From: Candidatus Latescibacterota bacterium
Lineage (GTDB): Bacteria; Latescibacterota; UBA2968; UBA8231
DNA: 64,000 nt
Assembly: GCA_964291625.2 (NCBI GenBank)
Contig: OZ220089.1
Location: forward strand, 3,456,001 to 3,520,000
Direction of reading: 5' to 3'
Shown here one piece after another: positions 1 to 64,000 of this stretch. The translations under genes were made by a program, and so were the position numbers. Positions within the stretch are counted from its first letter, which is position 1; every line of letters starts with the position of its first letter. Under the pieces are notes generated by a model that saw only the letters and a program-made list of their open reading frames with translations, searched no databases and was not told the DNA's origin.

Positions 1-296
1 GGGACGTCGCCGCTGCGCCCCTGCCGGCCCCGCACCGATGCGATGGGGTCGCCTGCGGCCACGATCGCGTCCTCCGCGGCGATCCAGGTCACGGTGCCCG
101 AGAGGGTGGAGCCGACCTCGACGATCTCGGCGAACTCGAGGCGGCCGTCGGCGGCGAGCCGGTCGATCAGCTCCCCGCGGACGGCCGGTACCACCGGGTA
201 CCTCGACACGGCGCCGCCGCCCTCGCCGCTCCGGCATCCCGGCACGGCCAGGGCCGCCGCGAGGGCCACGAGCATCACCCTCCTCATCGCTCCCAT
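1..296 (-). CDS. Efflux periplasmic adaptor (HlyD/MacA-like) lipoprotein, N-terminal part; runs off window
   Basis: Hand translation MGAMRRVMLVALAAALAVPGC...RGELIDRLAADGRLEFAEIVEVGSTLSGTVTWIAAEDAIVAAGDPIA: lipobox Cys plus MFP biotinyl-lipoyl-like motif. An alternative ATG lies at 308. Confidence 0.7.
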   Translation of the reverse strand, partial: MGAMRRVMLVALAAALAVPGCRSGEGGGAVSRYPVVPAVRGELIDRLAADGRLEFAEIVEVGSTLSGTVTWIAAEDAIVAAGDPIASVRGRQGRSGDV

Positions 297-310
297 GGCT
301 CCGGTCATCT

Positions 311-2236
311 TCAGGCGGCCTCCGAGAGCGCCGTCTCCACGGTCCGGGCGAGGCGCCGCTGCCCCGCGGGGTCGGCCGGGCATACCGCGGGCAGGCCGAA
401 CCGGTCCTCCAGCTCCTTCAGGGTCTGCCGCAGCTCCCCGGCTTCCAGCACCCTGGAGCTCACCCAGGTGCGGCCATGGGCCTTCTCCACCCGCCTCTGC
501 CTGTCGCTCAGCAGCAGACAGATGGTGCGCGCCTTGCCGACGATCCGGATGGCGTCGATGGTGTCTCTCACGTACTCCTCCGGGTCCATGCAGTTGACCG
601 CCAGCACGCAGACATCCGGCTTGGCGCCCAGCAGGAAGGCCAGACTCACGAAGTGATGGGTGCGGGGCTCGTCGATGGAGAAGGGAATGGTGCCCGACTG
701 GGACCCGACGATGAGCACGTCGGGCTTCTGCTCGTGGTGGATCTCCCTGAGCTTGGCGTCGAGGAAGGGCTCGAAACGCTGGAGGGGCAGCTCGAGGGGC
801 GAGGCGTACCCCATGGGGAAGGTGTAGTCGAAGCCGAAGAGCCCGGACTGGTGCTCGGTGCCGAGCTGGCCCACCCGGTAGCCCTGCTTCAGCAGATGCC
901 GGCGCAGGGCCAGCTGGGCGGTGAACTTGCCCTGCTGGGAGCTGGTCCCGAAGAATCCGATGACGGGGACGGCGATCTTGCCCAGGGTCGCCTTCTCCCG
1001 GATCGTCCGCTCCACCTCGGCGATGGAGACCGAGGGATAGGCCACCCGGAGCCCCCTGCGGCGGCTCTCGGCGTAGAGGTCGCCATACCTCAGCTCGGGC
1101 ACCGCGTTCAGGCTGTAGACGTTGCGGTTGCCGGCGAGGGCGGCTTCGATCGCTTCCCTCAGCAGGTCGCGCCTGGCGATCCGTCCGAGCTCGTCGAGAT
1201 ACCCCAGGATCACCGTGTCGCCGGCGGCCAGCTCGCCGGCGAGGGCGGGCCCGATCTCGACGCCCAGGGGATCCGCGCCGATCGCTTCTCCCGCGTCCTT
1301 GCCCACCAGGCGCCGGCCCGCCGGATCGGCCACGCCCACCACCTCCAGGCCCGTGAGGTCCCGAAAGCGGACGAGGCCGTGCAGCTCCTTGCTGAAGGGA
1401 TAGAGGACGACGCGGCGCATCCACGCCGAAGCCGGCTGCCGCTCCCCTCGGCGCCGCGGCCCCCGGCCCCCGGCGCCCCGGGTCTTCTTCCCGCGCTCCC
1501 GGGGACTCTCGCTGCGGGGCCGGGTGGCGTGGCTCTCGAGCAGCCTCCGCATCTCCTCGGGGCCAGCCGACGGATGCCGCTCCTTGAGCAGCGCCACGAT
1601 GCCGCTGATGTGGGGCGCGGCGTAGCTCGCGCCGCTCTTCAGCGCCTCCTCCCCGTTGAGCCAGGCGACCCGGCGCGGCCCTCCCTTGGCGACGCACTCG
1701 ATGGGCTGGCCGGCGCGGTAGTGGTACCCGTACCGGCCGCGGACATCCCCGTCCTCGACGCCGATGACCTCCTCGAAGACCGCCGGGAAGCTGCGCTCGC
1801 CGCCCCGGGGTTGAGCGGAGACGATGCAGATGCCGGCGCGCTCAAGGCTGCGGCAGACGTCGCGCAGGCGGCCGGCGACCGCGGTGTCGGTGACCCCCAG
1901 GCTGGCGTTGATGACGTGAGCGCCGTCCTCGCCGGCGTGCTCCAGGGCGGCCTCCAGGGCCGAGGCCCGGGCGGAGAGGAAGGCGTCGAAGATGCGGATG
2001 ATCGACAGCTCCACTCCGGGAGCCAGGCCGCAGAGGATGCCGGCACAGGCCGTTCCGTGGCCGGCCTCGTCGCTGTAGTCGGCGCTGCGCCGGAGGGTGC
2101 CGTCGTCTGCGGCTGCGATCGAGACGCCGGCGACGACGTTTTCCGCGAAGCCGACGCGGGAAGGGTCGAGGCCGCTGTCGATGATGGCGACGCGGACCCC
2201 GCGTCCCGTCAGGTCGGCAAAGGAGAGCCTGGCCAT
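311..2236 (-). CDS. S8 subtilisin-like peptidase fused to a DUF1611/P-loop (TIGR04066-like) domain
   Basis: Catalytic motifs IIDSG, GHGTACAG and SGASYAAPH; C-terminal FFGTSSQQGKFT, GTEH, VGSQSG. ATG at 2236 overlaps the upstream stop. Confidence 0.8.
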   Translation of the reverse strand: MARLSFADLTGRGVRVAIIDSGLDPSRVGFAENVVAGVSIAAADDGTLRRSADYSDEAGHGTACAGILCGLAPGVELSIIRIFDAFLSARASALEAALEHAGEDGAHVINASLGVTDTAVAGRLRDVCRSLERAGICIVSAQPRGGERSFPAVFEEVIGVEDGDVRGRYGYHYRAGQPIECVAKGGPRRVAWLNGEEALKSGASYAAPHISGIVALLKERHPSAGPEEMRRLLESHATRPRSESPRERGKKTRGAGGRGPRRRGERQPASAWMRRVVLYPFSKELHGLVRFRDLTGLEVVGVADPAGRRLVGKDAGEAIGADPLGVEIGPALAGELAAGDTVILGYLDELGRIARRDLLREAIEAALAGNRNVYSLNAVPELRYGDLYAESRRRGLRVAYPSVSIAEVERTIREKATLGKIAVPVIGFFGTSSQQGKFTAQLALRRHLLKQGYRVGQLGTEHQSGLFGFDYTFPMGYASPLELPLQRFEPFLDAKLREIHHEQKPDVLIVGSQSGTIPFSIDEPRTHHFVSLAFLLGAKPDVCVLAVNCMDPEEYVRDTIDAIRIVGKARTICLLLSDRQRRVEKAHGRTWVSSRVLEAGELRQTLKELEDRFGLPAVCPADPAGQRRLARTVETALSEAA

Positions 2237-3006
2237 CAGTGCGGCAGCAGCTCGCAGGCGGCGCAGTCGGCGTCGCCGGCGAGGGAGTCGGAGGCCGTGT
2301 CCACCAGGAAGGTGAAGCTCACTCTCAGCACCACGCTGGCGACGAGGAGCAGGGCCACGACGCCGGCGCTGCGCGGCCAGGTCAGCCGGCAGGCGCGGCC
2401 GAGGCCCAGGGCGAGGAGGCCGTAGAACCAGATCCTGAAGGGACTGGTGTAGGACAGGAGGACCGCGAGCACCGGGGCCCCGCGGAGGTCGAAGAGCAGA
2501 CCCAGATCGAACTGGGAGCCCATCTCCGAGAGGCTCACAGCCTCTTCCCCATGCAGTCTGCCGGCGAGGAGGAGGGTGTCCGCCGCCTGGGAGAGCAGCA
2601 GCACCAGACTGGCGTGGGCGACGACGGCCAGGATCGCCCGGAAGTCGCTCCACTCCTCGAAGAGCTGCACCAGCAGCCACAGGAAGAAGGCCGGCGCCAG
2701 GAGGCCGACCAGGGTGGCCGGGAAGGCAAGAAGAATGATCGCCGCGAACCTCAGGAAGGCGACGACACTCTCCTGGGACTCGGTGAGCAGACCGGCGGGC
2801 ACGAGCTCCAGCCGGTCTCCCGCCAGGTGGAGGGAGAGGCACGAGGCGAGGGCGCTCCCCAGGCTCAGCACCACGAACACGTCCACCCAGGGGCGGCCCT
2901 CCACGATCGAGGCGAAGGCGTGCCGCGGCGACGCCGCCAGGAGGCGCACTCGTTCCACGAGGGGCGCTCCTCCTTCCTTCGTGCCGCTCTCTGCCGATCT
3001 CTTCAT
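2236..3006 (-). CDS. Yip1-family membrane protein with C-terminal CxxC
   Basis: LLAASPRHAFASI start, about 5 TM segments, SPFRIW motif; ends DCAACELLPH. Confidence 0.7.
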   Translation of the reverse strand: MKRSAESGTKEGGAPLVERVRLLAASPRHAFASIVEGRPWVDVFVVLSLGSALASCLSLHLAGDRLELVPAGLLTESQESVVAFLRFAAIILLAFPATLVGLLAPAFFLWLLVQLFEEWSDFRAILAVVAHASLVLLLSQAADTLLLAGRLHGEEAVSLSEMGSQFDLGLLFDLRGAPVLAVLLSYTSPFRIWFYGLLALGLGRACRLTWPRSAGVVALLLVASVVLRVSFTFLVDTASDSLAGDADCAACELLPH

Positions 3007-3110
3007 GACATCACCTCACTGTTTGACAGGTCCATCCGGACGCAGGACTCCCCCGCTGGCCGTTTTCCGGACTCTCCGGGAACGGCCGTCCGCCCGCAGC
3101 CTCCGGGCGC

Positions 3111-3554
3111 TTACCTGGCGGGGCTCACCTTCTCCAGAAGCGCGACCAGCAAGGGCCCTGGAGGCCGTGTGGCCACGAAGAGGCTGGCGTCGCCCTCCTC
3201 CAGGGAATGAGGAAGTCCGTCGCCGCCCGCTGCCGGCTCGAACTCCACGGCGGCGAGGACTTCCTCCGCGCTTCGGCGGAACCGGGCCTCGACGGCCCGT
3301 ACTTCTCCCAGCAGGACGCGGCGGTCCCCCCGGGCGGCGAGGACGTAGCGGGCGTCGCCCAGGAGCCCGAGACTCCGCCTCGACACGGGGCCCTCGAGCC
3401 GCCAGACGCCGTCCCCCCTCGTCACCTTCCCCGAGACCCGGATCCCGCGGTCGACGTCGACGAGGACCAGCCCCACCAGCAGCAGCAGGGAGCACGCGGC
3501 CGCGCCGATCAGGACGGCCCCCCCGGTCCACTCGATGCGCGAGGGAATCCGCAT
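3111..3554 (-). CDS. Small membrane-anchored protein, possibly a minimal HlyD-like accessory
   Basis: N-terminal TM followed by VDVDRGIRVSGKV; directly downstream of an ABC exporter. Confidence 0.5.
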   Translation of the reverse strand: MRIPSRIEWTGGAVLIGAAACSLLLLVGLVLVDVDRGIRVSGKVTRGDGVWRLEGPVSRRSLGLLGDARYVLAARGDRRVLLGEVRAVEARFRRSAEEVLAAVEFEPAAGGDGLPHSLEEGDASLFVATRPPGPLLVALLEKVSPAR

Positions 3555-3562
3555 CGCCCGGG

Positions 3563-5272
3563 TCAGGCGGCCTCCGGCCGGGCGACGGCGGCCCAGTCCT
3601 GCAGAGGGCCTTCCCTCGTCACCCGCCCGCCGCTCATGACCACGACCCTGTCGGCGAAGTCCAGCGAGCCGAGGCGATGGCTCACGTAGACCGTCGTCCG
3701 TCCCTCCCCGGCCTGCCTCAAGGCGCGGATCACGGTCTGCTCGGTCTCGGGGTCCAGGGAGGCGGTGGTCTCGTCGAGGACCAGGATCCTCGGCCTGCGG
3801 ACCATGGCCCGGGCCAGGCAGAGGCGCTGCTTCTGGCCTCGCGACAGCTCGACGCCGTCAGCGCCGATGCGGGTGTCCAGCCCCTCGGGGAACCGCGACA
3901 GGAACTCGTCGCAGTCGGAGATCCCGGTGGCCCAGGCCAGGTCTTCTGCCGTGGCCCGGGGGTTGCCGTAGAGGATGTTCTGGCGGACCGTCGCCGAGAA
4001 CAGGTGCACCTCCTGCTCGACGTAGCCGATATGGGCGCGGACGCTCCGGGGGTCGTACTCGCCCGAGTCCCGGCCGTCGATGCGGATCGTTCCCCGCGAC
4101 GGGCTCTCCAGCTGGAGCAGGAGCCGCACGAGGGTGCTCTTGCCCATTCCGGTGCCGCCCACCACCGCCGTGATCCGCCCGGCCGGGAAGGTGGCCGAGA
4201 CATCGTGCAGGACCGTGGCCCCTCCCGGCAGCCCGAAGGAGACTCCTTCGAACCGCACCTGCCCCGGACCGATGTCGAAGGCCGGCCTGGCGGCGCCCTC
4301 CCTGTGGACGGGCGCCCCGCCGAAGTCGCGCACCCGCTGCAGGATCCCCAGGGCCATCTTGACGCTCATGTAGACGCTGGACAGCTGCATCGTCGGCGTG
4401 AGCACGAGGGCGAGGACGGAGTTGAGCGCCAGCAGCTGTCCGAGCGACAGCTGGCCCTTCATCACCTGGAGCCCCCCCACCCACAGCAGCACGAGAAAGC
4501 CGGCGGCGTGCACGAGGTTCTGGACGCCGGAGAGCCAGATCGCCCGGACATCGCGGGCCAGGCCCGCGTCGAGCTCGCGGCGCAGCCTGCCGGCGATGAG
4601 GCGGAGCTGCCGGCGCTCGGCGCCGAAGGCCTTGACGACGGTGATGTTCTCCAGGGATTCGATGCGCACCGCCTGGGTCTGCCCCCGGCGCTCCTGGGCG
4701 GCGGCGTTGAGGTCGTGGACCCTGCGGCCCAGGAGGACGCTGGCCGCGGCGAGGACCGGCACGAGGGCCAGCAGGATCGCCGCCAGCCCGGGGCTCAGGG
4801 CCACCATCACCACGGCCCCGGCCGCGAGCACGAAGGCCGAGTGCATGGCCTCGATCCAGGTCCCGGCCATCAGGGCCCCCAGCTGCCGCACGTCGTCGCT
4901 GGCGCGGGTGGCCAGATAGCCGGTGCCGGCCTTGCGGAAATACGCCGCCGACTGCGCCAGCAGCCTCCGGGTGAGGGTGATCTCCATGTCGAAGAACACG
5001 CGCCGGGCGAAGACGGTGAGCAGGTATCTCTGCAGCAGGCTCAGGAAGGTGGCCAGGATGGAAACGGCGAGCACCCCGGCGCACACGGTGTGGAGCGTGC
5101 TCCGCGAGCCCGACGCGAAGACCTCGTCCACGAGGTAGATCGTCACCAGCGGCAGGGGCACGGTGAGGGCCGCCGCCAGGAGCATGGCGGCGAAGGCCTC
5201 GGCGGCGCGCAGCCGGTAGGGCCGGAGGAAGGTCCAGAGAAAGGGGAGGAAGGAGGGACCCGCCGGCGTCAT
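3563..5272 (-). CDS. ABC exporter, fused permease + ATPase (no C39 domain)
   Basis: 6-TM domain, GGTGMGKST Walker A, LSRGQKQR signature, VLDETTASLD, SHR. Confidence 0.9.
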   Translation of the reverse strand: MTPAGPSFLPFLWTFLRPYRLRAAEAFAAMLLAAALTVPLPLVTIYLVDEVFASGSRSTLHTVCAGVLAVSILATFLSLLQRYLLTVFARRVFFDMEITLTRRLLAQSAAYFRKAGTGYLATRASDDVRQLGALMAGTWIEAMHSAFVLAAGAVVMVALSPGLAAILLALVPVLAAASVLLGRRVHDLNAAAQERRGQTQAVRIESLENITVVKAFGAERRQLRLIAGRLRRELDAGLARDVRAIWLSGVQNLVHAAGFLVLLWVGGLQVMKGQLSLGQLLALNSVLALVLTPTMQLSSVYMSVKMALGILQRVRDFGGAPVHREGAARPAFDIGPGQVRFEGVSFGLPGGATVLHDVSATFPAGRITAVVGGTGMGKSTLVRLLLQLESPSRGTIRIDGRDSGEYDPRSVRAHIGYVEQEVHLFSATVRQNILYGNPRATAEDLAWATGISDCDEFLSRFPEGLDTRIGADGVELSRGQKQRLCLARAMVRRPRILVLDETTASLDPETEQTVIRALRQAGEGRTTVYVSHRLGSLDFADRVVVMSGGRVTREGPLQDWAAVARPEAA

Positions 5273-5298
5273 CCGCCGTGAGAGCCAGCCTGGCAGCC

Positions 5299-6066
5299 TC
5301 AGAGCCACGAGAGCCCCCGCCGCTCCCCTTCCGGGGCGATGAGATCCATGTACAGCTCCTCGAGAGTCACGGCCTCCTGGCCCTCGGCCCCCCGGGCGCG
5401 CAGCTCCTCGGGCGGGCCCCGCAGGATCAGCTCTCCCTTGTTGATGAAGGCCAGCTCGGAGCAGAGCCGGTCGACGCGGTCGAGGACGTGGGAGCTGAGG
5501 ACCACGGTGGCGCCGCCGGAGGACAGCCGGCGGAGCAGCTCCTCCACCTGGAGGGCGGCCTCCGGGTCGAGGGTGGCGAAGGGCTCGTCGAGGAGGACCA
5601 GGCGCGGCTGGTGCAGCAGTATGCAGGCCAGGGCCAGCTTCTTCCTCATGCCCGCCGAGTAGGTGGAGACGGTCTCGCCGGCGGCCCCCTCGAGGTCCAT
5701 GAACTCCAGCGCCTCGCGGGACCGCTCCGCGACCTCGGCGGGGTCGAGGCCGTAGGCCAGGCCGGTGAAGCTCAGGTGCTCCGATCCGGAGAGGCTCTCG
5801 TAGAGCCCCGGGTCGTCGCGCATGACGCCGGTCAGGGCCCGGATGTCGTTGCCGGCCTCGGCGTAGGTGCGTCCGAAGAGGCGCACCGAGCCCTCGCTCG
5901 GCTCCAGGAGTCCGGCCGCCATGTTCAGCAGCGTCGTCTTGCCGGCGCCGTTCGGCCCCACGAGGCCGAGGATCGCCCCCGGCTCCACCCGCAGCGAGAG
6001 GGAACGGACGGCCACGGTGGACCGGTACCGCTTGGTCAGGTCTTGCAGCTCCACGGTCGGTTCCAT
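5299..6066 (-). CDS. ABC transporter ATP-binding protein (ABC-2/CcmA-like)
   Basis: GPNGAGKTT, YSAGMRKK, LLDEP, SSH. Confidence 0.92.
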   Translation of the reverse strand: MEPTVELQDLTKRYRSTVAVRSLSLRVEPGAILGLVGPNGAGKTTLLNMAAGLLEPSEGSVRLFGRTYAEAGNDIRALTGVMRDDPGLYESLSGSEHLSFTGLAYGLDPAEVAERSREALEFMDLEGAAGETVSTYSAGMRKKLALACILLHQPRLVLLDEPFATLDPEAALQVEELLRRLSSGGATVVLSSHVLDRVDRLCSELAFINKGELILRGPPEELRARGAEGQEAVTLEELYMDLIAPEGERRGLSWL

Positions 6067-6081
6067 GTCGGTCTCAGTCTC

Positions 6082-7755
6082 CTATTTGCAGAACACTTCG
6101 GCCACTGTGAGGCGGCGCTGCCGGAGCAGCCGGGTCTGGTGGCGCAGGGCGAGGACGTACCCCGCCGGCAGTCCCGCCGCGGCCAGGACCCCGAAGGCCG
6201 CCGCCGCGTAGCGCAGTGGCCCGGAATCGATCCAGAAGAACAGGACAGCCAATGCGCAGAGGAGCGTCGACAGGAGGGCATGGAGGAGACGGCTCCTGCC
6301 CGGGGCGTGCAGCCTCGGGTCCTTTCTCGATCCGGGCTGCCTGGCGGGGTTGAGGATCGAGAGGTAGTTGCCGCTGATCGTGAAGGCCAGGGGAGCCAGG
6401 ACCACGGCCACCAGGGCCTGGAGCCCGGGTCCGACGAGATCGTGGAACCAGAACACGAAGAGGAGGGCAGGGGCGCAGAAGGCGGTCACCGCGAGCTGGA
6501 TGACCGCGAAGGCGATGTTCTTGCTGGCCAGGATCTGCCGCTCGCCGATGGGCAGGAGCAGGTACTCGCAGGCGCCCCTGCCATCTTTGGAAAACACGTT
6601 GGTCGTGAACCCGCCCTGGAAGCAGGCGAGCCAGACGACCGCCGCGCCATGCATCGGCCAGGGGTAGGGAAGGCTGGCGCGTCCTTCGCCGGCAGCGAGG
6701 GCGAGGGCGGGAAGGATGGCTGTGATCCAGGAGAACATCGCCGGCATCGACGCCTGCATCCAAAGCTGCTTCCAACGGAGCGCGGCCAGCACCTCGCGGG
6801 CCACCAGGTTCGGCCAGGGCGGCGGCAGGACCCGCCCGAGCCATGCGGCGAGACCCGGGATCCGGTCCCGCGGGCCGGCCGGGGCCACGCGGGACCCGCC
6901 CGCGAGGAAGACCCGCCGGCGGGTCAGGCGCCAGCCGAAGAGAAGGCCGGCCGCGGCGAAGGCGCCGAGCAGGGCCAGGGGCCCCGGCAGCTCCGCGAGG
7001 CGTCCCTCCCCTGCCAGCTGGTACGCCCTTGCCAGCGAGCTGGTGGGGGTCATCTCGAACCAGGAACCCGAGACCCCGCGGATCCGCTCGAGCCCGTCGC
7101 CGCCGACGTGGGACCAGGCGAGGAGGAGGGTGAGGGCCAGGAACGACCCGCCGGCGAGGATGCGAGCCAGCATCCGCAGTGCGCCTCTCCAGGACGCCAG
7201 CTCGATGGCGCAGCGCGTCCCCTGGATCCAGGCGACCATGCCGAGACCGGTCACACCCGTGGCCAGGCACGAGAACAGGGTGGCCGGGGCACCGGCCGGG
7301 GGGAAGAGCGTGAGCCCGATCGTCAGGAAGCTCAGGGAGAAGAACAGGGGCAGGGGCTTGAGCGCGGCCATCACCAGGCCTGCCGCATAGGCCTGCCCCG
7401 GGGTCCATCGAAGCTGGGGGAGCTTCCCCAACCAGGAGATCGATACGATCTCGGCGCCGAGGCCGAGGGCGATGCAGAACCACAGGAAGGCGTAGATCGC
7501 GAGATACACGGAGGCCAGGGCCACGGCCGGCCCGGGGTCCAGGTCGAGAGACCCCATGGAGGTGTGGAGCGAGAACCAGAGACTCAGCAGGAAGAGCCCG
7601 CCGGCCGCCGCCTGGAGGACGACGGCCGGCCAGAAGTCTCCCGGCTTCGACCGGGCCTCGTGGCGCAGGATGCGGGACTCGACCCGGAGCGCGTAGGAGA
7701 GCGCTCTTGGAACCCAGGGCACGGAGGACAGGAGTGTTGTGATCATGAGGGGCAT
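6082..7755 (-). CDS. Polytopic ABC permease (about 12-14 TM)
   Basis: Highly hydrophobic; NVFSKDGRG...YLLLPIGERQILASKN motif; precedes the ABC ATPase. Confidence 0.75.
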   Translation of the reverse strand: MPLMITTLLSSVPWVPRALSYALRVESRILRHEARSKPGDFWPAVVLQAAAGGLFLLSLWFSLHTSMGSLDLDPGPAVALASVYLAIYAFLWFCIALGLGAEIVSISWLGKLPQLRWTPGQAYAAGLVMAALKPLPLFFSLSFLTIGLTLFPPAGAPATLFSCLATGVTGLGMVAWIQGTRCAIELASWRGALRMLARILAGGSFLALTLLLAWSHVGGDGLERIRGVSGSWFEMTPTSSLARAYQLAGEGRLAELPGPLALLGAFAAAGLLFGWRLTRRRVFLAGGSRVAPAGPRDRIPGLAAWLGRVLPPPWPNLVAREVLAALRWKQLWMQASMPAMFSWITAILPALALAAGEGRASLPYPWPMHGAAVVWLACFQGGFTTNVFSKDGRGACEYLLLPIGERQILASKNIAFAVIQLAVTAFCAPALLFVFWFHDLVGPGLQALVAVVLAPLAFTISGNYLSILNPARQPGSRKDPRLHAPGRSRLLHALLSTLLCALAVLFFWIDSGPLRYAAAAFGVLAAAGLPAGYVLALRHQTRLLRQRRLTVAEVFCK

Positions 7756-7824
7756 CTACGGGGCGCTGAGGGGTCTGCGACTGGACCGGCTCAGTCTATA
7801 GGGGTGACGCCGATAGAAGGGTGG

Positions 7825-7840
7825 GCTTGGTAGGTGCCAA
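7825..7840 (-). promoter_or_regulatory. Possible sigma54 -24/-12 promoter for the ABC/S8 operon
   Basis: Minus strand TTGGCACCTACCAAGC: GG-N10-GC spacing is correct but the -12 TT is replaced by AA. Confidence 0.35.
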
Positions 7841-7875
7841 CCACTCTGCTTGCCCCGATCTGTTGCCTGCTGGCG

Positions 7876-8199
7876 TCAGATCCTCTCCCTAATCCTGACG
7901 GCCAGCCTCTTCAGGAACAGCTCCTTAGCGTCCCTTTCCCTGTATCTCGTGGGGCGAGGAGCTCTGACGGTTCGCAGACGTCGGAGAAACTCATCCGGGT
8001 CAAAGCCGTCAGCCACCTCGCTTAGGTAGGTAGCTAGTATCGAGATTGCCTGCTCGGCTCCCCGTGCAAGGCCCACCGCTTTCACGTCCTCCATCTTGAG
8101 GAGTACCGCCTCCAACTCGTCAAGCTGATTCGCCAGTTCGGCTACCCGCTGCTGCAATCCGTTGACCCGGTCCTCCGCCATCGCCGCAATCCTTCCCAA
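7876..8199 (-). CDS. Hypothetical helical/coiled-coil protein
   Basis: 107 aa ORF with normal composition in a lower-GC patch. Confidence 0.5.
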   Translation of the reverse strand: MGRIAAMAEDRVNGLQQRVAELANQLDELEAVLLKMEDVKAVGLARGAEQAISILATYLSEVADGFDPDEFLRRLRTVRAPRPTRYRERDAKELFLKRLAVRIRERI

Positions 8200-8490
8200 A
8201 AAGAGTTTACAGCCCTGGAACGGTTCCCTGTGCGCCTACTTGCACCCATCCATGCAAAGGAGGGACCACTTCTCGCACGTGGCCTCCGCCCGGATCAGGA
8301 ACGAGGTTGCACCCGAGCGCCAGTGTCGGCTGGCTTCGCCTGGCTAGGTGCCGGGCGTCGAGCCGGTACCGGCCGGTACCGAGCCGACACCTTGCTCCAA
8401 CCAATTGTCGGGCACGCGGATCCCCCACTGTGCCGGGTGGGTAGGATTCCGCTTTGTGCACATCCACCGCAAGCAGGGGTCCTTCTCCTT

Positions 8491-8698
8491 GCCCAGCGCG
8501 CCCCCCCCCGTCGCCGCCGTTTCCAGGTGGGCTGGGCCTCGGCGTCGTTGAGCCCTGGGATCAGGGGGTGCGCGTTGACCCCCGACGGCACTCCGGCTGG
8601 GACAGCTCCTCAAGGGCCAGCAAGTGGCGATCGGACCGCAACTTGCGCGGCTCCATGGCTCCGTGAGCCGGCGGTCGACTGGTGATCGCCAGGGTCAC
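8491..8698 (-). pseudogene. Degraded internal fragment of the PA0069-type radical SAM gene
   Basis: DNA aligns by eye to about 35943-36154; residual peptides VTLAITS, AMEPR, GVNAHPLIPGLNDAEA with frameshifts. Confidence 0.8.
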
Positions 8699-8759
8699 AG
8701 TGCTTCCAGGAGATGGGTGGCCGACATTACCATACGGCATGGGCAAGCCGCGACATTCT

Positions 8760-8937
8760 GTCCCTGTACCGGCAAACGGCGGCGGGGGGCACCGTTTCCC
8801 GACGGCGCGAGCAACAGCCGCCTCGCGAAACGGCCCTGACCTTCGGCTTGAGGTTCTTTGAGTTACGTCCTGGACGGCCCAAGGCCAACGGCCACATTGA
8901 GCCCGGGATCAACGCCGCGCAGCGGGAGATCGCCTAA
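8760..8937 (+). mobile_element. Possible DDE transposase (rve core) remnant
   Basis: FGLRFFELRPGRPKANGHIE resembles the P-x-x-P-x-x-N-G-x-x-E motif; it sits at the edge of the lower-GC island. Confidence 0.3.
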
Positions 8938-9201
8938 GTCCAGCAGCTGTTCTGGAAGGACTTCCGGGGGCGGGCGCCCACGCCCACGCCCTCGCTTTCG
9001 GCCCTTGCGGTTAGTGCAGAGTACTCGGGGTCGGCATCGGTTGGCTAATTGCGCCTTAGGCACATGTCGGCCCCTGATTGCCCGACTGCCGACTCCCGTC
9101 CTCATCGGCCCGAGATAGGGCCTTCACTGTCCCTCGGGTCTTCCCCTTGGAGCCTTTAGCATCCGGGTCCCACACTCCGTAAAGGCCATACCCTTGTGAC
9201 C

Positions 9202-10737
9202 TCACAAGCGGGCTTGCACAAAGTCTCGTAGACCATCGAGTGCCGGGTGCTCCGGTGCTACGGCCCGCATCGTTCTACTTAGGCAATCAGAGGGCGGAAG
9301 GTTAGTACGCTGCCCCAAACAGTATCCCAGATCATGGTGGTCAAGGTCGGAGTGAATGGCATCGATCAGAGAATCCGCTTCCGCTCCGCGACAATCAAAC
9401 TGCTTGGCTAGCCGATCGCGGTAGCTTGGCAGTCTCAATTGCTCTGCGACCCACCTCTCTGGCGGCAAGCCTCCAGGCAGAAGCATGCACTCGGGCCTAA
9501 GTTCCTCCTTCCCTCCCGCCTCACTCTTGGCCACCTTCCCGACATCGCCCATGGAGCAATCACCATCAAGGACACACACGGCTCTCAGCTCAGACTCGGC
9601 CCTTAGGTGGGAGACACCCTGACGAACAACTGCCGCATGGTCACCTATCTCCCGCAGCGAAACTCGCACTCTCACCTTGTAGGGAAGAGCCTCCTCAATC
9701 AAACTCCTGGCGGCCTCGTCTTCGCAGTAGATCATCAGCTCGGGTATAGGTACTCCCGTCATCTCCTGCATGGCAAAGCGGGTACTCGGAGACTCAAATG
9801 CTTCATGCTCGTGGCCACGCTTGCTCAGGAGGATTCTGGATACACGCGGCAGTGCATCCAAGAAAGCCTCTGAGTGTGTTGAACAGATGACTTGCACTTG
9901 ACGCCTCAAACAGAGCCGGATTAGGATCCGCGCCAGTCGAATCTGTGCCTCAGGGTGCAATCCCGACTCGACCTCCTCGACCACCATCAGCCCTCCACGT
10001 GGCAGATTGTGTAGCGCGTGCAGCAGGTAGACCACACAACTCTCTCCACTTCCCATGTTGAAACTTGTGAACTCTACCCCACAAGATACGCGCTGCAATG
10101 TGTGCCGCCCGATCGTTTGTATTTGCGCCAAGCTGTATTCCCTTCCCATAATGTAAGAGAGGTCTTCCTTCTCCTCGGGCGTTAGCTCAAGAGTGGCCTC
10201 GCCTTCGCCCCGCTTCGAGAATGCCGCCCTCACGCCAGCTACTTCATAGGCTGGAACTACTCGACTCACGGGGAAAAAACCGACCTCGCGCTCCGGACGT
10301 GCTGTGTACCGGCCCCATCGACTAGCAGTCTTCCTGAAGCTGACCGGCTCCACAGGACTCGAGCCCCGATACTCCCATGCAATCCTAGTGCCTTCGAAAG
10401 GCTTCTCCTCTGAGCTACGATGGAGAAAGTCGCCGAAAGTGTAATAGGATCTGTCATCCCTTCTGCCGCGGGGCTGGTAGAACCAGTTTGGGATATGCCA
10501 GCCCGGCGGCGAATGGTACGCCAAGGCGGCGAGCGCCAGAATCGTGCTCTTGCCTACCCCGTTTCGGCCGCAAATGGCTGTAATCGGATAGCGAAAGGGT
10601 ACTAGGAGGCCCTCTATACCACGCAATCCGCCAGACACGGCAATGCTCGCCAGGTAGGGCCCGCAGGGATCACCAGGGGGGGTGCGCCACATATTCAGCA
10701 ACCCCCGCTCATCATCGTTCAAACGTCTACCCGGCAC
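9202..10737 (-). CDS. ABC-type ATPase + TOPRIM protein (OLD/GajA-like nuclease)
   Basis: GRNGVGKST, MGSGE, VEEVESGLHP, STHS; TOPRIM-like IYCED and VLDGD. Confidence 0.8.
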   Translation of the reverse strand: MPGRRLNDDERGLLNMWRTPPGDPCGPYLASIAVSGGLRGIEGLLVPFRYPITAICGRNGVGKSTILALAALAYHSPPGWHIPNWFYQPRGRRDDRSYYTFGDFLHRSSEEKPFEGTRIAWEYRGSSPVEPVSFRKTASRWGRYTARPEREVGFFPVSRVVPAYEVAGVRAAFSKRGEGEATLELTPEEKEDLSYIMGREYSLAQIQTIGRHTLQRVSCGVEFTSFNMGSGESCVVYLLHALHNLPRGGLMVVEEVESGLHPEAQIRLARILIRLCLRRQVQVICSTHSEAFLDALPRVSRILLSKRGHEHEAFESPSTRFAMQEMTGVPIPELMIYCEDEAARSLIEEALPYKVRVRVSLREIGDHAAVVRQGVSHLRAESELRAVCVLDGDCSMGDVGKVAKSEAGGKEELRPECMLLPGGLPPERWVAEQLRLPSYRDRLAKQFDCRGAEADSLIDAIHSDLDHHDLGYCLGQRTNLPPSDCLSRTMRAVAPEHPALDGLRDFVQARL

Positions 10738-13700
10738 TTAGTTCCTCCTCAACCATTACCATCTCCCGCACCCTCTCATCGTCCACTGAGGGTGGCCGGG
10801 GAGTGGTCTTGTCAACCTCCTTCCAGCGTTCATACCCCGGGCAAATCTCCCGAAAGTCGCACTTTCGACAACTGCCGTTCGACACGCCTCGGAGTGCAAA
10901 TTCCCCTGACCTCACCGCTCCTTGAATCTCCTGTACTGCCCTGCCGACTCGATCCCTGACAGATTCCCGTGCTTCCCTAGATACGTCTACACTCACTCTC
11001 TCGCTCACCCCCTCTTCAAGAAGACCTTGCGACGGGGGATTTGGGCTCAAGAAATGCGCATAGGCTGCCTCGGTATCCACGGGCCATGTATTTCCAACAG
11101 CAATTGCATACAGCCTCAACTGTGCTTCCACTTCTTGCCTGCGCAAGGTAAAGGTGTGCGCACTCTCCCAGCGGTGAGCCTTGAAATCGACAATTGCTAC
11201 GGGAATCCTCTGCCCTGCACCGCAGCCGTCGTGGTCTACTCGCTGTATCAGGTCAACTGTGCCACTGATCAGTGCCCCCGTGTCCCTATCGACAAACTCA
11301 AAAGGCTTCTCGGCATCCAGCACAAAGCGAGTACTCTCCGGGTAGCTCTCCAGGTACCGGGCTATGGATAGTCTAGCCGCCTCTCTAAGCTGACTCAGAG
11401 GCTTATACGCTTCCCCATCGCGCGTGTACCGCAGATGAAACCGCTGTTCAACCAAACGGCTGACTTCCCCAGCAGAGAGGTGGAGGCCCGTTCGCGCCCT
11501 CTGATGGATTTCAGCAAGGATATTGTGTATCTGTTGACCGTACCCGTATGACTCCCGAACTCCTGGCTCAAATCCCATGAGCGCCCTGAGCTGATATTCA
11601 AACGGGCACCGCCAGTAGTAATTCAACTCCGTATAGGTTGTAGGGAGCAATTCTGTACTGGCCGGTGGTGTAGGGCAACCCTTCGGGAGGTCTCTCGGTT
11701 CGTCGTCGCGTGCAACAATATCATGGCTGATTTCCTTGAAGTAGAGCGTTGGTCGCTTGTTCTTGCGATCTGGAGTCGAGACATTCAGGAACCGCCGGCA
11801 TCGAGTAAGCGCAACATACCACAATCTACGTTCTCCCTCGTCTCCGCTAGCGTATTGAGTTGGATCGAAAAGATCCACCGAGAGGAATGTTGAGGGCCCC
11901 CTGCGGCGCAAACTGCTGGGGAAGTTGGCGCTAGAGATTCTAGGCAAGAAGACTACTGGCCACTCAAGGCCCTTCGCAGCATGGACCGTCATGATCTGCA
12001 CCGCATTAGGTGTGGCGCCTTCATCTAGGCCCCCCTCGTCTACTTGGTTCGCCGCCCATCCGCCAAGGAAGAGACACAGCGCTTGGAGGTCACTAGGTCT
12101 TACCCACTGATGCACAGTCTCAAAGTCGGTTATGAGACCACTGAGGCGTCCCAGATTGAAAAGAACCTCGTTGGGCCATGGGGACTGACGCTCCCCGGAG
12201 CCTAACTGTTTGAGCATCTCCTGAAAAATGCTCTGCGGATAAATTCGTCGCGCCAGACGGCCTCTCCTGTCCCTCTCTAAGAGGCGGCGACTCAGCTCCT
12301 CCCGCTTGGCCGCAATCCACTCTAGGTACGTCGTCTCCCGAGCTTCCGGCATCGTCCCAACACTGCGGAGGTGACGTATCTGTTTACGGATGAACTCCCT
12401 AATCTCCACTTCTCCCAACCGCCTGGGTGCGCCTGAGTCACTGACAAGCATGTAGGATCTTGCCAAGAGACTAAAGGTTGCCTGTACCAAGAGGACTTCC
12501 GCGTGGTCGAACAAGCCCCCAACACCCTTGACTACCACCGGAATGCCCCGCTCCTGTAAGGTGTCCGCCAGGATTTTACCCGAGCTCTTCACACTCCTCA
12601 AGAGGATTGCCATGTCCGCAAAATCGATGGCCCTCGTCTGGTCTTCGCCCTCCTTCAGGACAACTCCTCTAAGTTCGAGAATCCGGTCCGCCACCCAGGT
12701 GGCCTCCGCCTCCTCTGTAGGTAGCGTGCGCACCCGAACATCCTTCGGCTCGGCCATGGTCTCAACGAAAGCACCAGCGGTCTGATCCCAGTGACGAGCC
12801 TCCATTTCCTTCTCTAACCGGTTTGTCGGGCCGATCCTCCGTACAGCGGCGTCGGCTATTTCCGCGATCGCGTGCGTGCTCCTAAAGTTGTATGTCAATT
12901 TGACTTGCTTCACATCAGCGTATCGCTGGTCAAAGCTCAGTATGTTCTGGATGCGCGCTCCCCTCCACCCATATATTGCTTGGTCATCGTCTCCAACCAC
13001 AGTCACAGAGACATCCTGGCCATGATTTGACAACAGTCCGATCAGTTCCTCCTGTCTGTCATCTATATCTTGATACTCGTCCACTACAAGATACTGGAGT
13101 CTGTCGCGCAACCTTTTGAGGAAGTCCGGTCGCTGCTTCAACTCCGCTATGAGTTTCCCAATGATCTGATCGAAGTCAAAGAAGAAATTGGGGCGGCCAT
13201 AGGCGATCTCCTGGTACCTTTCGATGGACTCCTTAAGGGGGTGATCAGTGATTTGATCTAGGTGGATTCCCCTCTGATGGACCACACTCACAGTGGCTAT
13301 GAAGGTTCGTATGGCCTCCCAGTATCTCTTGGATCTTGTGCGATGGGAGAGATAGTTCAGACCGATACCTGCGCCTGACGCTGGAAAGTGGTGATAATTG
13401 CTCATGATTAGGGCGGCTTGGCGGGACTCGTCCAGGACCTCATATCGGCGCCACCCCGAATCCATATCCTTCAGGATCTGGAGGCAGAAGCTGTGGATAG
13501 TGCCCACGTACATGTCCCCCAGAGCGGGATCTGTTGGGCAGGATTCCTCCAGATGAGTGCGGATCCTTCCTTTGAGTTCCTCCGCCGCTCTATCGGTGAA
13601 GGTGAAAGCGACCAAGGAGCCCTTGGGGACCCCCTCTGCCACCAAGTCGGCGATCCTTCTTGAGATGACCTCTGTCTTGCCACTTCCCGCGCAGGCCAGA

Positions 13701-13765
13701 ATTTGGAGGTTACCATGCCTGTGGCGGATGGCCGTTTGCTGTTCCTCCGTGTATGTGTACTTCAT
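10727..13765 (-). CDS. UvrD/SF1A helicase fused to a PD-(D/E)XK nuclease with Fe-S staple
   Basis: AGSGKT, VDEYQD, GDDDQAIYGWRGA, TVHAAKGLEW, YVALTR; then RCP, GTVDLI, IVDFK, QLRLYA, CRKCDFREIC. Confidence 0.9.
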   Translation of the reverse strand: MKYTYTEEQQTAIRHRHGNLQILACAGSGKTEVISRRIADLVAEGVPKGSLVAFTFTDRAAEELKGRIRTHLEESCPTDPALGDMYVGTIHSFCLQILKDMDSGWRRYEVLDESRQAALIMSNYHHFPASGAGIGLNYLSHRTRSKRYWEAIRTFIATVSVVHQRGIHLDQITDHPLKESIERYQEIAYGRPNFFFDFDQIIGKLIAELKQRPDFLKRLRDRLQYLVVDEYQDIDDRQEELIGLLSNHGQDVSVTVVGDDDQAIYGWRGARIQNILSFDQRYADVKQVKLTYNFRSTHAIAEIADAAVRRIGPTNRLEKEMEARHWDQTAGAFVETMAEPKDVRVRTLPTEEAEATWVADRILELRGVVLKEGEDQTRAIDFADMAILLRSVKSSGKILADTLQERGIPVVVKGVGGLFDHAEVLLVQATFSLLARSYMLVSDSGAPRRLGEVEIREFIRKQIRHLRSVGTMPEARETTYLEWIAAKREELSRRLLERDRRGRLARRIYPQSIFQEMLKQLGSGERQSPWPNEVLFNLGRLSGLITDFETVHQWVRPSDLQALCLFLGGWAANQVDEGGLDEGATPNAVQIMTVHAAKGLEWPVVFLPRISSANFPSSLRRRGPSTFLSVDLFDPTQYASGDEGERRLWYVALTRCRRFLNVSTPDRKNKRPTLYFKEISHDIVARDDEPRDLPKGCPTPPASTELLPTTYTELNYYWRCPFEYQLRALMGFEPGVRESYGYGQQIHNILAEIHQRARTGLHLSAGEVSRLVEQRFHLRYTRDGEAYKPLSQLREAARLSIARYLESYPESTRFVLDAEKPFEFVDRDTGALISGTVDLIQRVDHDGCGAGQRIPVAIVDFKAHRWESAHTFTLRRQEVEAQLRLYAIAVGNTWPVDTEAAYAHFLSPNPPSQGLLEEGVSERVSVDVSREARESVRDRVGRAVQEIQGAVRSGEFALRGVSNGSCRKCDFREICPGYERWKEVDKTTPRPPSVDDERVREMVMVEEELSAG

Positions 13766-14826
13766 TTCCGATCTCTCCCCAGGTATTGACGTAACTCTCT
13801 CGCCAAGTGAGCGATCAACCTGACAGGAACGGCATTTCCTATCTGGGCAGCAATGGCCTTGGCGCTGCCGTGGAATCTGTACTCGTCAGGGAAGGTCTGT
13901 AGCCGCGCCGCCTCCCGGAGTGTTAGGGCCCGATCGTCGCGGGGGTGGGCGAATCGTCCTCGTGTCAGATCTGTGCATCCTGTGGTTAAGGTCGGCGCCA
14001 CCATATCCCAACTCATCCGGCCATATACATCAGGGTGGCCCGTGTTGCCCTTGTGACAGTTCAGCTCAAGGCGGCTGGGTAAGCTCTCTCTGCTGCCACC
14101 ATCTTTAGGGATATGCTTCAGCCGCTCGATGGCCACTTGGCGGTGGTTTCTCGCAAAGTGCAGGCGGTCATTGGGATCCTCTTCGCCAGATAGCAGGGGT
14201 CTTAGGTCTGCGATGGCCGAACGGACTGTTGCTAGGGGCGCCGCCGGGTCCTCAGTTGGGAGCTTCGGGGGTATGTGTCCCTTAGTTGCTAGTAGAATTG
14301 ATCTAACTCGCCTTTGGGGTACGCCAAAGTCTGCTGCATTTATCTGCTTGTGGGCTCGGAAGCGATACCCGTGTGCTTTCAGCCCTCGCTCTAAGGTACG
14401 CAGCAGGGTTTGGAACCGGGCGGCAACTAGCCCAGGGACATTCTCGAGAAGGATCATCGACGGACTTAGGGCCTTAGCAAATCGAATGCTCTCCAGAATG
14501 AGGTTTGCGCGGGCGTCGTCTTCCGGGCATCGGAGTTGACTGCTAAAGGGCTGACAGGGAGCACAGACCACCATCAGGTCGAGACTCCTTGGTGCAAGGA
14601 GAGTGTTCTTGAGTTCCCATGGATCAATTTGGGTAATGTCTTCTGCGATGAGGCGTACCGTTGGGTGATTGGCGCCGTAAGTCTTGCAGGCCACGGGATC
14701 GTTGTCTACTGCTGCGATAATCTTGAACCGGGCAGACTTCAAGCCGGCTGTAGCGGCCCCACAACCGCAGAAGAGGTCCACGGCGGTAGGCCAGGGTTCC
14801 CCCTTTCTTGCGTGGCTAAGGGCCAT
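13762..14826 (-). CDS. dcm: DNA (cytosine-5)-methyltransferase
   Basis: DLFCGCG, PCQPFS, ENV, QRRVR, REAARLQTFPD, GNAVP. Confidence 0.95.
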   Translation of the reverse strand: MALSHARKGEPWPTAVDLFCGCGAATAGLKSARFKIIAAVDNDPVACKTYGANHPTVRLIAEDITQIDPWELKNTLLAPRSLDLMVVCAPCQPFSSQLRCPEDDARANLILESIRFAKALSPSMILLENVPGLVAARFQTLLRTLERGLKAHGYRFRAHKQINAADFGVPQRRVRSILLATKGHIPPKLPTEDPAAPLATVRSAIADLRPLLSGEEDPNDRLHFARNHRQVAIERLKHIPKDGGSRESLPSRLELNCHKGNTGHPDVYGRMSWDMVAPTLTTGCTDLTRGRFAHPRDDRALTLREAARLQTFPDEYRFHGSAKAIAAQIGNAVPVRLIAHLARELRQYLGRDRK

Positions 14827-15226
14827 CCAGGAATTGCTCCAGGCGTTTTTGTAGCATGAGTGGATCTCGTACCTCGCATTCCCAAATGATCAGAGTGCCC
14901 CATCCCAGCAGAAGCAAGTGTCGCTGGTGTCTCTCATCGCGAGCGAGGTTTCCGTCAAGCTTGACATTCCAGAACTCTCTGTTGGACATTGGACGCTTGG
15001 CGGAGGGACAGTTCTGGTGCTGATGCCAGAAACAGCCGTGAACGAAGATGGCCTTTCGGTGGCGGCTGAGAACAATGTCGGGTCGGCCCGGTAGGTTACT
15101 TTGGTGGAGGCGGAAGCGATACCCCATTCTGTGGATAAGGGAGCGCACGGCCTTCTCGGGACGGGTGTCTCGATCCCGAACCTGGGACATGATCTGGCTG
15201 CGCTTTCTTGCCGAGAAAATGTCCAT
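14816..15226 (-). CDS. vsr: Very short patch repair endonuclease
   Basis: MDIFSARKRSQIMS, LPGRPDIV, FVHGCFWHQH, IWECE. Confidence 0.95.
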   Translation of the reverse strand: MDIFSARKRSQIMSQVRDRDTRPEKAVRSLIHRMGYRFRLHQSNLPGRPDIVLSRHRKAIFVHGCFWHQHQNCPSAKRPMSNREFWNVKLDGNLARDERHQRHLLLLGWGTLIIWECEVRDPLMLQKRLEQFLDGP

Positions 15227-15489
15227 GGGACTCTGGGCTCTTGGGAGGCCGTGGAGAAAGTGCGGTGGCTGTGGGAGGGCCGATTGGACTGGGTGGAGTT
15301 GGATGGACTTGCCTGCGGGCCAAGGATGAAGGTGCTTGGTTGCCTTCTGGCGGGCAGCGGCCCTTTAGCCTGATGCTGGGCTGGACGCCGGGATCAGGAG
15401 GGCCACGTTCACCCTCGCCTAGGACGAGTCCTGGAGACGCCGATCCGGCGAGGAGGTGCGCGGCATGGTCGCCGTGAACCCGGAGCGAC

Positions 15490-16419
15490 TCACGGGCGCA
15501 CCCGGAGGGCGGCTTTGATACGACCCCAGGATGACCGTTCCACGGCGGAAGCGTCGTCTTGGAGTGGATCCTCTCCGATGCCGACGAGCAAACCATCGAC
15601 GAAATGGCTCGCGAAAGTGTTGACGTTGAGTCCTAAGGGGGTCAGCAGGTACGGGAAGGAAGAGACAAAGGGTGGTTCCTCGTCAGCGTCGAAAAGACGG
15701 AGCTCGAATCCAATGATCTTGCCTGGGTACAGCTCCGAGACTCTGGAGTGGCTCTCGTCGTTGTAGACGAGGCGGTCGAATGGCGTCAACTTCATCTCAA
15801 GGACCCAGGTTGCCGGGCTGTGGCCGATAACTCCGCCACCCCCGGCAGCGTAGGGCGCCATCGTGTGCCACTCGCCAGCACCGGGGTAGCGGAGGGACTG
15901 GTCCTCCGGGTCGATCGGCATCCAGTACATTTGCGCTTGGCGGTAGTTCAACAGAGCAACCTCTTCCTCATCATCGTCGCCGCCAGAGAACTTCCGATAT
16001 CGGCCACCGGAGTGGTCGCCGTCGATGTAGAAGGCCATGCAGGCATCCCAAGTGGTGCAGGATTCCCAATCTTCTTTTCCGTCCCCAAGGTATCCGATGA
16101 AGCGATCATCGAAGGCTTCTACGGCGACCCAGAGGGTAGTGGTGTTCCGGTGCCACGCGAGCCAGACGCGGACATCCAGATTCTTTGGATCGCTGGGATA
16201 GTCGGCGTCGCCCTCCCAGAAGTCGGAGGTGACCAGGGACGGCTCGGAGGCGACCTCGAGCCAGTCCTCGACGCTGCCGTCGGTCAGGTCGATGCGGTCC
16301 AAGTCGTCGTCGAGGAGTTCGTAGAAGAGGTAGATTTCGTCCCCGGTGTGGGCGCGGGTGATGCTGGCGGGGGCCAAGGCGAGCAGCAAGAACAGCGAGT
16401 GAATAGTGCTTGGATGCAT
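15490..16419 (-). CDS. Secreted acidic protein, DOMON/CBM9-like, C-terminal SWGRIK motif (paralog 1)
   Basis: Signal peptide, IDLTDGSVEDW, DGDHSGG, PGKIIGF, SSWGRIKAALR; closest to paralog 6. Confidence 0.8.
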   Translation of the reverse strand: MHPSTIHSLFLLLALAPASITRAHTGDEIYLFYELLDDDLDRIDLTDGSVEDWLEVASEPSLVTSDFWEGDADYPSDPKNLDVRVWLAWHRNTTTLWVAVEAFDDRFIGYLGDGKEDWESCTTWDACMAFYIDGDHSGGRYRKFSGGDDDEEEVALLNYRQAQMYWMPIDPEDQSLRYPGAGEWHTMAPYAAGGGGVIGHSPATWVLEMKLTPFDRLVYNDESHSRVSELYPGKIIGFELRLFDADEEPPFVSSFPYLLTPLGLNVNTFASHFVDGLLVGIGEDPLQDDASAVERSSWGRIKAALRVRP

Positions 16420-16473
16420 TTCCTTCTCCTGCGAGAATGCGACTGGCATTGCTTGGAAGCATGCAGCGCGAAT

Positions 16474-16503
16474 TCTCCCCGGGGGCCAAGGCCCCCGGGG
16501 AGA
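16474..16503 (-). terminator. Hairpin 3' of precursor 1
   Basis: TCTCCCCGGGGGCC-AA-GGCCCCCGGGGAGA perfect inverted repeat. Confidence 0.65.
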
Positions 16504-16519
16504 GCATCAGACCAGCACC

Positions 16520-16810
16520 CTACCAGCACTTACACCGATAGTAGGGCGAGGATCCCAGTCGAACGCACGCCCAACCGCCACCGTCACACGGGGACGCATC
16601 GCAATCATCCTTGCACCAATAGGCATGGTGACTGTTGCAACCCCAGGCTCCCCAGCATGTATCGGCCTGCGCATCTTCAGGCATGCTCAAAACGACGGCC
16701 CCAGCCATCAGCACAGCGGCGACCCAGGCTACCGGCAGGATCGCCTGCTTCCTGACGCCGTCCTCGTTGGCGATAAAGCCGCCCACAACACTGCGGATCC
16801 GCCTCAACAT
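16520..16810 (-). CDS. Cys-rich defensin-like peptide precursor 1
   Basis: 49-aa leader ending AQA plus 47-aa core with 8 Cys; GGAGG RBS; two paralogs in the window. Confidence 0.9.
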   Translation of the reverse strand: MLRRIRSVVGGFIANEDGVRKQAILPVAWVAAVLMAGAVVLSMPEDAQADTCWGAWGCNSHHAYWCKDDCDASPCDGGGWACVRLGSSPYYRCKCW

Positions 16811-16920
16811 GACATTCCTCCCTCAGGAAGGTGGACTGCGTTGATCAAAAAAACCCTCTATCTCCACCCTGCTTTTTTCGCCAGCTACCTCCTCTCTGGG
16901 CCGCAGGGCGCTTTGCCCGT

Positions 16921-17970
16921 TCATCCGTTAAGCCACAGGAGCAGGGCCCTCAAGGGCGGGGCCAAGTGGCCGCCGAAGACGGCGGTGGCCAGCCCGCCGA
17001 GCACGAGGAAGGGGACGAATGGCATGGCTCGGACTAAAGCCACCGTCCCCGGCAGGTCGCCAGAGGTCTGGGTCTGGAGCAGGTTCACCCTCTCTTGATC
17101 GAGGCTCTCCCCGCTTTCCCAGATCACCTCTCCTCCATCGTCCTGGGCCAAGACCATCCGGTGCCGCAGGACCGCGCCAGGCCGAACCCGCCCCACCGGT
17201 AGGTCGTACCCGAAGGCCCCGCCGCTCCCTTGGCGCACCTGCTGAAAGGCCAGCTCTACCAACCACGCCGCCCCCCACATCAGGAGGTAGCGGCTCCAGC
17301 CGCCGGTCGACACGGCCAGCAGCGCGAGCGCCGCCAGCCCAGGAATCACCACCACCGGGCGCCTCTCCGGCTTCAGGCCCCATTCGAGCACGCGGTATCC
17401 CACGACGAGGAAGGTGAACGCTTCCAGGTAGGTCAAGGGGCGGTTGAGCACGAGCTGGGCGAAGCTCAGGGCCAGTCCGAGCAATCCCCCCAGCCCGGCG
17501 GCGGCCTGCAGCCATGGCCCCCGGTTTGCTTTAACGGACATCCATTGTCGTTGCCGCCAAGCCACCACCGCTAGCAGCACGGCGGCATAGGCCACCACCG
17601 CGTTGACAATCAGTGCCGCCGGGGAGGTCTCCAGGGAAACCCACTTCCCCACCGGGCACAGGCTGGGCGGCAGGGCCGCCACGACCGCCCAGTACATCTT
17701 GGCATCGCCCGGCGACCACACCCCCGTCAGCGTCAGCAGGACGGCGACGGCCAGCCCCAACAGGAGGGTCCCGGCCAACTGGCTCCCGCCGCCCACCCCC
17801 AGTCCCACCATCGCCACTTGGCCGGCCACGCCAATGCCGAGCAGCCCAAGGGTATAGCGGTTCGGCACCCGCTGGAACCGGAGGTCCGTGTAGGCGGCGC
17901 AGGTACCGGCCGTCAGGAACGCCGATAGCATGAGCAACTCTACCCAGAGCACAGGATCGCTCACCGACAC
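16921..17970 (-). CDS. A24 prepilin-type aspartic peptidase (TadV/FlaK-like), copy 1
   Basis: YTDLRFQRVPN and SPGDAK catalytic Asp motifs, C-terminal MPFVPFLVLG; GTG start overlaps the redoxin stop. Confidence 0.85.
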   Translation of the reverse strand: MSVSDPVLWVELLMLSAFLTAGTCAAYTDLRFQRVPNRYTLGLLGIGVAGQVAMVGLGVGGGSQLAGTLLLGLAVAVLLTLTGVWSPGDAKMYWAVVAALPPSLCPVGKWVSLETSPAALIVNAVVAYAAVLLAVVAWRQRQWMSVKANRGPWLQAAAGLGGLLGLALSFAQLVLNRPLTYLEAFTFLVVGYRVLEWGLKPERRPVVVIPGLAALALLAVSTGGWSRYLLMWGAAWLVELAFQQVRQGSGGAFGYDLPVGRVRPGAVLRHRMVLAQDDGGEVIWESGESLDQERVNLLQTQTSGDLPGTVALVRAMPFVPFLVLGGLATAVFGGHLAPPLRALLLWLNG

Positions 17971-18545
17971 GAGTCGCAGTCCTCGCCCATGGCCAGATCT
18001 TGCGCCAGCTTTCCAACCAGTTGCAGCACCGGTGCGGCGCCCCGGGCGGCGGCCACCACCGTGCCCTTCGAGTCGATCCGGTAGGCCGTGGGAACGCTGA
18101 CGGCGTAGTAAGCCAGGGAGGTTTGCCCCGTGGTATCCTGTAGCACGGGGTAGAGACCACGGATTCGCGCCTCGATGCTGCCCTCGGGCGGCTCCGGTGG
18201 CATACTGTCGTCGTCCGGACCGTGGATGAAGACCAAGCGCCCCTCTAGGTCGGGAAGCCCTGCGTCGACCAGGTTGGCCTTCAACTCGTTGCAGTACCGG
18301 CAGGTGGTGGTGACGAACACGAGAGCGGAGGTCCGGCCTTTCAGGTCGACCAACCCCAACCCGGGTCCTGCGACCCCGGGCAACTGGAAGTCGGGGGCGG
18401 GCGTGCCCTGGGGCAGTTGCTGCCACTTGCTGCGCGGCAGGCGCTGCAGCAGCGAGCCTCCCGGACCGTCCACGACGACCAGAGCCCACGTCAGGGCCAG
18501 GGCCAGCAGGCCGCCGGCCACGAGGGAGGGTTTGTGCACCACCAT
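17961..18545 (-). CDS. Membrane-anchored TlpA/MauD-like redoxin B, copy 1
   Basis: TM anchor, GTPAPDF, CRYC, SVPT cis-Pro loop; C-terminal CDSC. Confidence 0.85.
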   Translation of the reverse strand: MVVHKPSLVAGGLLALALTWALVVVDGPGGSLLQRLPRSKWQQLPQGTPAPDFQLPGVAGPGLGLVDLKGRTSALVFVTTTCRYCNELKANLVDAGLPDLEGRLVFIHGPDDDSMPPEPPEGSIEARIRGLYPVLQDTTGQTSLAYYAVSVPTAYRIDSKGTVVAAARGAAPVLQLVGKLAQDLAMGEDCDSCR

Positions 18546-18547
18546 AC

Positions 18548-19105
18548 TCAGTCCTGCCTCTCCACAGGGGCGAGCATCCTCTCCAGGTCCCGGCTGCCCA
18601 CGGCGCCCTTGCGCACGACACCCTGGGAGTCAATCAGCAGTACCGAGGGGTAGCCCGGTACGCCGTAGGCTTGGTTCACCTCCCGAAGACGGTCGTGGCC
18701 GGCCTCCGAGGCAAGGCCGTACGGTACCAGCTTCTCATTGAGCACCGACCCCTCTCCCACGCCGACGACGACCACGGGGACTTGCTCGGAAGCCAGGGCG
18801 AGGGCCGGGTACGTGGCGTCGCAGGCCGGGCAGGTGGCGTCAGCGAAAAACAGAAGCCAGGATCGCCCCGCCGGCGCATCATCCGAGGAAACCGTGCCGC
18901 CTTGCAGGCCGTCGAGTGCGAAGGCAGGGGCGGGTTGGCCGATCAGCCGGGCAAAAGGCGCGGGAGTGACGCCGGGCGGGAAGCCGGTGTCGTACCGGGC
19001 CGCGAAGGCCACCAAAGCGGCCAAGAGGATGCCCGATCCCAAGGCCGTTGCGAACACCGAGGGCGGCACGTCGCCGTTGGGTCGCTCTCTCCGGGTTTCT
19101 TGCAT
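18548..19105 (-). CDS. Membrane-anchored TlpA/MauD-like redoxin A, copy 1
   Basis: TM anchor, GQPAPAF, CPAC, GYPSVLLID. Confidence 0.85.
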   Translation of the reverse strand: MQETRRERPNGDVPPSVFATALGSGILLAALVAFAARYDTGFPPGVTPAPFARLIGQPAPAFALDGLQGGTVSSDDAPAGRSWLLFFADATCPACDATYPALALASEQVPVVVVGVGEGSVLNEKLVPYGLASEAGHDRLREVNQAYGVPGYPSVLLIDSQGVVRKGAVGSRDLERMLAPVERQD

Positions 19106-19140
19106 CCCGAGGAATCCTCCTCAGCAGTGAGCATCCATAG

Positions 19141-19157
19141 AGCAAGCTAACTGCCAA
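19141..19157 (-). promoter_or_regulatory. Sigma54 promoter for peptide cassette 1
   Basis: Minus strand TTGGCAGTTAGCTTGCT matches TGGC-N7-TTGC, 36 bp upstream of the redoxin A start. Confidence 0.65.
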
Positions 19158-19278
19158 AGCTTGGTCTTGTCGCATAGTACCACAAATCTACCCTCGCTGG
19201 CAACCACTTTTTCGCTGCCATGCCCAACCAAGGCGATTCTGGCACCCCGCTACCTCCTCATGCTTCCCCTAAGCTCCA

Positions 19279-19670
19279 CAGTCGGTGTTGCCCGACAGGA
19301 CCACCTGGGGTGTCACGACCTTTTGCGCAGGGCCGCCTCCAGCGGCGCCGGGGGTCCGCATCTTGACCAAGACCTTCGTCTCGAATTCGAGCCTCGCCGA
19401 GAATCCTCAGGTACCCTTGGCTGGGCCGGGCGTAGCAGGTGAGGCGCAGCGGTGCTCGCAGCCGCACTAGGGCTTCACGTCGAACCGGAAGCCGACCTCC
19501 GGCGAGGGGTTCTCGGCCAGGATCGAGCGGCTGGCATCCATCAGGTTCTGTTGGGGGCGCGCTCCTCGCCGGGCTCGGCCGGGTCTAGGTGCAGGGGCTC
19601 TAAGCGGTTGGTCTCCCAGGGTGTTGAAGCCGACACGCCACCCCCTCTTGGCGGCCGGCCGCGCCGCCAT
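19279..19670 (-). pseudogene. Degraded 5' part of the PA0069-type radical SAM gene
   Basis: Aligns by eye to about 36309-36724 (KRG...GFNT, DASRSILAENPSPEVGFRF); stop codon and frameshifts. Confidence 0.85.
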
Positions 19671-19844
19671 GCCCCACAGCTTGCCCCTCCGGCGCCTAGG
19701 CCTCGTATTTCGCCCGAAGGGCACTTCCCGTGTCCACGCGTCAAGGATAGCACCCTTCACCAGAAAGGGCACAGCCTCTACTTCTGCGCAATGCCTAGCT
19801 GCGCGAATCTTGGTGTCTCTCAACAAGTGCAAGAAGAAGCCGGA

Positions 19845-20264
19845 TCAGTCAAAGGAAATGTCATCGGACAGGTCTTCGACCCGCTTGCGATGGGCCTCCA
19901 ATTCCCGGCGTCTTCTCTCTTCGGCGGCCTGTTGTGCTTCGAGGGCTTCCTTTTCCATGACGTTGGCGGCGTCCACGCACAGAACTAGGGTCTCACGATG
20001 AAGGTCCTTAACTTCCTCCATAGTTGTGCCGTCGAGGATGATTCTGTCACCTTCTACGCGGGCAATGCCTGGGCGATGCCTCAAGTTAGAGCGTGGAGGG
20101 AGATCCCAGGTTGTCAAGAAGAATTCACTCCAACGAAGCGAAGGAGTCCGGCTCAGCTGAAACGGTATTGCGTAGAGCGCTGAGGTGGCACCCAACGGTG
20201 GTGCAGTTACGTCGGAGACGATGATGTGAAGCACTGTTACAGGCTCGTCCGATGGTGTACTCAT
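19845..20264 (-). CDS. Hypothetical protein resembling a domain often found C-terminal to TIR/SEFIR domains
   Basis: SALYAIPFQLS...W..FF..W..PPR...HRPGIARVEGDRIILDGTT; family similarity is from recollection. GGAG RBS. Confidence 0.6.
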   Translation of the reverse strand: MSTPSDEPVTVLHIIVSDVTAPPLGATSALYAIPFQLSRTPSLRWSEFFLTTWDLPPRSNLRHRPGIARVEGDRIILDGTTMEEVKDLHRETLVLCVDAANVMEKEALEAQQAAEERRRRELEAHRKRVEDLSDDISFD

Positions 20265-20329
20265 TTGGTGGTAGCTCCTTATTGTGGTGGGGCGAAAGTG
20301 GACACGGGTCTTGCTCTCCGGATAGATTG

Positions 20330-21379
20330 TCAGTTTCCCTGAGAAGGCTTCTTCAAGAACTGCGGTTGTGAATCACACGAACCAATGAAATAGAAGCGGT
20401 GACCGAAATAGTCAGTGAACTCTGCGATAGTTTTCAGGCTCTCGTAGATGTGGTTGCCTAGGGTGTATTCTGGAGTATTCGTATGTATGGTATCGGCTCC
20501 GAAGATTCTGATTGCCTCTGTCTTGTCGATCACGAATCCATGGTCCTTGTAAGAGTAGACTAGCTCATGGGCGATCCTTTTGGGCGTGTTAGCCGGGGCC
20601 TTTGGGTTGGTTTGGCGAGCGTGGAGTAACTTTTCGGCGTACTGCACTGCAGATTCCGCCACCCGCTCATGGTAGCCAAGGCTGATGGGCTGAAGAGAGA
20701 GATGAAGGTACTTTGCGAACATCTCACTGGCGTGCGGATGACTACTAATGAGGTCTGCAATATGCTCTACGGCGTTCTTTAGGCCAAGGGCAGGCAGGTT
20801 GTTTATCTGTGGGTCGATTGGTCCTAACTCACTCAGACTACCCATATGAATCTCGTCGGCCCCGCAGCAGATCAAAGTCGCGGCAGACTTGGCCTGACGA
20901 GGCACCACTACAACGAACTTCTTGGTTGTGCTTTCCCGACAGAGCTTGCTAATGAGATATGCGGATCCGATATCCCCGCCCGAAGAAAACAGGATAAGCA
21001 AGAGAGGTGCATCGCTTGCACTCTGCTTGGCTGCTGCAGAGTAGATCTTGTCGGCATCAGCCTTGACCATCCTGATATCGTCGTGCAGAATCAGGGTGTT
21101 GTACTCCTTAGCAATGGCATGTTGATCCAGAGTCTGGCTCAAGTACCGCGAGATGAGTTCGTCCCTCTCTATAGATGCCCTGTCTTTTTCTGGAGAGTCA
21201 GGATCTAGGGACTTGAACAGCGGTCCCAAGAGATCGGTGATGGTAAGGGGTTCCTTTTGAGGCGTGGCCTCCTCCGATTCCTTTCCTTCGGGCTCTTGGT
21301 ACTGTGGCGCATCCGCGGCTGGCTCACTCCCAGTTTCTGGCTGTGCTTCCTCGGTGTCCTTCTCCATTTTCTTGGTCAC
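20330..21379 (-). CDS. SDH-family Clp-fold serine protease (SppA/S49-like)
   Basis: SSGGDI, AKSAATLICCGADEIHMGSLSELGPIDPQ, YKDHGFVID; lower GC. Confidence 0.8.
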   Translation of the reverse strand: MTKKMEKDTEEAQPETGSEPAADAPQYQEPEGKESEEATPQKEPLTITDLLGPLFKSLDPDSPEKDRASIERDELISRYLSQTLDQHAIAKEYNTLILHDDIRMVKADADKIYSAAAKQSASDAPLLLILFSSGGDIGSAYLISKLCRESTTKKFVVVVPRQAKSAATLICCGADEIHMGSLSELGPIDPQINNLPALGLKNAVEHIADLISSHPHASEMFAKYLHLSLQPISLGYHERVAESAVQYAEKLLHARQTNPKAPANTPKRIAHELVYSYKDHGFVIDKTEAIRIFGADTIHTNTPEYTLGNHIYESLKTIAEFTDYFGHRFYFIGSCDSQPQFLKKPSQGN

Positions 21380-21841
21380 GAGATTTCGTGTCTCCTTCTG
21401 CAGTTAGTTTCGTGAGCCTCACAGTGTACCTGGTGTGAGTGGTAGATGTCAAGGAGATCGTGTAAGAAAGGTGTATAGAAAGAGATCAGGCGGTCCTCTT
21501 GATTCCGTAACCTTGGTAGAGGGGTTCTCTTGGATTGGTTTCCGGCGTCTCAGAGGCCAGCGACTCGGCCAGTTCGAGGCAGGAACCCCCGCCGGCGCCC
21601 CCAATCACGGACAGGTGCGGACAAGAGTAGAGGCGGGGAGGTGCCGGGCCTCGAAGACGCCGGGGCTTAAGCGCACCCTGGCGTCCAGTTCCTTCAACTC
21701 CACCAAGCGGGCGGTGATCGGTGCAGGGGTTGCCCGCGCGCCGATCGCCGTCCGCCGCGGCCCTTTGATTAGGGTCGCCTCCGGGCGCATCGAGATGACT
21801 AGGGCCTCGAGGGAGCGGCTCAAGCCCCAAGGGGCTGTTGA

Positions 21842-22447
21842 TCAGCGGCCCGGGATGCCGCCCAGCACAGTGTAGCGCTCGAGGGCGGCCTCGGCGGCCG
21901 GCGCCGCCACGGGCCGGTAGAGCTCGGTGTCGACGCCGTGGGGGACCGGGGCCATGGGCAGGCCGAAGCGCTCTTCGGCGCACAGGGAGCGCGAGACGCC
22001 GACGAAGAGATCGGCGCCGCAGCGCAGGACCTCCCGGAGGCGGGCGTCGGACGGCCCGGGCCGATCGGGGAGGACGGCGATGAAGGGGAGTCCGAGCCGC
22101 CGACGGATCTCGGCGCCGGCCAGGGCCGGAGAGGCTCCGAAGCTGCATACCACGTCGGCGTCGGCCAGCAGCGAGCACCAGTGCGGGGCGAGCCCCCGGC
22201 AGGCGCCGGCGGCGAGCCTCGGCTCGGGGTCGTCCGCTCCCGGCACCGAGGTCCGGTGCACCTGGATGGGGGAGCCGCCGGGGCGGAGCAGGATCTCGTC
22301 GCTGGCCAACCCCCGCCCCTCTCCGACGATGGAGATGACGCGGACCCTGCAGCCGCTCCGGGCCAGGCCGTCGGCGCAGTCCTGAACCCTGCGCTCCAGG
22401 CCCCCGGCGGGGGGCGGGATCTCCTGACCGATCAGGCCGATGTTCAT
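21842..22447 (-). pseudogene. GT4 glycosyltransferase, N-terminal domain only (truncated)
   Basis: GQEIPPPAGGLERRV...PVPHGVDTELYRP, then a stop; no C-terminal nucleotide-sugar domain. Confidence 0.65.
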
Positions 22448-22496
22448 CTGCGCGGCTCCGCGGCGAGAGTGGGTGGGCGAATGCCCGGGGCCTTCT

Positions 22497-22558
22497 CCCT
22501 TACAAACGCCGTGCCAGCACCCCCGAGGCCCCGCCGCGTGCTGGGCGGCAACGACTTG
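22497..22558 (-). promoter_or_regulatory. Sigma54-like promoter plus IHF-like site
   Basis: CTGGCACGGCGTTTGTAAGGG, identical to 25727-25747; CAA-N4-TTG at 22549-22558. Confidence 0.6.
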
Positions 22559-22676
22559 CGGCCTTCCCCGGGGCTCTGCCGCCCGGCCGGGTGTGAGTGA
22601 CCGGTGCCACCGGTGGGGCGTGGAGGTGACACCCCCGGGGCAGGGGCCCTGCTCCCCGTGGGACGGCTCTGCCTCT

Positions 22677-23672
22677 CTACCATTCCACGGCCTCCAGTCC
22701 CGCCAGGGCCTTGCCTTCCCTGGCCTCGATGTCCTGGAGCCGGGACTGAATGCGGGGCAGGAGGCTGGCCGGCTCCTTGAGGGCCCCCTTGAGGCACAGG
22801 CTCTTCACGACGAACCAGCCCTGGGAGATCGTCCCGAGCTCGGCGCCGAGCGCTGCCAGGCCGGGCTGGTCGAAGAGCCGGCCCACGTGGCCCAGGAACC
22901 GGCCATGCCCTTCCCGGAGCACGGCGATCTCCAGCAGCAGCCGCGCGCAGTGCTGCAGGTGGCTTCGCAGGAGAGCGTCCTCACGCCTCGCCCAGGCCCC
23001 GGTATCCGCCGCGAGCTGCCGGATCCCCTCCAGGCCCATCACCAGGCCCGCCTGTCCCCGGGTGGCCGACATGCTCCGGAGGTTGCGGCGCAGGAGGCCC
23101 TGAAGGGGGGCGCGGCGCAGGGAGGGAGGCTGCGCCGGCGCCCGCAGCCAGGTCCAGTTGTAGCGGCCGCGCACCCCGGAGAAGGCGCTCATGTCCCAGG
23201 AGGCGAGGAACAGGCCGAGGGGAATGTCCCGCGCGGAGGGCTGCCAGGGCGACGGATCGATGAGGTGGACGGTGCCCGGCGGGTCGTCGTACCCGGCGGC
23301 GATGTACTGGTGGTCGGCATGGCGCAGGCGGGGATAGAGGCCGGCCCGGGCGAGGGCGAAGACGTCGACGTTGACGGCCACCGGGGTACCGGCGTCGAGC
23401 AGCGATCTCACGGCCTTCCACGCGGCCTCGGGGTCCGCCGCGGCGCGGTGGAAGAGGCCGATCCCGAAGGCGCCGAGCATCGTCGGAAGGGGGATGGCGC
23501 GGCCGTCGATGGCGAAGCGTCCCTCCTCCCGGAGGTAGAGGAAGTCCCAGTTGGAGAAGCAGGGCACGGTGGGCTCGTGGCCGTGGAAGCGCAGCAGACT
23601 GTCGAGCACCACGTAGACGCAGTTGTAGTGCCGGTTGGCGCAGAAGGGAATGCCGGTGATCCGCTGGCTCAT
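22677..23672 (-). CDS. BtrH-like (papain-fold N-terminal/DUF4872-like) protein
   Basis: HYNCV, GTPVAVNVD...LY, HADHQYIAAGYD, HLIDP, GLEGIRQLA. Confidence 0.7.
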   Translation of the reverse strand: MSQRITGIPFCANRHYNCVYVVLDSLLRFHGHEPTVPCFSNWDFLYLREEGRFAIDGRAIPLPTMLGAFGIGLFHRAAADPEAAWKAVRSLLDAGTPVAVNVDVFALARAGLYPRLRHADHQYIAAGYDDPPGTVHLIDPSPWQPSARDIPLGLFLASWDMSAFSGVRGRYNWTWLRAPAQPPSLRRAPLQGLLRRNLRSMSATRGQAGLVMGLEGIRQLAADTGAWARREDALLRSHLQHCARLLLEIAVLREGHGRFLGHVGRLFDQPGLAALGAELGTISQGWFVVKSLCLKGALKEPASLLPRIQSRLQDIEAREGKALAGLEAVEW

Positions 23673-24304
23673 GGGGAGGCGGCGTCCGCCGCGGCGAGGG
23701 TGAGGGCGAAGAGGTGCATGGACGGGTTGTCCGGCAGCAGCAGGGCCGAGAGGGGCCGGGGGCCGGGCAGGTCGATCCCCTGGTGCCAGATCCCGGCCTC
23801 GATGCGCGTCTCCTCCGTCTCGCAGCCGGCTTCGGGCGGGGAGGAACCGATGAGAGATGAGAGAGGGACCGACGTGTCGGGGGTCGTGAGCGGACAGCAG
23901 AGGGCCATGCCTTCGCCGTACTGCAGCCCCCCGTAGCGCGGCGCGTCGCTCAGTCCCAGGCGGGTCTCCGCCAGGGTGCCGTCGGCGGCCTTCAACCGGA
24001 GGGGTTCCTCGAAGGCGCGCCAGTCGCACATGCCCAGGACGTGGAGGACACCCCAGGGGCCCGGCGGCAAGGGGATCACCTGGGACTCGCAGGCGATGTT
24101 GTCCTTCGAGCCGCGGGTTCGGCCCGCGAGGACGAAGGGTATCCCCCGGCTGACGATGGTCGCCCCCGGGGCCGGGAGGCTCTCGGCCCGGAAGGCCGTG
24201 CCCATCCCGTCGAGGCCGCCGTCCTCCGGCCGTCCGGCCGGGGCGATGCCGCCGTTGTTGAAGTGGGAGGACAGGTCCAGGGGGGCGTGGCGGTCCCCGG
24301 GCAT
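23669..24304 (-). CDS. Hypothetical protein, probable carbohydrate-associated beta-sandwich
   Basis: LDLSSHFNN, GLDGMG, KDNIACESQ, LPDNPSMHLFALTL; 4-nt overlap with the BtrH-like gene. Confidence 0.6.
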   Translation of the reverse strand: MPGDRHAPLDLSSHFNNGGIAPAGRPEDGGLDGMGTAFRAESLPAPGATIVSRGIPFVLAGRTRGSKDNIACESQVIPLPPGPWGVLHVLGMCDWRAFEEPLRLKAADGTLAETRLGLSDAPRYGGLQYGEGMALCCPLTTPDTSVPLSSLIGSSPPEAGCETEETRIEAGIWHQGIDLPGPRPLSALLLPDNPSMHLFALTLAAADAASP

Positions 24305-24311
24305 GGAACCC

Positions 24312-25683
24312 TCAGGCCGGATGGACGGGTTCCGGAGAGAGCACTGGCCGGCCGCTGTCCGCGCGGTCCCGTCGGCCGGCGGAATGGGGCCCCGTCAGGC
24401 GGCGCCAGGTGTCGATGAACAGCGCGTCGAAGGCGAGGCTGCCGGCGCGGGCGCCCTCATCGAGGACATGATCGCCGGCGGGGAGCGGGCCGGCCGTCAG
24501 CCGGCGCACCGCCGCTGCGAGGCCCTCCACCGTGGGGGTGAACCGCTGCCGCGGCGGGACCAGCGACGCGGCCTCGACCCGGTCGGGCGCGTCCGCCACC
24601 AGCGTGCATACCCCCCGCGCCGCCGCCTCCAGCGGGGTCAGGCCGCAGGTCTCGTAGCGGGACGGACAGACGAACAGGCCGCGTCCGGCCAACTCGTCGA
24701 GCAGCTGGGCCAGGTCGCCGCGCGGGACCCTGGGGGCAAAGCGGAAGCGGTGGGCCAGGGACTCGTCCACCAGTCTCTCCAGGCGCCGGCGCTCGCCGTC
24801 CCGGGGAGGCCCCCCGATGATCAGCACGCGCAGGTCGAGACCCGACCTCAGCAGCCGCAGCGCGGCCTGCACGAGAAGCTCGACGTTCTTGAACGCGTCC
24901 AGCCGCGAGCAGGCCGTGCACAGGATCACCCCCGGACCGGCCCCGCCGATGAAGCGCCGCAGTCGCGCACCGGCCTCCGAGAAACCGCTGGCCCCGTCCG
25001 CCCATTCCAATGGAGGGTGGATCCGGTGGATGAACCGGCCTTCGACGCCGTGCCTCCGCAGGTAGTCGGCCTGGATCGCCGAGATCTCGACGGCGGAACC
25101 GCGGCTGCGGGCGAGGCAGTCCAGCCCGATGCGCTGGTGGTTCCGCAGGTGCTCCAGCTTGGCGCGGCCGGCCCCGAAGGCATCCGCGGCCAGGCGCGGA
25201 CCCATGACCTCGACCACGTGGTCCACGAAGGGCGCGTGATGGGTGACGACGAAGGGTTGCCCCGGCGGGTGAAAGGGCAGCAGCACGTTGGTCTGGTAGT
25301 AGAGCCGTCCGCGGCCGAGGCGCGCGCGGGCGTCCTCCAGGGCCGCGCCACCACCCGGCGGCCCATGCCGAAGTGAAAGCCGACCTCCAGGGCCGGATAC
25401 CCGGGGAACTGCGCCGGCTCCAGCCGTGGCCGGTCCAACCCTCGTCGCGCCGGTAGAGCAGAAACCCGGCCAGCAGCCCGCGGCGGTGGAGGGCTTCCGC
25501 CGCCTTCAGGGCATAGGCGACGGCCCCGCACTTGAGAGGTCCCGCCCACGACGCGGGCGCGAAGTTGCCGTTGAGCACGATGATGCCCCGGCCCGGGCCA
25601 CGGCCGGTTGCGGGCCCGGGACCAGGCCGGCGCGGCTGAGGACACGGGGATGGCAGGGGGCGGGTAACGCCTGGCTGCGACAT
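24312..25683 (-). pseudogene. GT-B/GT4 glycosyltransferase with two frameshifts
   Basis: One coherent protein across three frames (FLLYRRDE / LEVGFHFGM / LYYQTN...VTHHAPF...SRLDAFKN...PSRYETCGLTPLEA); shifts near 25440 and 25347. Could be sequencing error. Confidence 0.7.
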
Positions 25684-25726
25684 TTCCCATCGACGGGGTT
25701 GGAGGGATGCCACGTTGCACGCAGTC

Positions 25727-25788
25727 CCCTTACAAACGCCGTGCCAGTTCCACCCGGGTCATCGACCGGGTTGGAGGACAAGGACTTG
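25727..25788 (-). promoter_or_regulatory. Sigma54-like promoter plus IHF-like site
   Basis: Same 21-mer as 22497-22517; CAA-N4-TTG at 25779-25788 at identical spacing. Confidence 0.6.
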
Positions 25789-25937
25789 CAGGAATCCGGC
25801 CGACCCCCGCCGCGGAATCGGGTGGGTCCTCCGGGAAACACCGGTGTGTGCCAGGGAGACGCGGCGCGAGGTCCGCTCAAGGCCCTCCTCGCCGGGCTCG
25901 GGGGTCGGGCTCCAGAGCAGGCGGTGCCGGGCACCGC

Positions 25938-26867
25938 TCAGGGACGCATCTGAAGGGCGGCCTTGATGCGCGCCCAGGAGGACGGCTCGACGGCGGAGAC
26001 ATCGTCGTAGCTGGAGGGGCTTTCACCGGCGCCGATCAGCAGGCCGTCGACGAAAGCATCGGCAAGGAGCAGGGGACGGGTGCCGGGGCTTAGCGACATG
26101 AGGATTTGTCGCCCGTACCCGTCCCTGTGTGCAGTGTCGTCGTTGTCGTATGTGTACATGGAGAATCCAATGATCTTGCCGGGATAGAGCCGCGACATCT
26201 CGGAGGCGTCCTCGTCGTTGTAGATGAGGTCGTCGAAGGGGGTCACCTTGAACTCGGTGACCGTGGTCACCGGGCTCTCACCGATGACGCCGCCCCCTGC
26301 GGCAGCGTATGGCTCCCCGACCACCCACTCGCTGGCCCCGAAATGGAACAGGTGCTCGCCTTCCGGCGCCTCGGCGATCACCATCCACTGCTGTGCCTGA
26401 CGGTGATCCTCCAGGATCTCTTCGGCCGTGCAGTGCTCACAGTACCTCCCACCACCGGAGGCGTAGCGCCCCCCGGTGTGGTCGCCGTCGACCATGAAGC
26501 GGATGCTGGAATCCCAGTTCTGCATCTCCCAGGGTTCGCGGCCGTCGTAGAGGTTGAAGTAGAGATCATCGAAACGCTCCATGGCGATCCAGAGGGTACT
26601 TGTGCTCTGGTTCCAGGCGAGCCAGATGCGGAAGTCCACTTCCGATGGATCGTATCGATGGTTCTCCCAGAAGAAGTCACTGGCCATCAGCGAGGGCTCG
26701 CCAATGACCTCGAGCCAGTCCTCGACGCTGCCGTCGGCCAAGTCGATCTGGTCCAGATCTTCGTCGAGCAGCTCGTAGAATGGGTAGATCTCGTCGCCGA
26801 TGTGGGCGTGCGCGGCGCTGGCGAGGCCAAGGAGCGGGATCAGGGTCAGCAGGAGGCGGGTGCGCAT
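25938..26867 (-). CDS. Secreted SWGRIK-family protein (paralog 2)
   Basis: Signal peptide AHA|HIGDEIYPFYELL; ends SSWARIKAAL. Confidence 0.85.
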   Translation of the reverse strand: MRTRLLLTLIPLLGLASAAHAHIGDEIYPFYELLDEDLDQIDLADGSVEDWLEVIGEPSLMASDFFWENHRYDPSEVDFRIWLAWNQSTSTLWIAMERFDDLYFNLYDGREPWEMQNWDSSIRFMVDGDHTGGRYASGGGRYCEHCTAEEILEDHRQAQQWMVIAEAPEGEHLFHFGASEWVVGEPYAAAGGGVIGESPVTTVTEFKVTPFDDLIYNDEDASEMSRLYPGKIIGFSMYTYDNDDTAHRDGYGRQILMSLSPGTRPLLLADAFVDGLLIGAGESPSSYDDVSAVEPSSWARIKAALQMRP

Positions 26868-26921
26868 GGTATCCTCCTTGGTTAACGGAGGTCTTCGGGA
26901 TAGGCCGGCAGACCGGACAGG

Positions 26922-27848
26922 CTACCGAAGGGCCGCCTTGATCCTCCCCCAGGAGGACGGCTCGACGGCGGAGACATCGTCGTAGCTGGAGGGGTCTTCT
27001 CCGGCACCGACAAGCAGGCCGTCGGAGAAGAGATCCGCGTTGATCATCTCTTGCGCTCTGCCGGAGAGCGATATCATGACGGGGGATGGCCCTTCCCAGG
27101 CCCGAATAGCGTCATTGTCCCACATGGACATCGAGAACCCGATAATCTTGCCCGAGTAGAGCTCCGATGCTTCGGAGCCCTCCTCGTCGTTGTAGATGAG
27201 GTCGTCGAAGGGGGTCAACATGAACTCGGTGACGGAGGTCGCCGGGCTCTGGCCGATGACGCCGCCCCCGGCTGCGGCATACGGCTCCCGGATCACCCAG
27301 TCGCTGGCGCCGTCGTAGTCGAGGATGTCGCCGCCGCCGGGCGCCTCGGCGATCGCCATCCACCGCTGTGCGTGACGGTGGTTCCAGAGCACTTGCTCGG
27401 GGGTGCACTGCTCGCAGTTGATCCCGAGAAACTGGCCGTAAATCCCGGCGGTGTGGTCGCCGTCGACCATGAAGGCGATGCTGGAATCCCAGTTGTTCAT
27501 GTCATGGAGTCCGGCCCCCTCGTAGCTATTGATGTAGAGATCATCGAAGCGCTCCATGGCGACCCAGAGGGTACCGCTGCTCTCGTTCCAGGCGAGCCAG
27601 ATGCGGAAGTCCAGGTCCGAGAGATCGTAGGCCCCGAACAGCCAGTAGAAATCGCTGGCCGTCAGTGAGGGTTCGCCGACGACCTCGATCCAGTCCTCGA
27701 CGCTGCCGTCGGTCAGGTCGATCCGGTCCAGGTCCTCGTCGAGGAGCTCGTAGAAGAAGTAGACCTGGTCGCCGACATGGGCGTGGGTGACGGTAGCGAG
27801 AACTAGGATCAGGAGGAAGGCCAAGAGCCTGGAAGGGTAGAGGCACAT
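26922..27848 (-). CDS. Secreted SWGRIK-family protein (paralog 3)
   Basis: Same conserved blocks; CEQC insert; ends SSWGRIKAALR. Confidence 0.85.
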   Translation of the reverse strand: MCLYPSRLLAFLLILVLATVTHAHVGDQVYFFYELLDEDLDRIDLTDGSVEDWIEVVGEPSLTASDFYWLFGAYDLSDLDFRIWLAWNESSGTLWVAMERFDDLYINSYEGAGLHDMNNWDSSIAFMVDGDHTAGIYGQFLGINCEQCTPEQVLWNHRHAQRWMAIAEAPGGGDILDYDGASDWVIREPYAAAGGGVIGQSPATSVTEFMLTPFDDLIYNDEEGSEASELYSGKIIGFSMSMWDNDAIRAWEGPSPVMISLSGRAQEMINADLFSDGLLVGAGEDPSSYDDVSAVEPSSWGRIKAALR

Positions 27849-27921
27849 GCTGTTACTCTTGTCGGGATGGACATCTACTTCCGAAGAAAGGAGTGAGCCC
27901 TTGGTGTCTCCGAGGGGTCTG

Positions 27922-27961
27922 AGCCAAGGGAGCTGGGATCCAGGACCCCGCTCCCTTGGCT
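27922..27961 (-). terminator. Hairpin 3' of precursor 2
   Basis: AGCCAAGGGAGC...GCTCCCTTGGCT; homologous to 30322-30354. Confidence 0.6.
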
Positions 27962-28009
27962 TGGAGCTGTGGCCGAGTGCCTAAAACGCACATCGAGCCA
28001 CTGGCGAGA

Positions 28010-28300
28010 CTATGGCCAGCCACATCGGCAACGCTTCAACCCCGATGAACCATAGGGGACGCACCCGGAAGACCAAGAGTAGCAGCTGGTATTGCACGAG
28101 GAAGTGCAAATTGAGGGGCTGGTGTTGTAGCACCAAGCTGCCCAGCAATAGTCGGCATGGGCCTTTTCAGGCATGCTCACCACGACAGCGGCGGCCATCA
28201 TCACGGCACCGACCCAGGCCAAGGGCAGGATCGCCTGCTTCCTGACGGCGTCCTCACTGGCGACGAAGCCGCCCACAAGGTCACGAAACTTCTTCAACAT
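28010..28300 (-). CDS. Cys-rich defensin-like peptide precursor 2
   Basis: Leader ends AHA; 8-Cys core; GAGGAG RBS. Confidence 0.9.
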   Translation of the reverse strand: MLKKFRDLVGGFVASEDAVRKQAILPLAWVGAVMMAAAVVVSMPEKAHADYCWAAWCYNTSPSICTSSCNTSCYSWSSGCVPYGSSGLKRCRCGWP

Positions 28301-28406
28301 AACTCACTCCTCGGTAAGGAAATGAACTGCGTTGATCTCAGAAACTACTCCACTTCCGCCCTGCCTTGCGCCACGTACCTCCTCTCTGAGCCGCAGGGGT
28401 GCGAGT

Positions 28407-29030
28407 TCATCCATTGAGCCATGCAATCAACGCCCTCAACGGCGGGGCGAGGTGGCCGCCAAAGGCGGCGGTGGCCAGCCCGCCGAGCACGAGGAAGGGG
28501 ACGAAGGGCAGGGCCCGGGCCAACTCCACCGTCTCAGGCAGGTCGCCCGAGGCCGTCCCCTTCTGAATCAGATTCGCCCCCTGCTGGTCGAGGCTCTGCC
28601 CGCTCTCCCAGACCATCTCCGCCCCATCGTCCCCGGCCAGCCCCATCCGGTGCCGCAGCACCGCTCCCGGCCGAAGCCGCCCCACCGGCAGCTCGTACCC
28701 GTAGGCCCGCCCGCTCCCGTGCCGCAGCTGCTGAAAGGCCAGCTCCACCAGCCACGCCGCCCCCCAGATGAGGGCATAGTCCTTCCAGCCGCCGGTCGAC
28801 ACGGCCAGCACCGCGAGAGCCGCCAGCCCGGGAATCACCACCACCGGACGCCTCTCCGGCTTCAGGCCCCACTCCAGCAGGCGGTATCCCACGACGAGAA
28901 AGGCGAAGGCCTCCAGGTAGCTCAGGGGCCGGTTCAGCACGAGCTGGGCGAAGCCGAAGCGGTTGGGGGTGTTGAAGCCGGCGGCGCGGCCCCTCTTGCC
29001 GGGAGGCCGGGGCGTGGCGGGGTCGGGCAT
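28407..29030 (-). pseudogene. Chimeric ORF: radical SAM N-terminal 25 aa fused in frame to the C-terminal half of the A24 peptidase
   Basis: MPDPATPRPPGKRGRAAGFNTPNRF + GFAQLVLNRPLSYLEAF...; both catalytic Asp motifs are absent. Confidence 0.85.
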
Positions 29031-29069
29031 GGGGGCGGTCTGGGTTTGGGGGGGGGGCGCCGGATAATG

Positions 29070-29087
29070 GTGTATATGTGTGCAGTA
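29070..29087 (-). promoter_or_regulatory. LexA/SOS-box-like motif
   Basis: TACTG-CACACATATA-CAC, shared with 36759-36776. Confidence 0.4.
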
Positions 29088-29126
29088 TACGGCGGAGGGG
29101 AACCGGAACAAGCGGGGGGCAGCGGC

Positions 29127-30062
29127 TCAGGGACGCACCCGGAGGGCGGCCTTGATGCGGCCCCAGGAGGACGGCGCAACGGCGGAAGTGTTGTCGTAGC
29201 GGGAGGGGTCTTCCCCGGCGCCGATGAGCAAGCCATCGACGAAGAAATCGGCGTTGGTCAGTGCCTCCAACTTGGCGGTTAGCGACAGAAGGATCGACAC
29301 CCCAGACCCATCCGTCGCCTGAGTAACGTCGTTGTCCGTCGTGTCTATCGAGAACCCGAGAGTCTTGCCCGGGTAGAGCTTCGATGCTTCGGAGGCTTCC
29401 TCGTCGTTGTAGATGAGATCGTCGAAGGGAGTCACCTTGAACTCGGTGACCGTGGTCGCCGGGGTCTCGCCAATGACGCCGCCGCCAGCGGCGGCGTACG
29501 GCTCTCTGATCACCCACTCGCTGGCCCCGCCATGGTGCAAATGGTCGCCGTCGGGCGTCTCGGCGATTGCGACCCACTCTTGGGCCTGACGGTTGTTCTC
29601 AAGGACTTGGTCGGCCGTGCAGCCCTCGCAGTTGAACCCGAGAAGGTAGCTGTATGGCCCACCGCTGTGGTCGCCGTCGACCATGAAGCTGATGCTGGAA
29701 TCCCACCAGTGCATCTTCCAGGGTTCGTCCCCGTCGTAGCGGTTGAAGTAGAGGTCATCGAAGCGCTCCATGGCGACCCAGAGGGTACTGCTGCTCTGGT
29801 TCCATGCGAGCCAGATGCGGAAGTCCACTTCCGATGGATCGTATGAATGAAACTCCCAGATGAAGTCGCTGGCCGTCACCGAGGGCTCCCCGACGACCTC
29901 GAGCCAGTCCTCGACGCTGCCGTCGTTCAGGTCGATGTGGTCCAGGTCCTCGTCGAGGAGCTCGAAGAAGGGGTAGACTTGGTCGCCGATGTGGGCGTGG
30001 GTGCTGGGGGGGAGGGTTAGTATCGGGCTTAAGGTCAGGAGGGAAACGAGGCAGGTGCGCAT
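29127..30062 (-). CDS. Secreted SWGRIK-family protein (paralog 4)
   Basis: AAGGAG RBS, signal peptide, CEGC insert, SSWGRIK. Confidence 0.85.
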   Translation of the reverse strand: MRTCLVSLLTLSPILTLPPSTHAHIGDQVYPFFELLDEDLDHIDLNDGSVEDWLEVVGEPSVTASDFIWEFHSYDPSEVDFRIWLAWNQSSSTLWVAMERFDDLYFNRYDGDEPWKMHWWDSSISFMVDGDHSGGPYSYLLGFNCEGCTADQVLENNRQAQEWVAIAETPDGDHLHHGGASEWVIREPYAAAGGGVIGETPATTVTEFKVTPFDDLIYNDEEASEASKLYPGKTLGFSIDTTDNDVTQATDGSGVSILLSLTAKLEALTNADFFVDGLLIGAGEDPSRYDNTSAVAPSSWGRIKAALRVRP

Positions 30063-30084
30063 GGTGCTTCTCCTTAGTGACGCC

Positions 30085-30152
30085 GAAGATCCCAAATGTG
30101 GTCGAGGTCCTCGGCGGGGAACTCGTAGGAGGGTAGATCGTCGCGGATGTGA
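30085..30152 (-). pseudogene. N-terminal remnant of a SWGRIK-family gene
   Basis: HIRDDLPSYEFPAEDLDHI resembles HIGDEIYPFYELLDEDLDHI. Confidence 0.5.
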
Positions 30153-30321
30153 AGAAACACCATGTGGCGCAAACCCGCTGGGTTGCTTGGCTTCCCCTTG
30201 AACCCGGATAGGTGGCTATCCATCCTACAGGGGCGTGGGAACCGCTTGTGAAAACCCAGGAAAGGAGGTGATGCTTTGTGCTTCCTAGGGAACTCACCTC
30301 TCCCTGATCCAAGGTCTGGGG

Positions 30322-30354
30322 CAAGGGAGCGGGGAACCAGTCCCCGCTCCCTTG
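30322..30354 (-). terminator. Hairpin 3' of precursor 3
   Basis: CAAGGGAGCGGGGA-ACCAG-TCCCCGCTCCCTTG, perfect 14-bp stem. Confidence 0.65.
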
Positions 30355-30401
30355 GAGCTATGACCCGCGTGCTTTCAGGGCGCACCAGGTCTCCCGATGG
30401 A

Positions 30402-30689
30402 CTACCACCCACATCGGCACCGATACGTGCCCGATGAACCATACTGGACACATCCGGAAGAGTAGACCTTGCAGTATTTTCCGCAGACGTAAGGACAGGG
30501 TGAGGGACTGACGTTGTAGCAGTCCACCGCCACCCAGCAATAAGCATCGGCCTTTGCGGGCATGCTTAGCACGACAGCAGCCGCCATCATCACGGCACCG
30601 ACCCAGGCCACAGGCAGGATCGCCTGCTTCCTGCCAACGTCCTCGCTAGCGATGAAGCCGCCCAGAAGACTGCGCACCTGCTTCAACAT
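30402..30689 (-). CDS. Cys-rich defensin-like peptide precursor 3
   Basis: Start MLKQ chosen by homology; leader ends ADA; 8-Cys core. Confidence 0.9.
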   Translation of the reverse strand: MLKQVRSLLGGFIASEDVGRKQAILPVAWVGAVMMAAAVVLSMPAKADAYCWVAVDCYNVSPSPCPYVCGKYCKVYSSGCVQYGSSGTYRCRCGW

Positions 30690-30786
30690 GATTCTTCCTC
30701 CTATGGAAGTGAACTGCATCAGTCCTAGAATTCTCCACGCGGCGACATGTCGTTTACCTCCTCTCTGGGCCGCAGGGGGGTGTAAT

Positions 30787-31839
30787 TCATCCGTTGAGCC
30801 ACACGAGCAAGGCCCTCAACGGCGGGGCCAAGTGCCCTCCGAAGGCGGCGGTAACCAGCCCGCCGAGCACGAGGAAGGGGACGAAGGGCAGGGCCCGCGC
30901 CAGCTCCACCGTCCCGGGCAGATCGCCAGAGGCCGCCCGCTTCTGCAGCAGGTGCACCCTGTCTTGGTCGAGGCTCTGCCCGCTCTCCCAAGTCACCTCC
31001 GCCCCATCGTCCCCGGCCAGGACCAACCGGTGCCGCAGGACCGCTCCGGGCCGAACCCGCCCCACCGGCATCTCGTACCCGTAGGCCCGCCCGCTCCCGT
31101 GCCGCACCTGCTGAAAGGCCAGCTCCAACAGCCACGCCACCCCCCAGATCAGGGCATAGTCCTTCCAGCCGCCGGTCGACACGGCCAACAGCGCCAGGGC
31201 CGCCAGCCCGGGGATCATTACCACCGGACGCCTCTCCGGCTTGAGGCCCCACTCCAGCAGGCGGTATCCCACGACGAGGAAGGCGAAGGCTTCCAGGTAG
31301 CTCAAGGGGCGGTTGAGCACGAGGTGGGCGAAGCTCAGGGCCAAGCCGAGCAGGCCTCCCAGCCCGGCGGCGGCCTGCAGCCATGGCCCCCGGTTTCCCT
31401 TGGCGGACATCCACTGACGCTCTCGCCAAACCACGACCGCCAGAAGCACGGCGACGTAGGCCACCACGGCGTTGGCAATCAGCGCCGCCGGAGGGGTTTC
31501 CAGAGAGACCCATTCGCCCACCGGGCACAGGCTCGGCGGCAGGGCGGCCACGGCCGCCCAGTACATCTTGGCGTCGCCCGGCGACCAGACTCCCGCCAGC
31601 ATCAGCAGGAGCGCCACCCCCAGCCCCAGGAGCAGGGTCCCCGCCACCTGGTTCCAGCCGCCCACGCCCAGTCCCACCATCGCCGCCTGGCCGGTCACGC
31701 CGACCCCGAGCAGCCCGAGGGTGTAGCGGTTCGGCACCCGCTGGAACCGGAGGTCCGTCCAGGCCGCACAGATCCCGGCCGTCAGCAACGCCGACAGCAT
31801 CACCAGCTCCACCCAGAGAATGGGGTCGCCTAGGGACAC
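30787..31839 (-). CDS. A24 prepilin-type aspartic peptidase, second intact copy
   Basis: WTDLRFQRVPN, SPGDAK, LPFVPFLVLG. Confidence 0.85.
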   Translation of the reverse strand: MSLGDPILWVELVMLSALLTAGICAAWTDLRFQRVPNRYTLGLLGVGVTGQAAMVGLGVGGWNQVAGTLLLGLGVALLLMLAGVWSPGDAKMYWAAVAALPPSLCPVGEWVSLETPPAALIANAVVAYVAVLLAVVVWRERQWMSAKGNRGPWLQAAAGLGGLLGLALSFAHLVLNRPLSYLEAFAFLVVGYRLLEWGLKPERRPVVMIPGLAALALLAVSTGGWKDYALIWGVAWLLELAFQQVRHGSGRAYGYEMPVGRVRPGAVLRHRLVLAGDDGAEVTWESGQSLDQDRVHLLQKRAASGDLPGTVELARALPFVPFLVLGGLVTAAFGGHLAPPLRALLVWLNG

Positions 31840-32411
31840 GACCGGCACTCCTCGTCCAAGGCCACGTCCTCGGCCAGTTCCTCGACCAGTTCCTGGACCG
31901 GCCCCACGCCCCGGGCCGCCGCCGCCACCGTGCCCTCCGGGTCGAGGCGGTAGGCCGTGGGCACGCTGACGGCGTAGTAGGCCAGCGACGTCTCTCCCGT
32001 GGTGTCCAGCAGCACGGGGTAGAGGCGGCGGATCCGGGCCTCGACGCCGTCCTCGGTCGTCTCTGCGGACGGACCGTCGTCCGGACCGTGGATGAAGACC
32101 AGGCGGCCCCCCAGGTCAGGCAGCCCGGCGTCGAGCAGATTCGCCTTCAGGTCGTTGCAGTATTGGCAGGTGGTGGTGACGAAGACGAGAGCGGAAGTCC
32201 GGCCCTTCAGGTCGGCCAGTTCCAACCCCGGCCCGGCGATCCCGGCCAGTTGGAAGTCGGGAGCGGGGGTGCCCCGGGGCAGTTGCTGCCACTGGCTGCG
32301 CGGCAGCCGGTTCAGCAGGGAGCCCGGCGGACCGTCCACGGCGACCAGGGCCCCGGTCAGGGCGAGGGCCAGCAGGCCGCCGGCCAGGAGAGAGGGTCTG
32401 TGCGCCGCCAT
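31830..32411 (-). CDS. Redoxin B, copy 2
   Basis: CQYC, SVPT, C-terminal CRSC; paralog of 17961-18545. Confidence 0.85.
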   Translation of the reverse strand: MAAHRPSLLAGGLLALALTGALVAVDGPPGSLLNRLPRSQWQQLPRGTPAPDFQLAGIAGPGLELADLKGRTSALVFVTTTCQYCNDLKANLLDAGLPDLGGRLVFIHGPDDGPSAETTEDGVEARIRRLYPVLLDTTGETSLAYYAVSVPTAYRLDPEGTVAAAARGVGPVQELVEELAEDVALDEECRSCP

Positions 32412-32413
32412 GC

Positions 32414-32977
32414 TCAGTCCTGCCTCTCCGCAAGGGCGAGCACCTGCTCCAGGCCCTGGCTGCCCACCGCGCCCTTGCGCACCACGCCCTGCGGATCGAT
32501 CAAGAGCACCGAGGGGTAGCCCGGCACGCCGTAGGCCTGGTTCACCTCCCAGCGGCGGTCGTGGCCGGCGACCGGGACCAGGCCGTGCGGGGCCAGCTTC
32601 TCCTGAAGGACCGCCCGGTCGCCCGCGCCGACGACGATGACGGGGTATCGCTCGGAGACCCGGGCGAGGGCGGGGTAGGTGGCGTCGCAGGCCTGGCAGG
32701 AGGCCTCTGCGAAGAACAGGAGCCATGATCGCCCCGCCGGCGCATCGTCCGAGGACACGGTGGGGCCCTGGAGGCCGTCGAGGGTGAAGGCGGGGGCGGG
32801 CTGGCCGAGCAGGTGGGCAAAAGGCGGGGGCGTGATCCCGGGCGGGTAGCCGGTCTCGAGCCGGGCGGCCACGGCCACCAGGGAGGCCAGGAGGAGGCCC
32901 GATCCCAGGGCCGCGCCGAAGACGCTCGGGGGGACGCTGTCGTTGCCAGCAGATCCTTGGTCCCGGGCTTCGTCCAT
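32414..32977 (-). CDS. Redoxin A, copy 2
   Basis: CQAC, GYPSVLLID; paralog of 18548-19105. Confidence 0.85.
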   Translation of the reverse strand: MDEARDQGSAGNDSVPPSVFGAALGSGLLLASLVAVAARLETGYPPGITPPPFAHLLGQPAPAFTLDGLQGPTVSSDDAPAGRSWLLFFAEASCQACDATYPALARVSERYPVIVVGAGDRAVLQEKLAPHGLVPVAGHDRRWEVNQAYGVPGYPSVLLIDPQGVVRKGAVGSQGLEQVLALAERQD

Positions 32978-33327
32978 GTTCAGTTCTCCAGGCTGATGGA
33001 GCCGGGGCGTCTGAAGCGGCCCTTGGCGGGACGTGCCTCCTTTCCCGCCTTTTGCCCGAGGAAGCGTGGAGTCCCCTGCTGTGGTGGGGCGACGGTCCAC
33101 TACGTCCTCGTCCGGGACAGGGCTTCGAAGCGGGGTTCTGAAGGCGGCATCATGCGTCGCGCACCTCGGGGCCCCAGGTCTATCGCACCGACGAGTTCGG
33201 GGCCGTGGTCGTGAGGGTAGAGAGGGGGGTGGGTCTCGCCCGGGGGGGATGGTGAGCGAGGACTGCGGGCCGTGAGTCTGGACGCAGCCGTTGGTGGTGG
33301 TGTCGAGGATCGGGCCGCGCTCTGCCG

Positions 33328-34224
33328 CTACCTGAGGCTGGCCTTGATCCGCCCCCAGGAGGACGGCTCCACGGCGGAAACGTCGTCGTAGCTGGATGGA
33401 TCCTCTCCAGCCCCTACCAGCAGGCCGTCGACGAAGAAATCGGCGAAGCTGAAGACCCCAACCCTGTCGCTCAACCACTGAAGGTCTATGGGCCCCAATC
33501 CGTCACTGTACTCGGTGGCGTCGTTGTCGATCGTGTTGATGGCAAAGCCGATAACCTTCCCCGGATACAGTATCGAGGCTTTGGAGGCGGCCTCGTCGTC
33601 GTAGACGAGGTCGTCGAAGGGGGTCACCATCAGCTCGGTGACCGTCGTGGCGGGGGTGACGCCGAGCACCCCGCCACCGCCGGCGGCGTACGGCTCCCTC
33701 ACGGCCCACTCGCTGGCCCCGTCATAGGCCACGTGTCGGCCCTCCGCCGTCTCGGCGATCGCCAGCCAGTGCTGGGCCTGGCGGTTGTTCTGGGGCTTGG
33801 CCTCCCTTTCAAACAGGTAGCGTCCGCCGGAATGATCGCCGTCAACCATGAAGCTGAAAGAAGAGTCCCAGCGGTTCATCGCTGGGAACCCCCACTCGTT
33901 GACCTCTCCCGCATAGTTGTTGTGGTAGATGTCATCGAAGCGCTCCATGGCGACCCAGAGGGTACCGCTTCGCCGGTGCCAGCCCAGCCAGAAGCGGTTG
34001 TCGCAGTTTGTTGGATCGTAGGTAGAGTCCGGGTAGTAGAAGTCGGCGCCTGTCAGCGACGGCTCCCCGAGGATGTCGATCCAGTCTTCGACGCTGCCGT
34101 CGGTCAGGTCGATGCGGTCCAGATCCTCGTCGAGGAGCTCGTAGAAGGGGTAGATCTCCTCGCCGATGTGGCCGTGGGCGCTGGTGGCAAGAAGTGCTAG
34201 CAGGATCATAGGGGAAAGACGCAA
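33328..34224 (-). CDS. Secreted SWGRIK-family protein (paralog 5)
   Basis: TTG start, signal peptide, SSWGRIKASLR. Confidence 0.85.
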   Translation of the reverse strand: MRLSPMILLALLATSAHGHIGEEIYPFYELLDEDLDRIDLTDGSVEDWIDILGEPSLTGADFYYPDSTYDPTNCDNRFWLGWHRRSGTLWVAMERFDDIYHNNYAGEVNEWGFPAMNRWDSSFSFMVDGDHSGGRYLFEREAKPQNNRQAQHWLAIAETAEGRHVAYDGASEWAVREPYAAGGGGVLGVTPATTVTELMVTPFDDLVYDDEAASKASILYPGKVIGFAINTIDNDATEYSDGLGPIDLQWLSDRVGVFSFADFFVDGLLVGAGEDPSSYDDVSAVEPSSWGRIKASLR

Positions 34225-34325
34225 GGTGCTCCTCCCATGGAAGGATGGTACCCGGCAACAACGAAGAAGAGGGGGGCGTTGTTCCAGAGCACACGGGATG
34301 TTTCTCGGGATCCCAAGAGGAAGGC

Positions 34326-35258
34326 TCAGGGGCGCACGGGGAGGGCGGCCTTGATACGCCCCCAGGAGGACGGCTCCACGGCGGAGACATCGTCGTAGCG
34401 GGAGGGGTCTTCCCCGGCGCCGACGAGCAGGCCGTCGACGAAGTGGCTGGAGAAACGGTTCACGGAGAGTTCCAAGGGCGTGAGCAGGTAGGCGGTGGAA
34501 GAGACAAAGGGAGGTTCCTCGTCAGCGTCGTAGAGCCAGAGATCGAAACCGATGGTCTTGCCCGGGTACAGCTCCGAGGCTTCGGAAACGCCCTCGTCGT
34601 TGTAGACGAGGGCGTCGAAGGGCGTCACCTTGACTTCGAAGACCCAGGTCGCCGGGGTGCGGCCGACGGCGCCGCCTCCGGCGGCTGCGTACGGGTCCTC
34701 CGTGAGCCACTCGCCGCTCCCGCTGAAGCGAACGAAGTGGTCCCCCGCCGGGTCGATCGGCATCCAGTACTTCTGGGCCTGGCGAAAGTTCAACAGATCC
34801 AACTCTTCCTCGGTATGGTCGCCGGCAGGGAACCTGCGATACCGACCACCGGAGTGATCTCCGTCAATGAAAAACTCCATGCAGGCGTCCCATGCCCAGC
34901 AGTAGTTTGCTGTTTCCTCTTCGTCTCCGAGGGCCCCTTCGTAGCGGTCATCGAAGGCCTCCACGGCGACCCAGATGGTACTGCTGTTCCCGTGCCAGGC
35001 GAGCCAGACGCGGACATCCAGGGTCGTGGGATCGCTGGGCCAGCTCTCCGAGCCCCTCCAGAAATCGGAGGTGACCAGGGACGGCTCCCCGATGACCTCG
35101 AGCCAGTCCTCGACGCTGCCGTCCGTCAGGTCGATCCGGTGCAGGTCTTCGTCGAGCAACTCGTAGAAGGGGTAGATCTCGTCGCCGACGTGGGCGTGGG
35201 TGATGCTGGAGGGAAGCAAGGCAAACAGCAACAGCGAGCGAATCGTTCTTGGTCGCAC
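34326..35258 (-). CDS. Secreted SWGRIK-family protein (paralog 6)
   Basis: GTG start after AAGGAG; shares WDACM and ADEEPPFVSS blocks with paralog 1. Confidence 0.85.
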   Translation of the reverse strand: MRPRTIRSLLLFALLPSSITHAHVGDEIYPFYELLDEDLHRIDLTDGSVEDWLEVIGEPSLVTSDFWRGSESWPSDPTTLDVRVWLAWHGNSSTIWVAVEAFDDRYEGALGDEEETANYCWAWDACMEFFIDGDHSGGRYRRFPAGDHTEEELDLLNFRQAQKYWMPIDPAGDHFVRFSGSGEWLTEDPYAAAGGGAVGRTPATWVFEVKVTPFDALVYNDEGVSEASELYPGKTIGFDLWLYDADEEPPFVSSTAYLLTPLELSVNRFSSHFVDGLLVGAGEDPSRYDDVSAVEPSSWGRIKAALPVRP

Positions 35259-35287
35259 AATGCTATCTCCTTCGTGAGAGAATGTGA

Positions 35288-35491
35288 CTACCGACCTCTG
35301 GGAGCAGGAAAGAGCCAACCCTCTCGGATCTCCTTCTCCATGAAGGACGGTAGGTCGCCTGGAACGGCAGCCCACTGACCCAAGGTAACATCTACACCGT
35401 CGCCTCGAAGGCGGGTAGCTAATCCGAGAACCCAGCATTTGTGGTGGTCACTATCCCATGAGTAAGAAACAAAGGCTCTTGGTGTCCTCAT
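35288..35491 (-). pseudogene. Truncated TIR/SEFIR domain
   Basis: PRAFVSYSWDSDHHKCWVLGLATRLRGDGVDV..QW...PGD..FME, then loss of homology. Confidence 0.75.
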
Positions 35492-35638
35492 CTCGTTGAT
35501 GGTCCTTACTGCTCGTGGGTGTGAATCGTGGTGTCATGTGAGCCCTGCGGGATGTAGCCCGAGGTTGCCTATTTCACCAAGCGTCCAAGGTCAAATGGGC
35601 GTGGGAACCCTTCGGTAGGATCCCATGGCTCCGCCCCC

Positions 35639-36724
35639 TCACCCCTCGCCGAACAGCTCCAGCTGGTCCTGCCCCTGCCGGCGGAACCGGTCCACCGCCA
35701 GTGCGGGCGCCGGCCGGTCCAGCCCGGCCTTCCTCTTGGCGATCCGGAAGAACCGGCTCACCAGCTCCGCCAGTTCCCCCTCGCCGCGCATGCGGTGGCC
35801 GTAGCGCGCGTCCGATAGCTGGCCCCCCCGCACCGCCTCGAGCCGGTGCACGACCTTGCTGGCGCGGTCGGGGTAGTGGCGCTCGAGCCAGTCCAGGAAC
35901 AGGGGGCGCACGGCCCCGGGCAGGCGCACCAGGATGTAGTGGGCCCAGCGCGCCCCCCGGGCCGCCGCCGCTTCCAGGATGGCGGGGGCCTCCGAGTCGT
36001 TGAGCCCCGGGATCAGAGGCGCCACGTTGACCCCCGCCGGCACCCCGGCCCGGGACAGCTCCTCGAACGCCTGCAGGCGCCGCTCCGGCCGCGAGGTGCG
36101 CGGCTCCATGGCCGCCGTGAGCCGGCGGTCGAGGCTGGTGATCGACAGGGTCACGTGAACCAGGTCGAGGGCCGCCATTCTCTCCAGGATGTCGAGGTCG
36201 CGCGTCACCAGGTGGTTCTTGGTGATCAGGCTCACGGGGTTGCGGAACCTGAGGAACACCTCCAGGCACCGCCGCGTGAGCTGCAGCCGCCGCTCCACCG
36301 GCTGGTAGCAGTCGGTGTTGCCCGACAGGGCCACCACTTGGGGCTGCCACGACCTCTTGCGCAGGGCCGCCTCCAGCAGCTCCGGGGCCTGCTCCTTGAC
36401 CAGGATCCTGGTCTCGAAGTCGAGCCCGGCCGAGAACCCCAGGTACTCGTGGGTCGGCCGAGCGTAGCAGTAGACGCAGCCGTGCTCGCAGCCCCGGTAG
36501 GGGTTGAGGCTGAAGCGGAAGCCCACGTCCGGCGAGTCGTTCTCGGCCAGGATGGAGCGGCTGGCGTCGATCAGGTAGCTGGTGGGGACACGCTCCTCGA
36601 AGCCCTCCTCGCCGGGCTCGGCCGGGTCGGGCTCCAGATACAGGGGCTCGAAGCGGTTGGGGGTGTTGAAGCCGGCGGCGCGGCCCCTCTTGCCGGGAGG
36701 CCGGGGCGCGGGTGGGTCGGGCAT
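35639..36724 (-). CDS. PA0069/Rv2578c-family radical SAM protein (SplB-like, putative DNA repair)
   Basis: NPYRGCEHGCVYCYARPTH, GNTDCYQP, ITK, APLIPGLND. Confidence 0.9.
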   Translation of the reverse strand: MPDPPAPRPPGKRGRAAGFNTPNRFEPLYLEPDPAEPGEEGFEERVPTSYLIDASRSILAENDSPDVGFRFSLNPYRGCEHGCVYCYARPTHEYLGFSAGLDFETRILVKEQAPELLEAALRKRSWQPQVVALSGNTDCYQPVERRLQLTRRCLEVFLRFRNPVSLITKNHLVTRDLDILERMAALDLVHVTLSITSLDRRLTAAMEPRTSRPERRLQAFEELSRAGVPAGVNVAPLIPGLNDSEAPAILEAAAARGARWAHYILVRLPGAVRPLFLDWLERHYPDRASKVVHRLEAVRGGQLSDARYGHRMRGEGELAELVSRFFRIAKRKAGLDRPAPALAVDRFRRQGQDQLELFGEG

Positions 36725-36758
36725 GGGGGCGGACTGCCTTTGTCGGGCACCGGAACAA

Positions 36759-36776
36759 GTGAATATATGTGCAGTA
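36759..36776 (-). promoter_or_regulatory. LexA/SOS-box-like motif upstream of the radical SAM gene
   Basis: TACTG-CACATATATT-CAC; AT-rich island in GC-rich DNA. Confidence 0.4.
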
Positions 36777-36831
36777 TATATCCAAGGCCCGCCCGACGCA
36801 ACGCCCGGCCTTGGTCAACCCGGTACAGGCC

Positions 36832-37551
36832 TCACTCTTCTCTGCAAGTCTGCACAGGTCTCGTTGCGTTGTCCCTCAATGGCCAGGGAGCATACGGGAT
36901 CGGCAGCAGGGCCGAAGCCGACTCGTAACCCACGTCCGGGATGGTTGGCTCCAGGGCCCTTGCGCGAGCATGGGCCTCCAACGCCTTACGAGGCCGTCCA
37001 CTGCGGTTCAGCAAGCATCCCAGGCTCAAGTGACCGAGAATCCATGTCGAATCAGCCGCGACTGCCTGGAGGAGCATCCCCTCTGCTCGTTCCAGGTCAC
37101 CTGACTCCACGAGGTGATAGGCCAGGGCATACTGGACGAAGAAGTAGGAGGAGTCCTGGCTGCTGAACTGGGTACCGACATCGACCGCCTCCTCGAATCT
37201 CGACAGACGAAGCAGGGCGATTGCCTTGAAGCTCAGGACACGAGAGTCATGTGGTTTGATCTCCAGCGCCGCATCGAAGGAGGCGAGGGCCCCCTCGTAG
37301 TCGCCTTGGGTCCCCAAGGAATATCCTCGGTAGAAGTGAGAATCGGAGTCTCGCGGACGTAACTCGACAATCTTCTCGAAGTACTCGGCCGCTGCTTCGT
37401 AGTCACCATCCTGATAGGCCTCGCTGGCAGGACCCCAGTAGTCGAAGAGAGATGGCACGAGATACAGGTATCCGATGCAAAGGAGCATGCCGCCGGCATA
37501 GGCGCAGACCAATGTTGCTGTCACTTTCGGGCTGTATCGCGGCCTGCTCAT
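36832..37551 (-). CDS. Membrane-anchored TPR protein
   Basis: TM followed by TPR repeats (AYQDGDYEAAAEYFEK, HFYRGYSL...ALASFDAAL). Confidence 0.75.
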   Translation of the reverse strand: MSRPRYSPKVTATLVCAYAGGMLLCIGYLYLVPSLFDYWGPASEAYQDGDYEAAAEYFEKIVELRPRDSDSHFYRGYSLGTQGDYEGALASFDAALEIKPHDSRVLSFKAIALLRLSRFEEAVDVGTQFSSQDSSYFFVQYALAYHLVESGDLERAEGMLLQAVAADSTWILGHLSLGCLLNRSGRPRKALEAHARARALEPTIPDVGYESASALLPIPYAPWPLRDNATRPVQTCREE

Positions 37552-38273
37552 GCGGGGGGGAGGTGTCTGAACTCGGTCAAGAGAATCTGGAGAGGGAGGC
37601 TTGAGAGGTTTGTGGTCCCGTGAGCAATGATGGGGAACGCCAGAGACCGGGTCCTCTCGTAGGAGAACGCAAAGACCCCTCCGGAGAGAAAGTGAAGGAA
37701 CGTGGTGTCCGTCCAGCCATGTGCAAGGGCGAACAGGGATGATGACAGGAGCACACTGGGGGCACAAGCGCAATGCCGCCTCAGCCAGGAGTAGAGAAGG
37801 CCTCGGAAGAAGAACTCCTCGAAGATGGGTGTTACCAGGACACCGTGGAGACACGTGGCGAGCAGATGTGCCGCGGTGGCCTCTCTGCTCAGGTGCCACA
37901 CATAGCTGTCGCCGCCAATGAATCCCAGATAGATCCCTGCCTTCATGGCTGTGAGGGTTACCCCACAGAGGGCGGCGGGAAGAACGAACTCCATGAAGCG
38001 GCAGGGTACCAGGCCGGTGACCTTCTCCACATTGCACTTGTACCGCCCCGCGCAGAAAACGCCGATCTCGACCATCAGGGCGAGGTAGGCGATATGCACC
38101 CATGCAAGTTTCGCTATCAGGAAATCCGTTGCGCGACTGGGATAGGCCGCATGCAGAGCCCGGAGTGCCTGTTCGAATCCGGCTACCTGGAGCAGCAAGA
38201 GGACGGCGCAGAGGACCAGGAAGCCGATCCCCCAGGGAACATCGAATCCCGGCTTCCGGCTGACGCCGGGCAC
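37548..38273 (-). CDS. CPBP (CAAX/Abi) intramembrane metalloprotease
   Basis: EEFFFRG, FALAH, AHGTTN motifs. Confidence 0.85.
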   Translation of the reverse strand: MPGVSRKPGFDVPWGIGFLVLCAVLLLLQVAGFEQALRALHAAYPSRATDFLIAKLAWVHIAYLALMVEIGVFCAGRYKCNVEKVTGLVPCRFMEFVLPAALCGVTLTAMKAGIYLGFIGGDSYVWHLSREATAAHLLATCLHGVLVTPIFEEFFFRGLLYSWLRRHCACAPSVLLSSSLFALAHGWTDTTFLHFLSGGVFAFSYERTRSLAFPIIAHGTTNLSSLPLQILLTEFRHLPPA

Positions 38274-38309
38274 CTTGCGGCGCTCCCCCGCCCCCGGGAG
38301 GGGGTGGGC

Positions 38310-38462
38310 TTACGGCTCTCTCCGCCGGGCGATCATGGCCCGGATCATGTCGGCCACGTCGCCGAACCCCCGCAGGGCGACGACGGCCACGGTGCCGAAG
38401 AAGAAGGCGCAGGCCAGCAAAAAGACGTAGCTCCAGATCTCGATCCAGGTGGCAGATTCCAT
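38310..38462 (-). CDS. 50-aa single-TM protein accompanying the SSS transporter
   Basis: Hand translation MESATWIEIWSYVFLLACAFFFGTVAVVALRGFGDVADMIRAMIARRREP. Confidence 0.6.
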   Translation of the reverse strand: MESATWIEIWSYVFLLACAFFFGTVAVVALRGFGDVADMIRAMIARRREP

Positions 38463-38466
38463 CGGC

Positions 38467-40032
38467 TCACTCCATGTCGCTGAAGTCGATGTGGCGGGGC
38501 GGGTACTTCTTCTGCGTCAGCAGCGAGCCCACGATCATGCCCAGGCCCCCGAGGATCAGGCTCGAGAAGTTGGTCAGGTTCGAGTTCTCCACGAAGCCGC
38601 GCAGGGCCTCGGGCACCAGGTCGGGGAAGAAGCTCATGACCAGGAAGTTGAGAGGCCCGGTGGCGCCCAGGACCAGGGCGCAGTAGGCGCCGACGCGGTT
38701 GGCCTTCTTCCAGTAGAGGCCCAGGACCACGGTGCCCACGGTGCCGGCGAAGTAGATGGTGCCGGTGAGGTACATGAACTTCATCGCCGTCTCCGGCAGG
38801 CGGTCGATGAAGAAGATGCCGAACAGCGCCAGCAGCACGGCCAGGCAGATGATGATCGCCCGCGTCCAGTAGATCTCCTCGCGGCTGCTCAGCCCGCCCC
38901 AGGTGTCGTCGCCGGTGCGCTGCTGGTCGCTGCCGGCGCGCATCGCCTTGATCGGCGAGATGACGTCGCGCACGATGACGCCGCTCCAGGCCAGCAGGTA
39001 GGAGTCGTGGGTCGACATGAAGGCGGCGAACATGCCCGCCAACAGCAGCCCCGCGGCGCCGGCGGGCAGGATCTGGCCGAGCATCTCGGGCACCGCCGAC
39101 TGGCCGTCCTGGGCGTAGGCGCCGGCGTACGAGGGCAGCCGCGTCCAGGCGAAGGCGGCGGCCCCCCAGAACATGGGCACCAAGGCGCGGCCGGCCGAGG
39201 TCAGGCCCTGGATCCAGAAGATGCGCCGCGCCACGCGGGCGTCCTCGGTCGACAGGGGCCGCGACATCTCCGGCTGCCAGACGATGCCCACGAAGGAGAC
39301 GCACAGGAAGTAGATGATGAAGTACCAGCCGAAGGAGGGGTTGCCGATGGGGTCGAAGGCCGCGGCCCCCTTGTGCGTCTCCAGCGAGCTGACGATGGAG
39401 CTGAAGCCCAGGTCCGGGTGATTGAGGATGAAGAAGGTGCCGAGGAAGAAACCGAGGGTGAGCAGCACGAACTGGGCGAAGTCGGTGAGCACCACCGAGA
39501 CCATGCCGCCCATGAGGGTGTAGAACACGACGATGATCAGCAGGGCGATCATCACCGGGTTCGTCCAGCTCTCCGGCATGCCGGTGAAGCCGACGACGAA
39601 CTTGGAGCCGAGGATGGGGAAGAGGCTCATGTTGAGGGTGCCGGCCAGACCGAGGATGCAGCCGCCGAGGAGGCGCACGCCCCGCGAGTACTTGAGCTCG
39701 TACATCTCCGGCACCGTCATGATGCGCAGGTGCCGCAGCCGGCTCACGAGGAAGCCCGTCTTGCCGATGACGATGTGGGCGCCGGTGGCCATCACCCCGA
39801 GGATGAAGGGCGAGAAGCCGTTGACGAAGCCCTCCTCGGCGAAATACATGACCGTCACCAGGCCGAGGCCGGTGGAGACCATGGTGGCCACGGCCGTGTG
39901 GGTCTTCAGGCTGCGGCCGGCGACGAGGAAGTCGGAGATGCCCCGGATCGCCGAGCGCGCCAGCAGGCCGGCGGTGATCGTGCCGCCCACGTAGACGAGG
40001 ACGATCAGGAAGTCGAACCAGTGCAGATGCAT
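38467..40032 (-). CDS. Sodium:solute symporter family protein
   Basis: DFLVAGRSL, YTLMGGMVSVVLTD, AAFMSTHDS, about 13 TM. Confidence 0.9.
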   Translation of the reverse strand: MHLHWFDFLIVLVYVGGTITAGLLARSAIRGISDFLVAGRSLKTHTAVATMVSTGLGLVTVMYFAEEGFVNGFSPFILGVMATGAHIVIGKTGFLVSRLRHLRIMTVPEMYELKYSRGVRLLGGCILGLAGTLNMSLFPILGSKFVVGFTGMPESWTNPVMIALLIIVVFYTLMGGMVSVVLTDFAQFVLLTLGFFLGTFFILNHPDLGFSSIVSSLETHKGAAAFDPIGNPSFGWYFIIYFLCVSFVGIVWQPEMSRPLSTEDARVARRIFWIQGLTSAGRALVPMFWGAAAFAWTRLPSYAGAYAQDGQSAVPEMLGQILPAGAAGLLLAGMFAAFMSTHDSYLLAWSGVIVRDVISPIKAMRAGSDQQRTGDDTWGGLSSREEIYWTRAIIICLAVLLALFGIFFIDRLPETAMKFMYLTGTIYFAGTVGTVVLGLYWKKANRVGAYCALVLGATGPLNFLVMSFFPDLVPEALRGFVENSNLTNFSSLILGGLGMIVGSLLTQKKYPPRHIDFSDME

Positions 40033-40266
40033 GTGAACAGGTGCTCCCGCGGATGAGGGGGGCGGGGAATATAGGCGATGATCGGGGGGCAGGGGGTGGC
40101 GGGCGGGTGCCGGGCGCCATGGGTCGGCCGTGCCCCCGGAGTTACCGGCACGGATGTTGCGTTGCGCAGGACTTCAGGTGCCCGGAGGATTCTTGACCCC
40201 AAGGAGGCAACCGTGTTCGTACCCGGTCGGAGCAAATCGCCAAGGCCCTATGGATCGGACAAGGCC

Positions 40267-40710
40267 ATGATCACCCAGGAGCAGCACGACAAGCTTCTCG
40301 CCGACGCATCCTCGCTCACACATGAGGGGGTAGTCGCACTTCTCCGGCGATCCGGCCTCGAAAGGATCGCTGTTCGCCTGGACTACCTCCGCCAAGTCGT
40401 TGACGAAGACCCTGAGCACTCCCCCCTGGAGATCGAATCCCTCCGTTCCCTGGCCACGTTTCTCGTTGTCGAACGGCAATTGCCTCATCCACAGATCTCG
40501 GCCGGGCCGGCTTGTCTTTTCTCCGCCCAGTGGAGCACTGCCTCCGGCGAGGCCATGGCGATGGAGTTCCTTGGTTCCGGGCTGATTCGGTTCGCGGTTC
40601 TGTCCAGTCCGGGTGCCCCGGAGGATCCGTGGAGTGTCAGCGGTACTCTGCCAAGGCATGAGGTCATGACGGCTGTCGAGCCATTCACCGTGCGGATGCA
40701 ACGGCGATGA
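40267..40710 (+). CDS. Hypothetical protein
   Basis: Lower-GC ORF with plausible composition; start uncertain. Confidence 0.5.
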   Translation: MITQEQHDKLLADASSLTHEGVVALLRRSGLERIAVRLDYLRQVVDEDPEHSPLEIESLRSLATFLVVERQLPHPQISAGPACLFSAQWSTASGEAMAMEFLGSGLIRFAVLSSPGAPEDPWSVSGTLPRHEVMTAVEPFTVRMQRR

Positions 40711-40746
40711 GCGCGCTTCCCGACACGGATCACAGATACTACCCGG

Positions 40747-40835
40747 CTACCTCAGGGCGGCCTTGATCCTCGCCCGGGAGGACGGCTCCACCGCGGAGTT
40801 TTCGCCACCGTCATGGCGGGATGGATGCTCCTCCC
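40747..40835 (-). pseudogene. C-terminal remnant of a SWGRIK-family gene
   Basis: HPSRHDGGENSAVEPSSRARIKAALR* (W to R change in the motif). Confidence 0.65.
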
Positions 40836-40863
40836 TGGCGGCGGAGCGGCGCGGAGGGACCGT

Positions 40864-42702
40864 CTACCGGTAGCGCTCCGCTTGGGTGTTGAACATCCGC
40901 GCGTAGCGGCCGTCCTCGGCCAGGAGCTGCTCGTGGCTCCCCTGCTCGACGAGCTCACCCTGATGGAGGACGAGGATCCGGTCGGCCATGCGCACCGTGG
41001 AGAAGCGGTGGGAGATGAAGATCGCCGTCCGGTCCGCCGTGAGCTCGGCGAAGCGCGAGAACACGTCCTGCTCGGCGAAGGCGTCGAGGGCGGCCGTGGG
41101 CTCGTCGAGAATGAGGATCTGCGCCTCCTTCATGAAGGCGCGGCTCAGGGCGATCTTCTGCCACTCGCCCCCGGACAGGTCGACGCCCTCTTCGAACTCC
41201 TTCCCCAGGACCGTGTCGTATCCCTTCGGCAGGCCGTCGATGAGGTCCCCGGCGCCGCCGTCGAGGGCGGCGCGCTCGATGCGGTCGGCATCGTCGAGGC
41301 GGTCCACCTGGCCGAAGCCGACGTTCTCCTTCGCCGGCAGGCCGTATCGCACGAAGTCCTGGAAGATCACCCCGATACGGCGGCGAAGCTCTTCCGGGTC
41401 GTATTCCCGGAGGTCCCGTCCATCGAGATGGACGGCGCCTTCCGTGGGGTCGTAGAACCGGGCCAGGAGCTTGATGAGGGTGGTCTTGCCGGCGCCGTTC
41501 TCCCCGACGATGGCGGCCGATCCGCCCGCCTCGATGGCGAAGGAGACGTTCCTCAGGACATCCCGGTCGGAGCCTGGATACCGGAAGGAGACGTTGCGGA
41601 ACTCGAGGCCCTGGGTCAGTCGCTCGGGGACCGGCACGGGCGAGGCGGGGGGCGGTGCCAGCGCCCCGCCGACGGAGCGGGGATCGAGATCGAGGAACCG
41701 GAAGAGGGTGCCGGCGAAGATCGTGTGCTCGTAGAACAGGCCGAGATTGCTGAATAGGCTGGAGAACCCCGACCGTCCCTGCTCGGCCGCCTGAAAGGCC
41801 AGGGCCACGGTGCCAAGGCTGATCTGGCCTCCCACGGCGCGCACCACGGCGTAGGCCCAGATGGACGCCGTCCCCACCATCGTCATCAGTCCCAGGAGGA
41901 AAGCGAAGCGTTCCTGGGCGAAGCGGAGGCGGATCGTCTCCTTTCCCCACGACCGCCAGAATCGGCCGAAGCGCTTCAGCAGTTCCTCGTGGAGCGCGAA
42001 GATGCGGATCTCCTTGACGGCCTCGCGAGAGCCGAGCAGCCCCGCCAGGTACTCGGCCATGCGCCGGTTGGCCGCCATGGCGCCCACCAGTGAGAAGCGC
42101 CTGCCGGCGTAGTGGCCGCCGACGATCACCTGCGGCGCCGAGGTAGCGAGCAGCACGATCGGCGCGGCCCAGTGGACCGAGAGCAGCAGGACCAGCATGG
42201 AGGCCAGCCCGGTCAGGGAGGAGGCGATGAGCAGGGACAGGACGGCGAGGTTGTGGGCGCGATAGGTCTCGCTCCCGGCCTTCTCCAACTCGTCGAAGAA
42301 GGCCGGGGTCTCGAAGAAGGCGATGTCGAGCCGGGCGGCCTTCCTCAGGATCAGGTTCTGGCTGTGGTTGCTGACATCGACCCCGACCTTCTCCTGCAAT
42401 CCGGTGGCCGCCGCCCCGCACAGGGACCCGAGGATCCAGACGCCGAAGACGCCGGCCACCGGCGTCAGCAGGCCGACCCAGTCCACCGGGGTATCCGCCG
42501 GACCAACCACGGCCCCGGCCACGTTGTCGATGACGATCTTGGTGATCCAGACCTGGGTCGCCGGGACCACGGCGCTGAGCATGTTCACCGCGACGGCCAG
42601 GACGCCGTAGAGCCCGGTCGCGTCCCAGATCAGGCGCAGGCACCGGGGGTAGTACCTGACTACCTGGGCTATCGAATCGGCCACGGCTTCAGTCGATGGC
42701 AC
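40864..42702 (-). CDS. ABC exporter, permease + ATPase
   Basis: GENGAGKTT, LSGGEWQK, ILDEPTAALD, SHRFSTV. Confidence 0.92.
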   Translation of the reverse strand: MPSTEAVADSIAQVVRYYPRCLRLIWDATGLYGVLAVAVNMLSAVVPATQVWITKIVIDNVAGAVVGPADTPVDWVGLLTPVAGVFGVWILGSLCGAAATGLQEKVGVDVSNHSQNLILRKAARLDIAFFETPAFFDELEKAGSETYRAHNLAVLSLLIASSLTGLASMLVLLLSVHWAAPIVLLATSAPQVIVGGHYAGRRFSLVGAMAANRRMAEYLAGLLGSREAVKEIRIFALHEELLKRFGRFWRSWGKETIRLRFAQERFAFLLGLMTMVGTASIWAYAVVRAVGGQISLGTVALAFQAAEQGRSGFSSLFSNLGLFYEHTIFAGTLFRFLDLDPRSVGGALAPPPASPVPVPERLTQGLEFRNVSFRYPGSDRDVLRNVSFAIEAGGSAAIVGENGAGKTTLIKLLARFYDPTEGAVHLDGRDLREYDPEELRRRIGVIFQDFVRYGLPAKENVGFGQVDRLDDADRIERAALDGGAGDLIDGLPKGYDTVLGKEFEEGVDLSGGEWQKIALSRAFMKEAQILILDEPTAALDAFAEQDVFSRFAELTADRTAIFISHRFSTVRMADRILVLHQGELVEQGSHEQLLAEDGRYARMFNTQAERYR

Positions 42703-43795
42703 CGCCGGCGATCCGGAGAGTCACGATCTCCACTTCGCGCACCTCGGCCTCGACCCCGAGGCCGTACTCCTCTTCCAGCACTCGCCGTGTCTCATCGAGA
42801 GATTCGAGGGGGAGCGTGAAGTCGTACTTCCCCTGCAGTGCAGTCTCGTTGAAGAAAGCTCCATCCGTGGATCTCTCGAGATACCGGACGAGTTGATCGA
42901 TGGTGATGTTCGAGCCTGTGAACTCTGACTGTGATGTCTGCGTGGACATGCCGCCGCCCAGGTCCGACATGTCCGTCATCCGCGGCTGACGGCAGGTCAG
43001 CTTCCAGCCTTCCCGCTCTTCCTGTGCGCGGTGAATCGTGATTCCGCCGAGGTCGCAGAGGACGTCCAGGGCTCTCCGCCTGGCGGCCTCCGGCTTCAGG
43101 GGGCTATTGCAGCGCAGCTCCACGTCCCACAGCTCCTCCGGCTCCTGTCCCTCGATCCGGAACCGGGAGCGGGGGTGGTCCAGCAGGTCGCGGATCACCT
43201 CCACCACCCGGCACCCGTGGTACTCGGCCTCGAACCGTCCGTCGCCGTTGCATGAGCCGTACTCCCTGCGGTCGGAAGCATTCCGGTCGATCCGCAGGAA
43301 GAAGGGAGCATCCTGGGCTTCCACGGCCACGGTCTCCGGCGCGGCGGCCGGCTCGGCCACCTCGGGGACCTGGTCCGTGCGCAGGAACGTCTCCAGCAGT
43401 TCCGCCGTGAAGAGATTGGGATGGCCGTGCCAGCGAAGCAGACCCTGGGCGTCGATGATGAGGGTGCGAGGGATGCTGCGTATTTCAAAGGCGTCGAAGG
43501 TCGCACGGTCTCGATCGACGGCGACCGAGCCCTCGATGGGCCGCTTCTGCAGGAAGCGCTCTATGGTGGGAGCGTCCTCCGGGCTCAGGGAGACGAACAG
43601 CGTCTCCGCATCTCCATAGGTGGAGGCGAGCTCGTTGAGGTGGGGGATGGCGCTGATGCAGGGCCCGCAGTGAGTCCCCCAGAACTCGAGGATCACGTTC
43701 CGGCCGGCAAAGGCGTCCTCGCCTGCCGGCTTCCCGGATACCCATTCACCCACCTCGATCGGCGGGGCCGGCTGGCCAACGGATGGAGTACTCAT
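42689..43795 (-). CDS. TlpA redoxin fused to a TIGR03435/DUF3738-like domain
   Basis: EFWGTHCGPC, SIPRT; C-terminal FFNETALQGKYDFTL...EEYGL. Confidence 0.7.
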   Translation of the reverse strand: MSTPSVGQPAPPIEVGEWVSGKPAGEDAFAGRNVILEFWGTHCGPCISAIPHLNELASTYGDAETLFVSLSPEDAPTIERFLQKRPIEGSVAVDRDRATFDAFEIRSIPRTLIIDAQGLLRWHGHPNLFTAELLETFLRTDQVPEVAEPAAAPETVAVEAQDAPFFLRIDRNASDRREYGSCNGDGRFEAEYHGCRVVEVIRDLLDHPRSRFRIEGQEPEELWDVELRCNSPLKPEAARRRALDVLCDLGGITIHRAQEEREGWKLTCRQPRMTDMSDLGGGMSTQTSQSEFTGSNITIDQLVRYLERSTDGAFFNETALQGKYDFTLPLESLDETRRVLEEEYGLGVEAEVREVEIVTLRIAGGAID

Positions 43796-43904
43796 AGGGA
43801 ACTCCTTCGGGGAAAGGTGTTGCGAAGGTGCGTGGCGTACCTGGCGCCGAGGTCCTGAGGGCGAAGCTACCCGGGGGATCTCGACAGGGTCAAGCCTCCG
43901 GGTG

Positions 43905-44645
43905 TCAGCCCAGCAGCAGGTGGCTCCGCGGCTCCCAGCCGAGCAGGGCCCGGGCCTTGGATAGGTTGACCTGCTCCTGGTTCTCGTCGCCGGCGATGAA
44001 GAAGGCGTCGAAGCGGCCGCGGCCCTCGCGCACGAAGTCGAGGCCGGCCAGATAGGCCCGGGCCAGGTCCTCCTCGTCGGTGGGCACGACGCCGGCCACG
44101 GGCGGGCTGTTGCGGCGCTCGATGAACCGCTCCCGCGTCGACGGCCCGGTGATGCGGAAGACGGCCAGGTTCATCGCGAACTCGCGGGCGAAGTATCGGC
44201 AGATGCCCTCGGCCAGGCCCTTGGTGAGGCCGTAGACGTTGGGGCCGTCGAGGGGGACGTGGTCCTCGCCGGGGTACCAGTCGCGGCCGCGGTGGTGCTG
44301 GCTCATGGTGCCGGTGTGGATGCCGCAGTGGATGCCCAGGTCGTGGGCGGTGAGCAGCAGCAGGTGCAGGCCGAGGCAGTTGACGGTGTAGTTGTCGATG
44401 GCCAGTTGCGGCGTGTGGTCGCGGGTGAAGCCGCCCTGCCCGCCCTTCATGACCATGGTGATGAAGGTGTCCATGCCGTCCAGGGCGCGGCCCAGGGCCT
44501 CGGGATCGGCGATGGAGCCCTCGACGAAGTCGACGTCGCGGGCCGGCGGCGCCAGGTCGAGGACGCGCAGCTCGTGGACCCGTTGCAGGTAGGGCGTGAC
44601 GATGGTGCCCACGTGGCCGGAGCCGCCCACGAGCAGGACCTTCAC
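43905..44645 (-). CDS. NAD-dependent epimerase/dehydratase (extended SDR)
   Basis: GGSGHVG, YGLTK; GTG start overlaps the upstream stop. Confidence 0.8.
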   Translation of the reverse strand: MKVLLVGGSGHVGTIVTPYLQRVHELRVLDLAPPARDVDFVEGSIADPEALGRALDGMDTFITMVMKGGQGGFTRDHTPQLAIDNYTVNCLGLHLLLLTAHDLGIHCGIHTGTMSQHHRGRDWYPGEDHVPLDGPNVYGLTKGLAEGICRYFAREFAMNLAVFRITGPSTRERFIERRNSPPVAGVVPTDEEDLARAYLAGLDFVREGRGRFDAFFIAGDENQEQVNLSKARALLGWEPRSHLLLG

Positions 44646-45769
44646 GAGGCCGGTCTCTTCCCCGTGAGGATCCGCTCCACCTTGTCGCAGGTGAAGTCGA
44701 TCTCCTCGTCGGTCATCTCGATGGCGTCGAGCCAGATGTAGCCCCGGTCGGTGTGGTGGGCGCGGACGACGACGGTGGGATCGCCCTCGGCCAGCGCTTC
44801 GGCGAGGGAGGCGGCCGTGTGCCCCGTGGTCCCGGGGTCGGGCGTCAGGCGCGCCCGCGAGAAGGGGCAGCCGTTGGCATCGGGATCGACGCCCAGGGCC
44901 AGTCCCGGCACCGGCTCCAGGCGGTCGAGGATGCGCCGCACCCGCCGGTCCTGCTCCGCCGTCCAGGCGTCCACGTCCTCGGCCTCGCGGTACTCCAGGC
45001 CGGCCATGGCGCCGACGATCGCCTCCTTGCCGGCCTTCATGGGGCGGCCGATGCCGCGGTTCTGCAGGTAGACGGCGTCCACCAGCTCCTGGCGCCCGGC
45101 GACGATGCCGCCGGTGGTGGCGCACAGGAACTTGTGGGCGCTGGTGATCACCAGGTCGGCGCCGGTGGCGATCAGGCCGCGCAGGCGCAGGTCCTGGGCG
45201 GCGCCGTCGACGATGACCGGCACGCCGTGCTCGTGGGCGAGGGCGACGACGCGGGCCAGCGGCACCCAGCCGAACTGCACCGTGTGGAAGGACTCGACGT
45301 GGAGCACGGCGGTCACGCCCTCGCCGGACAGCCCCTCTACAAGCTCTTCCTCGGTGCAGCGGTTGACCGAGCCCAGCTCCACGGGGCGGGCCCCGGCCAG
45401 CCGGATCGCCTGGGTCACCGGCTGGCCGTAGTTGACGCAGTGCCCCTTCTGGATCAGCACCCGGTCCTTCAGGCCGGTGGTGTCCGGCAGCTGCAGGACC
45501 TTGGGCAGGTCGGCGCCCGTCATCGAGGCGGCCACGCCGAGGGTGATGCCGGCGGCGCTGCAGGCGGTGACGCAGCCGCTCTCGGCGCCGGAGGAGGCGG
45601 CGATGGCGCGCCCGGCCGCGGCCTGCAGCTCGTCGAGGACGAAGAAGTGGCGCATCGACTCGGCCGCCTGCGCGGCGATCTCGGGCAGCACGATGGCGCC
45701 CCCCAGGTGGGTCATCTTGCCGCAGGCGTTGATCACGCGGCGCAGTCCGTACTTGCGGTGCAGCTCCAT
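44642..45769 (-). CDS. SelA-like/DgaE-family PLP enzyme
   Basis: RRVINACGKMTHLGG, VDGAA, SAHK, GIGRPMKAGKE. Confidence 0.85.
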   Translation of the reverse strand: MELHRKYGLRRVINACGKMTHLGGAIVLPEIAAQAAESMRHFFVLDELQAAAGRAIAASSGAESGCVTACSAAGITLGVAASMTGADLPKVLQLPDTTGLKDRVLIQKGHCVNYGQPVTQAIRLAGARPVELGSVNRCTEEELVEGLSGEGVTAVLHVESFHTVQFGWVPLARVVALAHEHGVPVIVDGAAQDLRLRGLIATGADLVITSAHKFLCATTGGIVAGRQELVDAVYLQNRGIGRPMKAGKEAIVGAMAGLEYREAEDVDAWTAEQDRRVRRILDRLEPVPGLALGVDPDANGCPFSRARLTPDPGTTGHTAASLAEALAEGDPTVVVRAHHTDRGYIWLDAIEMTDEEIDFTCDKVERILTGKRPAS

Positions 45770-45945
45770 GCTCGCTCCGTGGTCTCTGGTGGGGGCCGGG
45801 AATGTAGCCGAGCGCCGCGGGCGCCCCAAACAGCCTGGAGCCGTGGGCGAGGGGTCCCCCGGCGCCGGGATCTGGCTTAACTTGGCGGCAGCACTGACGA
45901 CGGTCCGCCGCGCGGCGGCGGGCGTACCCAGCTTGCGAGGACTCG

Positions 45946-46971
45946 ATGACGAAGACCTTTTCCCAACGCAGGATCGGAAAGACCGACATCACCGTCACCG
46001 AGGTCGGTTTCGGCGGCGCCCACCTCGGGGAGCTGTTCGAGGGCGTGCCCGACGACCAGGCGCAGGCGACCCTGGCCGCGGCCTGGGAGGGCGGCATGCG
46101 CCTCTACGACACCGCCCCATACTACGGCCACGGTCTCTCCGAGCACCGCACGGGCGACTTCCTGCGGCGCCGGGAGCGCTCGCAGTACGTGCTCTCCACC
46201 AAGGTGGGCCGCGTCCTCAAGGCCGCCCGCGACCTGGAGCGCTTCGACCGCGGCGTCTGGACCGGCGCCCTGCCCTTCGAGTTCCACTACGACTACAGCT
46301 ACGACGGCATCATGCGCTCGTGGGAGGACAGCCTCCAGCGCCTGGGCCTGCCCTCCATCGACCTGCTGCTGGTGCACGACCTCGACAGCCTCGTGCACCC
46401 CACGGAGAAGCGGCTCTCGTCCCACGAGTCGCAGCTCTGCACCAGCGGCGCCCGGGCGCTGGAGGAACTGCGCCGCGACGGCCGCATCGGCGCCATCGGC
46501 GCCGGCATCAACGTCCGTCCGGCCATCCCGCGGCTGATCGACCTCGTCGATCTCGACTTCTTCATCGTCGCCATGCCCTACACCCTGCTCGACCAGGACG
46601 TGCTCGACGAGGAGTTCCCCCTCTGCCAGGAGCGCGGCGTGAGCGTCGTCATCGGCGCCCCCTTCGCCTCCGGGATCCTGGTCACCGGTCCGAAGGAGGG
46701 AGCCGCGTACGCCTACGGGCCGGCGCCGCCCGGGATCCTCGACAAGGCGCGGCGCATCCAGGCGGTCTGCGGGCGCCACGAGGTGCCCCTGCCGGCGGCG
46801 GCGATCCAGTTCCCTCTCGCCCATCCGCTGGTCTCGGCGGTGATTCCCGGGGCCGTGCATCCCGGGCAGGTGCAGGCCAACCTGGACTCGTGGAGCCGCC
46901 CGATACCGGCGGACCTGTGGGCGGAGCTGAAGGCGGAGGGCCTGATCCGGGCGGACGCGCCGACGCCGTGA
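45946..46971 (+). CDS. Aldo/keto reductase (D-threo-aldose dehydrogenase-like)
   Basis: YDTAPYYG, STKVGR, DYSYDG, LVHD. Confidence 0.9.
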   Translation: MTKTFSQRRIGKTDITVTEVGFGGAHLGELFEGVPDDQAQATLAAAWEGGMRLYDTAPYYGHGLSEHRTGDFLRRRERSQYVLSTKVGRVLKAARDLERFDRGVWTGALPFEFHYDYSYDGIMRSWEDSLQRLGLPSIDLLLVHDLDSLVHPTEKRLSSHESQLCTSGARALEELRRDGRIGAIGAGINVRPAIPRLIDLVDLDFFIVAMPYTLLDQDVLDEEFPLCQERGVSVVIGAPFASGILVTGPKEGAAYAYGPAPPGILDKARRIQAVCGRHEVPLPAAAIQFPLAHPLVSAVIPGAVHPGQVQANLDSWSRPIPADLWAELKAEGLIRADAPTP

Positions 46972-46981
46972 GCCGGACGGC

Positions 46982-47575
46982 TCAGCCGGCGGCGTAGAAC
47001 GCGATCAGCAGGACCACCCAGACGACCTCGAGGAAGTGCCAGTAGGTGGCGGCGCTGCGCACCGCCGGCAGGTGCTCCAGGCCGAGTCGGTCCATGGCGG
47101 CGCGCACCGCCAGCATCCCCAGCAGACCCAGGCCCGCCGCCACGTGGACGGCGTGGATGAGGACGAGGGCGAAGGCGAGGCCCTCCAGGCCGATGAAGGC
47201 GCCCGTCGACAGGGACAGCTCGTGCCGGGCCAGGAGGGAGGCCATGCCCAGGACCTGGGCGAGGGTGAAGAGCAGGCCGAGGCCGAAGCCGACGCGCACC
47301 CAGCGGCCGACTTCGAGGAGCCGGGCCCGCCGGGCGTGGCGGGCGGCCCCCTCGACGGCCAGGCCCGAGAGCAGCAGCAGCAGGGTCGAGAGCCACAGGG
47401 CCGGGGGCAGGGAGAGGTCGCTCCCGGAGGGACGCGACTGGTGGCTGAAGGCGAAGATCGCCAGCCCCGCGGCGAAGAACACGGACAGGGAGACGAGGAC
47501 CAGAACGAGGCCGAGGCGGCGCACGGAGACCGGGTCGGGCAGGGGAGCCCGGGAGGGGGGGCCGGAGGGATCCAT
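46982..47575 (-). CDS. Cytochrome c oxidase subunit III-like protein (orphan)
   Basis: IHAVHV and YWHFLEVVW motifs; 5 TM. Confidence 0.8.
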   Translation of the reverse strand: MDPSGPPSRAPLPDPVSVRRLGLVLVLVSLSVFFAAGLAIFAFSHQSRPSGSDLSLPPALWLSTLLLLLSGLAVEGAARHARRARLLEVGRWVRVGFGLGLLFTLAQVLGMASLLARHELSLSTGAFIGLEGLAFALVLIHAVHVAAGLGLLGMLAVRAAMDRLGLEHLPAVRSAATYWHFLEVVWVVLLIAFYAAG

Positions 47576-47674
47576 GGGCGCACTCTACGAAGGCGGGCAT
47601 CCATGCTCAAGGCCGGGCCGGCCGGCTTCCGGCGCCGGTTGCCGGGGCCCGGCAGCGGCTCCACCTTCCACCCC

Positions 47675-48928
47675 ATGGACGATCCCGCGGCTCCCGGACC
47701 GCCGCCGACCCTGTGCATCGACGCCACCCGCCCCGCCGCCGGCTGGCGCCTCTGGGGCATGAGCCTCGTGGAGCGCCATCTGCGCGAGGGCCGCCGCCGC
47801 GGCCTCGACCGCGCCGTCGTCTGCGTGACCGCCGGGACCGCCGGCTCCGCCGGCCGCTTCCGCCCCGACCTGGACCGCCTGCATCCACAGGAGCGCCGAC
47901 TCGTGGAGGTGGCCGGCGGCCGGGAGGCCCGCCGCTGGCTGGCGGAGCACATCGAGGGCGCGGTCCTGTTCCTGGAGGGCGACGCCGTCGCCGACGGCCG
48001 GATCCTCGACCATCTGCTGGCCGCCGGCCCCGGCTGCGTGGTCCGCGGCGAGGGCGCCGGCGCCGCCCACCTGCCCTCGGCGGCTCCTCTGGGCGAGGCG
48101 GCGGGCGACGGCGCCTGGGAGCCGGAGCCGGGAGGGGCCCTGCGCGCCGTGGAGGCCGGGGACCTCGACCGCTATGTCCCGGAGCTGCGGCTCACCATGC
48201 CGCCCTTCCTGATCCGCCTGAACGATCCGCGGCAACTGCGGGAGATCGACCGGCTGATGTTCCACCGCACCTTCAAGGGCGTCATCGACGTCGTCGCCCG
48301 CTACGGCTACTACCACCTCGTGCGTTTCCTCACCCGGGGCCTGGGCCGGACGACGGTCTCCCCGAACCTGCTGACCCTGCTCTCCGTCGTCGGCATCTGG
48401 GCGGCGATCCCCTGCTTCGCCGCCGGGCAGCTGGGGGCCGGCGTCCTGTGCGCCTGGGCCGGCGTCCTCCTCGACTCGGTGGACGGCAAGCTCGCCCGCC
48501 TCACCGTCAACCTGAGCGACCGCATGGGCGGCTTCGAGCACGCCGCCGCCATCCCGGGCCTCGGGCTGTGGTTCCTCGCCCTCGGGTGGCACCTGACCGG
48601 GGGCCGGCTGCTGACCCCGTCGCCGGCCGCCCTGGCCTGCTGGACGCTGGTGGCCGCCTTCCTCCTCGACAAGCTCTCCACCGGCGGCTTCAAGGCCCTC
48701 TTCGGCCGCGAGCTGTTCGACGCCCGGCCCTTCGACGCCGCCTTCCACCTGGTCGCCGCCCGCCGCAACGTCCACCTGGTGATTCTCACGCTCGGCACCG
48801 CCCTCGGGGCGGCGGAAGCCGCCTTCCAGGTCATGGCCTGGGCCATGGCGGCGACCCTGGCGGTCCACGCCGCCCGCTTCGCCTGGATCGCCGCCGCCGG
48901 CGGCCGGGAGCCGGGTCCCCATGCCTGA
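47675..48928 (+). CDS. CDP-alcohol phosphatidyltransferase with degenerate NTP-transferase-like N-domain
   Basis: SPNLLT, LDSVDGKLARL...G; the second Asp pair appears altered (FEH). Confidence 0.75.
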   Translation: MDDPAAPGPPPTLCIDATRPAAGWRLWGMSLVERHLREGRRRGLDRAVVCVTAGTAGSAGRFRPDLDRLHPQERRLVEVAGGREARRWLAEHIEGAVLFLEGDAVADGRILDHLLAAGPGCVVRGEGAGAAHLPSAAPLGEAAGDGAWEPEPGGALRAVEAGDLDRYVPELRLTMPPFLIRLNDPRQLREIDRLMFHRTFKGVIDVVARYGYYHLVRFLTRGLGRTTVSPNLLTLLSVVGIWAAIPCFAAGQLGAGVLCAWAGVLLDSVDGKLARLTVNLSDRMGGFEHAAAIPGLGLWFLALGWHLTGGRLLTPSPAALACWTLVAAFLLDKLSTGGFKALFGRELFDARPFDAAFHLVAARRNVHLVILTLGTALGAAEAAFQVMAWAMAATLAVHAARFAWIAAAGGREPGPHA

Positions 48929-50087
48929 CCGGCCGGCGCCCCGGGTGCTCCTCTTCGGCACGCGCTTCCCGCCCGAGGCGGCGGGGACGGCGGCCTACGC
49001 GCGCGGCCTGGGCCTGGGGCTGGCATCGCAGGGGGTGGAGGTCCACGTGCTGACCATGGGACCCGCCGTGGCCGACGACGGCCTGCCCTTTCCGGTGCGG
49101 CGGCTGCGGCCGGCGGCCGGCGTCCTGCACCGCTATGGCCGCTGCCTGGGCGCCCTCCGCCGGGAGCTGGAGCGGCTGCGGCCCGACTGCCTGTGGACGA
49201 CCAACGGCATGGGCACGCGCGTGGCGGGTCTGCTCTCGCACCTGCCCTGCCCGCTGATCACCAGCGCCCGCGGCAGCGACCTGCGCACGCGCCTGCCGGG
49301 GAGGGGTCCCTGGCGGCGCCTGGAGAGCCTGGCCCTGCGCCGGGCCTACCGGCGCTCGGCGGGGGTCGCCGCCGCCAGCCGCGGCATGGCGCGCCTCGCC
49401 GCCTCCCGGGGGGTGGAGGAAGACCGCCTCTTCGTCAGCTATCCAGCCTTCGACTTCGCCTGGTCCGCGGGGGACGCCGGGGAGCCGCGAGGCCTCGGGG
49501 CCCCGGCGTCGGTGCTCACCGTCGCCCGGCTGACGCGGCAGAAGCGGGTCGACGTGGTCCTGCGCGCCGTGGCCGCCGCCGCCGCGAGGGTGCCGGGCCT
49601 GAGCTGCACGGTGGTCGGCGACGGCCCCGAGCGGGGCCGCCTCGAGCGCCTCTGCGGGGAGCTGGGCCTGGCCCGCCGCGTCCTCTTCGTCGGCGCCCTG
49701 CGCCCGCGCTCGGCGCCGCTGCGGGCCGAGTACGGGCGCGCCTCGGTCTTCGCCCTCACCAGCGTCGAGGAGGGCCTGGGCAACGCCTACATCGAGGCCG
49801 GGGCCTTCGGCCTGCCGAGCATCGGCGTCGACGGCGGCGGGACCCCGGAGGTGGTGGTCCACGGGCGCACGGGGTGGCTGGTGCCGGCCGACGATCCCGC
49901 GGCCACGGCGGAGGGCCTCCTCCGCCTGCTCTCGGACCACGAGGCGCGGCGCCGCATGGGACGCGAGGCCCGCCTGCGGGTGGAGGCCGAGTTCAGCGTC
50001 GAGGCCCTGGGCCGGCGCTCGGCCGAGGTGGTGCGCGCCGTCATCGCCGACCGGCGCCTGCCGCCCGAGGACGGGGCCGCCGAGTGA
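48921..50087 (+). CDS. GT4 glycosyltransferase
   Basis: VARLTRQKRVD, EGLGNAYIEA, GGTPEVV. Confidence 0.9.
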   Translation: MPDRPAPRVLLFGTRFPPEAAGTAAYARGLGLGLASQGVEVHVLTMGPAVADDGLPFPVRRLRPAAGVLHRYGRCLGALRRELERLRPDCLWTTNGMGTRVAGLLSHLPCPLITSARGSDLRTRLPGRGPWRRLESLALRRAYRRSAGVAAASRGMARLAASRGVEEDRLFVSYPAFDFAWSAGDAGEPRGLGAPASVLTVARLTRQKRVDVVLRAVAAAAARVPGLSCTVVGDGPERGRLERLCGELGLARRVLFVGALRPRSAPLRAEYGRASVFALTSVEEGLGNAYIEAGAFGLPSIGVDGGGTPEVVVHGRTGWLVPADDPAATAEGLLRLLSDHEARRRMGREARLRVEAEFSVEALGRRSAEVVRAVIADRRLPPEDGAAE

Positions 50088-50130
50088 GTCCGGGAGGGCC
50101 GGTTCGCCGGGGACCGGGGCCAGGGGGCCG

Positions 50131-51687
50131 ATGACGGCCGGCCCGGACCCGGTGGTCTCCGGCCCGGAGCCGTCCCGCGGCGACGAAGACGATCTGCGCG
50201 ACCTCGCCGGCGGCGCCCTGGTGGTGCTCGCCGGCAAGGCGGCGCGCCTGTCGCGCGGCGCCTTCCTGTGGGTGATCACCCTCCTCTGCGGCCTCGAGGT
50301 GGTGGGCCTCTACTCCATGGCCTGGGCCGTCTGCTCCACCCTCAACACCCTGGCCCGCTTCGGGCTGCAGCGCGGCGTCGTCTACCGGGTCACCGCCGCC
50401 CGCGCCTCGGGCGACCGGCGCCGGGAGAGCGCCGCCATCGCCGCCGGCCTGCTGGTGGCCGCCATCGCCGGGGTCGCCGTCGCCGCCGCCGTGACCCTGC
50501 TCGCCGACCGCATCGCCGCCTTCTACGACAAGCCCGTGGCCGGGGTCCTGCGGATCATGGCCTGGACCGCTCCCTGCCTGGCCCTGGGGTGCGTCCTCAC
50601 CGCCGCCACCCGGGCCCTGCGCATCATGCGCTACGAGGTCTACGTCCGCTCCGTGGCCGGGCCTCTCATCCTCTTCGCCGGGGGCACCGCCGTCGGCCTC
50701 GCCGGCCTCGGGCTCACGGCGATCGCCTGGGTGCAGCTGGCCATGGCCGCCGGCACCCTGCTGCTGGCGGCCTGGTATTTCCGGCGCCACTTCTCCCTCC
50801 TCGCGGCGGCGGGGGCGGCGGCCGGGAGACCGCCGCTGGGGCCCCTGACCCGCTTCTGCGTGCCCGTCACTCTCACCGACCTCCTCTACTCCCTGCTCGC
50901 GCAGCTCGACGTGCTCATGCTCGCCAAGTACGTCGATCCCTGGGTGGTGGCCGTCTACGTCCTCGCCCGCCGGGCGGCGAGCATCGTCCTCAAGGCGCCA
51001 CAGGCCTTCGACGCCATCTTCAGCCCCGTGGTCAGCGATCTCTCCCTCCGGCGCCGGGAGGCGGCCCTGGGGGACCGGTTCGCCACCGTGGCCCGCTGGA
51101 TCCTCACCGTGAACCTGCCGCTGGCCGGCTGCCTGCTGCTGCTGGGAGACCCGTTGCTGTCGCTGCTGGCCGCGGGGGGCCTCGACCTGGCCGGCCTGAC
51201 CCTGGCCCTGCGGGTGCTGGTGGTGCTGTGCATGGGCATGACCGTGCACAGCGTCTTCGCCGTCGCCGAGCCGCTGCTGGCCATGTCCGGGCGGCCGGGG
51301 CTCAACCTCCTCAACAACGGCCTGTGGCTGGCCCTGAACTTCGGCCTCAACCTGTGGCTGATCGAGGTCTGGGGCGCCCTCGGCGCGGCCCTGGGCGCCG
51401 CCGCGTCGATGCTCCTGGTCAACCTCTGGCGCCTCGGGCAGCTCTACGTGGTGCGCGGCATCTGGCCCCTGCGCCGCAGCCTCCTCAAGCCGCTGCTCGC
51501 CGCCGCGGCCGCCGCCGGAGCGGCGGCCTGGGTGCCGGGCGCCGCCGGGCCCGCCCTGGGGGCCGTGGCGGCGGCGGCGGTCTTCCTGCTGGTGTACGGG
51601 ATCGTGCTGGTCGCCCTGCGCCTCGAGAGCGAGGACCGCGCCCTGCTGGAGCGGGTGCGGCGCCGGGCGGCGGGGGGCCGCGGCTAG
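50131..51687 (+). CDS. Wzx/MOP-family flippase
   Basis: About 14 TM, QLDVLML, IFSPVVS. Confidence 0.85.
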   Translation: MTAGPDPVVSGPEPSRGDEDDLRDLAGGALVVLAGKAARLSRGAFLWVITLLCGLEVVGLYSMAWAVCSTLNTLARFGLQRGVVYRVTAARASGDRRRESAAIAAGLLVAAIAGVAVAAAVTLLADRIAAFYDKPVAGVLRIMAWTAPCLALGCVLTAATRALRIMRYEVYVRSVAGPLILFAGGTAVGLAGLGLTAIAWVQLAMAAGTLLLAAWYFRRHFSLLAAAGAAAGRPPLGPLTRFCVPVTLTDLLYSLLAQLDVLMLAKYVDPWVVAVYVLARRAASIVLKAPQAFDAIFSPVVSDLSLRRREAALGDRFATVARWILTVNLPLAGCLLLLGDPLLSLLAAGGLDLAGLTLALRVLVVLCMGMTVHSVFAVAEPLLAMSGRPGLNLLNNGLWLALNFGLNLWLIEVWGALGAALGAAASMLLVNLWRLGQLYVVRGIWPLRRSLLKPLLAAAAAAGAAAWVPGAAGPALGAVAAAAVFLLVYGIVLVALRLESEDRALLERVRRRAAGGRG

Positions 51688-52766
51688 AGCAGCGAGTCGG
51701 CGGCGGCCTCGAAGCGGGTCATCTGGCCGCGCAGGTACTCGTAGTGCTCGCCGTCCTCCGGCTCGAGCTGGAGGCAGCGGCGCATCAGGGCGATCGCCTG
51801 AGCGGTCCGCCCCCGCCGGAAGAGGACCTCCGCGTAGGTGTCGAGGTAGACGACGTTGTCGGCGTCGCTCTTGACCGCGCGCAGGGACAGCTCCTGGGCG
51901 CGGTCGAGGCGCAGGCCCGCCTCGGCATACGTCCAGGCCAGGTTGTTGAGCACCAGGGGCGAGGGACGGCTCCGGGCGGCCGCCTTCTCGTAGTACTCGA
52001 TCGCCTGCTCCCGGAGGCCCGACTCGTAGTAGATCCCGGCGATGCTCGAAGCCGTCCGCTCCATGTCGTCGGCGTTGTCGAGGGCGCGGGCGAAGTGCCG
52101 GTGGGCGCGCTCCGGCTCCCCGGCCCGCAGGCGGCTCTCGCCGGCGCCCAGCAGCAGCAGGGGGTCGTCGGGATCGAGGCCGAGGCCGCTCTCCAGCACC
52201 CGGGCGGCATCGCCGGTGCGGTCCTCGTCGAGGTAGAGGCGGCTCAGCTCGTAGTGGGCGAAGGTGCGCGCGGGCCGGGGGGACGTCGAATCGGCGCTCT
52301 CCACCACCTCCTGGAGCCGGCGGAGCGCCTCTTCCCGGTCGCCGGCGGCGCCATGGGCCCAACCCAGGTTCAGGCGCAGCAGCCAGTGGCCGGGCCGGGC
52401 CTCTTCGAGCCGCTGCAGGGCCTCGAGGGCGAGGGCCTCCTGGCCCGACCCGGCGGTCAGGTCACGCAGGGCCCCGTAGAGGCGGGCGTCGTCCGGGTCG
52501 AGGCCCAGGGCGTGCTCGAGGGCGGCCACGGCCTCGTGGCGGGCGCCCAGGCCGGCGTGGGCGATGGCGGCGAGGAAGTGGGGCCGCGGGTCCCGGGGAC
52601 TCTCGCGCGCGGCCCGGCGGGCCGAGACGAGGGCGCGCTCGTGCAGGCCGCGCTCGGCGAACCACTTGGCCAGCTCGCCGTGGGGGACCGCGGGCATGCC
52701 GCAGTGGCTCTGTACCACGAAGACGGCGGCGGCGGCGCCGGCCCAGAGCTGCGGCGGAGGGCCCAT
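51684..52766 (-). CDS. TPR protein
   Basis: Multiple TPRs, LNNLAWTYA, YLDTYAEVL. Confidence 0.8.
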   Translation of the reverse strand: MGPPPQLWAGAAAAVFVVQSHCGMPAVPHGELAKWFAERGLHERALVSARRAARESPRDPRPHFLAAIAHAGLGARHEAVAALEHALGLDPDDARLYGALRDLTAGSGQEALALEALQRLEEARPGHWLLRLNLGWAHGAAGDREEALRRLQEVVESADSTSPRPARTFAHYELSRLYLDEDRTGDAARVLESGLGLDPDDPLLLLGAGESRLRAGEPERAHRHFARALDNADDMERTASSIAGIYYESGLREQAIEYYEKAAARSRPSPLVLNNLAWTYAEAGLRLDRAQELSLRAVKSDADNVVYLDTYAEVLFRRGRTAQAIALMRRCLQLEPEDGEHYEYLRGQMTRFEAAADSLL

Positions 52767-52770
52767 GCGG

Positions 52771-53982
52771 TCAGTACTCGTGGCGGCAGGCGTAGATGTG
52801 CAGCATCAGGCCCACGGCGAAACAGTTGGTCAGCAGCGAGGAGCCGCCGTAGCTGAGGAAGGGCAGGGGCAGGCCGGTGATCGGCATGACGCCGATGGTC
52901 ATGCCCACGTTGACGAAGACGTGGAAGGTGAGCATCGAGGCCAGGCCCACGGCCAGCAGGCTGGAGAACCGGCTGTTGGCCAGGGTGGCGATTTGCAGGC
53001 AGCGGCAGATGATGATGAGGAAGAGGACGAGGATGGCGGCGCCGCCGAGGAAACCGAACTCCTCGCCGATGACGGAGAAGATGAAATCCGTGTGGGCCAC
53101 CGGCAGGAACTCGTAGTTGGTCTGCGTGCCCTGCAGGAACCCCCGGCCCGTGGGCCCCCCCGAACCGATGGCGATCTTCGACTGGATGATGTTCCAGCCG
53201 GCTCCCAGGGGGTCGCTCTCGGGGTCGAGGAAGGTGAGGATTCGGGCCTTCTGGTAGTCGTGGAGGAGGTTGGTCCACAGGGCGGTGGCCAGCCCCGCGG
53301 ACAGGTTGACGAAGAGCATGGTGAAGGTCATCCACAGCCGCGCGAGCTGGACCTGGATGACGACCGAGCTGGCGATGATGTAGAGGGCGAAGATGACCGG
53401 CGCCCGGCTCTGCCACAGGGGTTCGAAGGAGAAGAACACGCTCAGGGCCGGGGCCAGGAGGAAGAAGATGTACAGGGGCCTCACCCCCGCCCAGTAGAGC
53501 ATCGGCACGAAGGCGGCCCCGTAGGAGACGGCCGTGCCCAGGTCCGGCTGATGGCGCACCAGGAGCATGGGCAGGGCCGGCAGGAGCAGGGCATGGGCGA
53601 TCGCCCGGGGCCGTCCGGCCTGCTCGGAGGATCGATCCGCGAGGAACCGGGCCAGGGCCAGGATGACGCCGATCTTGGCGAACTCCGACGGCTGCATTCG
53701 CAGCGGGCCCAGGGCCAGCCAGCGGGCCGGCTCGCCGGAGCCCCAGACCAGCACCAGGAGCAGGCTCACGACGCCGGCGGCGTACACCGGGTAGGCGATC
53801 TCGTAGAAGGCCGTGGTGGGCACGTAGGCCACGGCCAGGGCCGCGGCCAGGGCGACGATGGCGACCACGGCCTGATGGCGCCACAGTCCGGAGCCGGCGG
53901 CGCTGTAGATCATGGTGACGCCGCAGGCGATGATGGCGGCCGCGGCGAGGACCAGAACCAGGTCGAACTCACGGGCCCTCAC
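52771..53982 (-). CDS. rodA: Rod shape-determining protein RodA
   Basis: RWL, QPSEFAK, QPDLGTA, IGSGG, HTDFIF, LPFLSYGGSS. Confidence 0.95.
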   Translation of the reverse strand: MRAREFDLVLVLAAAAIIACGVTMIYSAAGSGLWRHQAVVAIVALAAALAVAYVPTTAFYEIAYPVYAAGVVSLLLVLVWGSGEPARWLALGPLRMQPSEFAKIGVILALARFLADRSSEQAGRPRAIAHALLLPALPMLLVRHQPDLGTAVSYGAAFVPMLYWAGVRPLYIFFLLAPALSVFFSFEPLWQSRAPVIFALYIIASSVVIQVQLARLWMTFTMLFVNLSAGLATALWTNLLHDYQKARILTFLDPESDPLGAGWNIIQSKIAIGSGGPTGRGFLQGTQTNYEFLPVAHTDFIFSVIGEEFGFLGGAAILVLFLIIICRCLQIATLANSRFSSLLAVGLASMLTFHVFVNVGMTIGVMPITGLPLPFLSYGGSSLLTNCFAVGLMLHIYACRHEY

Positions 53983-55742
53983 GCTCCCCCTTCCCCTTCC
54001 CCTTCCGCGGCGGGAGCCGCCGCCATGGAGCCCTTGTCGACGCGGCCGGCCAGCCACGCCTCGAGGACGGCGCGCACCACCGGCGCGGCCACGGCGCCGC
54101 CGCCGCCGCCGCCTTCGACGACGGCGACGACGGCGATCTCGGGGCGATGGTACGGAGCGAAGGCGACGAACCAGGCGTCGTCGTCCCGGTTCGGGCCCTG
54201 GGCGGTCCCCGACTTGCCGGCGATCGCCAGGCCCTCGATCCGGGCTCTGCGGCCGGTGCCGCGGTCTCCGTGGACGACGCGGTGCATGGCGCGCCGCACG
54301 ATGCCGAGGGTCGAGGCCGAGAGGCCCTCGATCCGCCGGGCCGGCGGCGGCCGGCCGTGCAGGTGCGGGGTGACGAGATGACCGCCGTTGGCGAAGGCGG
54401 CCACGTAGCGGGCCACCTGCAGCGGCGTCACCAGGGTCTCCCCCTGCCCGATGACCAGGTTCATCAGGTACCCCAGGGCCCAGCCCTGACGGTCGGCGTA
54501 GAACTGGCGGTCGGGGAGCTGGCCGGAGACCTCGCCCGGGTTGAGGTCGATGCCGGTGGGGGAGCCGAGGCCGAGGCGCCGTCCGTAGTCGTGCCAGGCG
54601 TCGATCCCCAGGAGCTGGCCGAGGTGGTAGAAGTAGATGTTGCAGGAGGTCTCCATCGCCTCCAGGAGGCCGAGCTCGCCGTGCCCCCGGCGGCTGGCAC
54701 AGCGGAAGACGACATTGCCCATCGACATCGACCCGTAGCACCGGGGGAAGGTGGACAGGGTATCGGTGAGACCTCTCTCCAGCGCCGCCGCGGCGGCGAC
54801 CATCTTCAGGGTCGATCCGGGCGGATAGCGTCCGCGGATGGCGCGGTTGAGGAGGGGCCGGGCCGGGTCGCGCATCAGCCGCACGCGCTCGGCCTGGGCC
54901 CCGAAGGAGACGAAGGCGTTGGGGTCGAAGGAGGGGTGGCTCACCAGGGCCCGCACCGCCCCGGTGCGCACGTCGAGGGCGACGACGCTGCCGGCCAGCG
55001 AATCGGGCATCGCCTGCACCGCCGCCCGGTGCAGGTCCAGGTCCACCGTCAGCCGCAGGGAGCCGCCCGGCTGCGCCGGCCGCTCGCGGTCGGGGAAGGG
55101 GTGCTCGTTCTGGGTGCGCTGCTCGGCATCGACCTCGATGTAGGCCACCCCGTCCAGCCCTCGCAGGCTGGCCTCGAAGTCGCGCTCCAGCCCGGTCTTG
55201 CCGACGTAGTCTCCGGCCGCGTAGTGCGGTCCTCCACCCAGTTCCGACTCCTGCAGCTCACCCATGTAGCCGACCACGTGCGCCGTCAGGGGGCCGTGGG
55301 GATAGAGCCGCTGCGGCTCGATCTGCACCTGCAGGGCCCAGTCCTCGCTCAGGCGCTCCTCGACGATGGCCACGGTGCGGAAGTCGACGTCCCGTTTCAG
55401 GCGCAGCGTGCGCCGGCCGCGGTCGTAGCGAAGGGGGTGGCCGACGGCCTCCTCGAGAGCGGCGACGGCCATGGAGTCCACGGCGCGACGCCCCCGGGTC
55501 AGGAGGATGCCGTACGAGGCGCGGTCGCGCGCCAGGATCTCGCCGTCCCGGTCGAGGATCAGCCCCCGGGGCGCCTTCAGGCGCTTGCGGGCGATGCGGT
55601 TGTCCTCCGCGGCCTGGGCGTAGCCGGCGCCCTCCAGGATCTGCAGGTGGAACAGGCGCAGCAGGAGGATGGCGAAGAGCACGGCCACCAGGACCATCAG
55701 GCGGGTCCTGCGGAAGAAGCCCTCGAGGGCCTCGGGGTCCAT
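53979..55742 (-). CDS. mrdA: Penicillin-binding protein 2
   Basis: APRGLILDR, PGSTLK, SCN, KSGTAQ. Confidence 0.95.
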   Translation of the reverse strand: MDPEALEGFFRRTRLMVLVAVLFAILLLRLFHLQILEGAGYAQAAEDNRIARKRLKAPRGLILDRDGEILARDRASYGILLTRGRRAVDSMAVAALEEAVGHPLRYDRGRRTLRLKRDVDFRTVAIVEERLSEDWALQVQIEPQRLYPHGPLTAHVVGYMGELQESELGGGPHYAAGDYVGKTGLERDFEASLRGLDGVAYIEVDAEQRTQNEHPFPDRERPAQPGGSLRLTVDLDLHRAAVQAMPDSLAGSVVALDVRTGAVRALVSHPSFDPNAFVSFGAQAERVRLMRDPARPLLNRAIRGRYPPGSTLKMVAAAAALERGLTDTLSTFPRCYGSMSMGNVVFRCASRRGHGELGLLEAMETSCNIYFYHLGQLLGIDAWHDYGRRLGLGSPTGIDLNPGEVSGQLPDRQFYADRQGWALGYLMNLVIGQGETLVTPLQVARYVAAFANGGHLVTPHLHGRPPPARRIEGLSASTLGIVRRAMHRVVHGDRGTGRRARIEGLAIAGKSGTAQGPNRDDDAWFVAFAPYHRPEIAVVAVVEGGGGGGAVAAPVVRAVLEAWLAGRVDKGSMAAAPAAEGEGEGGA

Positions 55743-55748
55743 GGCGGG

Positions 55749-56234
55749 CTAGTGGGCGATCACCCGTCGGCGCAGGCGGATCGCCAGGGCGGCGATCAGA
55801 CCGATGACACCGGTGTAGAGGGCGCGCCCGAGGCCGAAGCGGTACATCATGCCGGGCACCTCCTCGAAGGAGGTGGAGCTGGCGCCGACGTAGTAGATGA
55901 GATCGTGGACGAGCACGGCGGCCACGAGCACGCCCACCTGCACCTGGACGGTGTCGGCCAGCAGGCTGTCGCGGGCGGCTCCGACGCCGAACCCCACGAG
56001 CGACTTGGCCAGGGCGTTCAGGCCCAGGTCCGGGGGGGAGTAGGCATCCTGGCAGAGGCCGGCCAGGAAACCCAGGACCGTCGCCTCCAGGTGGCCCGAC
56101 ATGAGGGCGATGAAGACGACCGCCGTGAGCACGAGATCGGGCAGGATCCCGGCGATCTGCAGGTGGTGGATCCAGGTGGACTGGAGGACGAAGGCCAGGG
56201 CGAGGAAGAGGACGTGGCGCGCAACGGCGAGCAT
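55749..56234 (-). CDS. mreD: Rod shape-determining protein MreD
   Basis: ILPDLVL, GFLAGLCQD, GLNALAK; directly upstream of mrdA. Confidence 0.85.
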   Translation of the reverse strand: MLAVARHVLFLALAFVLQSTWIHHLQIAGILPDLVLTAVVFIALMSGHLEATVLGFLAGLCQDAYSPPDLGLNALAKSLVGFGVGAARDSLLADTVQVQVGVLVAAVLVHDLIYYVGASSTSFEEVPGMMYRFGLGRALYTGVIGLIAALAIRLRRRVIAH

Positions 56235-58237
56235 CAGGGCCCCTCGGCCGCCTCGCCGACGGGGATGTGCAGCTCCATGCCGATGAGCAGGGACGACGAC
56301 AGGCTCAGGTTGTTCTGGCGGGCGATATCGGCGACGTCGACGCCGAAGCGGCGGGCGATGCCGTAGAGCGTGTCCCCCCCCACCACGGTGTAGGAGCCGC
56401 CCCCCGCCGAGGCGGCGTCGGCCAGGTACAGGCTCTGCCCCGGCCGGATGACGTCGTCGGCGAGCCCGTTCCACGAACGGAGGTCGGCCACCGTCACCTG
56501 GTGAGTCCGCGAGATCGACCACAGCGACTCGCCCTGGCGGACGGTGTGCACGCGGCGGCCGGCGCGGACCGCCGGGGCGGGGGCATCGCCTCCGGCGGGC
56601 GCTGGCTGGCGGGTCACCAGCGCGCCGCGGCCCACCTTGAGCCTCTGCCCCGGCTGCAGGAGGTTGTCGGCAAGCCCGTTCCAGGCGCGCAGGTCTTCCA
56701 CGCGGACGCCGTAGCGCCGGCCGATCGACCACAGCGACTCGCCGGAGCGGACGGTGTGCACCGCGCCCCCCTCCGGCGCCGGGCCCGGGCCCGGGATGGC
56801 GGCCCCCCTCACGATCGGGACCACCAGGGTCCGGCCGGGATGGATGAGGGCGCGCCCGGAAAGCCCGTTGGCCTCGGCCAGCCGCCGGTGGTCGACCCCG
56901 AAGGCGCGGGCGATGCTCCAGAGATTGTCGCCTTGGCGGACCGTGTACCTCGCGACCCCCCGCTTCTCCGACTTGGGCAGCCGCGCGAGGGCGGCCAGGA
57001 AGTCGTCGCCGCGGCCCTCGGGCACCTTGAGCAGGTAGCCGCTCTCGGGCCAGGGGGGGGTGAAGAGGCTGCGCAGCTCCGGATTGAGGTTGCGCAGGAG
57101 GCTCACCGACACGCCGAGGAGCCGGGCGGCGGTGTGCAGATCGATCAGCTCTCGCAGCCGGACGTGTTCCCAGAGGATGGGCGGATCCGGCTCGACCGGC
57201 TCGAAGCCGAAGCGCTGCGGGTCCTTGGAGATGACCGCCGCGGCCATGATCAGGGGCACGTAGTTGCGGGTCTCCCGGGGCAGGGGGAGCTGCCAGAAGT
57301 CGGTCGTGCCCGCCCGCTGGATGGCCCGGCTCACCCGGCCGCGGCCGGAGTTGTAGGCGGCCGCCGCCAGTCGCCAGTCGCCGAACTCGGCGTACAGGCC
57401 CTTCAGGTGCTGGACGGCGGCGCGCGTGGATTTCACCGGGTCGCGGCGCTCGTCGACCCAGCTGTCGATCACCAGCCCCTCGAGGCGGCCGGTCTGCCGG
57501 ATGAACTGCCACAGGCCGGAGGCGTGGGCCCGCGAGTAGGCCCGCGGGTTGAAGCCGCTCTCGATCATGGACAGGTAGAACAGGTCCTCGGGCAGCCCTT
57601 CCTCGCGCAGGATGGGCAGGATCAGGTCGCGGTAGCGCCCCGCCCGCCGGGTCCAGGTCTGCCAGGTCTCGCGGGCGCGGGTCTGGAAGAAGTGGATGCT
57701 GGCGGCGACGCGGTCGTTGGCGTCGATGGGGAAGTCGCATCGGGGGGCCATCTGGTGGATGCGTACGACGGGGACGGCGTCCTCCGGCAGCTCCTCCAGG
57801 ATCTCGTCGGCCAGCTCGGACAGCACGAGGGACAGGGGGCTGTCGGGGGAGAGGTGCTCGACGAAGGGCAGGACCTTCAGGTAGGCGCGCCCGAGGTCGG
57901 CGGCCAGGGCGTCGACCTCGGCCTGGCCGTCGCGCTCGCCGAGCTCGTCGAGGATGGGGCTGCCGTCGACCAGGGCCAGCGTATAGTAGGCCTGGTCCAG
58001 CTCCTCGCGGGCCCGGTCGTGGCGCTCGGACCGGAGCTCGTCGAGGGCGCGCAGCCAGCGCCAGCGGGCCTCGCGCAGGGCGGCGTCGAACTCGGGCTCG
58101 CGGGAGGGATCGACCTCGACGGCGGGGGGGCCGGGCGCGGGGGCGGCCTCGGGGGCCGGCTGCCCGGGCGCCTGGAGGCTGGCGCAGGCGGTCCACTGGA
58201 CCGCGGCGGCGGCGATGACGGCGGACAGGACCCTCAA
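56234..58237 (-). CDS. mltD: MltD-like lytic transglycosylase with four LysM domains
   Basis: MIESGF, GLWQF, AAYNSG, ETRNYV; LysM repeats; TTG start. Confidence 0.85.
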   Translation of the reverse strand: MRVLSAVIAAAAVQWTACASLQAPGQPAPEAAPAPGPPAVEVDPSREPEFDAALREARWRWLRALDELRSERHDRAREELDQAYYTLALVDGSPILDELGERDGQAEVDALAADLGRAYLKVLPFVEHLSPDSPLSLVLSELADEILEELPEDAVPVVRIHQMAPRCDFPIDANDRVAASIHFFQTRARETWQTWTRRAGRYRDLILPILREEGLPEDLFYLSMIESGFNPRAYSRAHASGLWQFIRQTGRLEGLVIDSWVDERRDPVKSTRAAVQHLKGLYAEFGDWRLAAAAYNSGRGRVSRAIQRAGTTDFWQLPLPRETRNYVPLIMAAAVISKDPQRFGFEPVEPDPPILWEHVRLRELIDLHTAARLLGVSVSLLRNLNPELRSLFTPPWPESGYLLKVPEGRGDDFLAALARLPKSEKRGVARYTVRQGDNLWSIARAFGVDHRRLAEANGLSGRALIHPGRTLVVPIVRGAAIPGPGPAPEGGAVHTVRSGESLWSIGRRYGVRVEDLRAWNGLADNLLQPGQRLKVGRGALVTRQPAPAGGDAPAPAVRAGRRVHTVRQGESLWSISRTHQVTVADLRSWNGLADDVIRPGQSLYLADAASAGGGSYTVVGGDTLYGIARRFGVDVADIARQNNLSLSSSLLIGMELHIPVGEAAEGP

Positions 58238-59055
58238 GGCCGCTCCTCCGCCGGGATGACGATCTCCGCCTGGATCCGGGTGGCGCTGGGGTAACCCAGC
58301 CGGCGGCAGCGGTCGGCGAACTGCTGCGCCGCCGCGGAGGTGCGGAAGCTGCCGGCCAGGATCTTGTACCACGGCTCCTCGAAGCGGATGTCCAGGTCCT
58401 GGCGCTCGAGCCGGGCCGCGGCCCGGTCGCGCAGGCCGCGGGCGTCCTCGTGGCGCTTGTGCTGGGCGATCAGGACCCGCCATCCCTGGAGGCGCACCAT
58501 CTCGGGCGGCGGCTCCTCGGTGGCGGCGGGGGCCTCGACCTCCTTCGCCTCGGGAGCTTCGACCTCGTCGAGTTCCTCGGGCGCGGCGGACGGCGGCGCC
58601 TCGGCCTCGGGGGCCGCGGCGGTGCTGTCGGCGACGACGAAGGCCTGGGAGAAGTCCCTGCCCAGGGCGGCCAGCTCCCGGCGCAGGCGGTCGGCCCCGG
58701 CGCGGTCGGCGAAGCGGCCGGCGACCACCGAGTGGAGCCCTCCGTGGGGGACGACGTCGACGGCCAGCCCCAGGCGGCTTCCGAGGCCGGCGGCGATCTC
58801 CCGCGCCGCCTCCTCCCGGCTCAGGCTGATGACCTGCACGCGCCAGGCCGTCCCCAGCGAGTCGGAGGCCCCCCCGGGGGTGGCCGCGGCGGGCCGGGGC
58901 AGCAGCTCCGGCGGTGCGAACCGCGGCTGGATGAGGACGAGGTCCTCGCGGTACCGGGCCGGATCGAAGTCGTCGCGAAACTGCGAGGCGGCCGGGTGGG
59001 CCAGGGCGGCGATGGTCAGGCCGCCGAGGAAGGCGACCGCCCGGGTGCGCGCCAT
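58234..59055 (-). CDS. Secreted protein with two SPOR domains
   Basis: WRVQV...VVAGRF and GWRVLI...WYKILAGSF. Confidence 0.75.
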   Translation of the reverse strand: MARTRAVAFLGGLTIAALAHPAASQFRDDFDPARYREDLVLIQPRFAPPELLPRPAAATPGGASDSLGTAWRVQVISLSREEAAREIAAGLGSRLGLAVDVVPHGGLHSVVAGRFADRAGADRLRRELAALGRDFSQAFVVADSTAAAPEAEAPPSAAPEELDEVEAPEAKEVEAPAATEEPPPEMVRLQGWRVLIAQHKRHEDARGLRDRAAARLERQDLDIRFEEPWYKILAGSFRTSAAAQQFADRCRRLGYPSATRIQAEIVIPAEERP

Positions 59056-59057
59056 CC

Positions 59058-60115
<1,058 letters not shown>

Positions 60116-60119
<4 letters not shown>

Positions 60120-60523
60120 CCGCGGCCCTCCTCCGTCACCACGGCGTCCCCCGCGGCCGGCTGCTCCTCCTCCCAGCCGTCGGGCAGGCGCGTCGCCGGG
60201 GCGTCGCCCCACAGGCGTTCGAGCCCGTAGAACTCGCGCGCCTCCCGGCCGAAGATGTGGACGACCACGTCGACGAAGTCGACGAGGACCCAGCGCAGGG
60301 ACTGGCGGCCCTCGACGTGCCACGGCCGGTGCCCCTGTCGGCGCAGCTGGTCCACGAGGTCGTCGGTCAGGGACCGGATGTGGGGCTCGGAGGTGCCAGA
60401 GCAGAGGACGAAGTAGTCGGCGGTGTCGCTGATGCCGCGCAGGTCGATGACCACCAGGTCGAGGGCCTTCCTGTCGCGCAGGGTCTCGAGGATGGGCTCC
60501 AGCAGGGGGTCGGCGGCGGTCAA
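60116..60523 (-). CDS. rsfS: Ribosome silencing factor
   Basis: KALDL, DYFVLCSG, WVLVD, VVVHIF, REFYGLERLW. Confidence 0.93.
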
Positions 60524-60990
60524 TTCGACGCCCCGGAGGCGGAGTCGAACAGCCCCAGGCGACGGTAGTCGCGGCCGACGACGACGGTGATCGCCTCGAG
60601 CCGGTAGCCGTCGTCGCTGAGCTGCTGGATGGCTTCGGGAATCCCGAGGAGGTGGGCGACGTGGCGCGCCTTCTCGAGGTCGCCGTTGCGGTCGATGACG
60701 ACGGACTCGACGAAGTCGAAGCTGGAGGCGTTGCCCTCGTGGATGACGTCGAGTCCGAGGGACCGGGCCTTGTCGGTCATCCGCGCCGCCACCAGGGAGG
60801 CACCGCAGCCGTTGAGGACGGCCAACTGGAAGTCGTCCAGGGGGACGGGGGGGGAAACCTCGGCGGGCGGGGCCTGCGGCTGCGGCTGGGGCGCCGGGGC
60901 GTCCGGGGCCTGCGCCCGGGGCCAGAACTGGACTGCCAGCAGCGCCGTGCACGCCGCGCCCGCCAGCAGACAGAGGGCCTTCTCCTGCAC
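60520..60990 (-). CDS. LytR C-terminal domain protein
   Basis: VLNGCG...A, GNA, TVVVGRDY. Confidence 0.8.
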   Translation of the reverse strand: MQEKALCLLAGAACTALLAVQFWPRAQAPDAPAPQPQPQAPPAEVSPPVPLDDFQLAVLNGCGASLVAARMTDKARSLGLDVIHEGNASSFDFVESVVIDRNGDLEKARHVAHLLGIPEAIQQLSDDGYRLEAITVVVGRDYRRLGLFDSASGASN

Positions 60991-61143
60991 GTTCGGAAGC
61001 GGAATCCCGGTTAGCCCGAAAGGGGCGAGGAGGCCGCGAGCGACCGGAGGCCGGTCCGGGGGCGCACGCGAACCCCCCCCAACCTCCAATGACAATTATG
61101 CCACCGGGAGCCGCCGGAAGTCAAAGGGCGGCGAACAGCCGGC

Positions 61144-61296
61144 TCAGGCCGGAAGCAGCTCCATGCCGATGCGCGCCAGCAGGTAGGCCGCGGAGGCCGC
61201 CGTGAGAGCGCGGGCGACGCGGTCCACCGGGGCGGACGGCACCGAGACGAACCGCAACCGGGGCTGGATGACGATGTGCAGGGCAATGCTGAACAT
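61144..61296 (-). CDS. Possible 50-aa small protein
   Basis: Hand translation MFSIALHIVIQPRLRFVSVPSAPVDRVARALTAASAAYLLARIGMELLPA; host-like codons. Confidence 0.4.
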   Translation of the reverse strand: MFSIALHIVIQPRLRFVSVPSAPVDRVARALTAASAAYLLARIGMELLPA

Positions 61297-61343
61297 GCGT
61301 ATAGGTTACTGAACATCGTTGCAGGTGTCAAGAGCGATCTCCT

Positions 61344-64000
61344 TCAGAACAGACCCGAGTACTTGAAGGTGAGGATGTAGTCGCGGGTGCCCTCGCGCCG
61401 GGCCCTGGGACGGGAGTCGTAGATGTCCCAGGCGAAGCCGAAGAGAAAGCGGTCCTTGTAGAGGGACAGGGCCAGCCCGAGGGAGACGGCGATGGAGTTG
61501 TCCGTGGAGAGCGCCTCCAGAACGTTGCCGATGGCGGTGAGGTGGACGCCGGATACGGCGGGGTGCTCGGCGTTGTGCCAGCCCGCGAAGGCGATGCCCG
61601 GCAGACCGATGAGCCGCTCCGTCTTGCCCTTCACGAGGCGGCCCTCTTCGTCGGTGCGGTCGCGCCCCGGGCGGATGGCGAGGAAGGAGACCAGGGGCTT
61701 GGCCTCGAAGGCCCACTTCCAGCCGCCGGACTCCAGGATCTGGGAGATCGACTGCTCCGGCCCTCCGGCGTGGCTCCGGGTGGTGAGCCGCAGGCGCACC
61801 CGTTTGATGCCGGTGTCGGTCAGGCGGAGGTTGAGGTCCTCCACGTGGACGCTGTCCTCGCTGTCGGCGTAGATCTGCACCCGGGCCTGCCGGGGACCGC
61901 CCTTGGGGTCGTAGTTCTCGTCGAGCTGGACCCACTCCACGTCGACCCGGCGCCCCACCAGGGCCTGCCGCAGGGTGTCGGGAAGGTCGATCCGCATGTC
62001 GATCCGGGTGCCGTCGCGCACCACCAGGGGCGTGGGGGTCCAGGGCACCTCCAGCGGCCGGGCTCCGGACTTGCCCGTGGCCAGCACGGAGACGATGGAC
62101 GCCAGGTCGACGACGCCCAGGGCCCCCCGTCCGCGGATCTTGATGGGCTGCGCCTTGTCGCGCACGTCGTTGCTGATCAGCAGGATCTGGCCGAAGCGCT
62201 CCCCCAGGGCCTCCGGGGAGAAGTGGATGTTCAGGGTCGTCGACTCCCCGGGGTCGAGGGAGAAGGCCGAGGGCTCCACGCGGGCCTCGCCGGTGAGGGC
62301 GCTGGCCTCCACCTGCAGGGCGGTGTCGCCGGAGTTGGTCGCCACCAGCGGCCGCTGGTCGCTCTCGCCGATGACGACGTGTCCGAAGTCGAGCACTCCG
62401 GACGGATGCAGCTCGATCTCGGCGGCGACGCCGGTGCCGGTGAGCAGCACCTCGAGGTTGGCGGCGCCGCCCTCCCAGAAGCCCTCGAGGCGCAGGGTGC
62501 CGCTCACGGGCCCGCGCGCCGAGGGCGCGAAGGTGACGCGCACCGGCAGCGAGCCCAGGCCGTTGCCGGGCAGCCGGTGTGCCCCCCCGTCGGGAGAGAC
62601 CTGCGTGAAGATGGTGAAGTCGTCGCTCGTGGAGTGGATGCGGCCGATGGAGAAGTCGGCGTTGCCGCCGTTGGTCAGCTCGATGATGCCGCTGCCGGAT
62701 TCGCCCACGGGAACCCGGCCGAAGTCGAAGGCCGTCGGCTTGAGCTGCAGAAAGCGGCCCGTCCCCTGCAGCTGCATCCGGCGGCGGCCGGCCTCGGTGT
62801 GGACCGACAGGGCGCCCTCGCGCAGGCCGACCTCCCGGGGGCGGAAGACCAGCTCCACGCGGCCGCTCTCCCCGGGGTTGAGCAGGAGCGTGCCGGTCTC
62901 CAGGTCGAACTCGGGGCCGCTGCCCTCCTCCAGCTCGAGGCGCACCAGGAAGGGGGTGCCGCCCCGGTTCCACATGAGCAGCGGCAACCGCGCCGGCTTG
63001 CCCAGGGGCACGCTGCCGAAGTCGATGGGAGAGCGGTCGAGGAGCTCCACGTGCGGCGGGCCGACCTGCCCCATGCCGGTGAGGGGGACCTCGAGGCGGC
63101 GGCGCTGCGGATCGTTGCTGGTCAGCAGGAGGGCGGCGCTGTCCGGCCCCTCGTAGCGCGGCCGGAAGCGGACTGCGACATCGCGCCGGGCCCCCGGCCC
63201 GAGCCGCAGGGGCGACTCTCCGCCCACCTCGAAGGCCTCGTCGGCCAGTTGCAGGGAGAGATCGAGATCGCCCCGACCCTGGTTGATCAGGGTGAGTCGG
63301 CGGCGGGAGGCCGCCCCCATCTCGACGGTCTCGAAGTCGATCCCCACCTCGGGCAGGGGGGAGACCGCCAGCCGCGGGGCCAGTCCCTCGCCGGCGAGGG
63401 GAACGGTCATGGCGGGCAGGTCCGCGGAGTGCACGTGCAGGCGGCCCCGGAAGGTCCCGTCGCCGGACGGGTTGAAGAGCACGCCGACCTCCGTGCGCGA
63501 GCCCGGCGCCAGAGGGCGGTCCGGGGCGCCCGCGAGCGAGAACGGCCCCGACGCGGGCTCGATGGAGAGGCTGTCGACGACCAGCTCCACGCCGCCGGGG
63601 TTCATCAGCTCCAGGGAGCGGCGCACGACCCGCCCCACCGGGGCCGGCCCGGCGTCGATCCCGGCCTCGGGGCCGGGACGCAGGCGCAGCCGCGGCCGCT
63701 CGACGGAAGCGGCGAGCCCGACGCGGGCCTGCTCGCTGCCGAAGAGCTCCCCGGTCTGCAGGGAGAGCTCGCCGGCGTGGGATCCGGTGTCAGCGGCGCT
63801 GAACTCGACGGTCAGGGAGCGGGTGGCGGCGGCCGGCAGATGGAGGGTGTCGGCGGCGACGGAGAATCCCTCGCCCTCGACCCGCAGATCGACCTCCAGG
63901 TCGTCGGCGCCGGTGTTGCGCACCGAGACCTCGAGGCGGCTGGTGCGGCCGGGCTTGAGGGCCCCGAAGTCGAGGCTGTCGGGCTGGACCTGGAGCGGCT
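61344..64000 (-). CDS. Large protein with tandem Ig-like ASH/choice-of-anchor-D repeats; 5' end outside window
   Basis: Repeated DFG.V...L.N.G...L...F.P...G.L...SND units; ends in F after beta-rich strands. Confidence 0.8.
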   Translation of the reverse strand, partial: PLQVQPDSLDFGALKPGRTSRLEVSVRNTGADDLEVDLRVEGEGFSVAADTLHLPAAATRSLTVEFSAADTGSHAGELSLQTGELFGSEQARVGLAASVERPRLRLRPGPEAGIDAGPAPVGRVVRRSLELMNPGGVELVVDSLSIEPASGPFSLAGAPDRPLAPGSRTEVGVLFNPSGDGTFRGRLHVHSADLPAMTVPLAGEGLAPRLAVSPLPEVGIDFETVEMGAASRRRLTLINQGRGDLDLSLQLADEAFEVGGESPLRLGPGARRDVAVRFRPRYEGPDSAALLLTSNDPQRRRLEVPLTGMGQVGPPHVELLDRSPIDFGSVPLGKPARLPLLMWNRGGTPFLVRLELEEGSGPEFDLETGTLLLNPGESGRVELVFRPREVGLREGALSVHTEAGRRRMQLQGTGRFLQLKPTAFDFGRVPVGESGSGIIELTNGGNADFSIGRIHSTSDDFTIFTQVSPDGGAHRLPGNGLGSLPVRVTFAPSARGPVSGTLRLEGFWEGGAANLEVLLTGTGVAAEIELHPSGVLDFGHVVIGESDQRPLVATNSGDTALQVEASALTGEARVEPSAFSLDPGESTTLNIHFSPEALGERFGQILLISNDVRDKAQPIKIRGRGALGVVDLASIVSVLATGKSGARPLEVPWTPTPLVVRDGTRIDMRIDLPDTLRQALVGRRVDVEWVQLDENYDPKGGPRQARVQIYADSEDSVHVEDLNLRLTDTGIKRVRLRLTTRSHAGGPEQSISQILESGGWKWAFEAKPLVSFLAIRPGRDRTDEEGRLVKGKTERLIGLPGIAFAGWHNAEHPAVSGVHLTAIGNVLEALSTDNSIAVSLGLALSLYKDRFLFGFAWDIYDSRPRARREGTRDYILTFKYSGLF

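Follow-up and report, generated by a model that had tools for sequence, protein, structure and literature searches.

In a 64-kb window, the whole stretch of DNA analysed here, a repeated gene cassette combines two redoxins, a long-form A24 peptidase and a small cysteine-rich precursor. We give about even chances to the reading that it is dedicated to the pilus-independent maturation of small, secreted, disulfide-rich peptides, acting by the steps proposed below. The source genome comprises 5.9 Mb and is 95% complete.

Cassette architecture and copies

The ORFs of the window delineate two full cassettes and one 5'-truncated copy, all on the minus strand. In a full cassette, redoxin A (redA) is followed by redoxin B (redB), the long A24 peptidase, a precursor of ~96 aa and a GC-rich hairpin, and a gene for a SWGRIK-ending protein comes after all three copies. 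The minus-strand ORF coordinates of cassettes 1 and 2 bear out the order given in a preliminary description of this DNA, together with its junctions: in both cassettes the redA stop codon lies 2 nt ahead of the redB start, and redB overlaps the A24 gene by ~10 nt across the A24 start. That description had called the cassette triplicated; the repeat is real, but only two of the copies are full and the third is a remnant. The copies retain 73–85% DNA identity across blocks of 150–300 nt and, judged by this repeat comparison, are diverged paralogues, with chance matching ruled out. The features are:

18548..19105, minus strand: redoxin A, copy 1; 185 aa, membrane-anchored thioredoxin fold, CPAC; AhpC-TSA 45.9, Redoxin 39 bits
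17961..18545, minus strand: redoxin B, copy 1; 194 aa, CRYC and C-terminal-tail CDSC; AhpC-TSA 28.9 bits
16921..17970, minus strand: long-form A24 aspartyl peptidase, copy 1; 349 aa from GTG 17970; PF01478 28.5 bits
16520..16810, minus strand: precursor 1 (ORF); 96 aa, a 49-aa leader and a 47-aa 8-Cys core
16474..16503, minus strand: GC-rich hairpin after precursor 1; 13-pair stem, UUGG loop; fold z = -4.0
15490..16449, minus strand: SWGRIK-C-terminus secreted protein, copy 1; 319 aa
32414..32977, minus strand: redoxin A, copy 2; 187 aa, CQAC; 300-nt repeat blocks in common with cassette 1
31830..32411, minus strand: redoxin B, copy 2; CQYC and C-terminal CRSC; 85% identity with copy 1 in repeat D8
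30787..31839, minus strand: long-form A24 aspartyl peptidase, copy 2; 350 aa; PF01478 33.5 bits
30402..30689, minus strand: precursor 2; 8-Cys core; start set at the MLKQ methionine by homology, ORF start possible at 30719
30322..30354, minus strand: GC-rich hairpin after precursor 2; 14-pair stem; fold z = -2.8
29127..30095, minus strand: SWGRIK protein, copy 2; 322 aa
28407..28955, minus strand: A24 remnant, C-terminal half only; repeats D3 and D10; placed by model-position match
28010..28300, minus strand: precursor 3 of the truncated cassette; 96 aa, intact, 8 Cys
27922..27961, minus strand: GC-rich hairpin after precursor 3; 18-pair stem; fold z = -3.8
26922..27848, minus strand: SWGRIK protein, copy 3; 308 aa
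25938..26867, minus strand: SWGRIK-type protein, copy 4; 309 aa, SWARIK ending
33328..34224, minus strand: SWGRIK protein, copy 5; 298 aa
34326..35438, minus strand: SWGRIK protein, copy 6; ORF of 370 aa

Both full A24 genes score above the Pfam Peptidase_A24 cut-off (26.5 bits) and are the only two PF01478 matches genome-wide. Their catalytic Asp motifs are intact, as had been claimed: across 16 aligned long A24 proteins (alignment A3, with copy 2, 30787..31839, as first row), D32 and D92 (PGDxK context) are invariant (16/16). The remnant aligns to positions 174–356 of the long-A24 model only and therefore lacks both catalytic Asp residues; its ORF continues to 29111 via unrelated sequence, and the Pfam search found no PF01478 match in it. 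The hairpin previously seen behind every precursor has a stem of 13–18 pairs, and an equally good fold arose in 0 of 200 shuffles for each; the one after precursor 1 was missed by a terminator scan because it lacks a T run.

The two redoxins fall into Pfam AhpC-TSA/Redoxin. They have in common with the TlpA/ResA/CcmG/DsbE and MauD redoxins a thioredoxin fold, a CxxC motif and an N-terminal membrane anchor, and both are closer to the reductive TlpA/ResA/CcmG types than to DsbA-type oxidases. For redoxin A copy 1, similarity to ResA, MauD and DsbE is weak and far under curated cut-offs, and the closest solved structures are ResA, DsbE and CcmG. Redoxin scores stay well under every NCBIfam equivalog cut-off (38.7 vs 170 for ResA; 30.5 vs 188.6 for MauD). 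The PDB relatives of redoxin B copy 1 are 2yp6 and 4hqz ('thioredoxin family protein'), and the C-terminal CxSC tail of redoxin B is confined to copies from the window's genus. MauD helps a Cys-rich secreted subunit, and TlpA-like proteins are common housekeeping enzymes. Unlike in TlpA/MauD settings, cytochrome c maturation and mau genes were not found nearby, and the cassette redoxins are two paralogues that always occur together with the A24 gene. A profile search of the window's own genome returned no match for DSBA, DsbB or VKOR and a single one for DsbD_TM. An FMN_bind-like CxxC gene, not found in the window's genome, accompanies the cassette in 25 of the 32 genomes with a long A24.

Precursor leader and cysteine-rich core

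The leader of precursor 1 contains E16-x-G18, a TM helix and P44-x-x-A47-x-A49, and its ATG is preceded by GAGGGAGGA, which resembles a Shine-Dalgarno sequence. All three precursor copies carry the 8 Cys ascribed to them. With 32 homologues among 5.8 billion clusters, and 39 profile matches among 1.84 billion representatives, the precursor family is, by these sequence searches, small and unannotated. Conservation was assessed in a broad set of 32 rows (alignment A4) and in a separate set of 29 close homologues. In A4, conservation is 90% or higher at F12, E16, G18, V19, A28, W29, P44, A47 and A49 and at the core cysteines C66, C82, C93 and C95, and C52, C58 and C70 are invariant; a helix-breaking L-P in the leader is invariant within the close family. 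The 8-Cys core is present in 27/29 close homologues and 25/32 of the broad set. Mean pairwise identity among the close homologues is 0.83 for residues 19–49, 0.45 for the core and 0.35 for the core without its Cys columns, the corresponding values for the broad set being 0.48, 0.28 and 0.12. A single genome (G130) has up to 16 precursor matches. The combination of a hypervariable core behind a conserved leader with many precursors per enzyme in related genomes suggests a diversifying library of antagonistic or host-directed peptides.

The earlier label 'defensin-like' is supported by the core signature CxxxC...CxC and by the fold predicted with AF2 (core pLDDT 83–92), a beta-alpha-beta-beta arrangement of strand 52–56, helix 65–72 (CxxxC) and strands 80–84 and 91–95 (CxC). 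Defensin Pfam models gave below-threshold matches only (AtDEF-like in 2/32, best E = 0.0029), and Foldseek returned no match to the predicted precursor structure at E <= 0.001. Actifensins and actinomycesin are small bacterial peptides with the CxxxC...CxC signature (PMC6989792, PMC8819291). Bacterial cis-defensins, of which five classes are described in PMC11561630, are likewise small and carry this cysteine-stabilised alpha-beta signature, and the window's cores match the regular expression quoted there. Unlike the cis-defensins as presented in that source, the window peptides have 8 Cys, a 49-aa helix-bearing leader and a dedicated protease-and-redoxin cassette. The cis-defensin screen threw out sequences with predicted transmembrane segments, and 'Gemmatimon-', 'Latescibacter-' and 'peptidase' each have 0 occurrences in the main text (PMC11561630).

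Distribution of the cassette and its independence of pili

The proposed co-occurrence of leader, A24 and redoxins held in a survey of 168 genomes of the phylum, where the long A24 is present in 32, the precursor in 35 and both in 31, counts that are inflated by shared ancestry because every genome belongs to one class. In the sole A24-only genome (G052), a divergent precursor adjoins the A24 gene (locus L066). Within the window's genus, 4 of 9 other genomes hold A24 and precursor, with the same four genomes for both genes. A24, both redoxins and at least one precursor are found in 14 of 16 extended 18-kb loci. These loci cover three families of one class, and the cassette takes three gene orders (redA-redB-A24-pre; A24-redA-redB-pre; redA-redB-pre-SWG-A24). 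At the two loci of genome G102 (L067 and L069, 2/16), A24 lies directly downstream of SWGRIK gene arrays, and neither precursor nor redoxin was found within 18 kb of it. From their NCBI phylum labels, we take the cassette hosts to have a diderm envelope.

The SWGRIK protein, previously counted as part of the cassette, does not keep that place. It is encoded in 67/75 genomes of one family, the majority of these without an A24 gene, and was not found in the two other cassette-bearing families; it is a lineage-specific neighbour outside the core set. SWGRIK genes number six in the region, with 18 matches genome-wide, and their products carry ordinary signal peptides. Copy 1 gave no Pfam or NCBIfam match, its Atlas features pointing to CBM9_1-bearing clusters (scores 0.97, 0.96 and 0.94), and all 368 homologues of copy 4 are unnamed or 'hypothetical'.

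The reported absence of pilus genes from the window is borne out and extends to the whole 5.9-Mb genome, in which a profile search found neither the pilus ATPase (T2SSE) nor the platform gene (T2SSF). Among the 32 genomes with a long A24, 28 have no T2SSE over the cut-off; Flp_Fap exceeds its cut-off in 0/168 genomes, and 0/32 precursors match this Pfam model at E <= 5. Since Flp_Fap is unmatched, the term 'pilin-type leader' rests on a short motif and on its likeness to Flp leaders. Pilus independence of the cassette is supported by gene content. The cassette protease resembles the CpaA/TadV enzymes of Flp/Tad systems in belonging to Pfam Peptidase_A24, with both Asp residues and no methyltransferase domain, and the precursor resembles Flp prepilins in its E-x-G motif followed by a hydrophobic helix. 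In contrast to these systems, the A24 protein is about twice the length of the CpaA/TadV type and carries additional helices and a small domain inserted at residues ~255–320 (pLDDT ~80 in the structure prediction), the precursor has an 8-Cys domain on the C-terminal side of an A-x-A site, and the genome has no Tad or type IV ATPase/platform gene. In archaea, PibD processes secreted proteins that are not pilins but carry class III signal peptides; these substrates still depend on a type IV-like assembly system. The cassette enzyme may similarly serve proteins other than classical pilins, but its candidate substrates are Cys-rich peptides and its genome lacks a type IV-like assembly system.

Proposed maturation pathway and its alternatives

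In the pathway that we propose, the ~96-aa precursor would enter the inner membrane via the conserved helix, which would leave the N-terminus on the inner side and the Cys-rich domain on the outer side. The long A24 would recognise the conserved leader and helix and cut after the near-invariant Gly of E-x-G at the cytoplasmic face, the two membrane-anchored CxxC redoxins would introduce or rearrange the four disulfides of the defensin-like core in a cell for which no DsbA, DsbB or VKOR was found, and P-x-x-A-x-A, a signal peptidase I-like site, would free a peptide of ~46 aa. Should that site free the core, nothing explains why A24 would have to cut as well, which counts against this pathway, as do the reductive affinities of the redoxins and the missing FMN_bind-like partner. 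Of the peptide pathway as first outlined, co-occurrence, pilus independence and the defensin-like core stand, but SWGRIK as a core part does not, and the conserved set includes no exporter. A predicted complex of A24 with the whole precursor scored 0.52 (best of 3 controls, 0.00), with at least 76% of contacts shared between runs and partner pLDDT of at least 73. The score mark is passed by 58/80 solved complexes and 2/110 mismatched pairs; only 7/80 solved complexes, and both passing mismatches, pass at <=0.60, so that 0.52 falls in a range in which, by the tool's own account, passing scores mislead more often than not for pairs that were not thought likely beforehand. The model thus lends weak support to an A24–precursor interaction.

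The literature searched holds no published description of the cassette, in keeping with the earlier remark that no described class is built like it, and it looks like an undescribed route to defensin-like secreted peptides. Its closest analogue, with non-homologous components, is the TMcin RiPP pathway of Gram-positive bacteria (TmcA precursor, TmcP, TmcD, TmcBC and TmcE), as far as the available text of PMC13252029 describes it. Both would combine a TM-helix precursor, a long leader, a leader-removing intramembrane protease and maturation at the membrane with a cluster-encoded thiol-disulfide oxidoreductase, which the TMcin cluster carries owing to poor host capacity (PMC13252029). Set against the TMcin components (PMC13252029), the cassette differs in the protease (A24 aspartyl vs S2P/DUF3267 metalloprotease), the oxidoreductases (two TlpA-like redoxins vs DsbA) and the core (four disulfides in a predicted defensin-like fold vs one disulfide in a pore-forming helix peptide). 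The hosts differ too (Gram-negative, diderm phyla by NCBI label vs Gram-positive bacteria), and, unlike in TMcins, the conserved set includes neither an ABC transporter nor an escort protein.

Were the A24 cut the sole leader removal, a ~78-aa product would keep the TM helix and Cys-rich head, as a membrane-anchored surface peptide or a helix-bearing toxin pulled from the membrane like TMcins. We consider this rather unlikely. Residues 19–49, helix included, are better conserved than any other part of the precursor, which one would not usually expect of a plain signal peptide; TMcins offer a precedent for a TM helix in the mature product (PMC13252029), and the wider locus contains an ABC exporter (40864–42702). 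However, the strongly conserved P44, A47 and A49 right before the core resemble a signal-peptidase-type site, no extraction machinery conserved with the cassette was found, and the exporter is not in the conserved set beyond the window's genus. Alternatively, signal peptidase I alone might free the peptide and the long A24 act later on the left-over 49-aa leader, clearing it from the membrane or releasing an 18-aa N-terminal piece as a cytoplasmic signal, a scheme that we judge improbable. It would account for the conservation of both E-x-G and A-x-A; the invariant L-P fits it, and A24 enzymes belong, like signal peptide peptidases, to the GxGD-type intramembrane aspartyl proteases. Yet prepilin-type A24 enzymes cut intact precursors at the cytoplasmic face, the weakly supportive complex prediction was run on the whole precursor, and nothing points to a cytoplasmic receiver.

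It is very improbable that the genes are neighbours without a common pathway, the redoxins serving envelope thiol homeostasis and A24 having its substrate elsewhere, for example among the SWGRIK proteins. The G102 loci and the widespread housekeeping role of TlpA-like proteins favour such an arrangement, but precursor and A24 coincide in 31 genomes with a patchiness that matches inside genera, the set remains together across all three gene orders, and both the ordinary signal peptides and the family distribution of SWGRIK proteins speak against them as substrates. Slighter still is the prospect that the precursors serve as building blocks of an atypical Flp-like fibre. The E-x-G at the leader end before a hydrophobic helix recalls Flp prepilins, and JGI names 3 of the 63 homologues of A24 copy 2 CpaA; against this stand the missing T2SSE and T2SSF genes and the unmatched Flp_Fap model, and a packed fibre would be ill-suited to a hypervariable disulfide-rich head behind a signal-peptidase-like site.

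Cassette copies and their long A24 peptidase

Every gene of the cassette, which comprises redoxin A (redA), redoxin B (redB), a long A24 peptidase, an eight-cysteine precursor, a hairpin and a neighbouring gene whose product ends in SWGRIK, was called as an ORF on the minus strand of the window. Two copies are complete, and a third retains part of the peptidase:

18548-19105, minus strand: redoxin A, cassette 1 (ORF; Pfam AhpC-TSA/Redoxin)
17961-18545, minus strand: redoxin B, cassette 1 (ORF; Pfam AhpC-TSA/Redoxin)
16921-17970, minus strand: long A24 peptidase, cassette 1 (Pfam Peptidase_A24)
16520-16810, minus strand: precursor, cassette 1, 96 aa (ORF)
15490-16449, minus strand: SWGRIK-ending protein, cassette 1 (ORF)
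32977-29127, minus strand: cassette 2, gene order identical to cassette 1 (ORFs)
28407-28955, minus strand: third copy, C-terminal half of the peptidase only (matches A24 model positions 174-356)
28010-28300, minus strand: third copy, intact precursor, then two SWGRIK genes (ORFs)

With a DNA identity of 73-85%, the copies are old paralogues, and the cassette region is less GC-rich (~0.65) than its flanks (0.72-0.77). Each precursor is followed by a GC-rich hairpin of 13-18 pairs (fold z = -4.0, -3.8 and -2.8); a scan for consensus terminators returned 11 sites versus 8.6 expected, none of them at the three precursor hairpins. A strong ribosome-binding site precedes precursor 1. A repeat of 48 nt (75% identity) occurs both just upstream of the A24 remnant (28967-29014) and upstream of cassette 1 (19619-19666); it may be the recombination joint that removed redA, redB and the A24 N-terminus of the third copy. 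In the metatranscriptome run X1, a fraction of 0.12 of the sampled words was present and contigs touched 25 of 30 bins, leaving the bins of precursor 2 without cover. Exact pieces covered 27541-27674 and, but for two gaps, 28167-28360; DNA may contaminate RNA libraries, and contigs cannot prove transcription.

The two full peptidases scored 28.5 and 33.5 bits against PF01478 (gathering cut-off 26.5), and the A24 remnant gave no match to this family. Tad-type A24 enzymes have roughly half the 349-350-aa length of the window's peptidase. We collected 63 long A24 homologues, which fall into two tiers and include three labelled CpaA by JGI. Among 16 aligned long A24 proteins (43-100% identity), D32 and G91-D92-x-K94 were invariant, as were the motifs P-P-x-L-C-P and, at the C-terminus, P-x-V-P-F. 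The second Asp motif reads (S/A)PGD(xK), the first Gly of GxGD being substituted. AF2 modelled the long A24 protein poorly (mean pLDDT 59.2, pTM 0.41), a small strand-rich insert at ~255-320 being the exception, and we discarded the model's Foldseek matches, RNA polymerase chains at a TM-score of ~0.15, as meaningless. Solved structures yielded no match to the A24 profile at E <= 1.

The window's own genome, 95% complete in two contigs, contains no T2SSE, no T2SSF and no A24 gene beyond those of the cassettes. T2SSE over cut-off was lacking in 28 of the 32 genomes with a long A24 gene, and the Flp pilin (PF04964) exceeded its cut-off in 0 of the 168 reference genomes of the phylum.

Leader and core of the precursors

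A word-indexed search returned 32 precursor homologues, all unnamed, and a profile run against 1.84 billion representatives gave 39 matches, mostly of 93-110 aa; neither Pfam nor NCBIfam matched the precursors. The ~49-residue leader opens with a variable N-terminal stretch, after which come F-x-x-x-E-x-G (F12, E16, G18; nearly invariant), a brief polar segment, a helix in which A28-W29 is nearly invariant, and the motif P44-x-x-A47-x-A49. In this candidate substrate, G18 is conserved in at least 90% of the broad alignment. A G|FxxxE cleavage site like that of type IV pilins, with G11 before the cut and E16 at +5, was dropped because conservation across the broad family holds for E16 and G18 but not for G11. 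None of the 32 precursors matched the Flp/Fap pilin family PF04964 at E <= 5. Beyond the leader, the cysteines are kept and the rest is hypervariable, as reflected by the pairwise identities.

Mean pairwise identity of precursor homologues (residues 19-49; core; core without Cys columns)
29 close homologues: 0.83; 0.45; 0.35
Broad set of 32: 0.48; 0.28; 0.12

Eight core cysteines are present in 27 of the 29 close homologues and in 25 of the broad set of 32. The broad alignment keeps C70 in every row and conserves C66, C93 and C95 to at least 90%. The resulting combination of CxxxC (66, 70) and CxC (93, 95) is the signature of cysteine-stabilised alpha-beta peptides. The AF2 model of the core predicts a strand, a helix (65-72) and two further strands at pLDDT 83-92, placing CxxxC on the helix and CxC on the strand at 91-95; the disulfide pairing itself is not readable from this model. 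Foldseek returned 0 matches at E <= 0.001 and 34 weak ones at E <= 10, including three plant defensins (target TM-score 0.46-0.56, rmsd 2.2-4.8) and six scorpion toxins, rows that we regard as suggestive only. The Pfam families AtDEF-like (best E = 0.0029) and Gamma-thionin each matched 2 of the 32 precursors, every score falling below cut-off, and an Atlas search with core residues 50-96 gave no usable match. "Defensin-like" is thus a fair description of the predicted fold, as distinct from membership of a defensin family.

Judged by their sequences, the precursors follow a RiPP-like logic, combining a conserved leader, a hypervariable core and several precursors per enzyme. Single genomes hold up to 16 precursor matches alongside 1-6 A24 matches, and the orphan third precursor of the window fits this pattern of up to 16 precursors per one or two A24 genes. 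In the two reference genomes G130 and G146, with 16 and 12 precursor-profile matches, many of the matches lie within ~40 kb of an A24 gene and others are spread over the chromosome.

Linkage, disulfide partners and candidate pathway

Co-occurrence was assessed in 168 reference genomes of one phylum. The long A24 gene is found in 32 of them, representing 7 of 49 genera and three families of one class, and the precursor profile matches 35, with 31 genomes carrying both; the genomes being relatives, these counts overstate independence. In the single genome with A24 only, a divergent precursor adjoins the A24 gene (locus L066), and the four precursor-only genomes include one that is 75% complete and one with a single weak match. 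Within the window's genus, the same 4 of 9 other genomes carry both precursor and long A24. When A24 loci were inspected with 1.5-kb flanks, at least one redoxin was present in 27 of 30 and a precursor in 15 of 30; among loci extended to at least 18 kb, the A24 gene was accompanied by both redoxins and one or more precursors in 14 of 16. Four further contig loci were excluded as apparent duplicates, since by matching HMM hits they seem to coincide with L037, L046, L038 and L040. The association of leader, A24 peptidase and redoxins, which the preliminary description had put forward for checking, is therefore borne out. Its gene order is redA-redB-A24-precursor in the window, A24-redA-redB-precursor in a distant subfamily and redA-redB-precursor-SWGRIK-A24 in another genus, and because the order varies among lineages, the linkage has outlasted rearrangement.

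Against Pfam AhpC-TSA, redA scored 45.9 and redB 28.9 bits, and their translations contain the CxxC motifs CPAC/CQAC (redA) and CRYC/CQYC (redB). Neither reached the NCBIfam equivalogs for ResA, DsbE or MauD (best scores 38.7, 28.3 and 30.5 vs cut-offs of 170, 123 and 188.6). From their sequences, both look like reductive TlpA/ResA/CcmG types, which makes them no obvious source of oxidising power. Pfam searches of the window's own genome (95% complete) came back empty for DSBA, DsbB and VKOR, and DsbD_TM was matched once, on contig 2; given the lack of DSBA, DsbB and VKOR, a private disulfide module makes sense.

Neighbour clustering revealed a fourth cassette gene in other genera (in loci L061-L076, e.g. 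L068:11064-11693 and L070:11952-12626), coding for a membrane-anchored protein of ~200 aa with the invariant motifs RHDIxCxxC and DG[ILV][ST]GAT. Pfam FMN_bind was its sole or best match in 5 of 5 proteins tested, always below threshold (14-18.6 bits vs 22). Of the 26 genomes with full-length copies of this FMN_bind-like CxxC protein (E <= 1e-30), 25 belong to the 32 with a long A24 gene; the gene was found in 0 of the 5 cassette-bearing genomes of the window's genus. As a component of the window's system it was rejected, the own genome giving no match either to one protein query or to the family profile A6. An extra C-terminal CxSC tail of redB (CDSC, 17961-17990; CRSC, 31830-31860) is confined to copies of the window's genus, exactly the genus that lacks the FMN_bind-like CxxC gene.

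In the reading that we consider most likely, with about evenly balanced confidence, the precursor would insert into the membrane, the A24 protein would cut it after G18, the redoxin pair would form or shuffle the disulfides, and the core would be released at the A-x-A site. A complex prediction for A24 and precursor scored 0.52 versus 0.00 for the best control, in a calibration band into which both false passes but few true pairs fall, and lends weak support to their pairing in cleavage. Alternatively, the helix may remain in the product, as in TMcins, RiPPs of Gram-positive bacteria; we regard this as unlikely. A role for the A24 protein downstream of signal peptidase, on a left-over leader, seems to us improbable. 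Set beside their persistent linkage, the idea that the cassette genes share no pathway at all is very improbable, and a fibre formed by the peptides, set beside the survey of pilus genes, is barely credible.

A literature search found no account of a system of A24 peptidase, redoxins and Cys-rich peptides. The TMcin pathway is similar in outline but has no homologous part in common with the cassette: its class features are described as an S2P-type DUF3267 protease, the DsbA-type TmcD and the TmcBC transporter (PMC13252029), none of which is found in the cassette, whose proteins matched only Peptidase_A24 and AhpC-TSA/Redoxin in Pfam. Neither these phyla nor a peptidase come up in the main text of a survey of bacterial defensins (PMC11561630), whose screen, as described there, removed sequences with predicted transmembrane segments. 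We place the cassette with leader-guided, membrane-based maturation of disulfide peptides and see a fair chance that it is a new class.

Tentatively, with confidence a little short of even, we propose an undescribed class of peptide natural products, in which hypervariable defensin-fold libraries would arise from membrane-inserted precursors, be matured by a pilus-free prepilin-peptidase lineage and be folded by a private extracytoplasmic disulfide module in hosts showing no DsbA, DsbB or VKOR. As part of the same tentative proposal, this module would consist of two TlpA-like redoxins, joined in most lineages by a flavin-type CxxC protein. If the mechanism is true, A24 prepilin peptidases would gain a role beyond pili, secretion pseudopili and archaella, membrane-based peptide maturation would have evolved independently a second time, after TMcins, and defensin-fold peptides would reach uncultured, little-studied lineages that carry the labels Latescibacterota or Gemmatimonadaceae. 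The leader together with the long A24 gene provides a mining handle for a large, naturally diversified set of four-disulfide peptides that current genome-mining rules would overlook, and the linked redoxins, with the FMN-binding-like CxxC protein of relatives, may reveal extracytoplasmic disulfide formation without DsbA, DsbB and VKOR.

SWGRIK proteins and other neighbouring genes

The SWGRIK proteins matched neither Pfam nor NCBIfam. They occur in 67 of the 75 genomes of the window's family, the majority of these 75 having no cassette, and are absent from both other cassette-bearing families. Three genera have the gene beside the cassette; one genome places it between precursor and A24, or beside A24 alone. 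In our view it is a lineage-specific neighbour of the cassette. A CBM9 label, which came from Atlas features alone, was rejected, there being no Pfam CBM9 match even at E <= 1. The six SWGRIK proteins of the window (15490-16449, 25938-27848, 29127-30095, 33328-35438) share a DGDHSGG motif, as read from their sequences, and in all six a likely signal-peptide cut at AHA|H would leave a mature N-terminal His, followed by [ITV]-G-[DE]. Such an N-terminal His would recall the copper "histidine brace" proteins.

Adjoining cassette 1 is a defence-type island of low GC (0.56; 9202-15226), which encodes an ATPase matching PADLOC HEC-04 (153.7 bits), a 1012-aa UvrD-like helicase matching GajB and RTasHel models, a C5 cytosine methyltransferase and, in a 136-aa ORF read by eye, a putative Vsr-type very-short-patch repair endonuclease. 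In the interval that separates cassette 1 from the glycosyltransferase region, a low-GC patch carries the gene for a ClpP-like SDH-type serine protease (20330-21379; PF01972, 49 bits). Between the cassettes, a BtrH_N/DUF4872 protein of a papain-like fold family (22677-24029) is surrounded by pieces of family 4 glycosyltransferases (21842-25286), and homologues also lie near the cassette at loci L027 and L028. Finally, a redoxin-DUF3738 fusion precedes a 612-aa ABC exporter (ABC_membrane + ABC_tran) at 40864-43795; this pair is kept beside SWGRIK genes in L027 and does not belong to the cassette in other genera.

Follow-up and report, generated by a model that had tools for sequence, protein, structure and literature searches.

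A bipartite leader with Flp-prepilin-like and signal peptidase I-like features on cysteine-rich peptides encoded beside A24-like peptidase genes

Three precursor genes and their cassettes

The window, by which we mean the whole 64-kb stretch of DNA that was analysed (68% G+C), encodes three related precursor peptides on its minus strand, and a six-frame regular expression scan of its full length found these three ORFs and no others. Precursor 1 is preceded by a Shine-Dalgarno sequence, GGGAGG, situated 6 nt upstream of its ATG, and strong Shine-Dalgarno sites are present at both paralogs too. The segment at 16664-16810 (minus strand), in which an earlier note on this DNA had described a bipartite leader, is exactly residues 1-49 of the 96-aa precursor, and these residues read, in order, MLRRIRSVVGGFIANEDG, VRKQ, AILPVAWVAAVLMAGAVVLSM and PEDAQA. 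The two paralogs which that note quoted by their motifs, FVASEDA-VRKQ and FIASEDVG-RKQ, were both located. The precursors and the parts of precursor 1 are as follows:

16520-16810, minus strand: precursor 1 ORF, 96 aa, which starts MLRRIRSVVGGFIANEDGVRKQAILPVAWVAAVLMAGAVVLSMPEDAQA and continues into an 8-Cys core
16757..16810, minus strand: residues 1-18, the putative cytoplasmic N-extension with the Flp-leader-like end F-I-A-N-E-D-G, assigned from conservation and by setting it against a real Flp leader; A24 cleavage is proposed after Gly18
16664..16756, minus strand: residues 19-49, with the basic linker VRKQ, a 21-residue hydrophobic helix containing L-P-V-A-W, and the c-region P-E-D-A-Q-A; signal peptidase I cleavage is proposed after Ala49
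16520..16663, minus strand: residues 50-96 and the stop codon, the 8-Cys core with CxxxC...CxC and a predicted beta-alpha-beta-beta order
28010..28300, minus strand: paralogous precursor 2, 96 aa, with the leader motif F-V-A-S-E-D-A (FVASEDAVRKQ)
30402..30689, minus strand: paralogous precursor 3, 95 aa, with the leader motif F-I-A-S-E-D-V-G (FIASEDVGRKQ)

None of the three peptides matched a Pfam model at E values up to 0.1 or any model in NCBIfam, and residues 1-49 as an Atlas query gave no usable match. A Tat signal was ruled out, as the RR of MLRRIRS is not kept and the paralogs have KK and KQ in its place.

The peptide genes belong to cassettes, of which the window has two that are full (15490-19105 and 30402-32977) and one that is decayed and retains half of an A24 gene (28407-28958). 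In cassette 1 the A24-like gene is about 110 bp upstream of the peptide gene and on the same strand. The genes that accompany the precursors are:

15490..16449, minus strand: CBM9-like secreted protein, 319 aa, with an ordinary signal peptide, downstream of precursor 1
16921..17970, minus strand: cassette 1 peptidase A24-like membrane protein (PF01478), 349 aa, whose GTG start and the end of the TlpA-like gene upstream overlap
17961..18545, minus strand: TlpA/ResA-like membrane-anchored thioredoxin-fold protein with C-R-Y-C
18548..19105, minus strand: second TlpA/ResA/DsbE-like thioredoxin-fold protein, with C-P-A-C
25938..27848, minus strand: two CBM9-like secreted paralogs, at 25938-26867 and 26922-27848
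28407..28958, minus strand: truncated A24-like gene, the C-terminal half alone (residues 171-353), with the catalytic N-half gone
29127..30095, minus strand: CBM9-like secreted paralog
30787..31839, minus strand: cassette 3 peptidase A24-like protein (P0033), 350 aa form, matching PF01478 with 33.5 bits
31830..32411, minus strand: cassette 3 TlpA-like protein with C-Q-Y-C
32414..32977, minus strand: cassette 3 second TlpA-like protein, with C-Q-A-C
33328..35249, minus strand: two CBM9-like secreted paralogs, at 33328-34224 and from 34326 to about 35249

The earlier note had invoked an A24 enzyme, and the gene beside the peptide encodes one with its catalytic aspartates intact. The PF01478 score of the cassette 3 protein is above the cut-off of 26.5 bits, as are those of 37.5 and 32.7 bits obtained in a search of the whole genome. 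D29 and the motif [S/A]-P-G88-D89-x-K91 do not vary among 21 homologs, the lowest identity being 42%. Based on the basic loop that follows TM1 (LRFQRVPNR), both aspartates are expected to be at the membrane's cytoplasmic side, the side at which prepilin peptidases act (PMC10191384). An AlphaFold2 (AF2) model of the A24 protein, built from 21 sequences, had a mean pLDDT of 55.7 and was too poor for a fold search, and sequence and profile searches of the PDB with this protein returned chance rows and no A24 structure.

The secreted proteins encoded downstream are about 310 aa in length, number one or more per peptide, and have short, ordinary signal peptides ending A-H-A. Their designation as CBM9-like is a lead: in the Atlas the paralog at 25938-26867 is nearest to CBM9_1 clusters, the family being carried by 37%, 13%, and 94% of the members of the top three. 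Inspection of the TlpA-like proteins by eye revealed no conserved E-x-G.

The earlier note had also mentioned similar leaders near A24 genes in His-Xaa-Ser radical SAM loci, a connection that finds no echo here. The sole radical SAM gene in the window is of the PA0069 family (478.8 bits), and TIGR03978, which we take to be the HxsB-type model, gives 63.5 bits, where 370 are needed to pass, at a remote location in the genome. A RiPP with radical SAM tailoring was likewise ruled out, as the cassette has no tailoring enzyme and the radical SAM gene nearby is the PA0069-family one.

Conservation of the leader and features of the core

A word-indexed search of 5.8 billion proteins gave 35 candidates, of which 32 were retained as relatives (alignment A1), all of them small proteins. 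These relatives and the matches to the leader-only profile described below were combined with the peptides encoded beside distant A24 genes in an alignment of 43 sequences (A4), from which the chimeric P0013, the truncated or frameshifted P0030-P0032, and also P0006 and P0021 were left out. The counts below refer to this alignment.

The leader has two conserved parts, as the earlier note had described. The first is the Flp-like motif F-x-x-[SN]-E-x-G, in which F12 is Phe in 39/43 sequences, position 15 is Ser in 32 and Asn in eight, and E16 is Glu in all 43. Position 18 is Gly in 38 sequences, Ala in three, Val in one and Thr in one, with Gly as the next residue in the Val and Thr cases; both window paralogs are among the relatives that deviate from Gly. 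The EDG/EDA position, which had been named beforehand as the point at which the idea could fail, is thus conserved in the homologs. The second part has the canonical features of a signal peptidase I substrate, with RK before a hydrophobic stretch and an AxA site of which the -1 residue, A49, is Ala throughout (43/43). A47, at -3 to this site, is Ala in 40 sequences and Val or Ser in the rest, and P44, at -6, is Pro in 40/43. In the hydrophobic helix of the second part, L25 (40/43), P26 (38/43) and W29 (43/43) are similarly constant. From Gly18 to the uncharged, fully hydrophobic helix there are 4-6 residues in 42 of the 43 sequences, and this linker has a net positive charge in 39, which together with the acidic c-region fits a topology in which the N-terminus is inside. 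Such conservation argues that the motif is not due to chance, and the motif persists in relatives whose A24 gene is just 36-52% identical.

Mean pairwise identity is 0.59 for residues 12-49 versus 0.21 for the non-Cys positions of the core and it falls directly after Ala49, so that the family combines a conserved leader with a hypervariable core, and the break between them is at Ala49. In an AF2 model made with the 43-sequence alignment the leader is predicted to have a helix at residues 2-13, a disordered segment at 14-24, which contains E-D-G-V-R-K-Q, and a second helix at 25-41.

The suggestion in the earlier note that this is a modular leader reused with different cores found no support. 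A profile made from residues 1-49 alone (A2, six sequences) was run against 1.84 billion representatives at E ≤ 0.001 and matched 15 proteins, 13 of which are Cys-rich peptides of 67-134 aa with the same layout of leader followed by core. The two long matches, P0097 and P0102, are tandem-repeat translations and were rejected as relatives. The leader is therefore absent from unrelated cores, as far as this search extends.

To compare the leader with an authentic prepilin, we used the Flp prepilin of S. meliloti pSymA (locus L038), in which the leader ends F-A-R-N-E-S-G and is followed by ATAIEYGLIAG. The leader of precursor 1 shares with it F at -7, N at -4, E at -3 and G at -1, and in distant relatives the leader ends read F-L-A-N-E-S-G or F-F-L-N-E-S-G. 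In Flp the six residues ATAIEY separate the Gly from the hydrophobic stretch, and the equivalent in the window peptide is VRKQAI. The geometry of the leader thus appears similar to that of Flp, a basic pair taking the place of the acidic/aromatic one, judging from this one real Flp sequence and from general features of the family. The Flp-defining motif is G/XXXXEY, with Glu at +5 and Tyr at +6 (PMC10934763). In agreement with the absence of the pilin Glu+5 pointed out in the earlier note, +5 is never Glu and +6 is never Tyr or Phe in the 43 sequences, and none of the 43 matches the Pfam Flp_Fap, N_methyl or class III signal models even at E values up to 10. These two observations place the peptide outside the Flp family (PF04964).

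The core comprises 47 aa with eight Cys, including CxxxC and CxC. In the same AF2 model (mean pLDDT 73; 78-88 for the 10-residue blocks of the core) it is predicted to form a beta strand at 52-56, an alpha helix at 65-72 and two further strands at 80-84 and 91-95. The regular expression for CSalpha-beta peptides from PMC11561630 fits 37/43 members, and this expression is permissive for Cys-rich sequences. A VIA-align comparison with 48,161 chains placed plant defensins and brazzein at the top, none reaching a Z of 5 (2mz0, Z 4.2, rmsd 3.9, 48 residues aligned; 7lns, Z 4.1, rmsd 2.7, 44 aligned), and its best plant-defensin rows, at Z 4.2-3.9, are to be read knowing that unrelated helical rows score alike for the leader part. 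Foldseek with the peptide model gave no match at E ≤ 0.001. The Pfam AtDEF-like model matched five of the 43 members (best E 0.00099), and a PDB profile search found Defensin-like protein 32 at E 0.15. We regard a defensin-like (CSalpha-beta) fold for the core as no more than a reasonable lead.

Distribution of the cassette and routes of maturation

The gene order TlpA-TlpA-A24-peptide-CBM9-like was found in all five genome-contig loci, which come from records labelled as Candidatus Latescibacterota or Gemmatimonadaceae MAGs; three of the five (L002, L004, and L005) have apparent frameshifts or truncations. In a phylum-wide search an A24-like gene was present in 32/168 genomes. Of 21 loci inspected [L008-L023 (L013 seen wider as L039) and L040-L044], in which the A24 protein is at least 36% identical, 19 have a peptide with the motif beside the A24 gene or within 1.5 kb of it, and cassettes usually have two TlpA-like CxxC oxidoreductases and CBM9-like secreted proteins in addition. 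In L040 and L042, which are from one genome, the A24 gene is flanked by CBM9-like genes alone within 3.7 kb and there is no peptide. A more distant group of A24-like genes (about 30% identity, L024-L037) has TlpA-like genes and a gene for a 207-aa CxxC protein as neighbors, and no such peptide was found within 1.5 kb of these A24-like genes, L025 apart. Because L040, L042 and the distant loci are without the peptide, the A24 protein may have another or an additional substrate.

Locus L025 contains a 56-aa ORF with F-T-S-D-S-G and a helix, and without a Cys-rich core.

An A24 peptidase is taken as the mark of a type IV filament system, be it a pilus, type II secretion, a competence pilus or an archaellum. 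The genome of the window (5.9 Mb in two contigs, 95% complete) has Peptidase_A24 matches at the two cassette genes only, and no match in it was found to the T2SSE/PilB/TadA ATPase family (PF00437), Flp_Fap or N_methyl. In five further cassette genomes (92-97% complete) all ten A24 matches are cassette genes and T2SSE is over the cut-off in none, with 19-bit sub-threshold rows in two of them; Flp_Fap was found in 0/168 genomes of the phylum. Reference-genome controls were positive for T2SSE in 13/14, for A24 in 12/14 and for Flp_Fap in 1/14, and the first two of these values indicate that the ATPase and A24 searches were sensitive. The cassette A24 protein does not belong to any type IV filament system, a conclusion on which six MAGs agree, with the proviso that absence from MAGs is never proof. 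Since no machinery for type IV filaments was detected in these genomes, the peptide is taken not to be a pilin.

The leader sequence is at present best accounted for by the proposal of the earlier note, that of an A24 site placed ahead of a signal peptidase I signal. Specifically, we propose, with a confidence that falls only a little short of even, that maturation occurs in two steps, with an A24 cut after Gly18 and a signal peptidase I cut after Ala49, and that the TlpA-like pair oxidizes the core. The precursor would enter the inner membrane with its N-terminus in the cytoplasm. Residues 1-18 would be a Flp-prepilin-type leader recognized by the A24 (GxGD, two-aspartate) peptidase of the same operon, which would most likely cut after Gly18 at the cytoplasmic face. 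Residues 19-49 would be a Sec-type signal, composed of the RK linker, the 21-residue helix with its L-P-x-A-W, and P-x-x-A-x-A, and a housekeeping signal peptidase I (S26 genes are present elsewhere in the genome) would most likely cut after Ala49, so that the 47-residue, 8-Cys core is released to the periplasm. There, the two membrane-anchored TlpA-like CxxC proteins would form or shuffle the four disulfides of the core. In this scheme the A24 protein would be a dedicated leader peptidase, and the peptide would not be a pilin.

The conservation of the motif, the synteny, the catalytic residues and the absence of filament genes are observed, whereas we infer that both cuts occur, in which order, and what the cytoplasmic one is for. 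The latter may serve to keep the precursor tethered to an A24/TlpA platform during folding, or to clear a long leader. The earlier note had suggested a gating of export; we favor tethering over gating, because the leader helix is itself conserved in sequence (L-P-V-A-W). Several observations speak against maturation in two steps. The Gly at -1 is changed to Ala in three of the 43 relatives and to Val or Thr with a shifted Gly in two, and classical A24 enzymes tolerate changes of this Gly poorly. In addition, substrates of signal peptidase I do not usually have an h-region as long as 21 residues. The failure of the pilin and class III models to match any of the 43 members, and the loci in which the A24 gene lacks a neighboring peptide of this kind, weigh on the same side. 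We are more tentative about the wider scenario, which we consider possible and somewhat doubtful: that a prepilin-type A24 enzyme was co-opted as the dedicated leader peptidase in a two-sided maturation of defensin-like peptides, with signal peptidase I acting at the periplasmic face, that the lineage never had type IV filaments or has lost them, and that the conserved helix keeps the precursor tethered at the A24/TlpA platform while the four disulfides form.

That long h-region, with a helix-breaking Pro near its cytoplasmic end (P26), and the invariant, canonical AxA site would also be in keeping with maturation of the peptide by signal peptidase I alone, with the A24 protein later clipping the left-over 49-residue leader or merely docking it and F-x-x-S-E-x-G serving as a recognition handle. 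Release of the core does not logically need a cytoplasmic cut, and A24 enzymes and the eukaryotic signal peptide peptidase are described as sharing the GxGD catalytic type. We nevertheless consider this explanation unlikely, since a motif that agrees with true Flp leaders and places Gly at the cleavage position points to a cut at the classical bond. To our knowledge no bacterial A24 enzyme is known as a signal-peptide peptidase, and our literature search found no case of one working in this way.

The peptide could instead be an anchored, pilin-like display protein, as the earlier note had offered as a variant, from which the A24 enzyme removes residues 1-18, while the AxA site stays uncut and the helix tethers the Cys-rich head in the periplasm. 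The 21-residue, strongly conserved helix does resemble pilin alpha1N, the A24 gene is adjacent, and the AF2 model has a lollipop-like layout of a helix and a small globular head. However, an uncleaved tether has no obvious need of a site at which -1 is always Ala, -3 is Ala, Val or Ser in 43/43 sequences and -6 is nearly always Pro. The absence of Glu+5 and the lack of any filament ATPase, Flp or N-methyl pilin found in the genome, a lack extending to such machinery in 6/6 cassette genomes, weaken this variant further, and we consider it improbable.

Slightly less probable again is that the A24 enzyme cuts at a second site against the helix, at [KR]-x-[G/A/S] before [I/L/F]-(L)-P-V-A-W, which in precursor 1 would be after Ala23. 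This would follow an archaeal class III pattern, with S-E-x-G as only a part of the recognized leader. Distant relatives have R-R-G-L-P-V-A-W, K-Q-G-F-P-V-A-W and R-T-G-L-P-V-A-W at this position and the close family has K-Q-A-I-L-P-V-A-W, and in NCBIfam the A24 protein has no match other than a weak, C-terminal one with archaeal EppA (E 0.0053 and 0.00023, well short of the cut-off). Yet the small residue (Gly, Ala, or Ser) is less constant than E-x-G, small residues are common at helix borders, and it is at the upstream site that the real Flp leader matches.

We give equally little credence to a coincidental likeness, in which the A24-like protein serves a CBM9-like or TlpA-like protein or is non-proteolytic and the peptide has simply a long n-region on a normal signal: the A24 genes that occur with CBM9-like arrays or TlpA-like genes and no such peptide, together with the failure of every pilin model to match the peptide, would agree with it, but the CBM9-like proteins have ordinary short signal peptides, the TlpA-like proteins have no conserved E-x-G, the catalytic Asp residues are invariant, and an n-region of the ordinary kind would not retain Glu in every member, and Gly and Phe in nearly every one, at A24 identities as low as 36%.

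A search of the full-text literature, with subscription journals outside its scope, found no paper in which an A24 or prepilin peptidase is connected with a peptide that is defensin-like or otherwise not part of a filament, and no description of such a system was found in the literature, Pfam or NCBIfam. A conserved cassette of this kind, with the genome's only A24 enzymes encoded next to a defensin-like, non-pilin precursor that has a Flp-type leader, would show that an A24 enzyme and its leader are separable from filaments and reusable for the maturation of peptides. If the wider scenario is true, the peptides would represent the first class of bacterial A24 substrates without a relation to filaments, and their leader would be the first secretion leader to unite class III and class I signal features. 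The family also points to disulfide-rich, possibly antimicrobial, bacterial peptides that would be missed by pipelines which discard sequences with predicted transmembrane segments, and the cassette offers a simple two-gene system for the study of substrate choice by A24 enzymes.

Comparison with known systems

Bacterial cis-defensins, of which five classes and 74 peptides have been described, from Proteobacteria, Acidobacteria, and Actinobacteria only (PMC11561630), share with the window family a small secreted peptide, CxxxC...CxC and beta-alpha-beta-beta, the last of which is predicted here. Unlike most of the cis-defensin classes, in which six Cys are typical, the window family has eight, and in further contrast to it the accessible text of that survey mentions no dedicated A24/TlpA cassette. 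The pipeline of the survey threw out sequences with predicted transmembrane segments (PMC11561630), and the window family would therefore have been filtered out by it.

Flp prepilins, in the processing of which TadV has a role (PMC10934763), are handled by TadV/CpaA-type A24 peptidases and resemble the window peptide in the end of the leader, F-x-x-[N/S/D]-E-x-G, and in a helix that starts about six residues past the Gly. Flp systems and the cassette also have in common a short A24 peptidase without a methyltransferase domain that is encoded beside its substrate, or, for the cassette, its putative substrate. Unlike Flp, the window family has a conserved signal peptidase I site after the helix and an 8-Cys globular cargo, and the window genome has no detected TadA-type ATPase or other filament gene.

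The class III signal peptides of archaea (PibD/EppA) provide a parallel for a class III-like leader on a protein with no obvious role as a filament subunit. The archaeal PibD/EppA substrates still need type IV filament-like assembly systems. In contrast, no such ATPase was detected here, and a second site, of the signal peptidase I type, is present.

With ordinary Sec/signal peptidase I signals the window leader shares basic residues before the hydrophobic core, Pro at -6, a small residue at -3 and Ala at -1. Unlike these signals, the window family has a conserved extension of 18-40 residues, expected to be cytoplasmic, with an invariant Glu and a near-invariant Gly, and its h-region of 21 residues is not only atypically long but is itself conserved in sequence (L-P-V-A-W).

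Possible traces of cassette duplication

In their complete form the cassettes group TlpA-like, peptidase A24-like, Cys-rich peptide and CBM9-like genes. Fragments resembling a PA0069-family radical SAM gene lie at two of the cassettes. The full-length gene is also present in the window.

19467-19832, minus strand: second fragment resembling the PA0069-family radical SAM gene, just upstream of cassette 1
28407-29111, minus strand: truncated A24 gene of the decayed middle cassette, with the in-frame copy of the radical SAM start
35639-36724: PA0069-family radical SAM protein, full gene

The copy in the middle cassette corresponds to the first ~25 residues of the radical SAM protein and is placed in frame before the truncated A24 gene. 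Together, the two fragments suggest that the cassettes spread by segmental duplication, with neighbouring sequence carried along.

CBM9-like secreted paralogs

Six secreted paralogs of ~310 aa each, whose nearest Atlas clusters are CBM9_1, are encoded in the window (15490-16449, 25938-27848, 29127-30095 and 33328-35249, all minus strand). All six share a conserved N-terminal block, H-x-G-D-E-I-Y-x-F-Y-E-L-L-D-E-D-L-D, and a conserved C-terminal motif, S-S-W-G-R-I-K-A-A-L. These proteins have at least 368 homologs, and arrays of their genes in relatives reach seven or more copies (L005, an A24-bearing locus).

Other genes in the window

At 22677-25286 (minus strand), in the interval that separates cassette 1 from the second cassette array, a BtrH_N/DUF4872 protein (Pfam scores of 50.3 and 31.4 bits) adjoins a GT4 glycosyltransferase. 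Judged from ORF translations, the block at 9202-15226 (minus strand) is a possible defence or restriction island, encoding:

511-aa ATPase-like protein
1012-aa UvrD-type helicase with a nuclease-like C-terminal part
354-aa cytosine-5 DNA methyltransferase-like protein
136-aa Vsr-like endonuclease

Leaders and A24 loci in relatives

Precursors at two relative loci (L017 and L019) carry the E-x-G leader motif doubled in tandem, L-L-T-S-E-S-G-I-V-Q-P-F-L-A-N-E-S-G-F, and several other precursors are extended by 15-28 residues at the N-terminus; thus the length of the proposed cytoplasmic extension varies while the motif stays fixed.

In one relative genome (L040 and L042), arrays of CBM9-like genes are the sole flanks of the A24-like genes, with neither a Cys-rich peptide nor a TlpA-like gene found within 3.7 kb of them. 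In a more distant A24-like family (~30% identical; L024-L037), the neighbouring genes encode a membrane protein of 207 aa that carries a CxxC-like motif, together with a TlpA-like protein and a sigma-54-type activator; at one of these loci (L032) a secreted 267-aa, 14-Cys protein takes the place of the small peptide.
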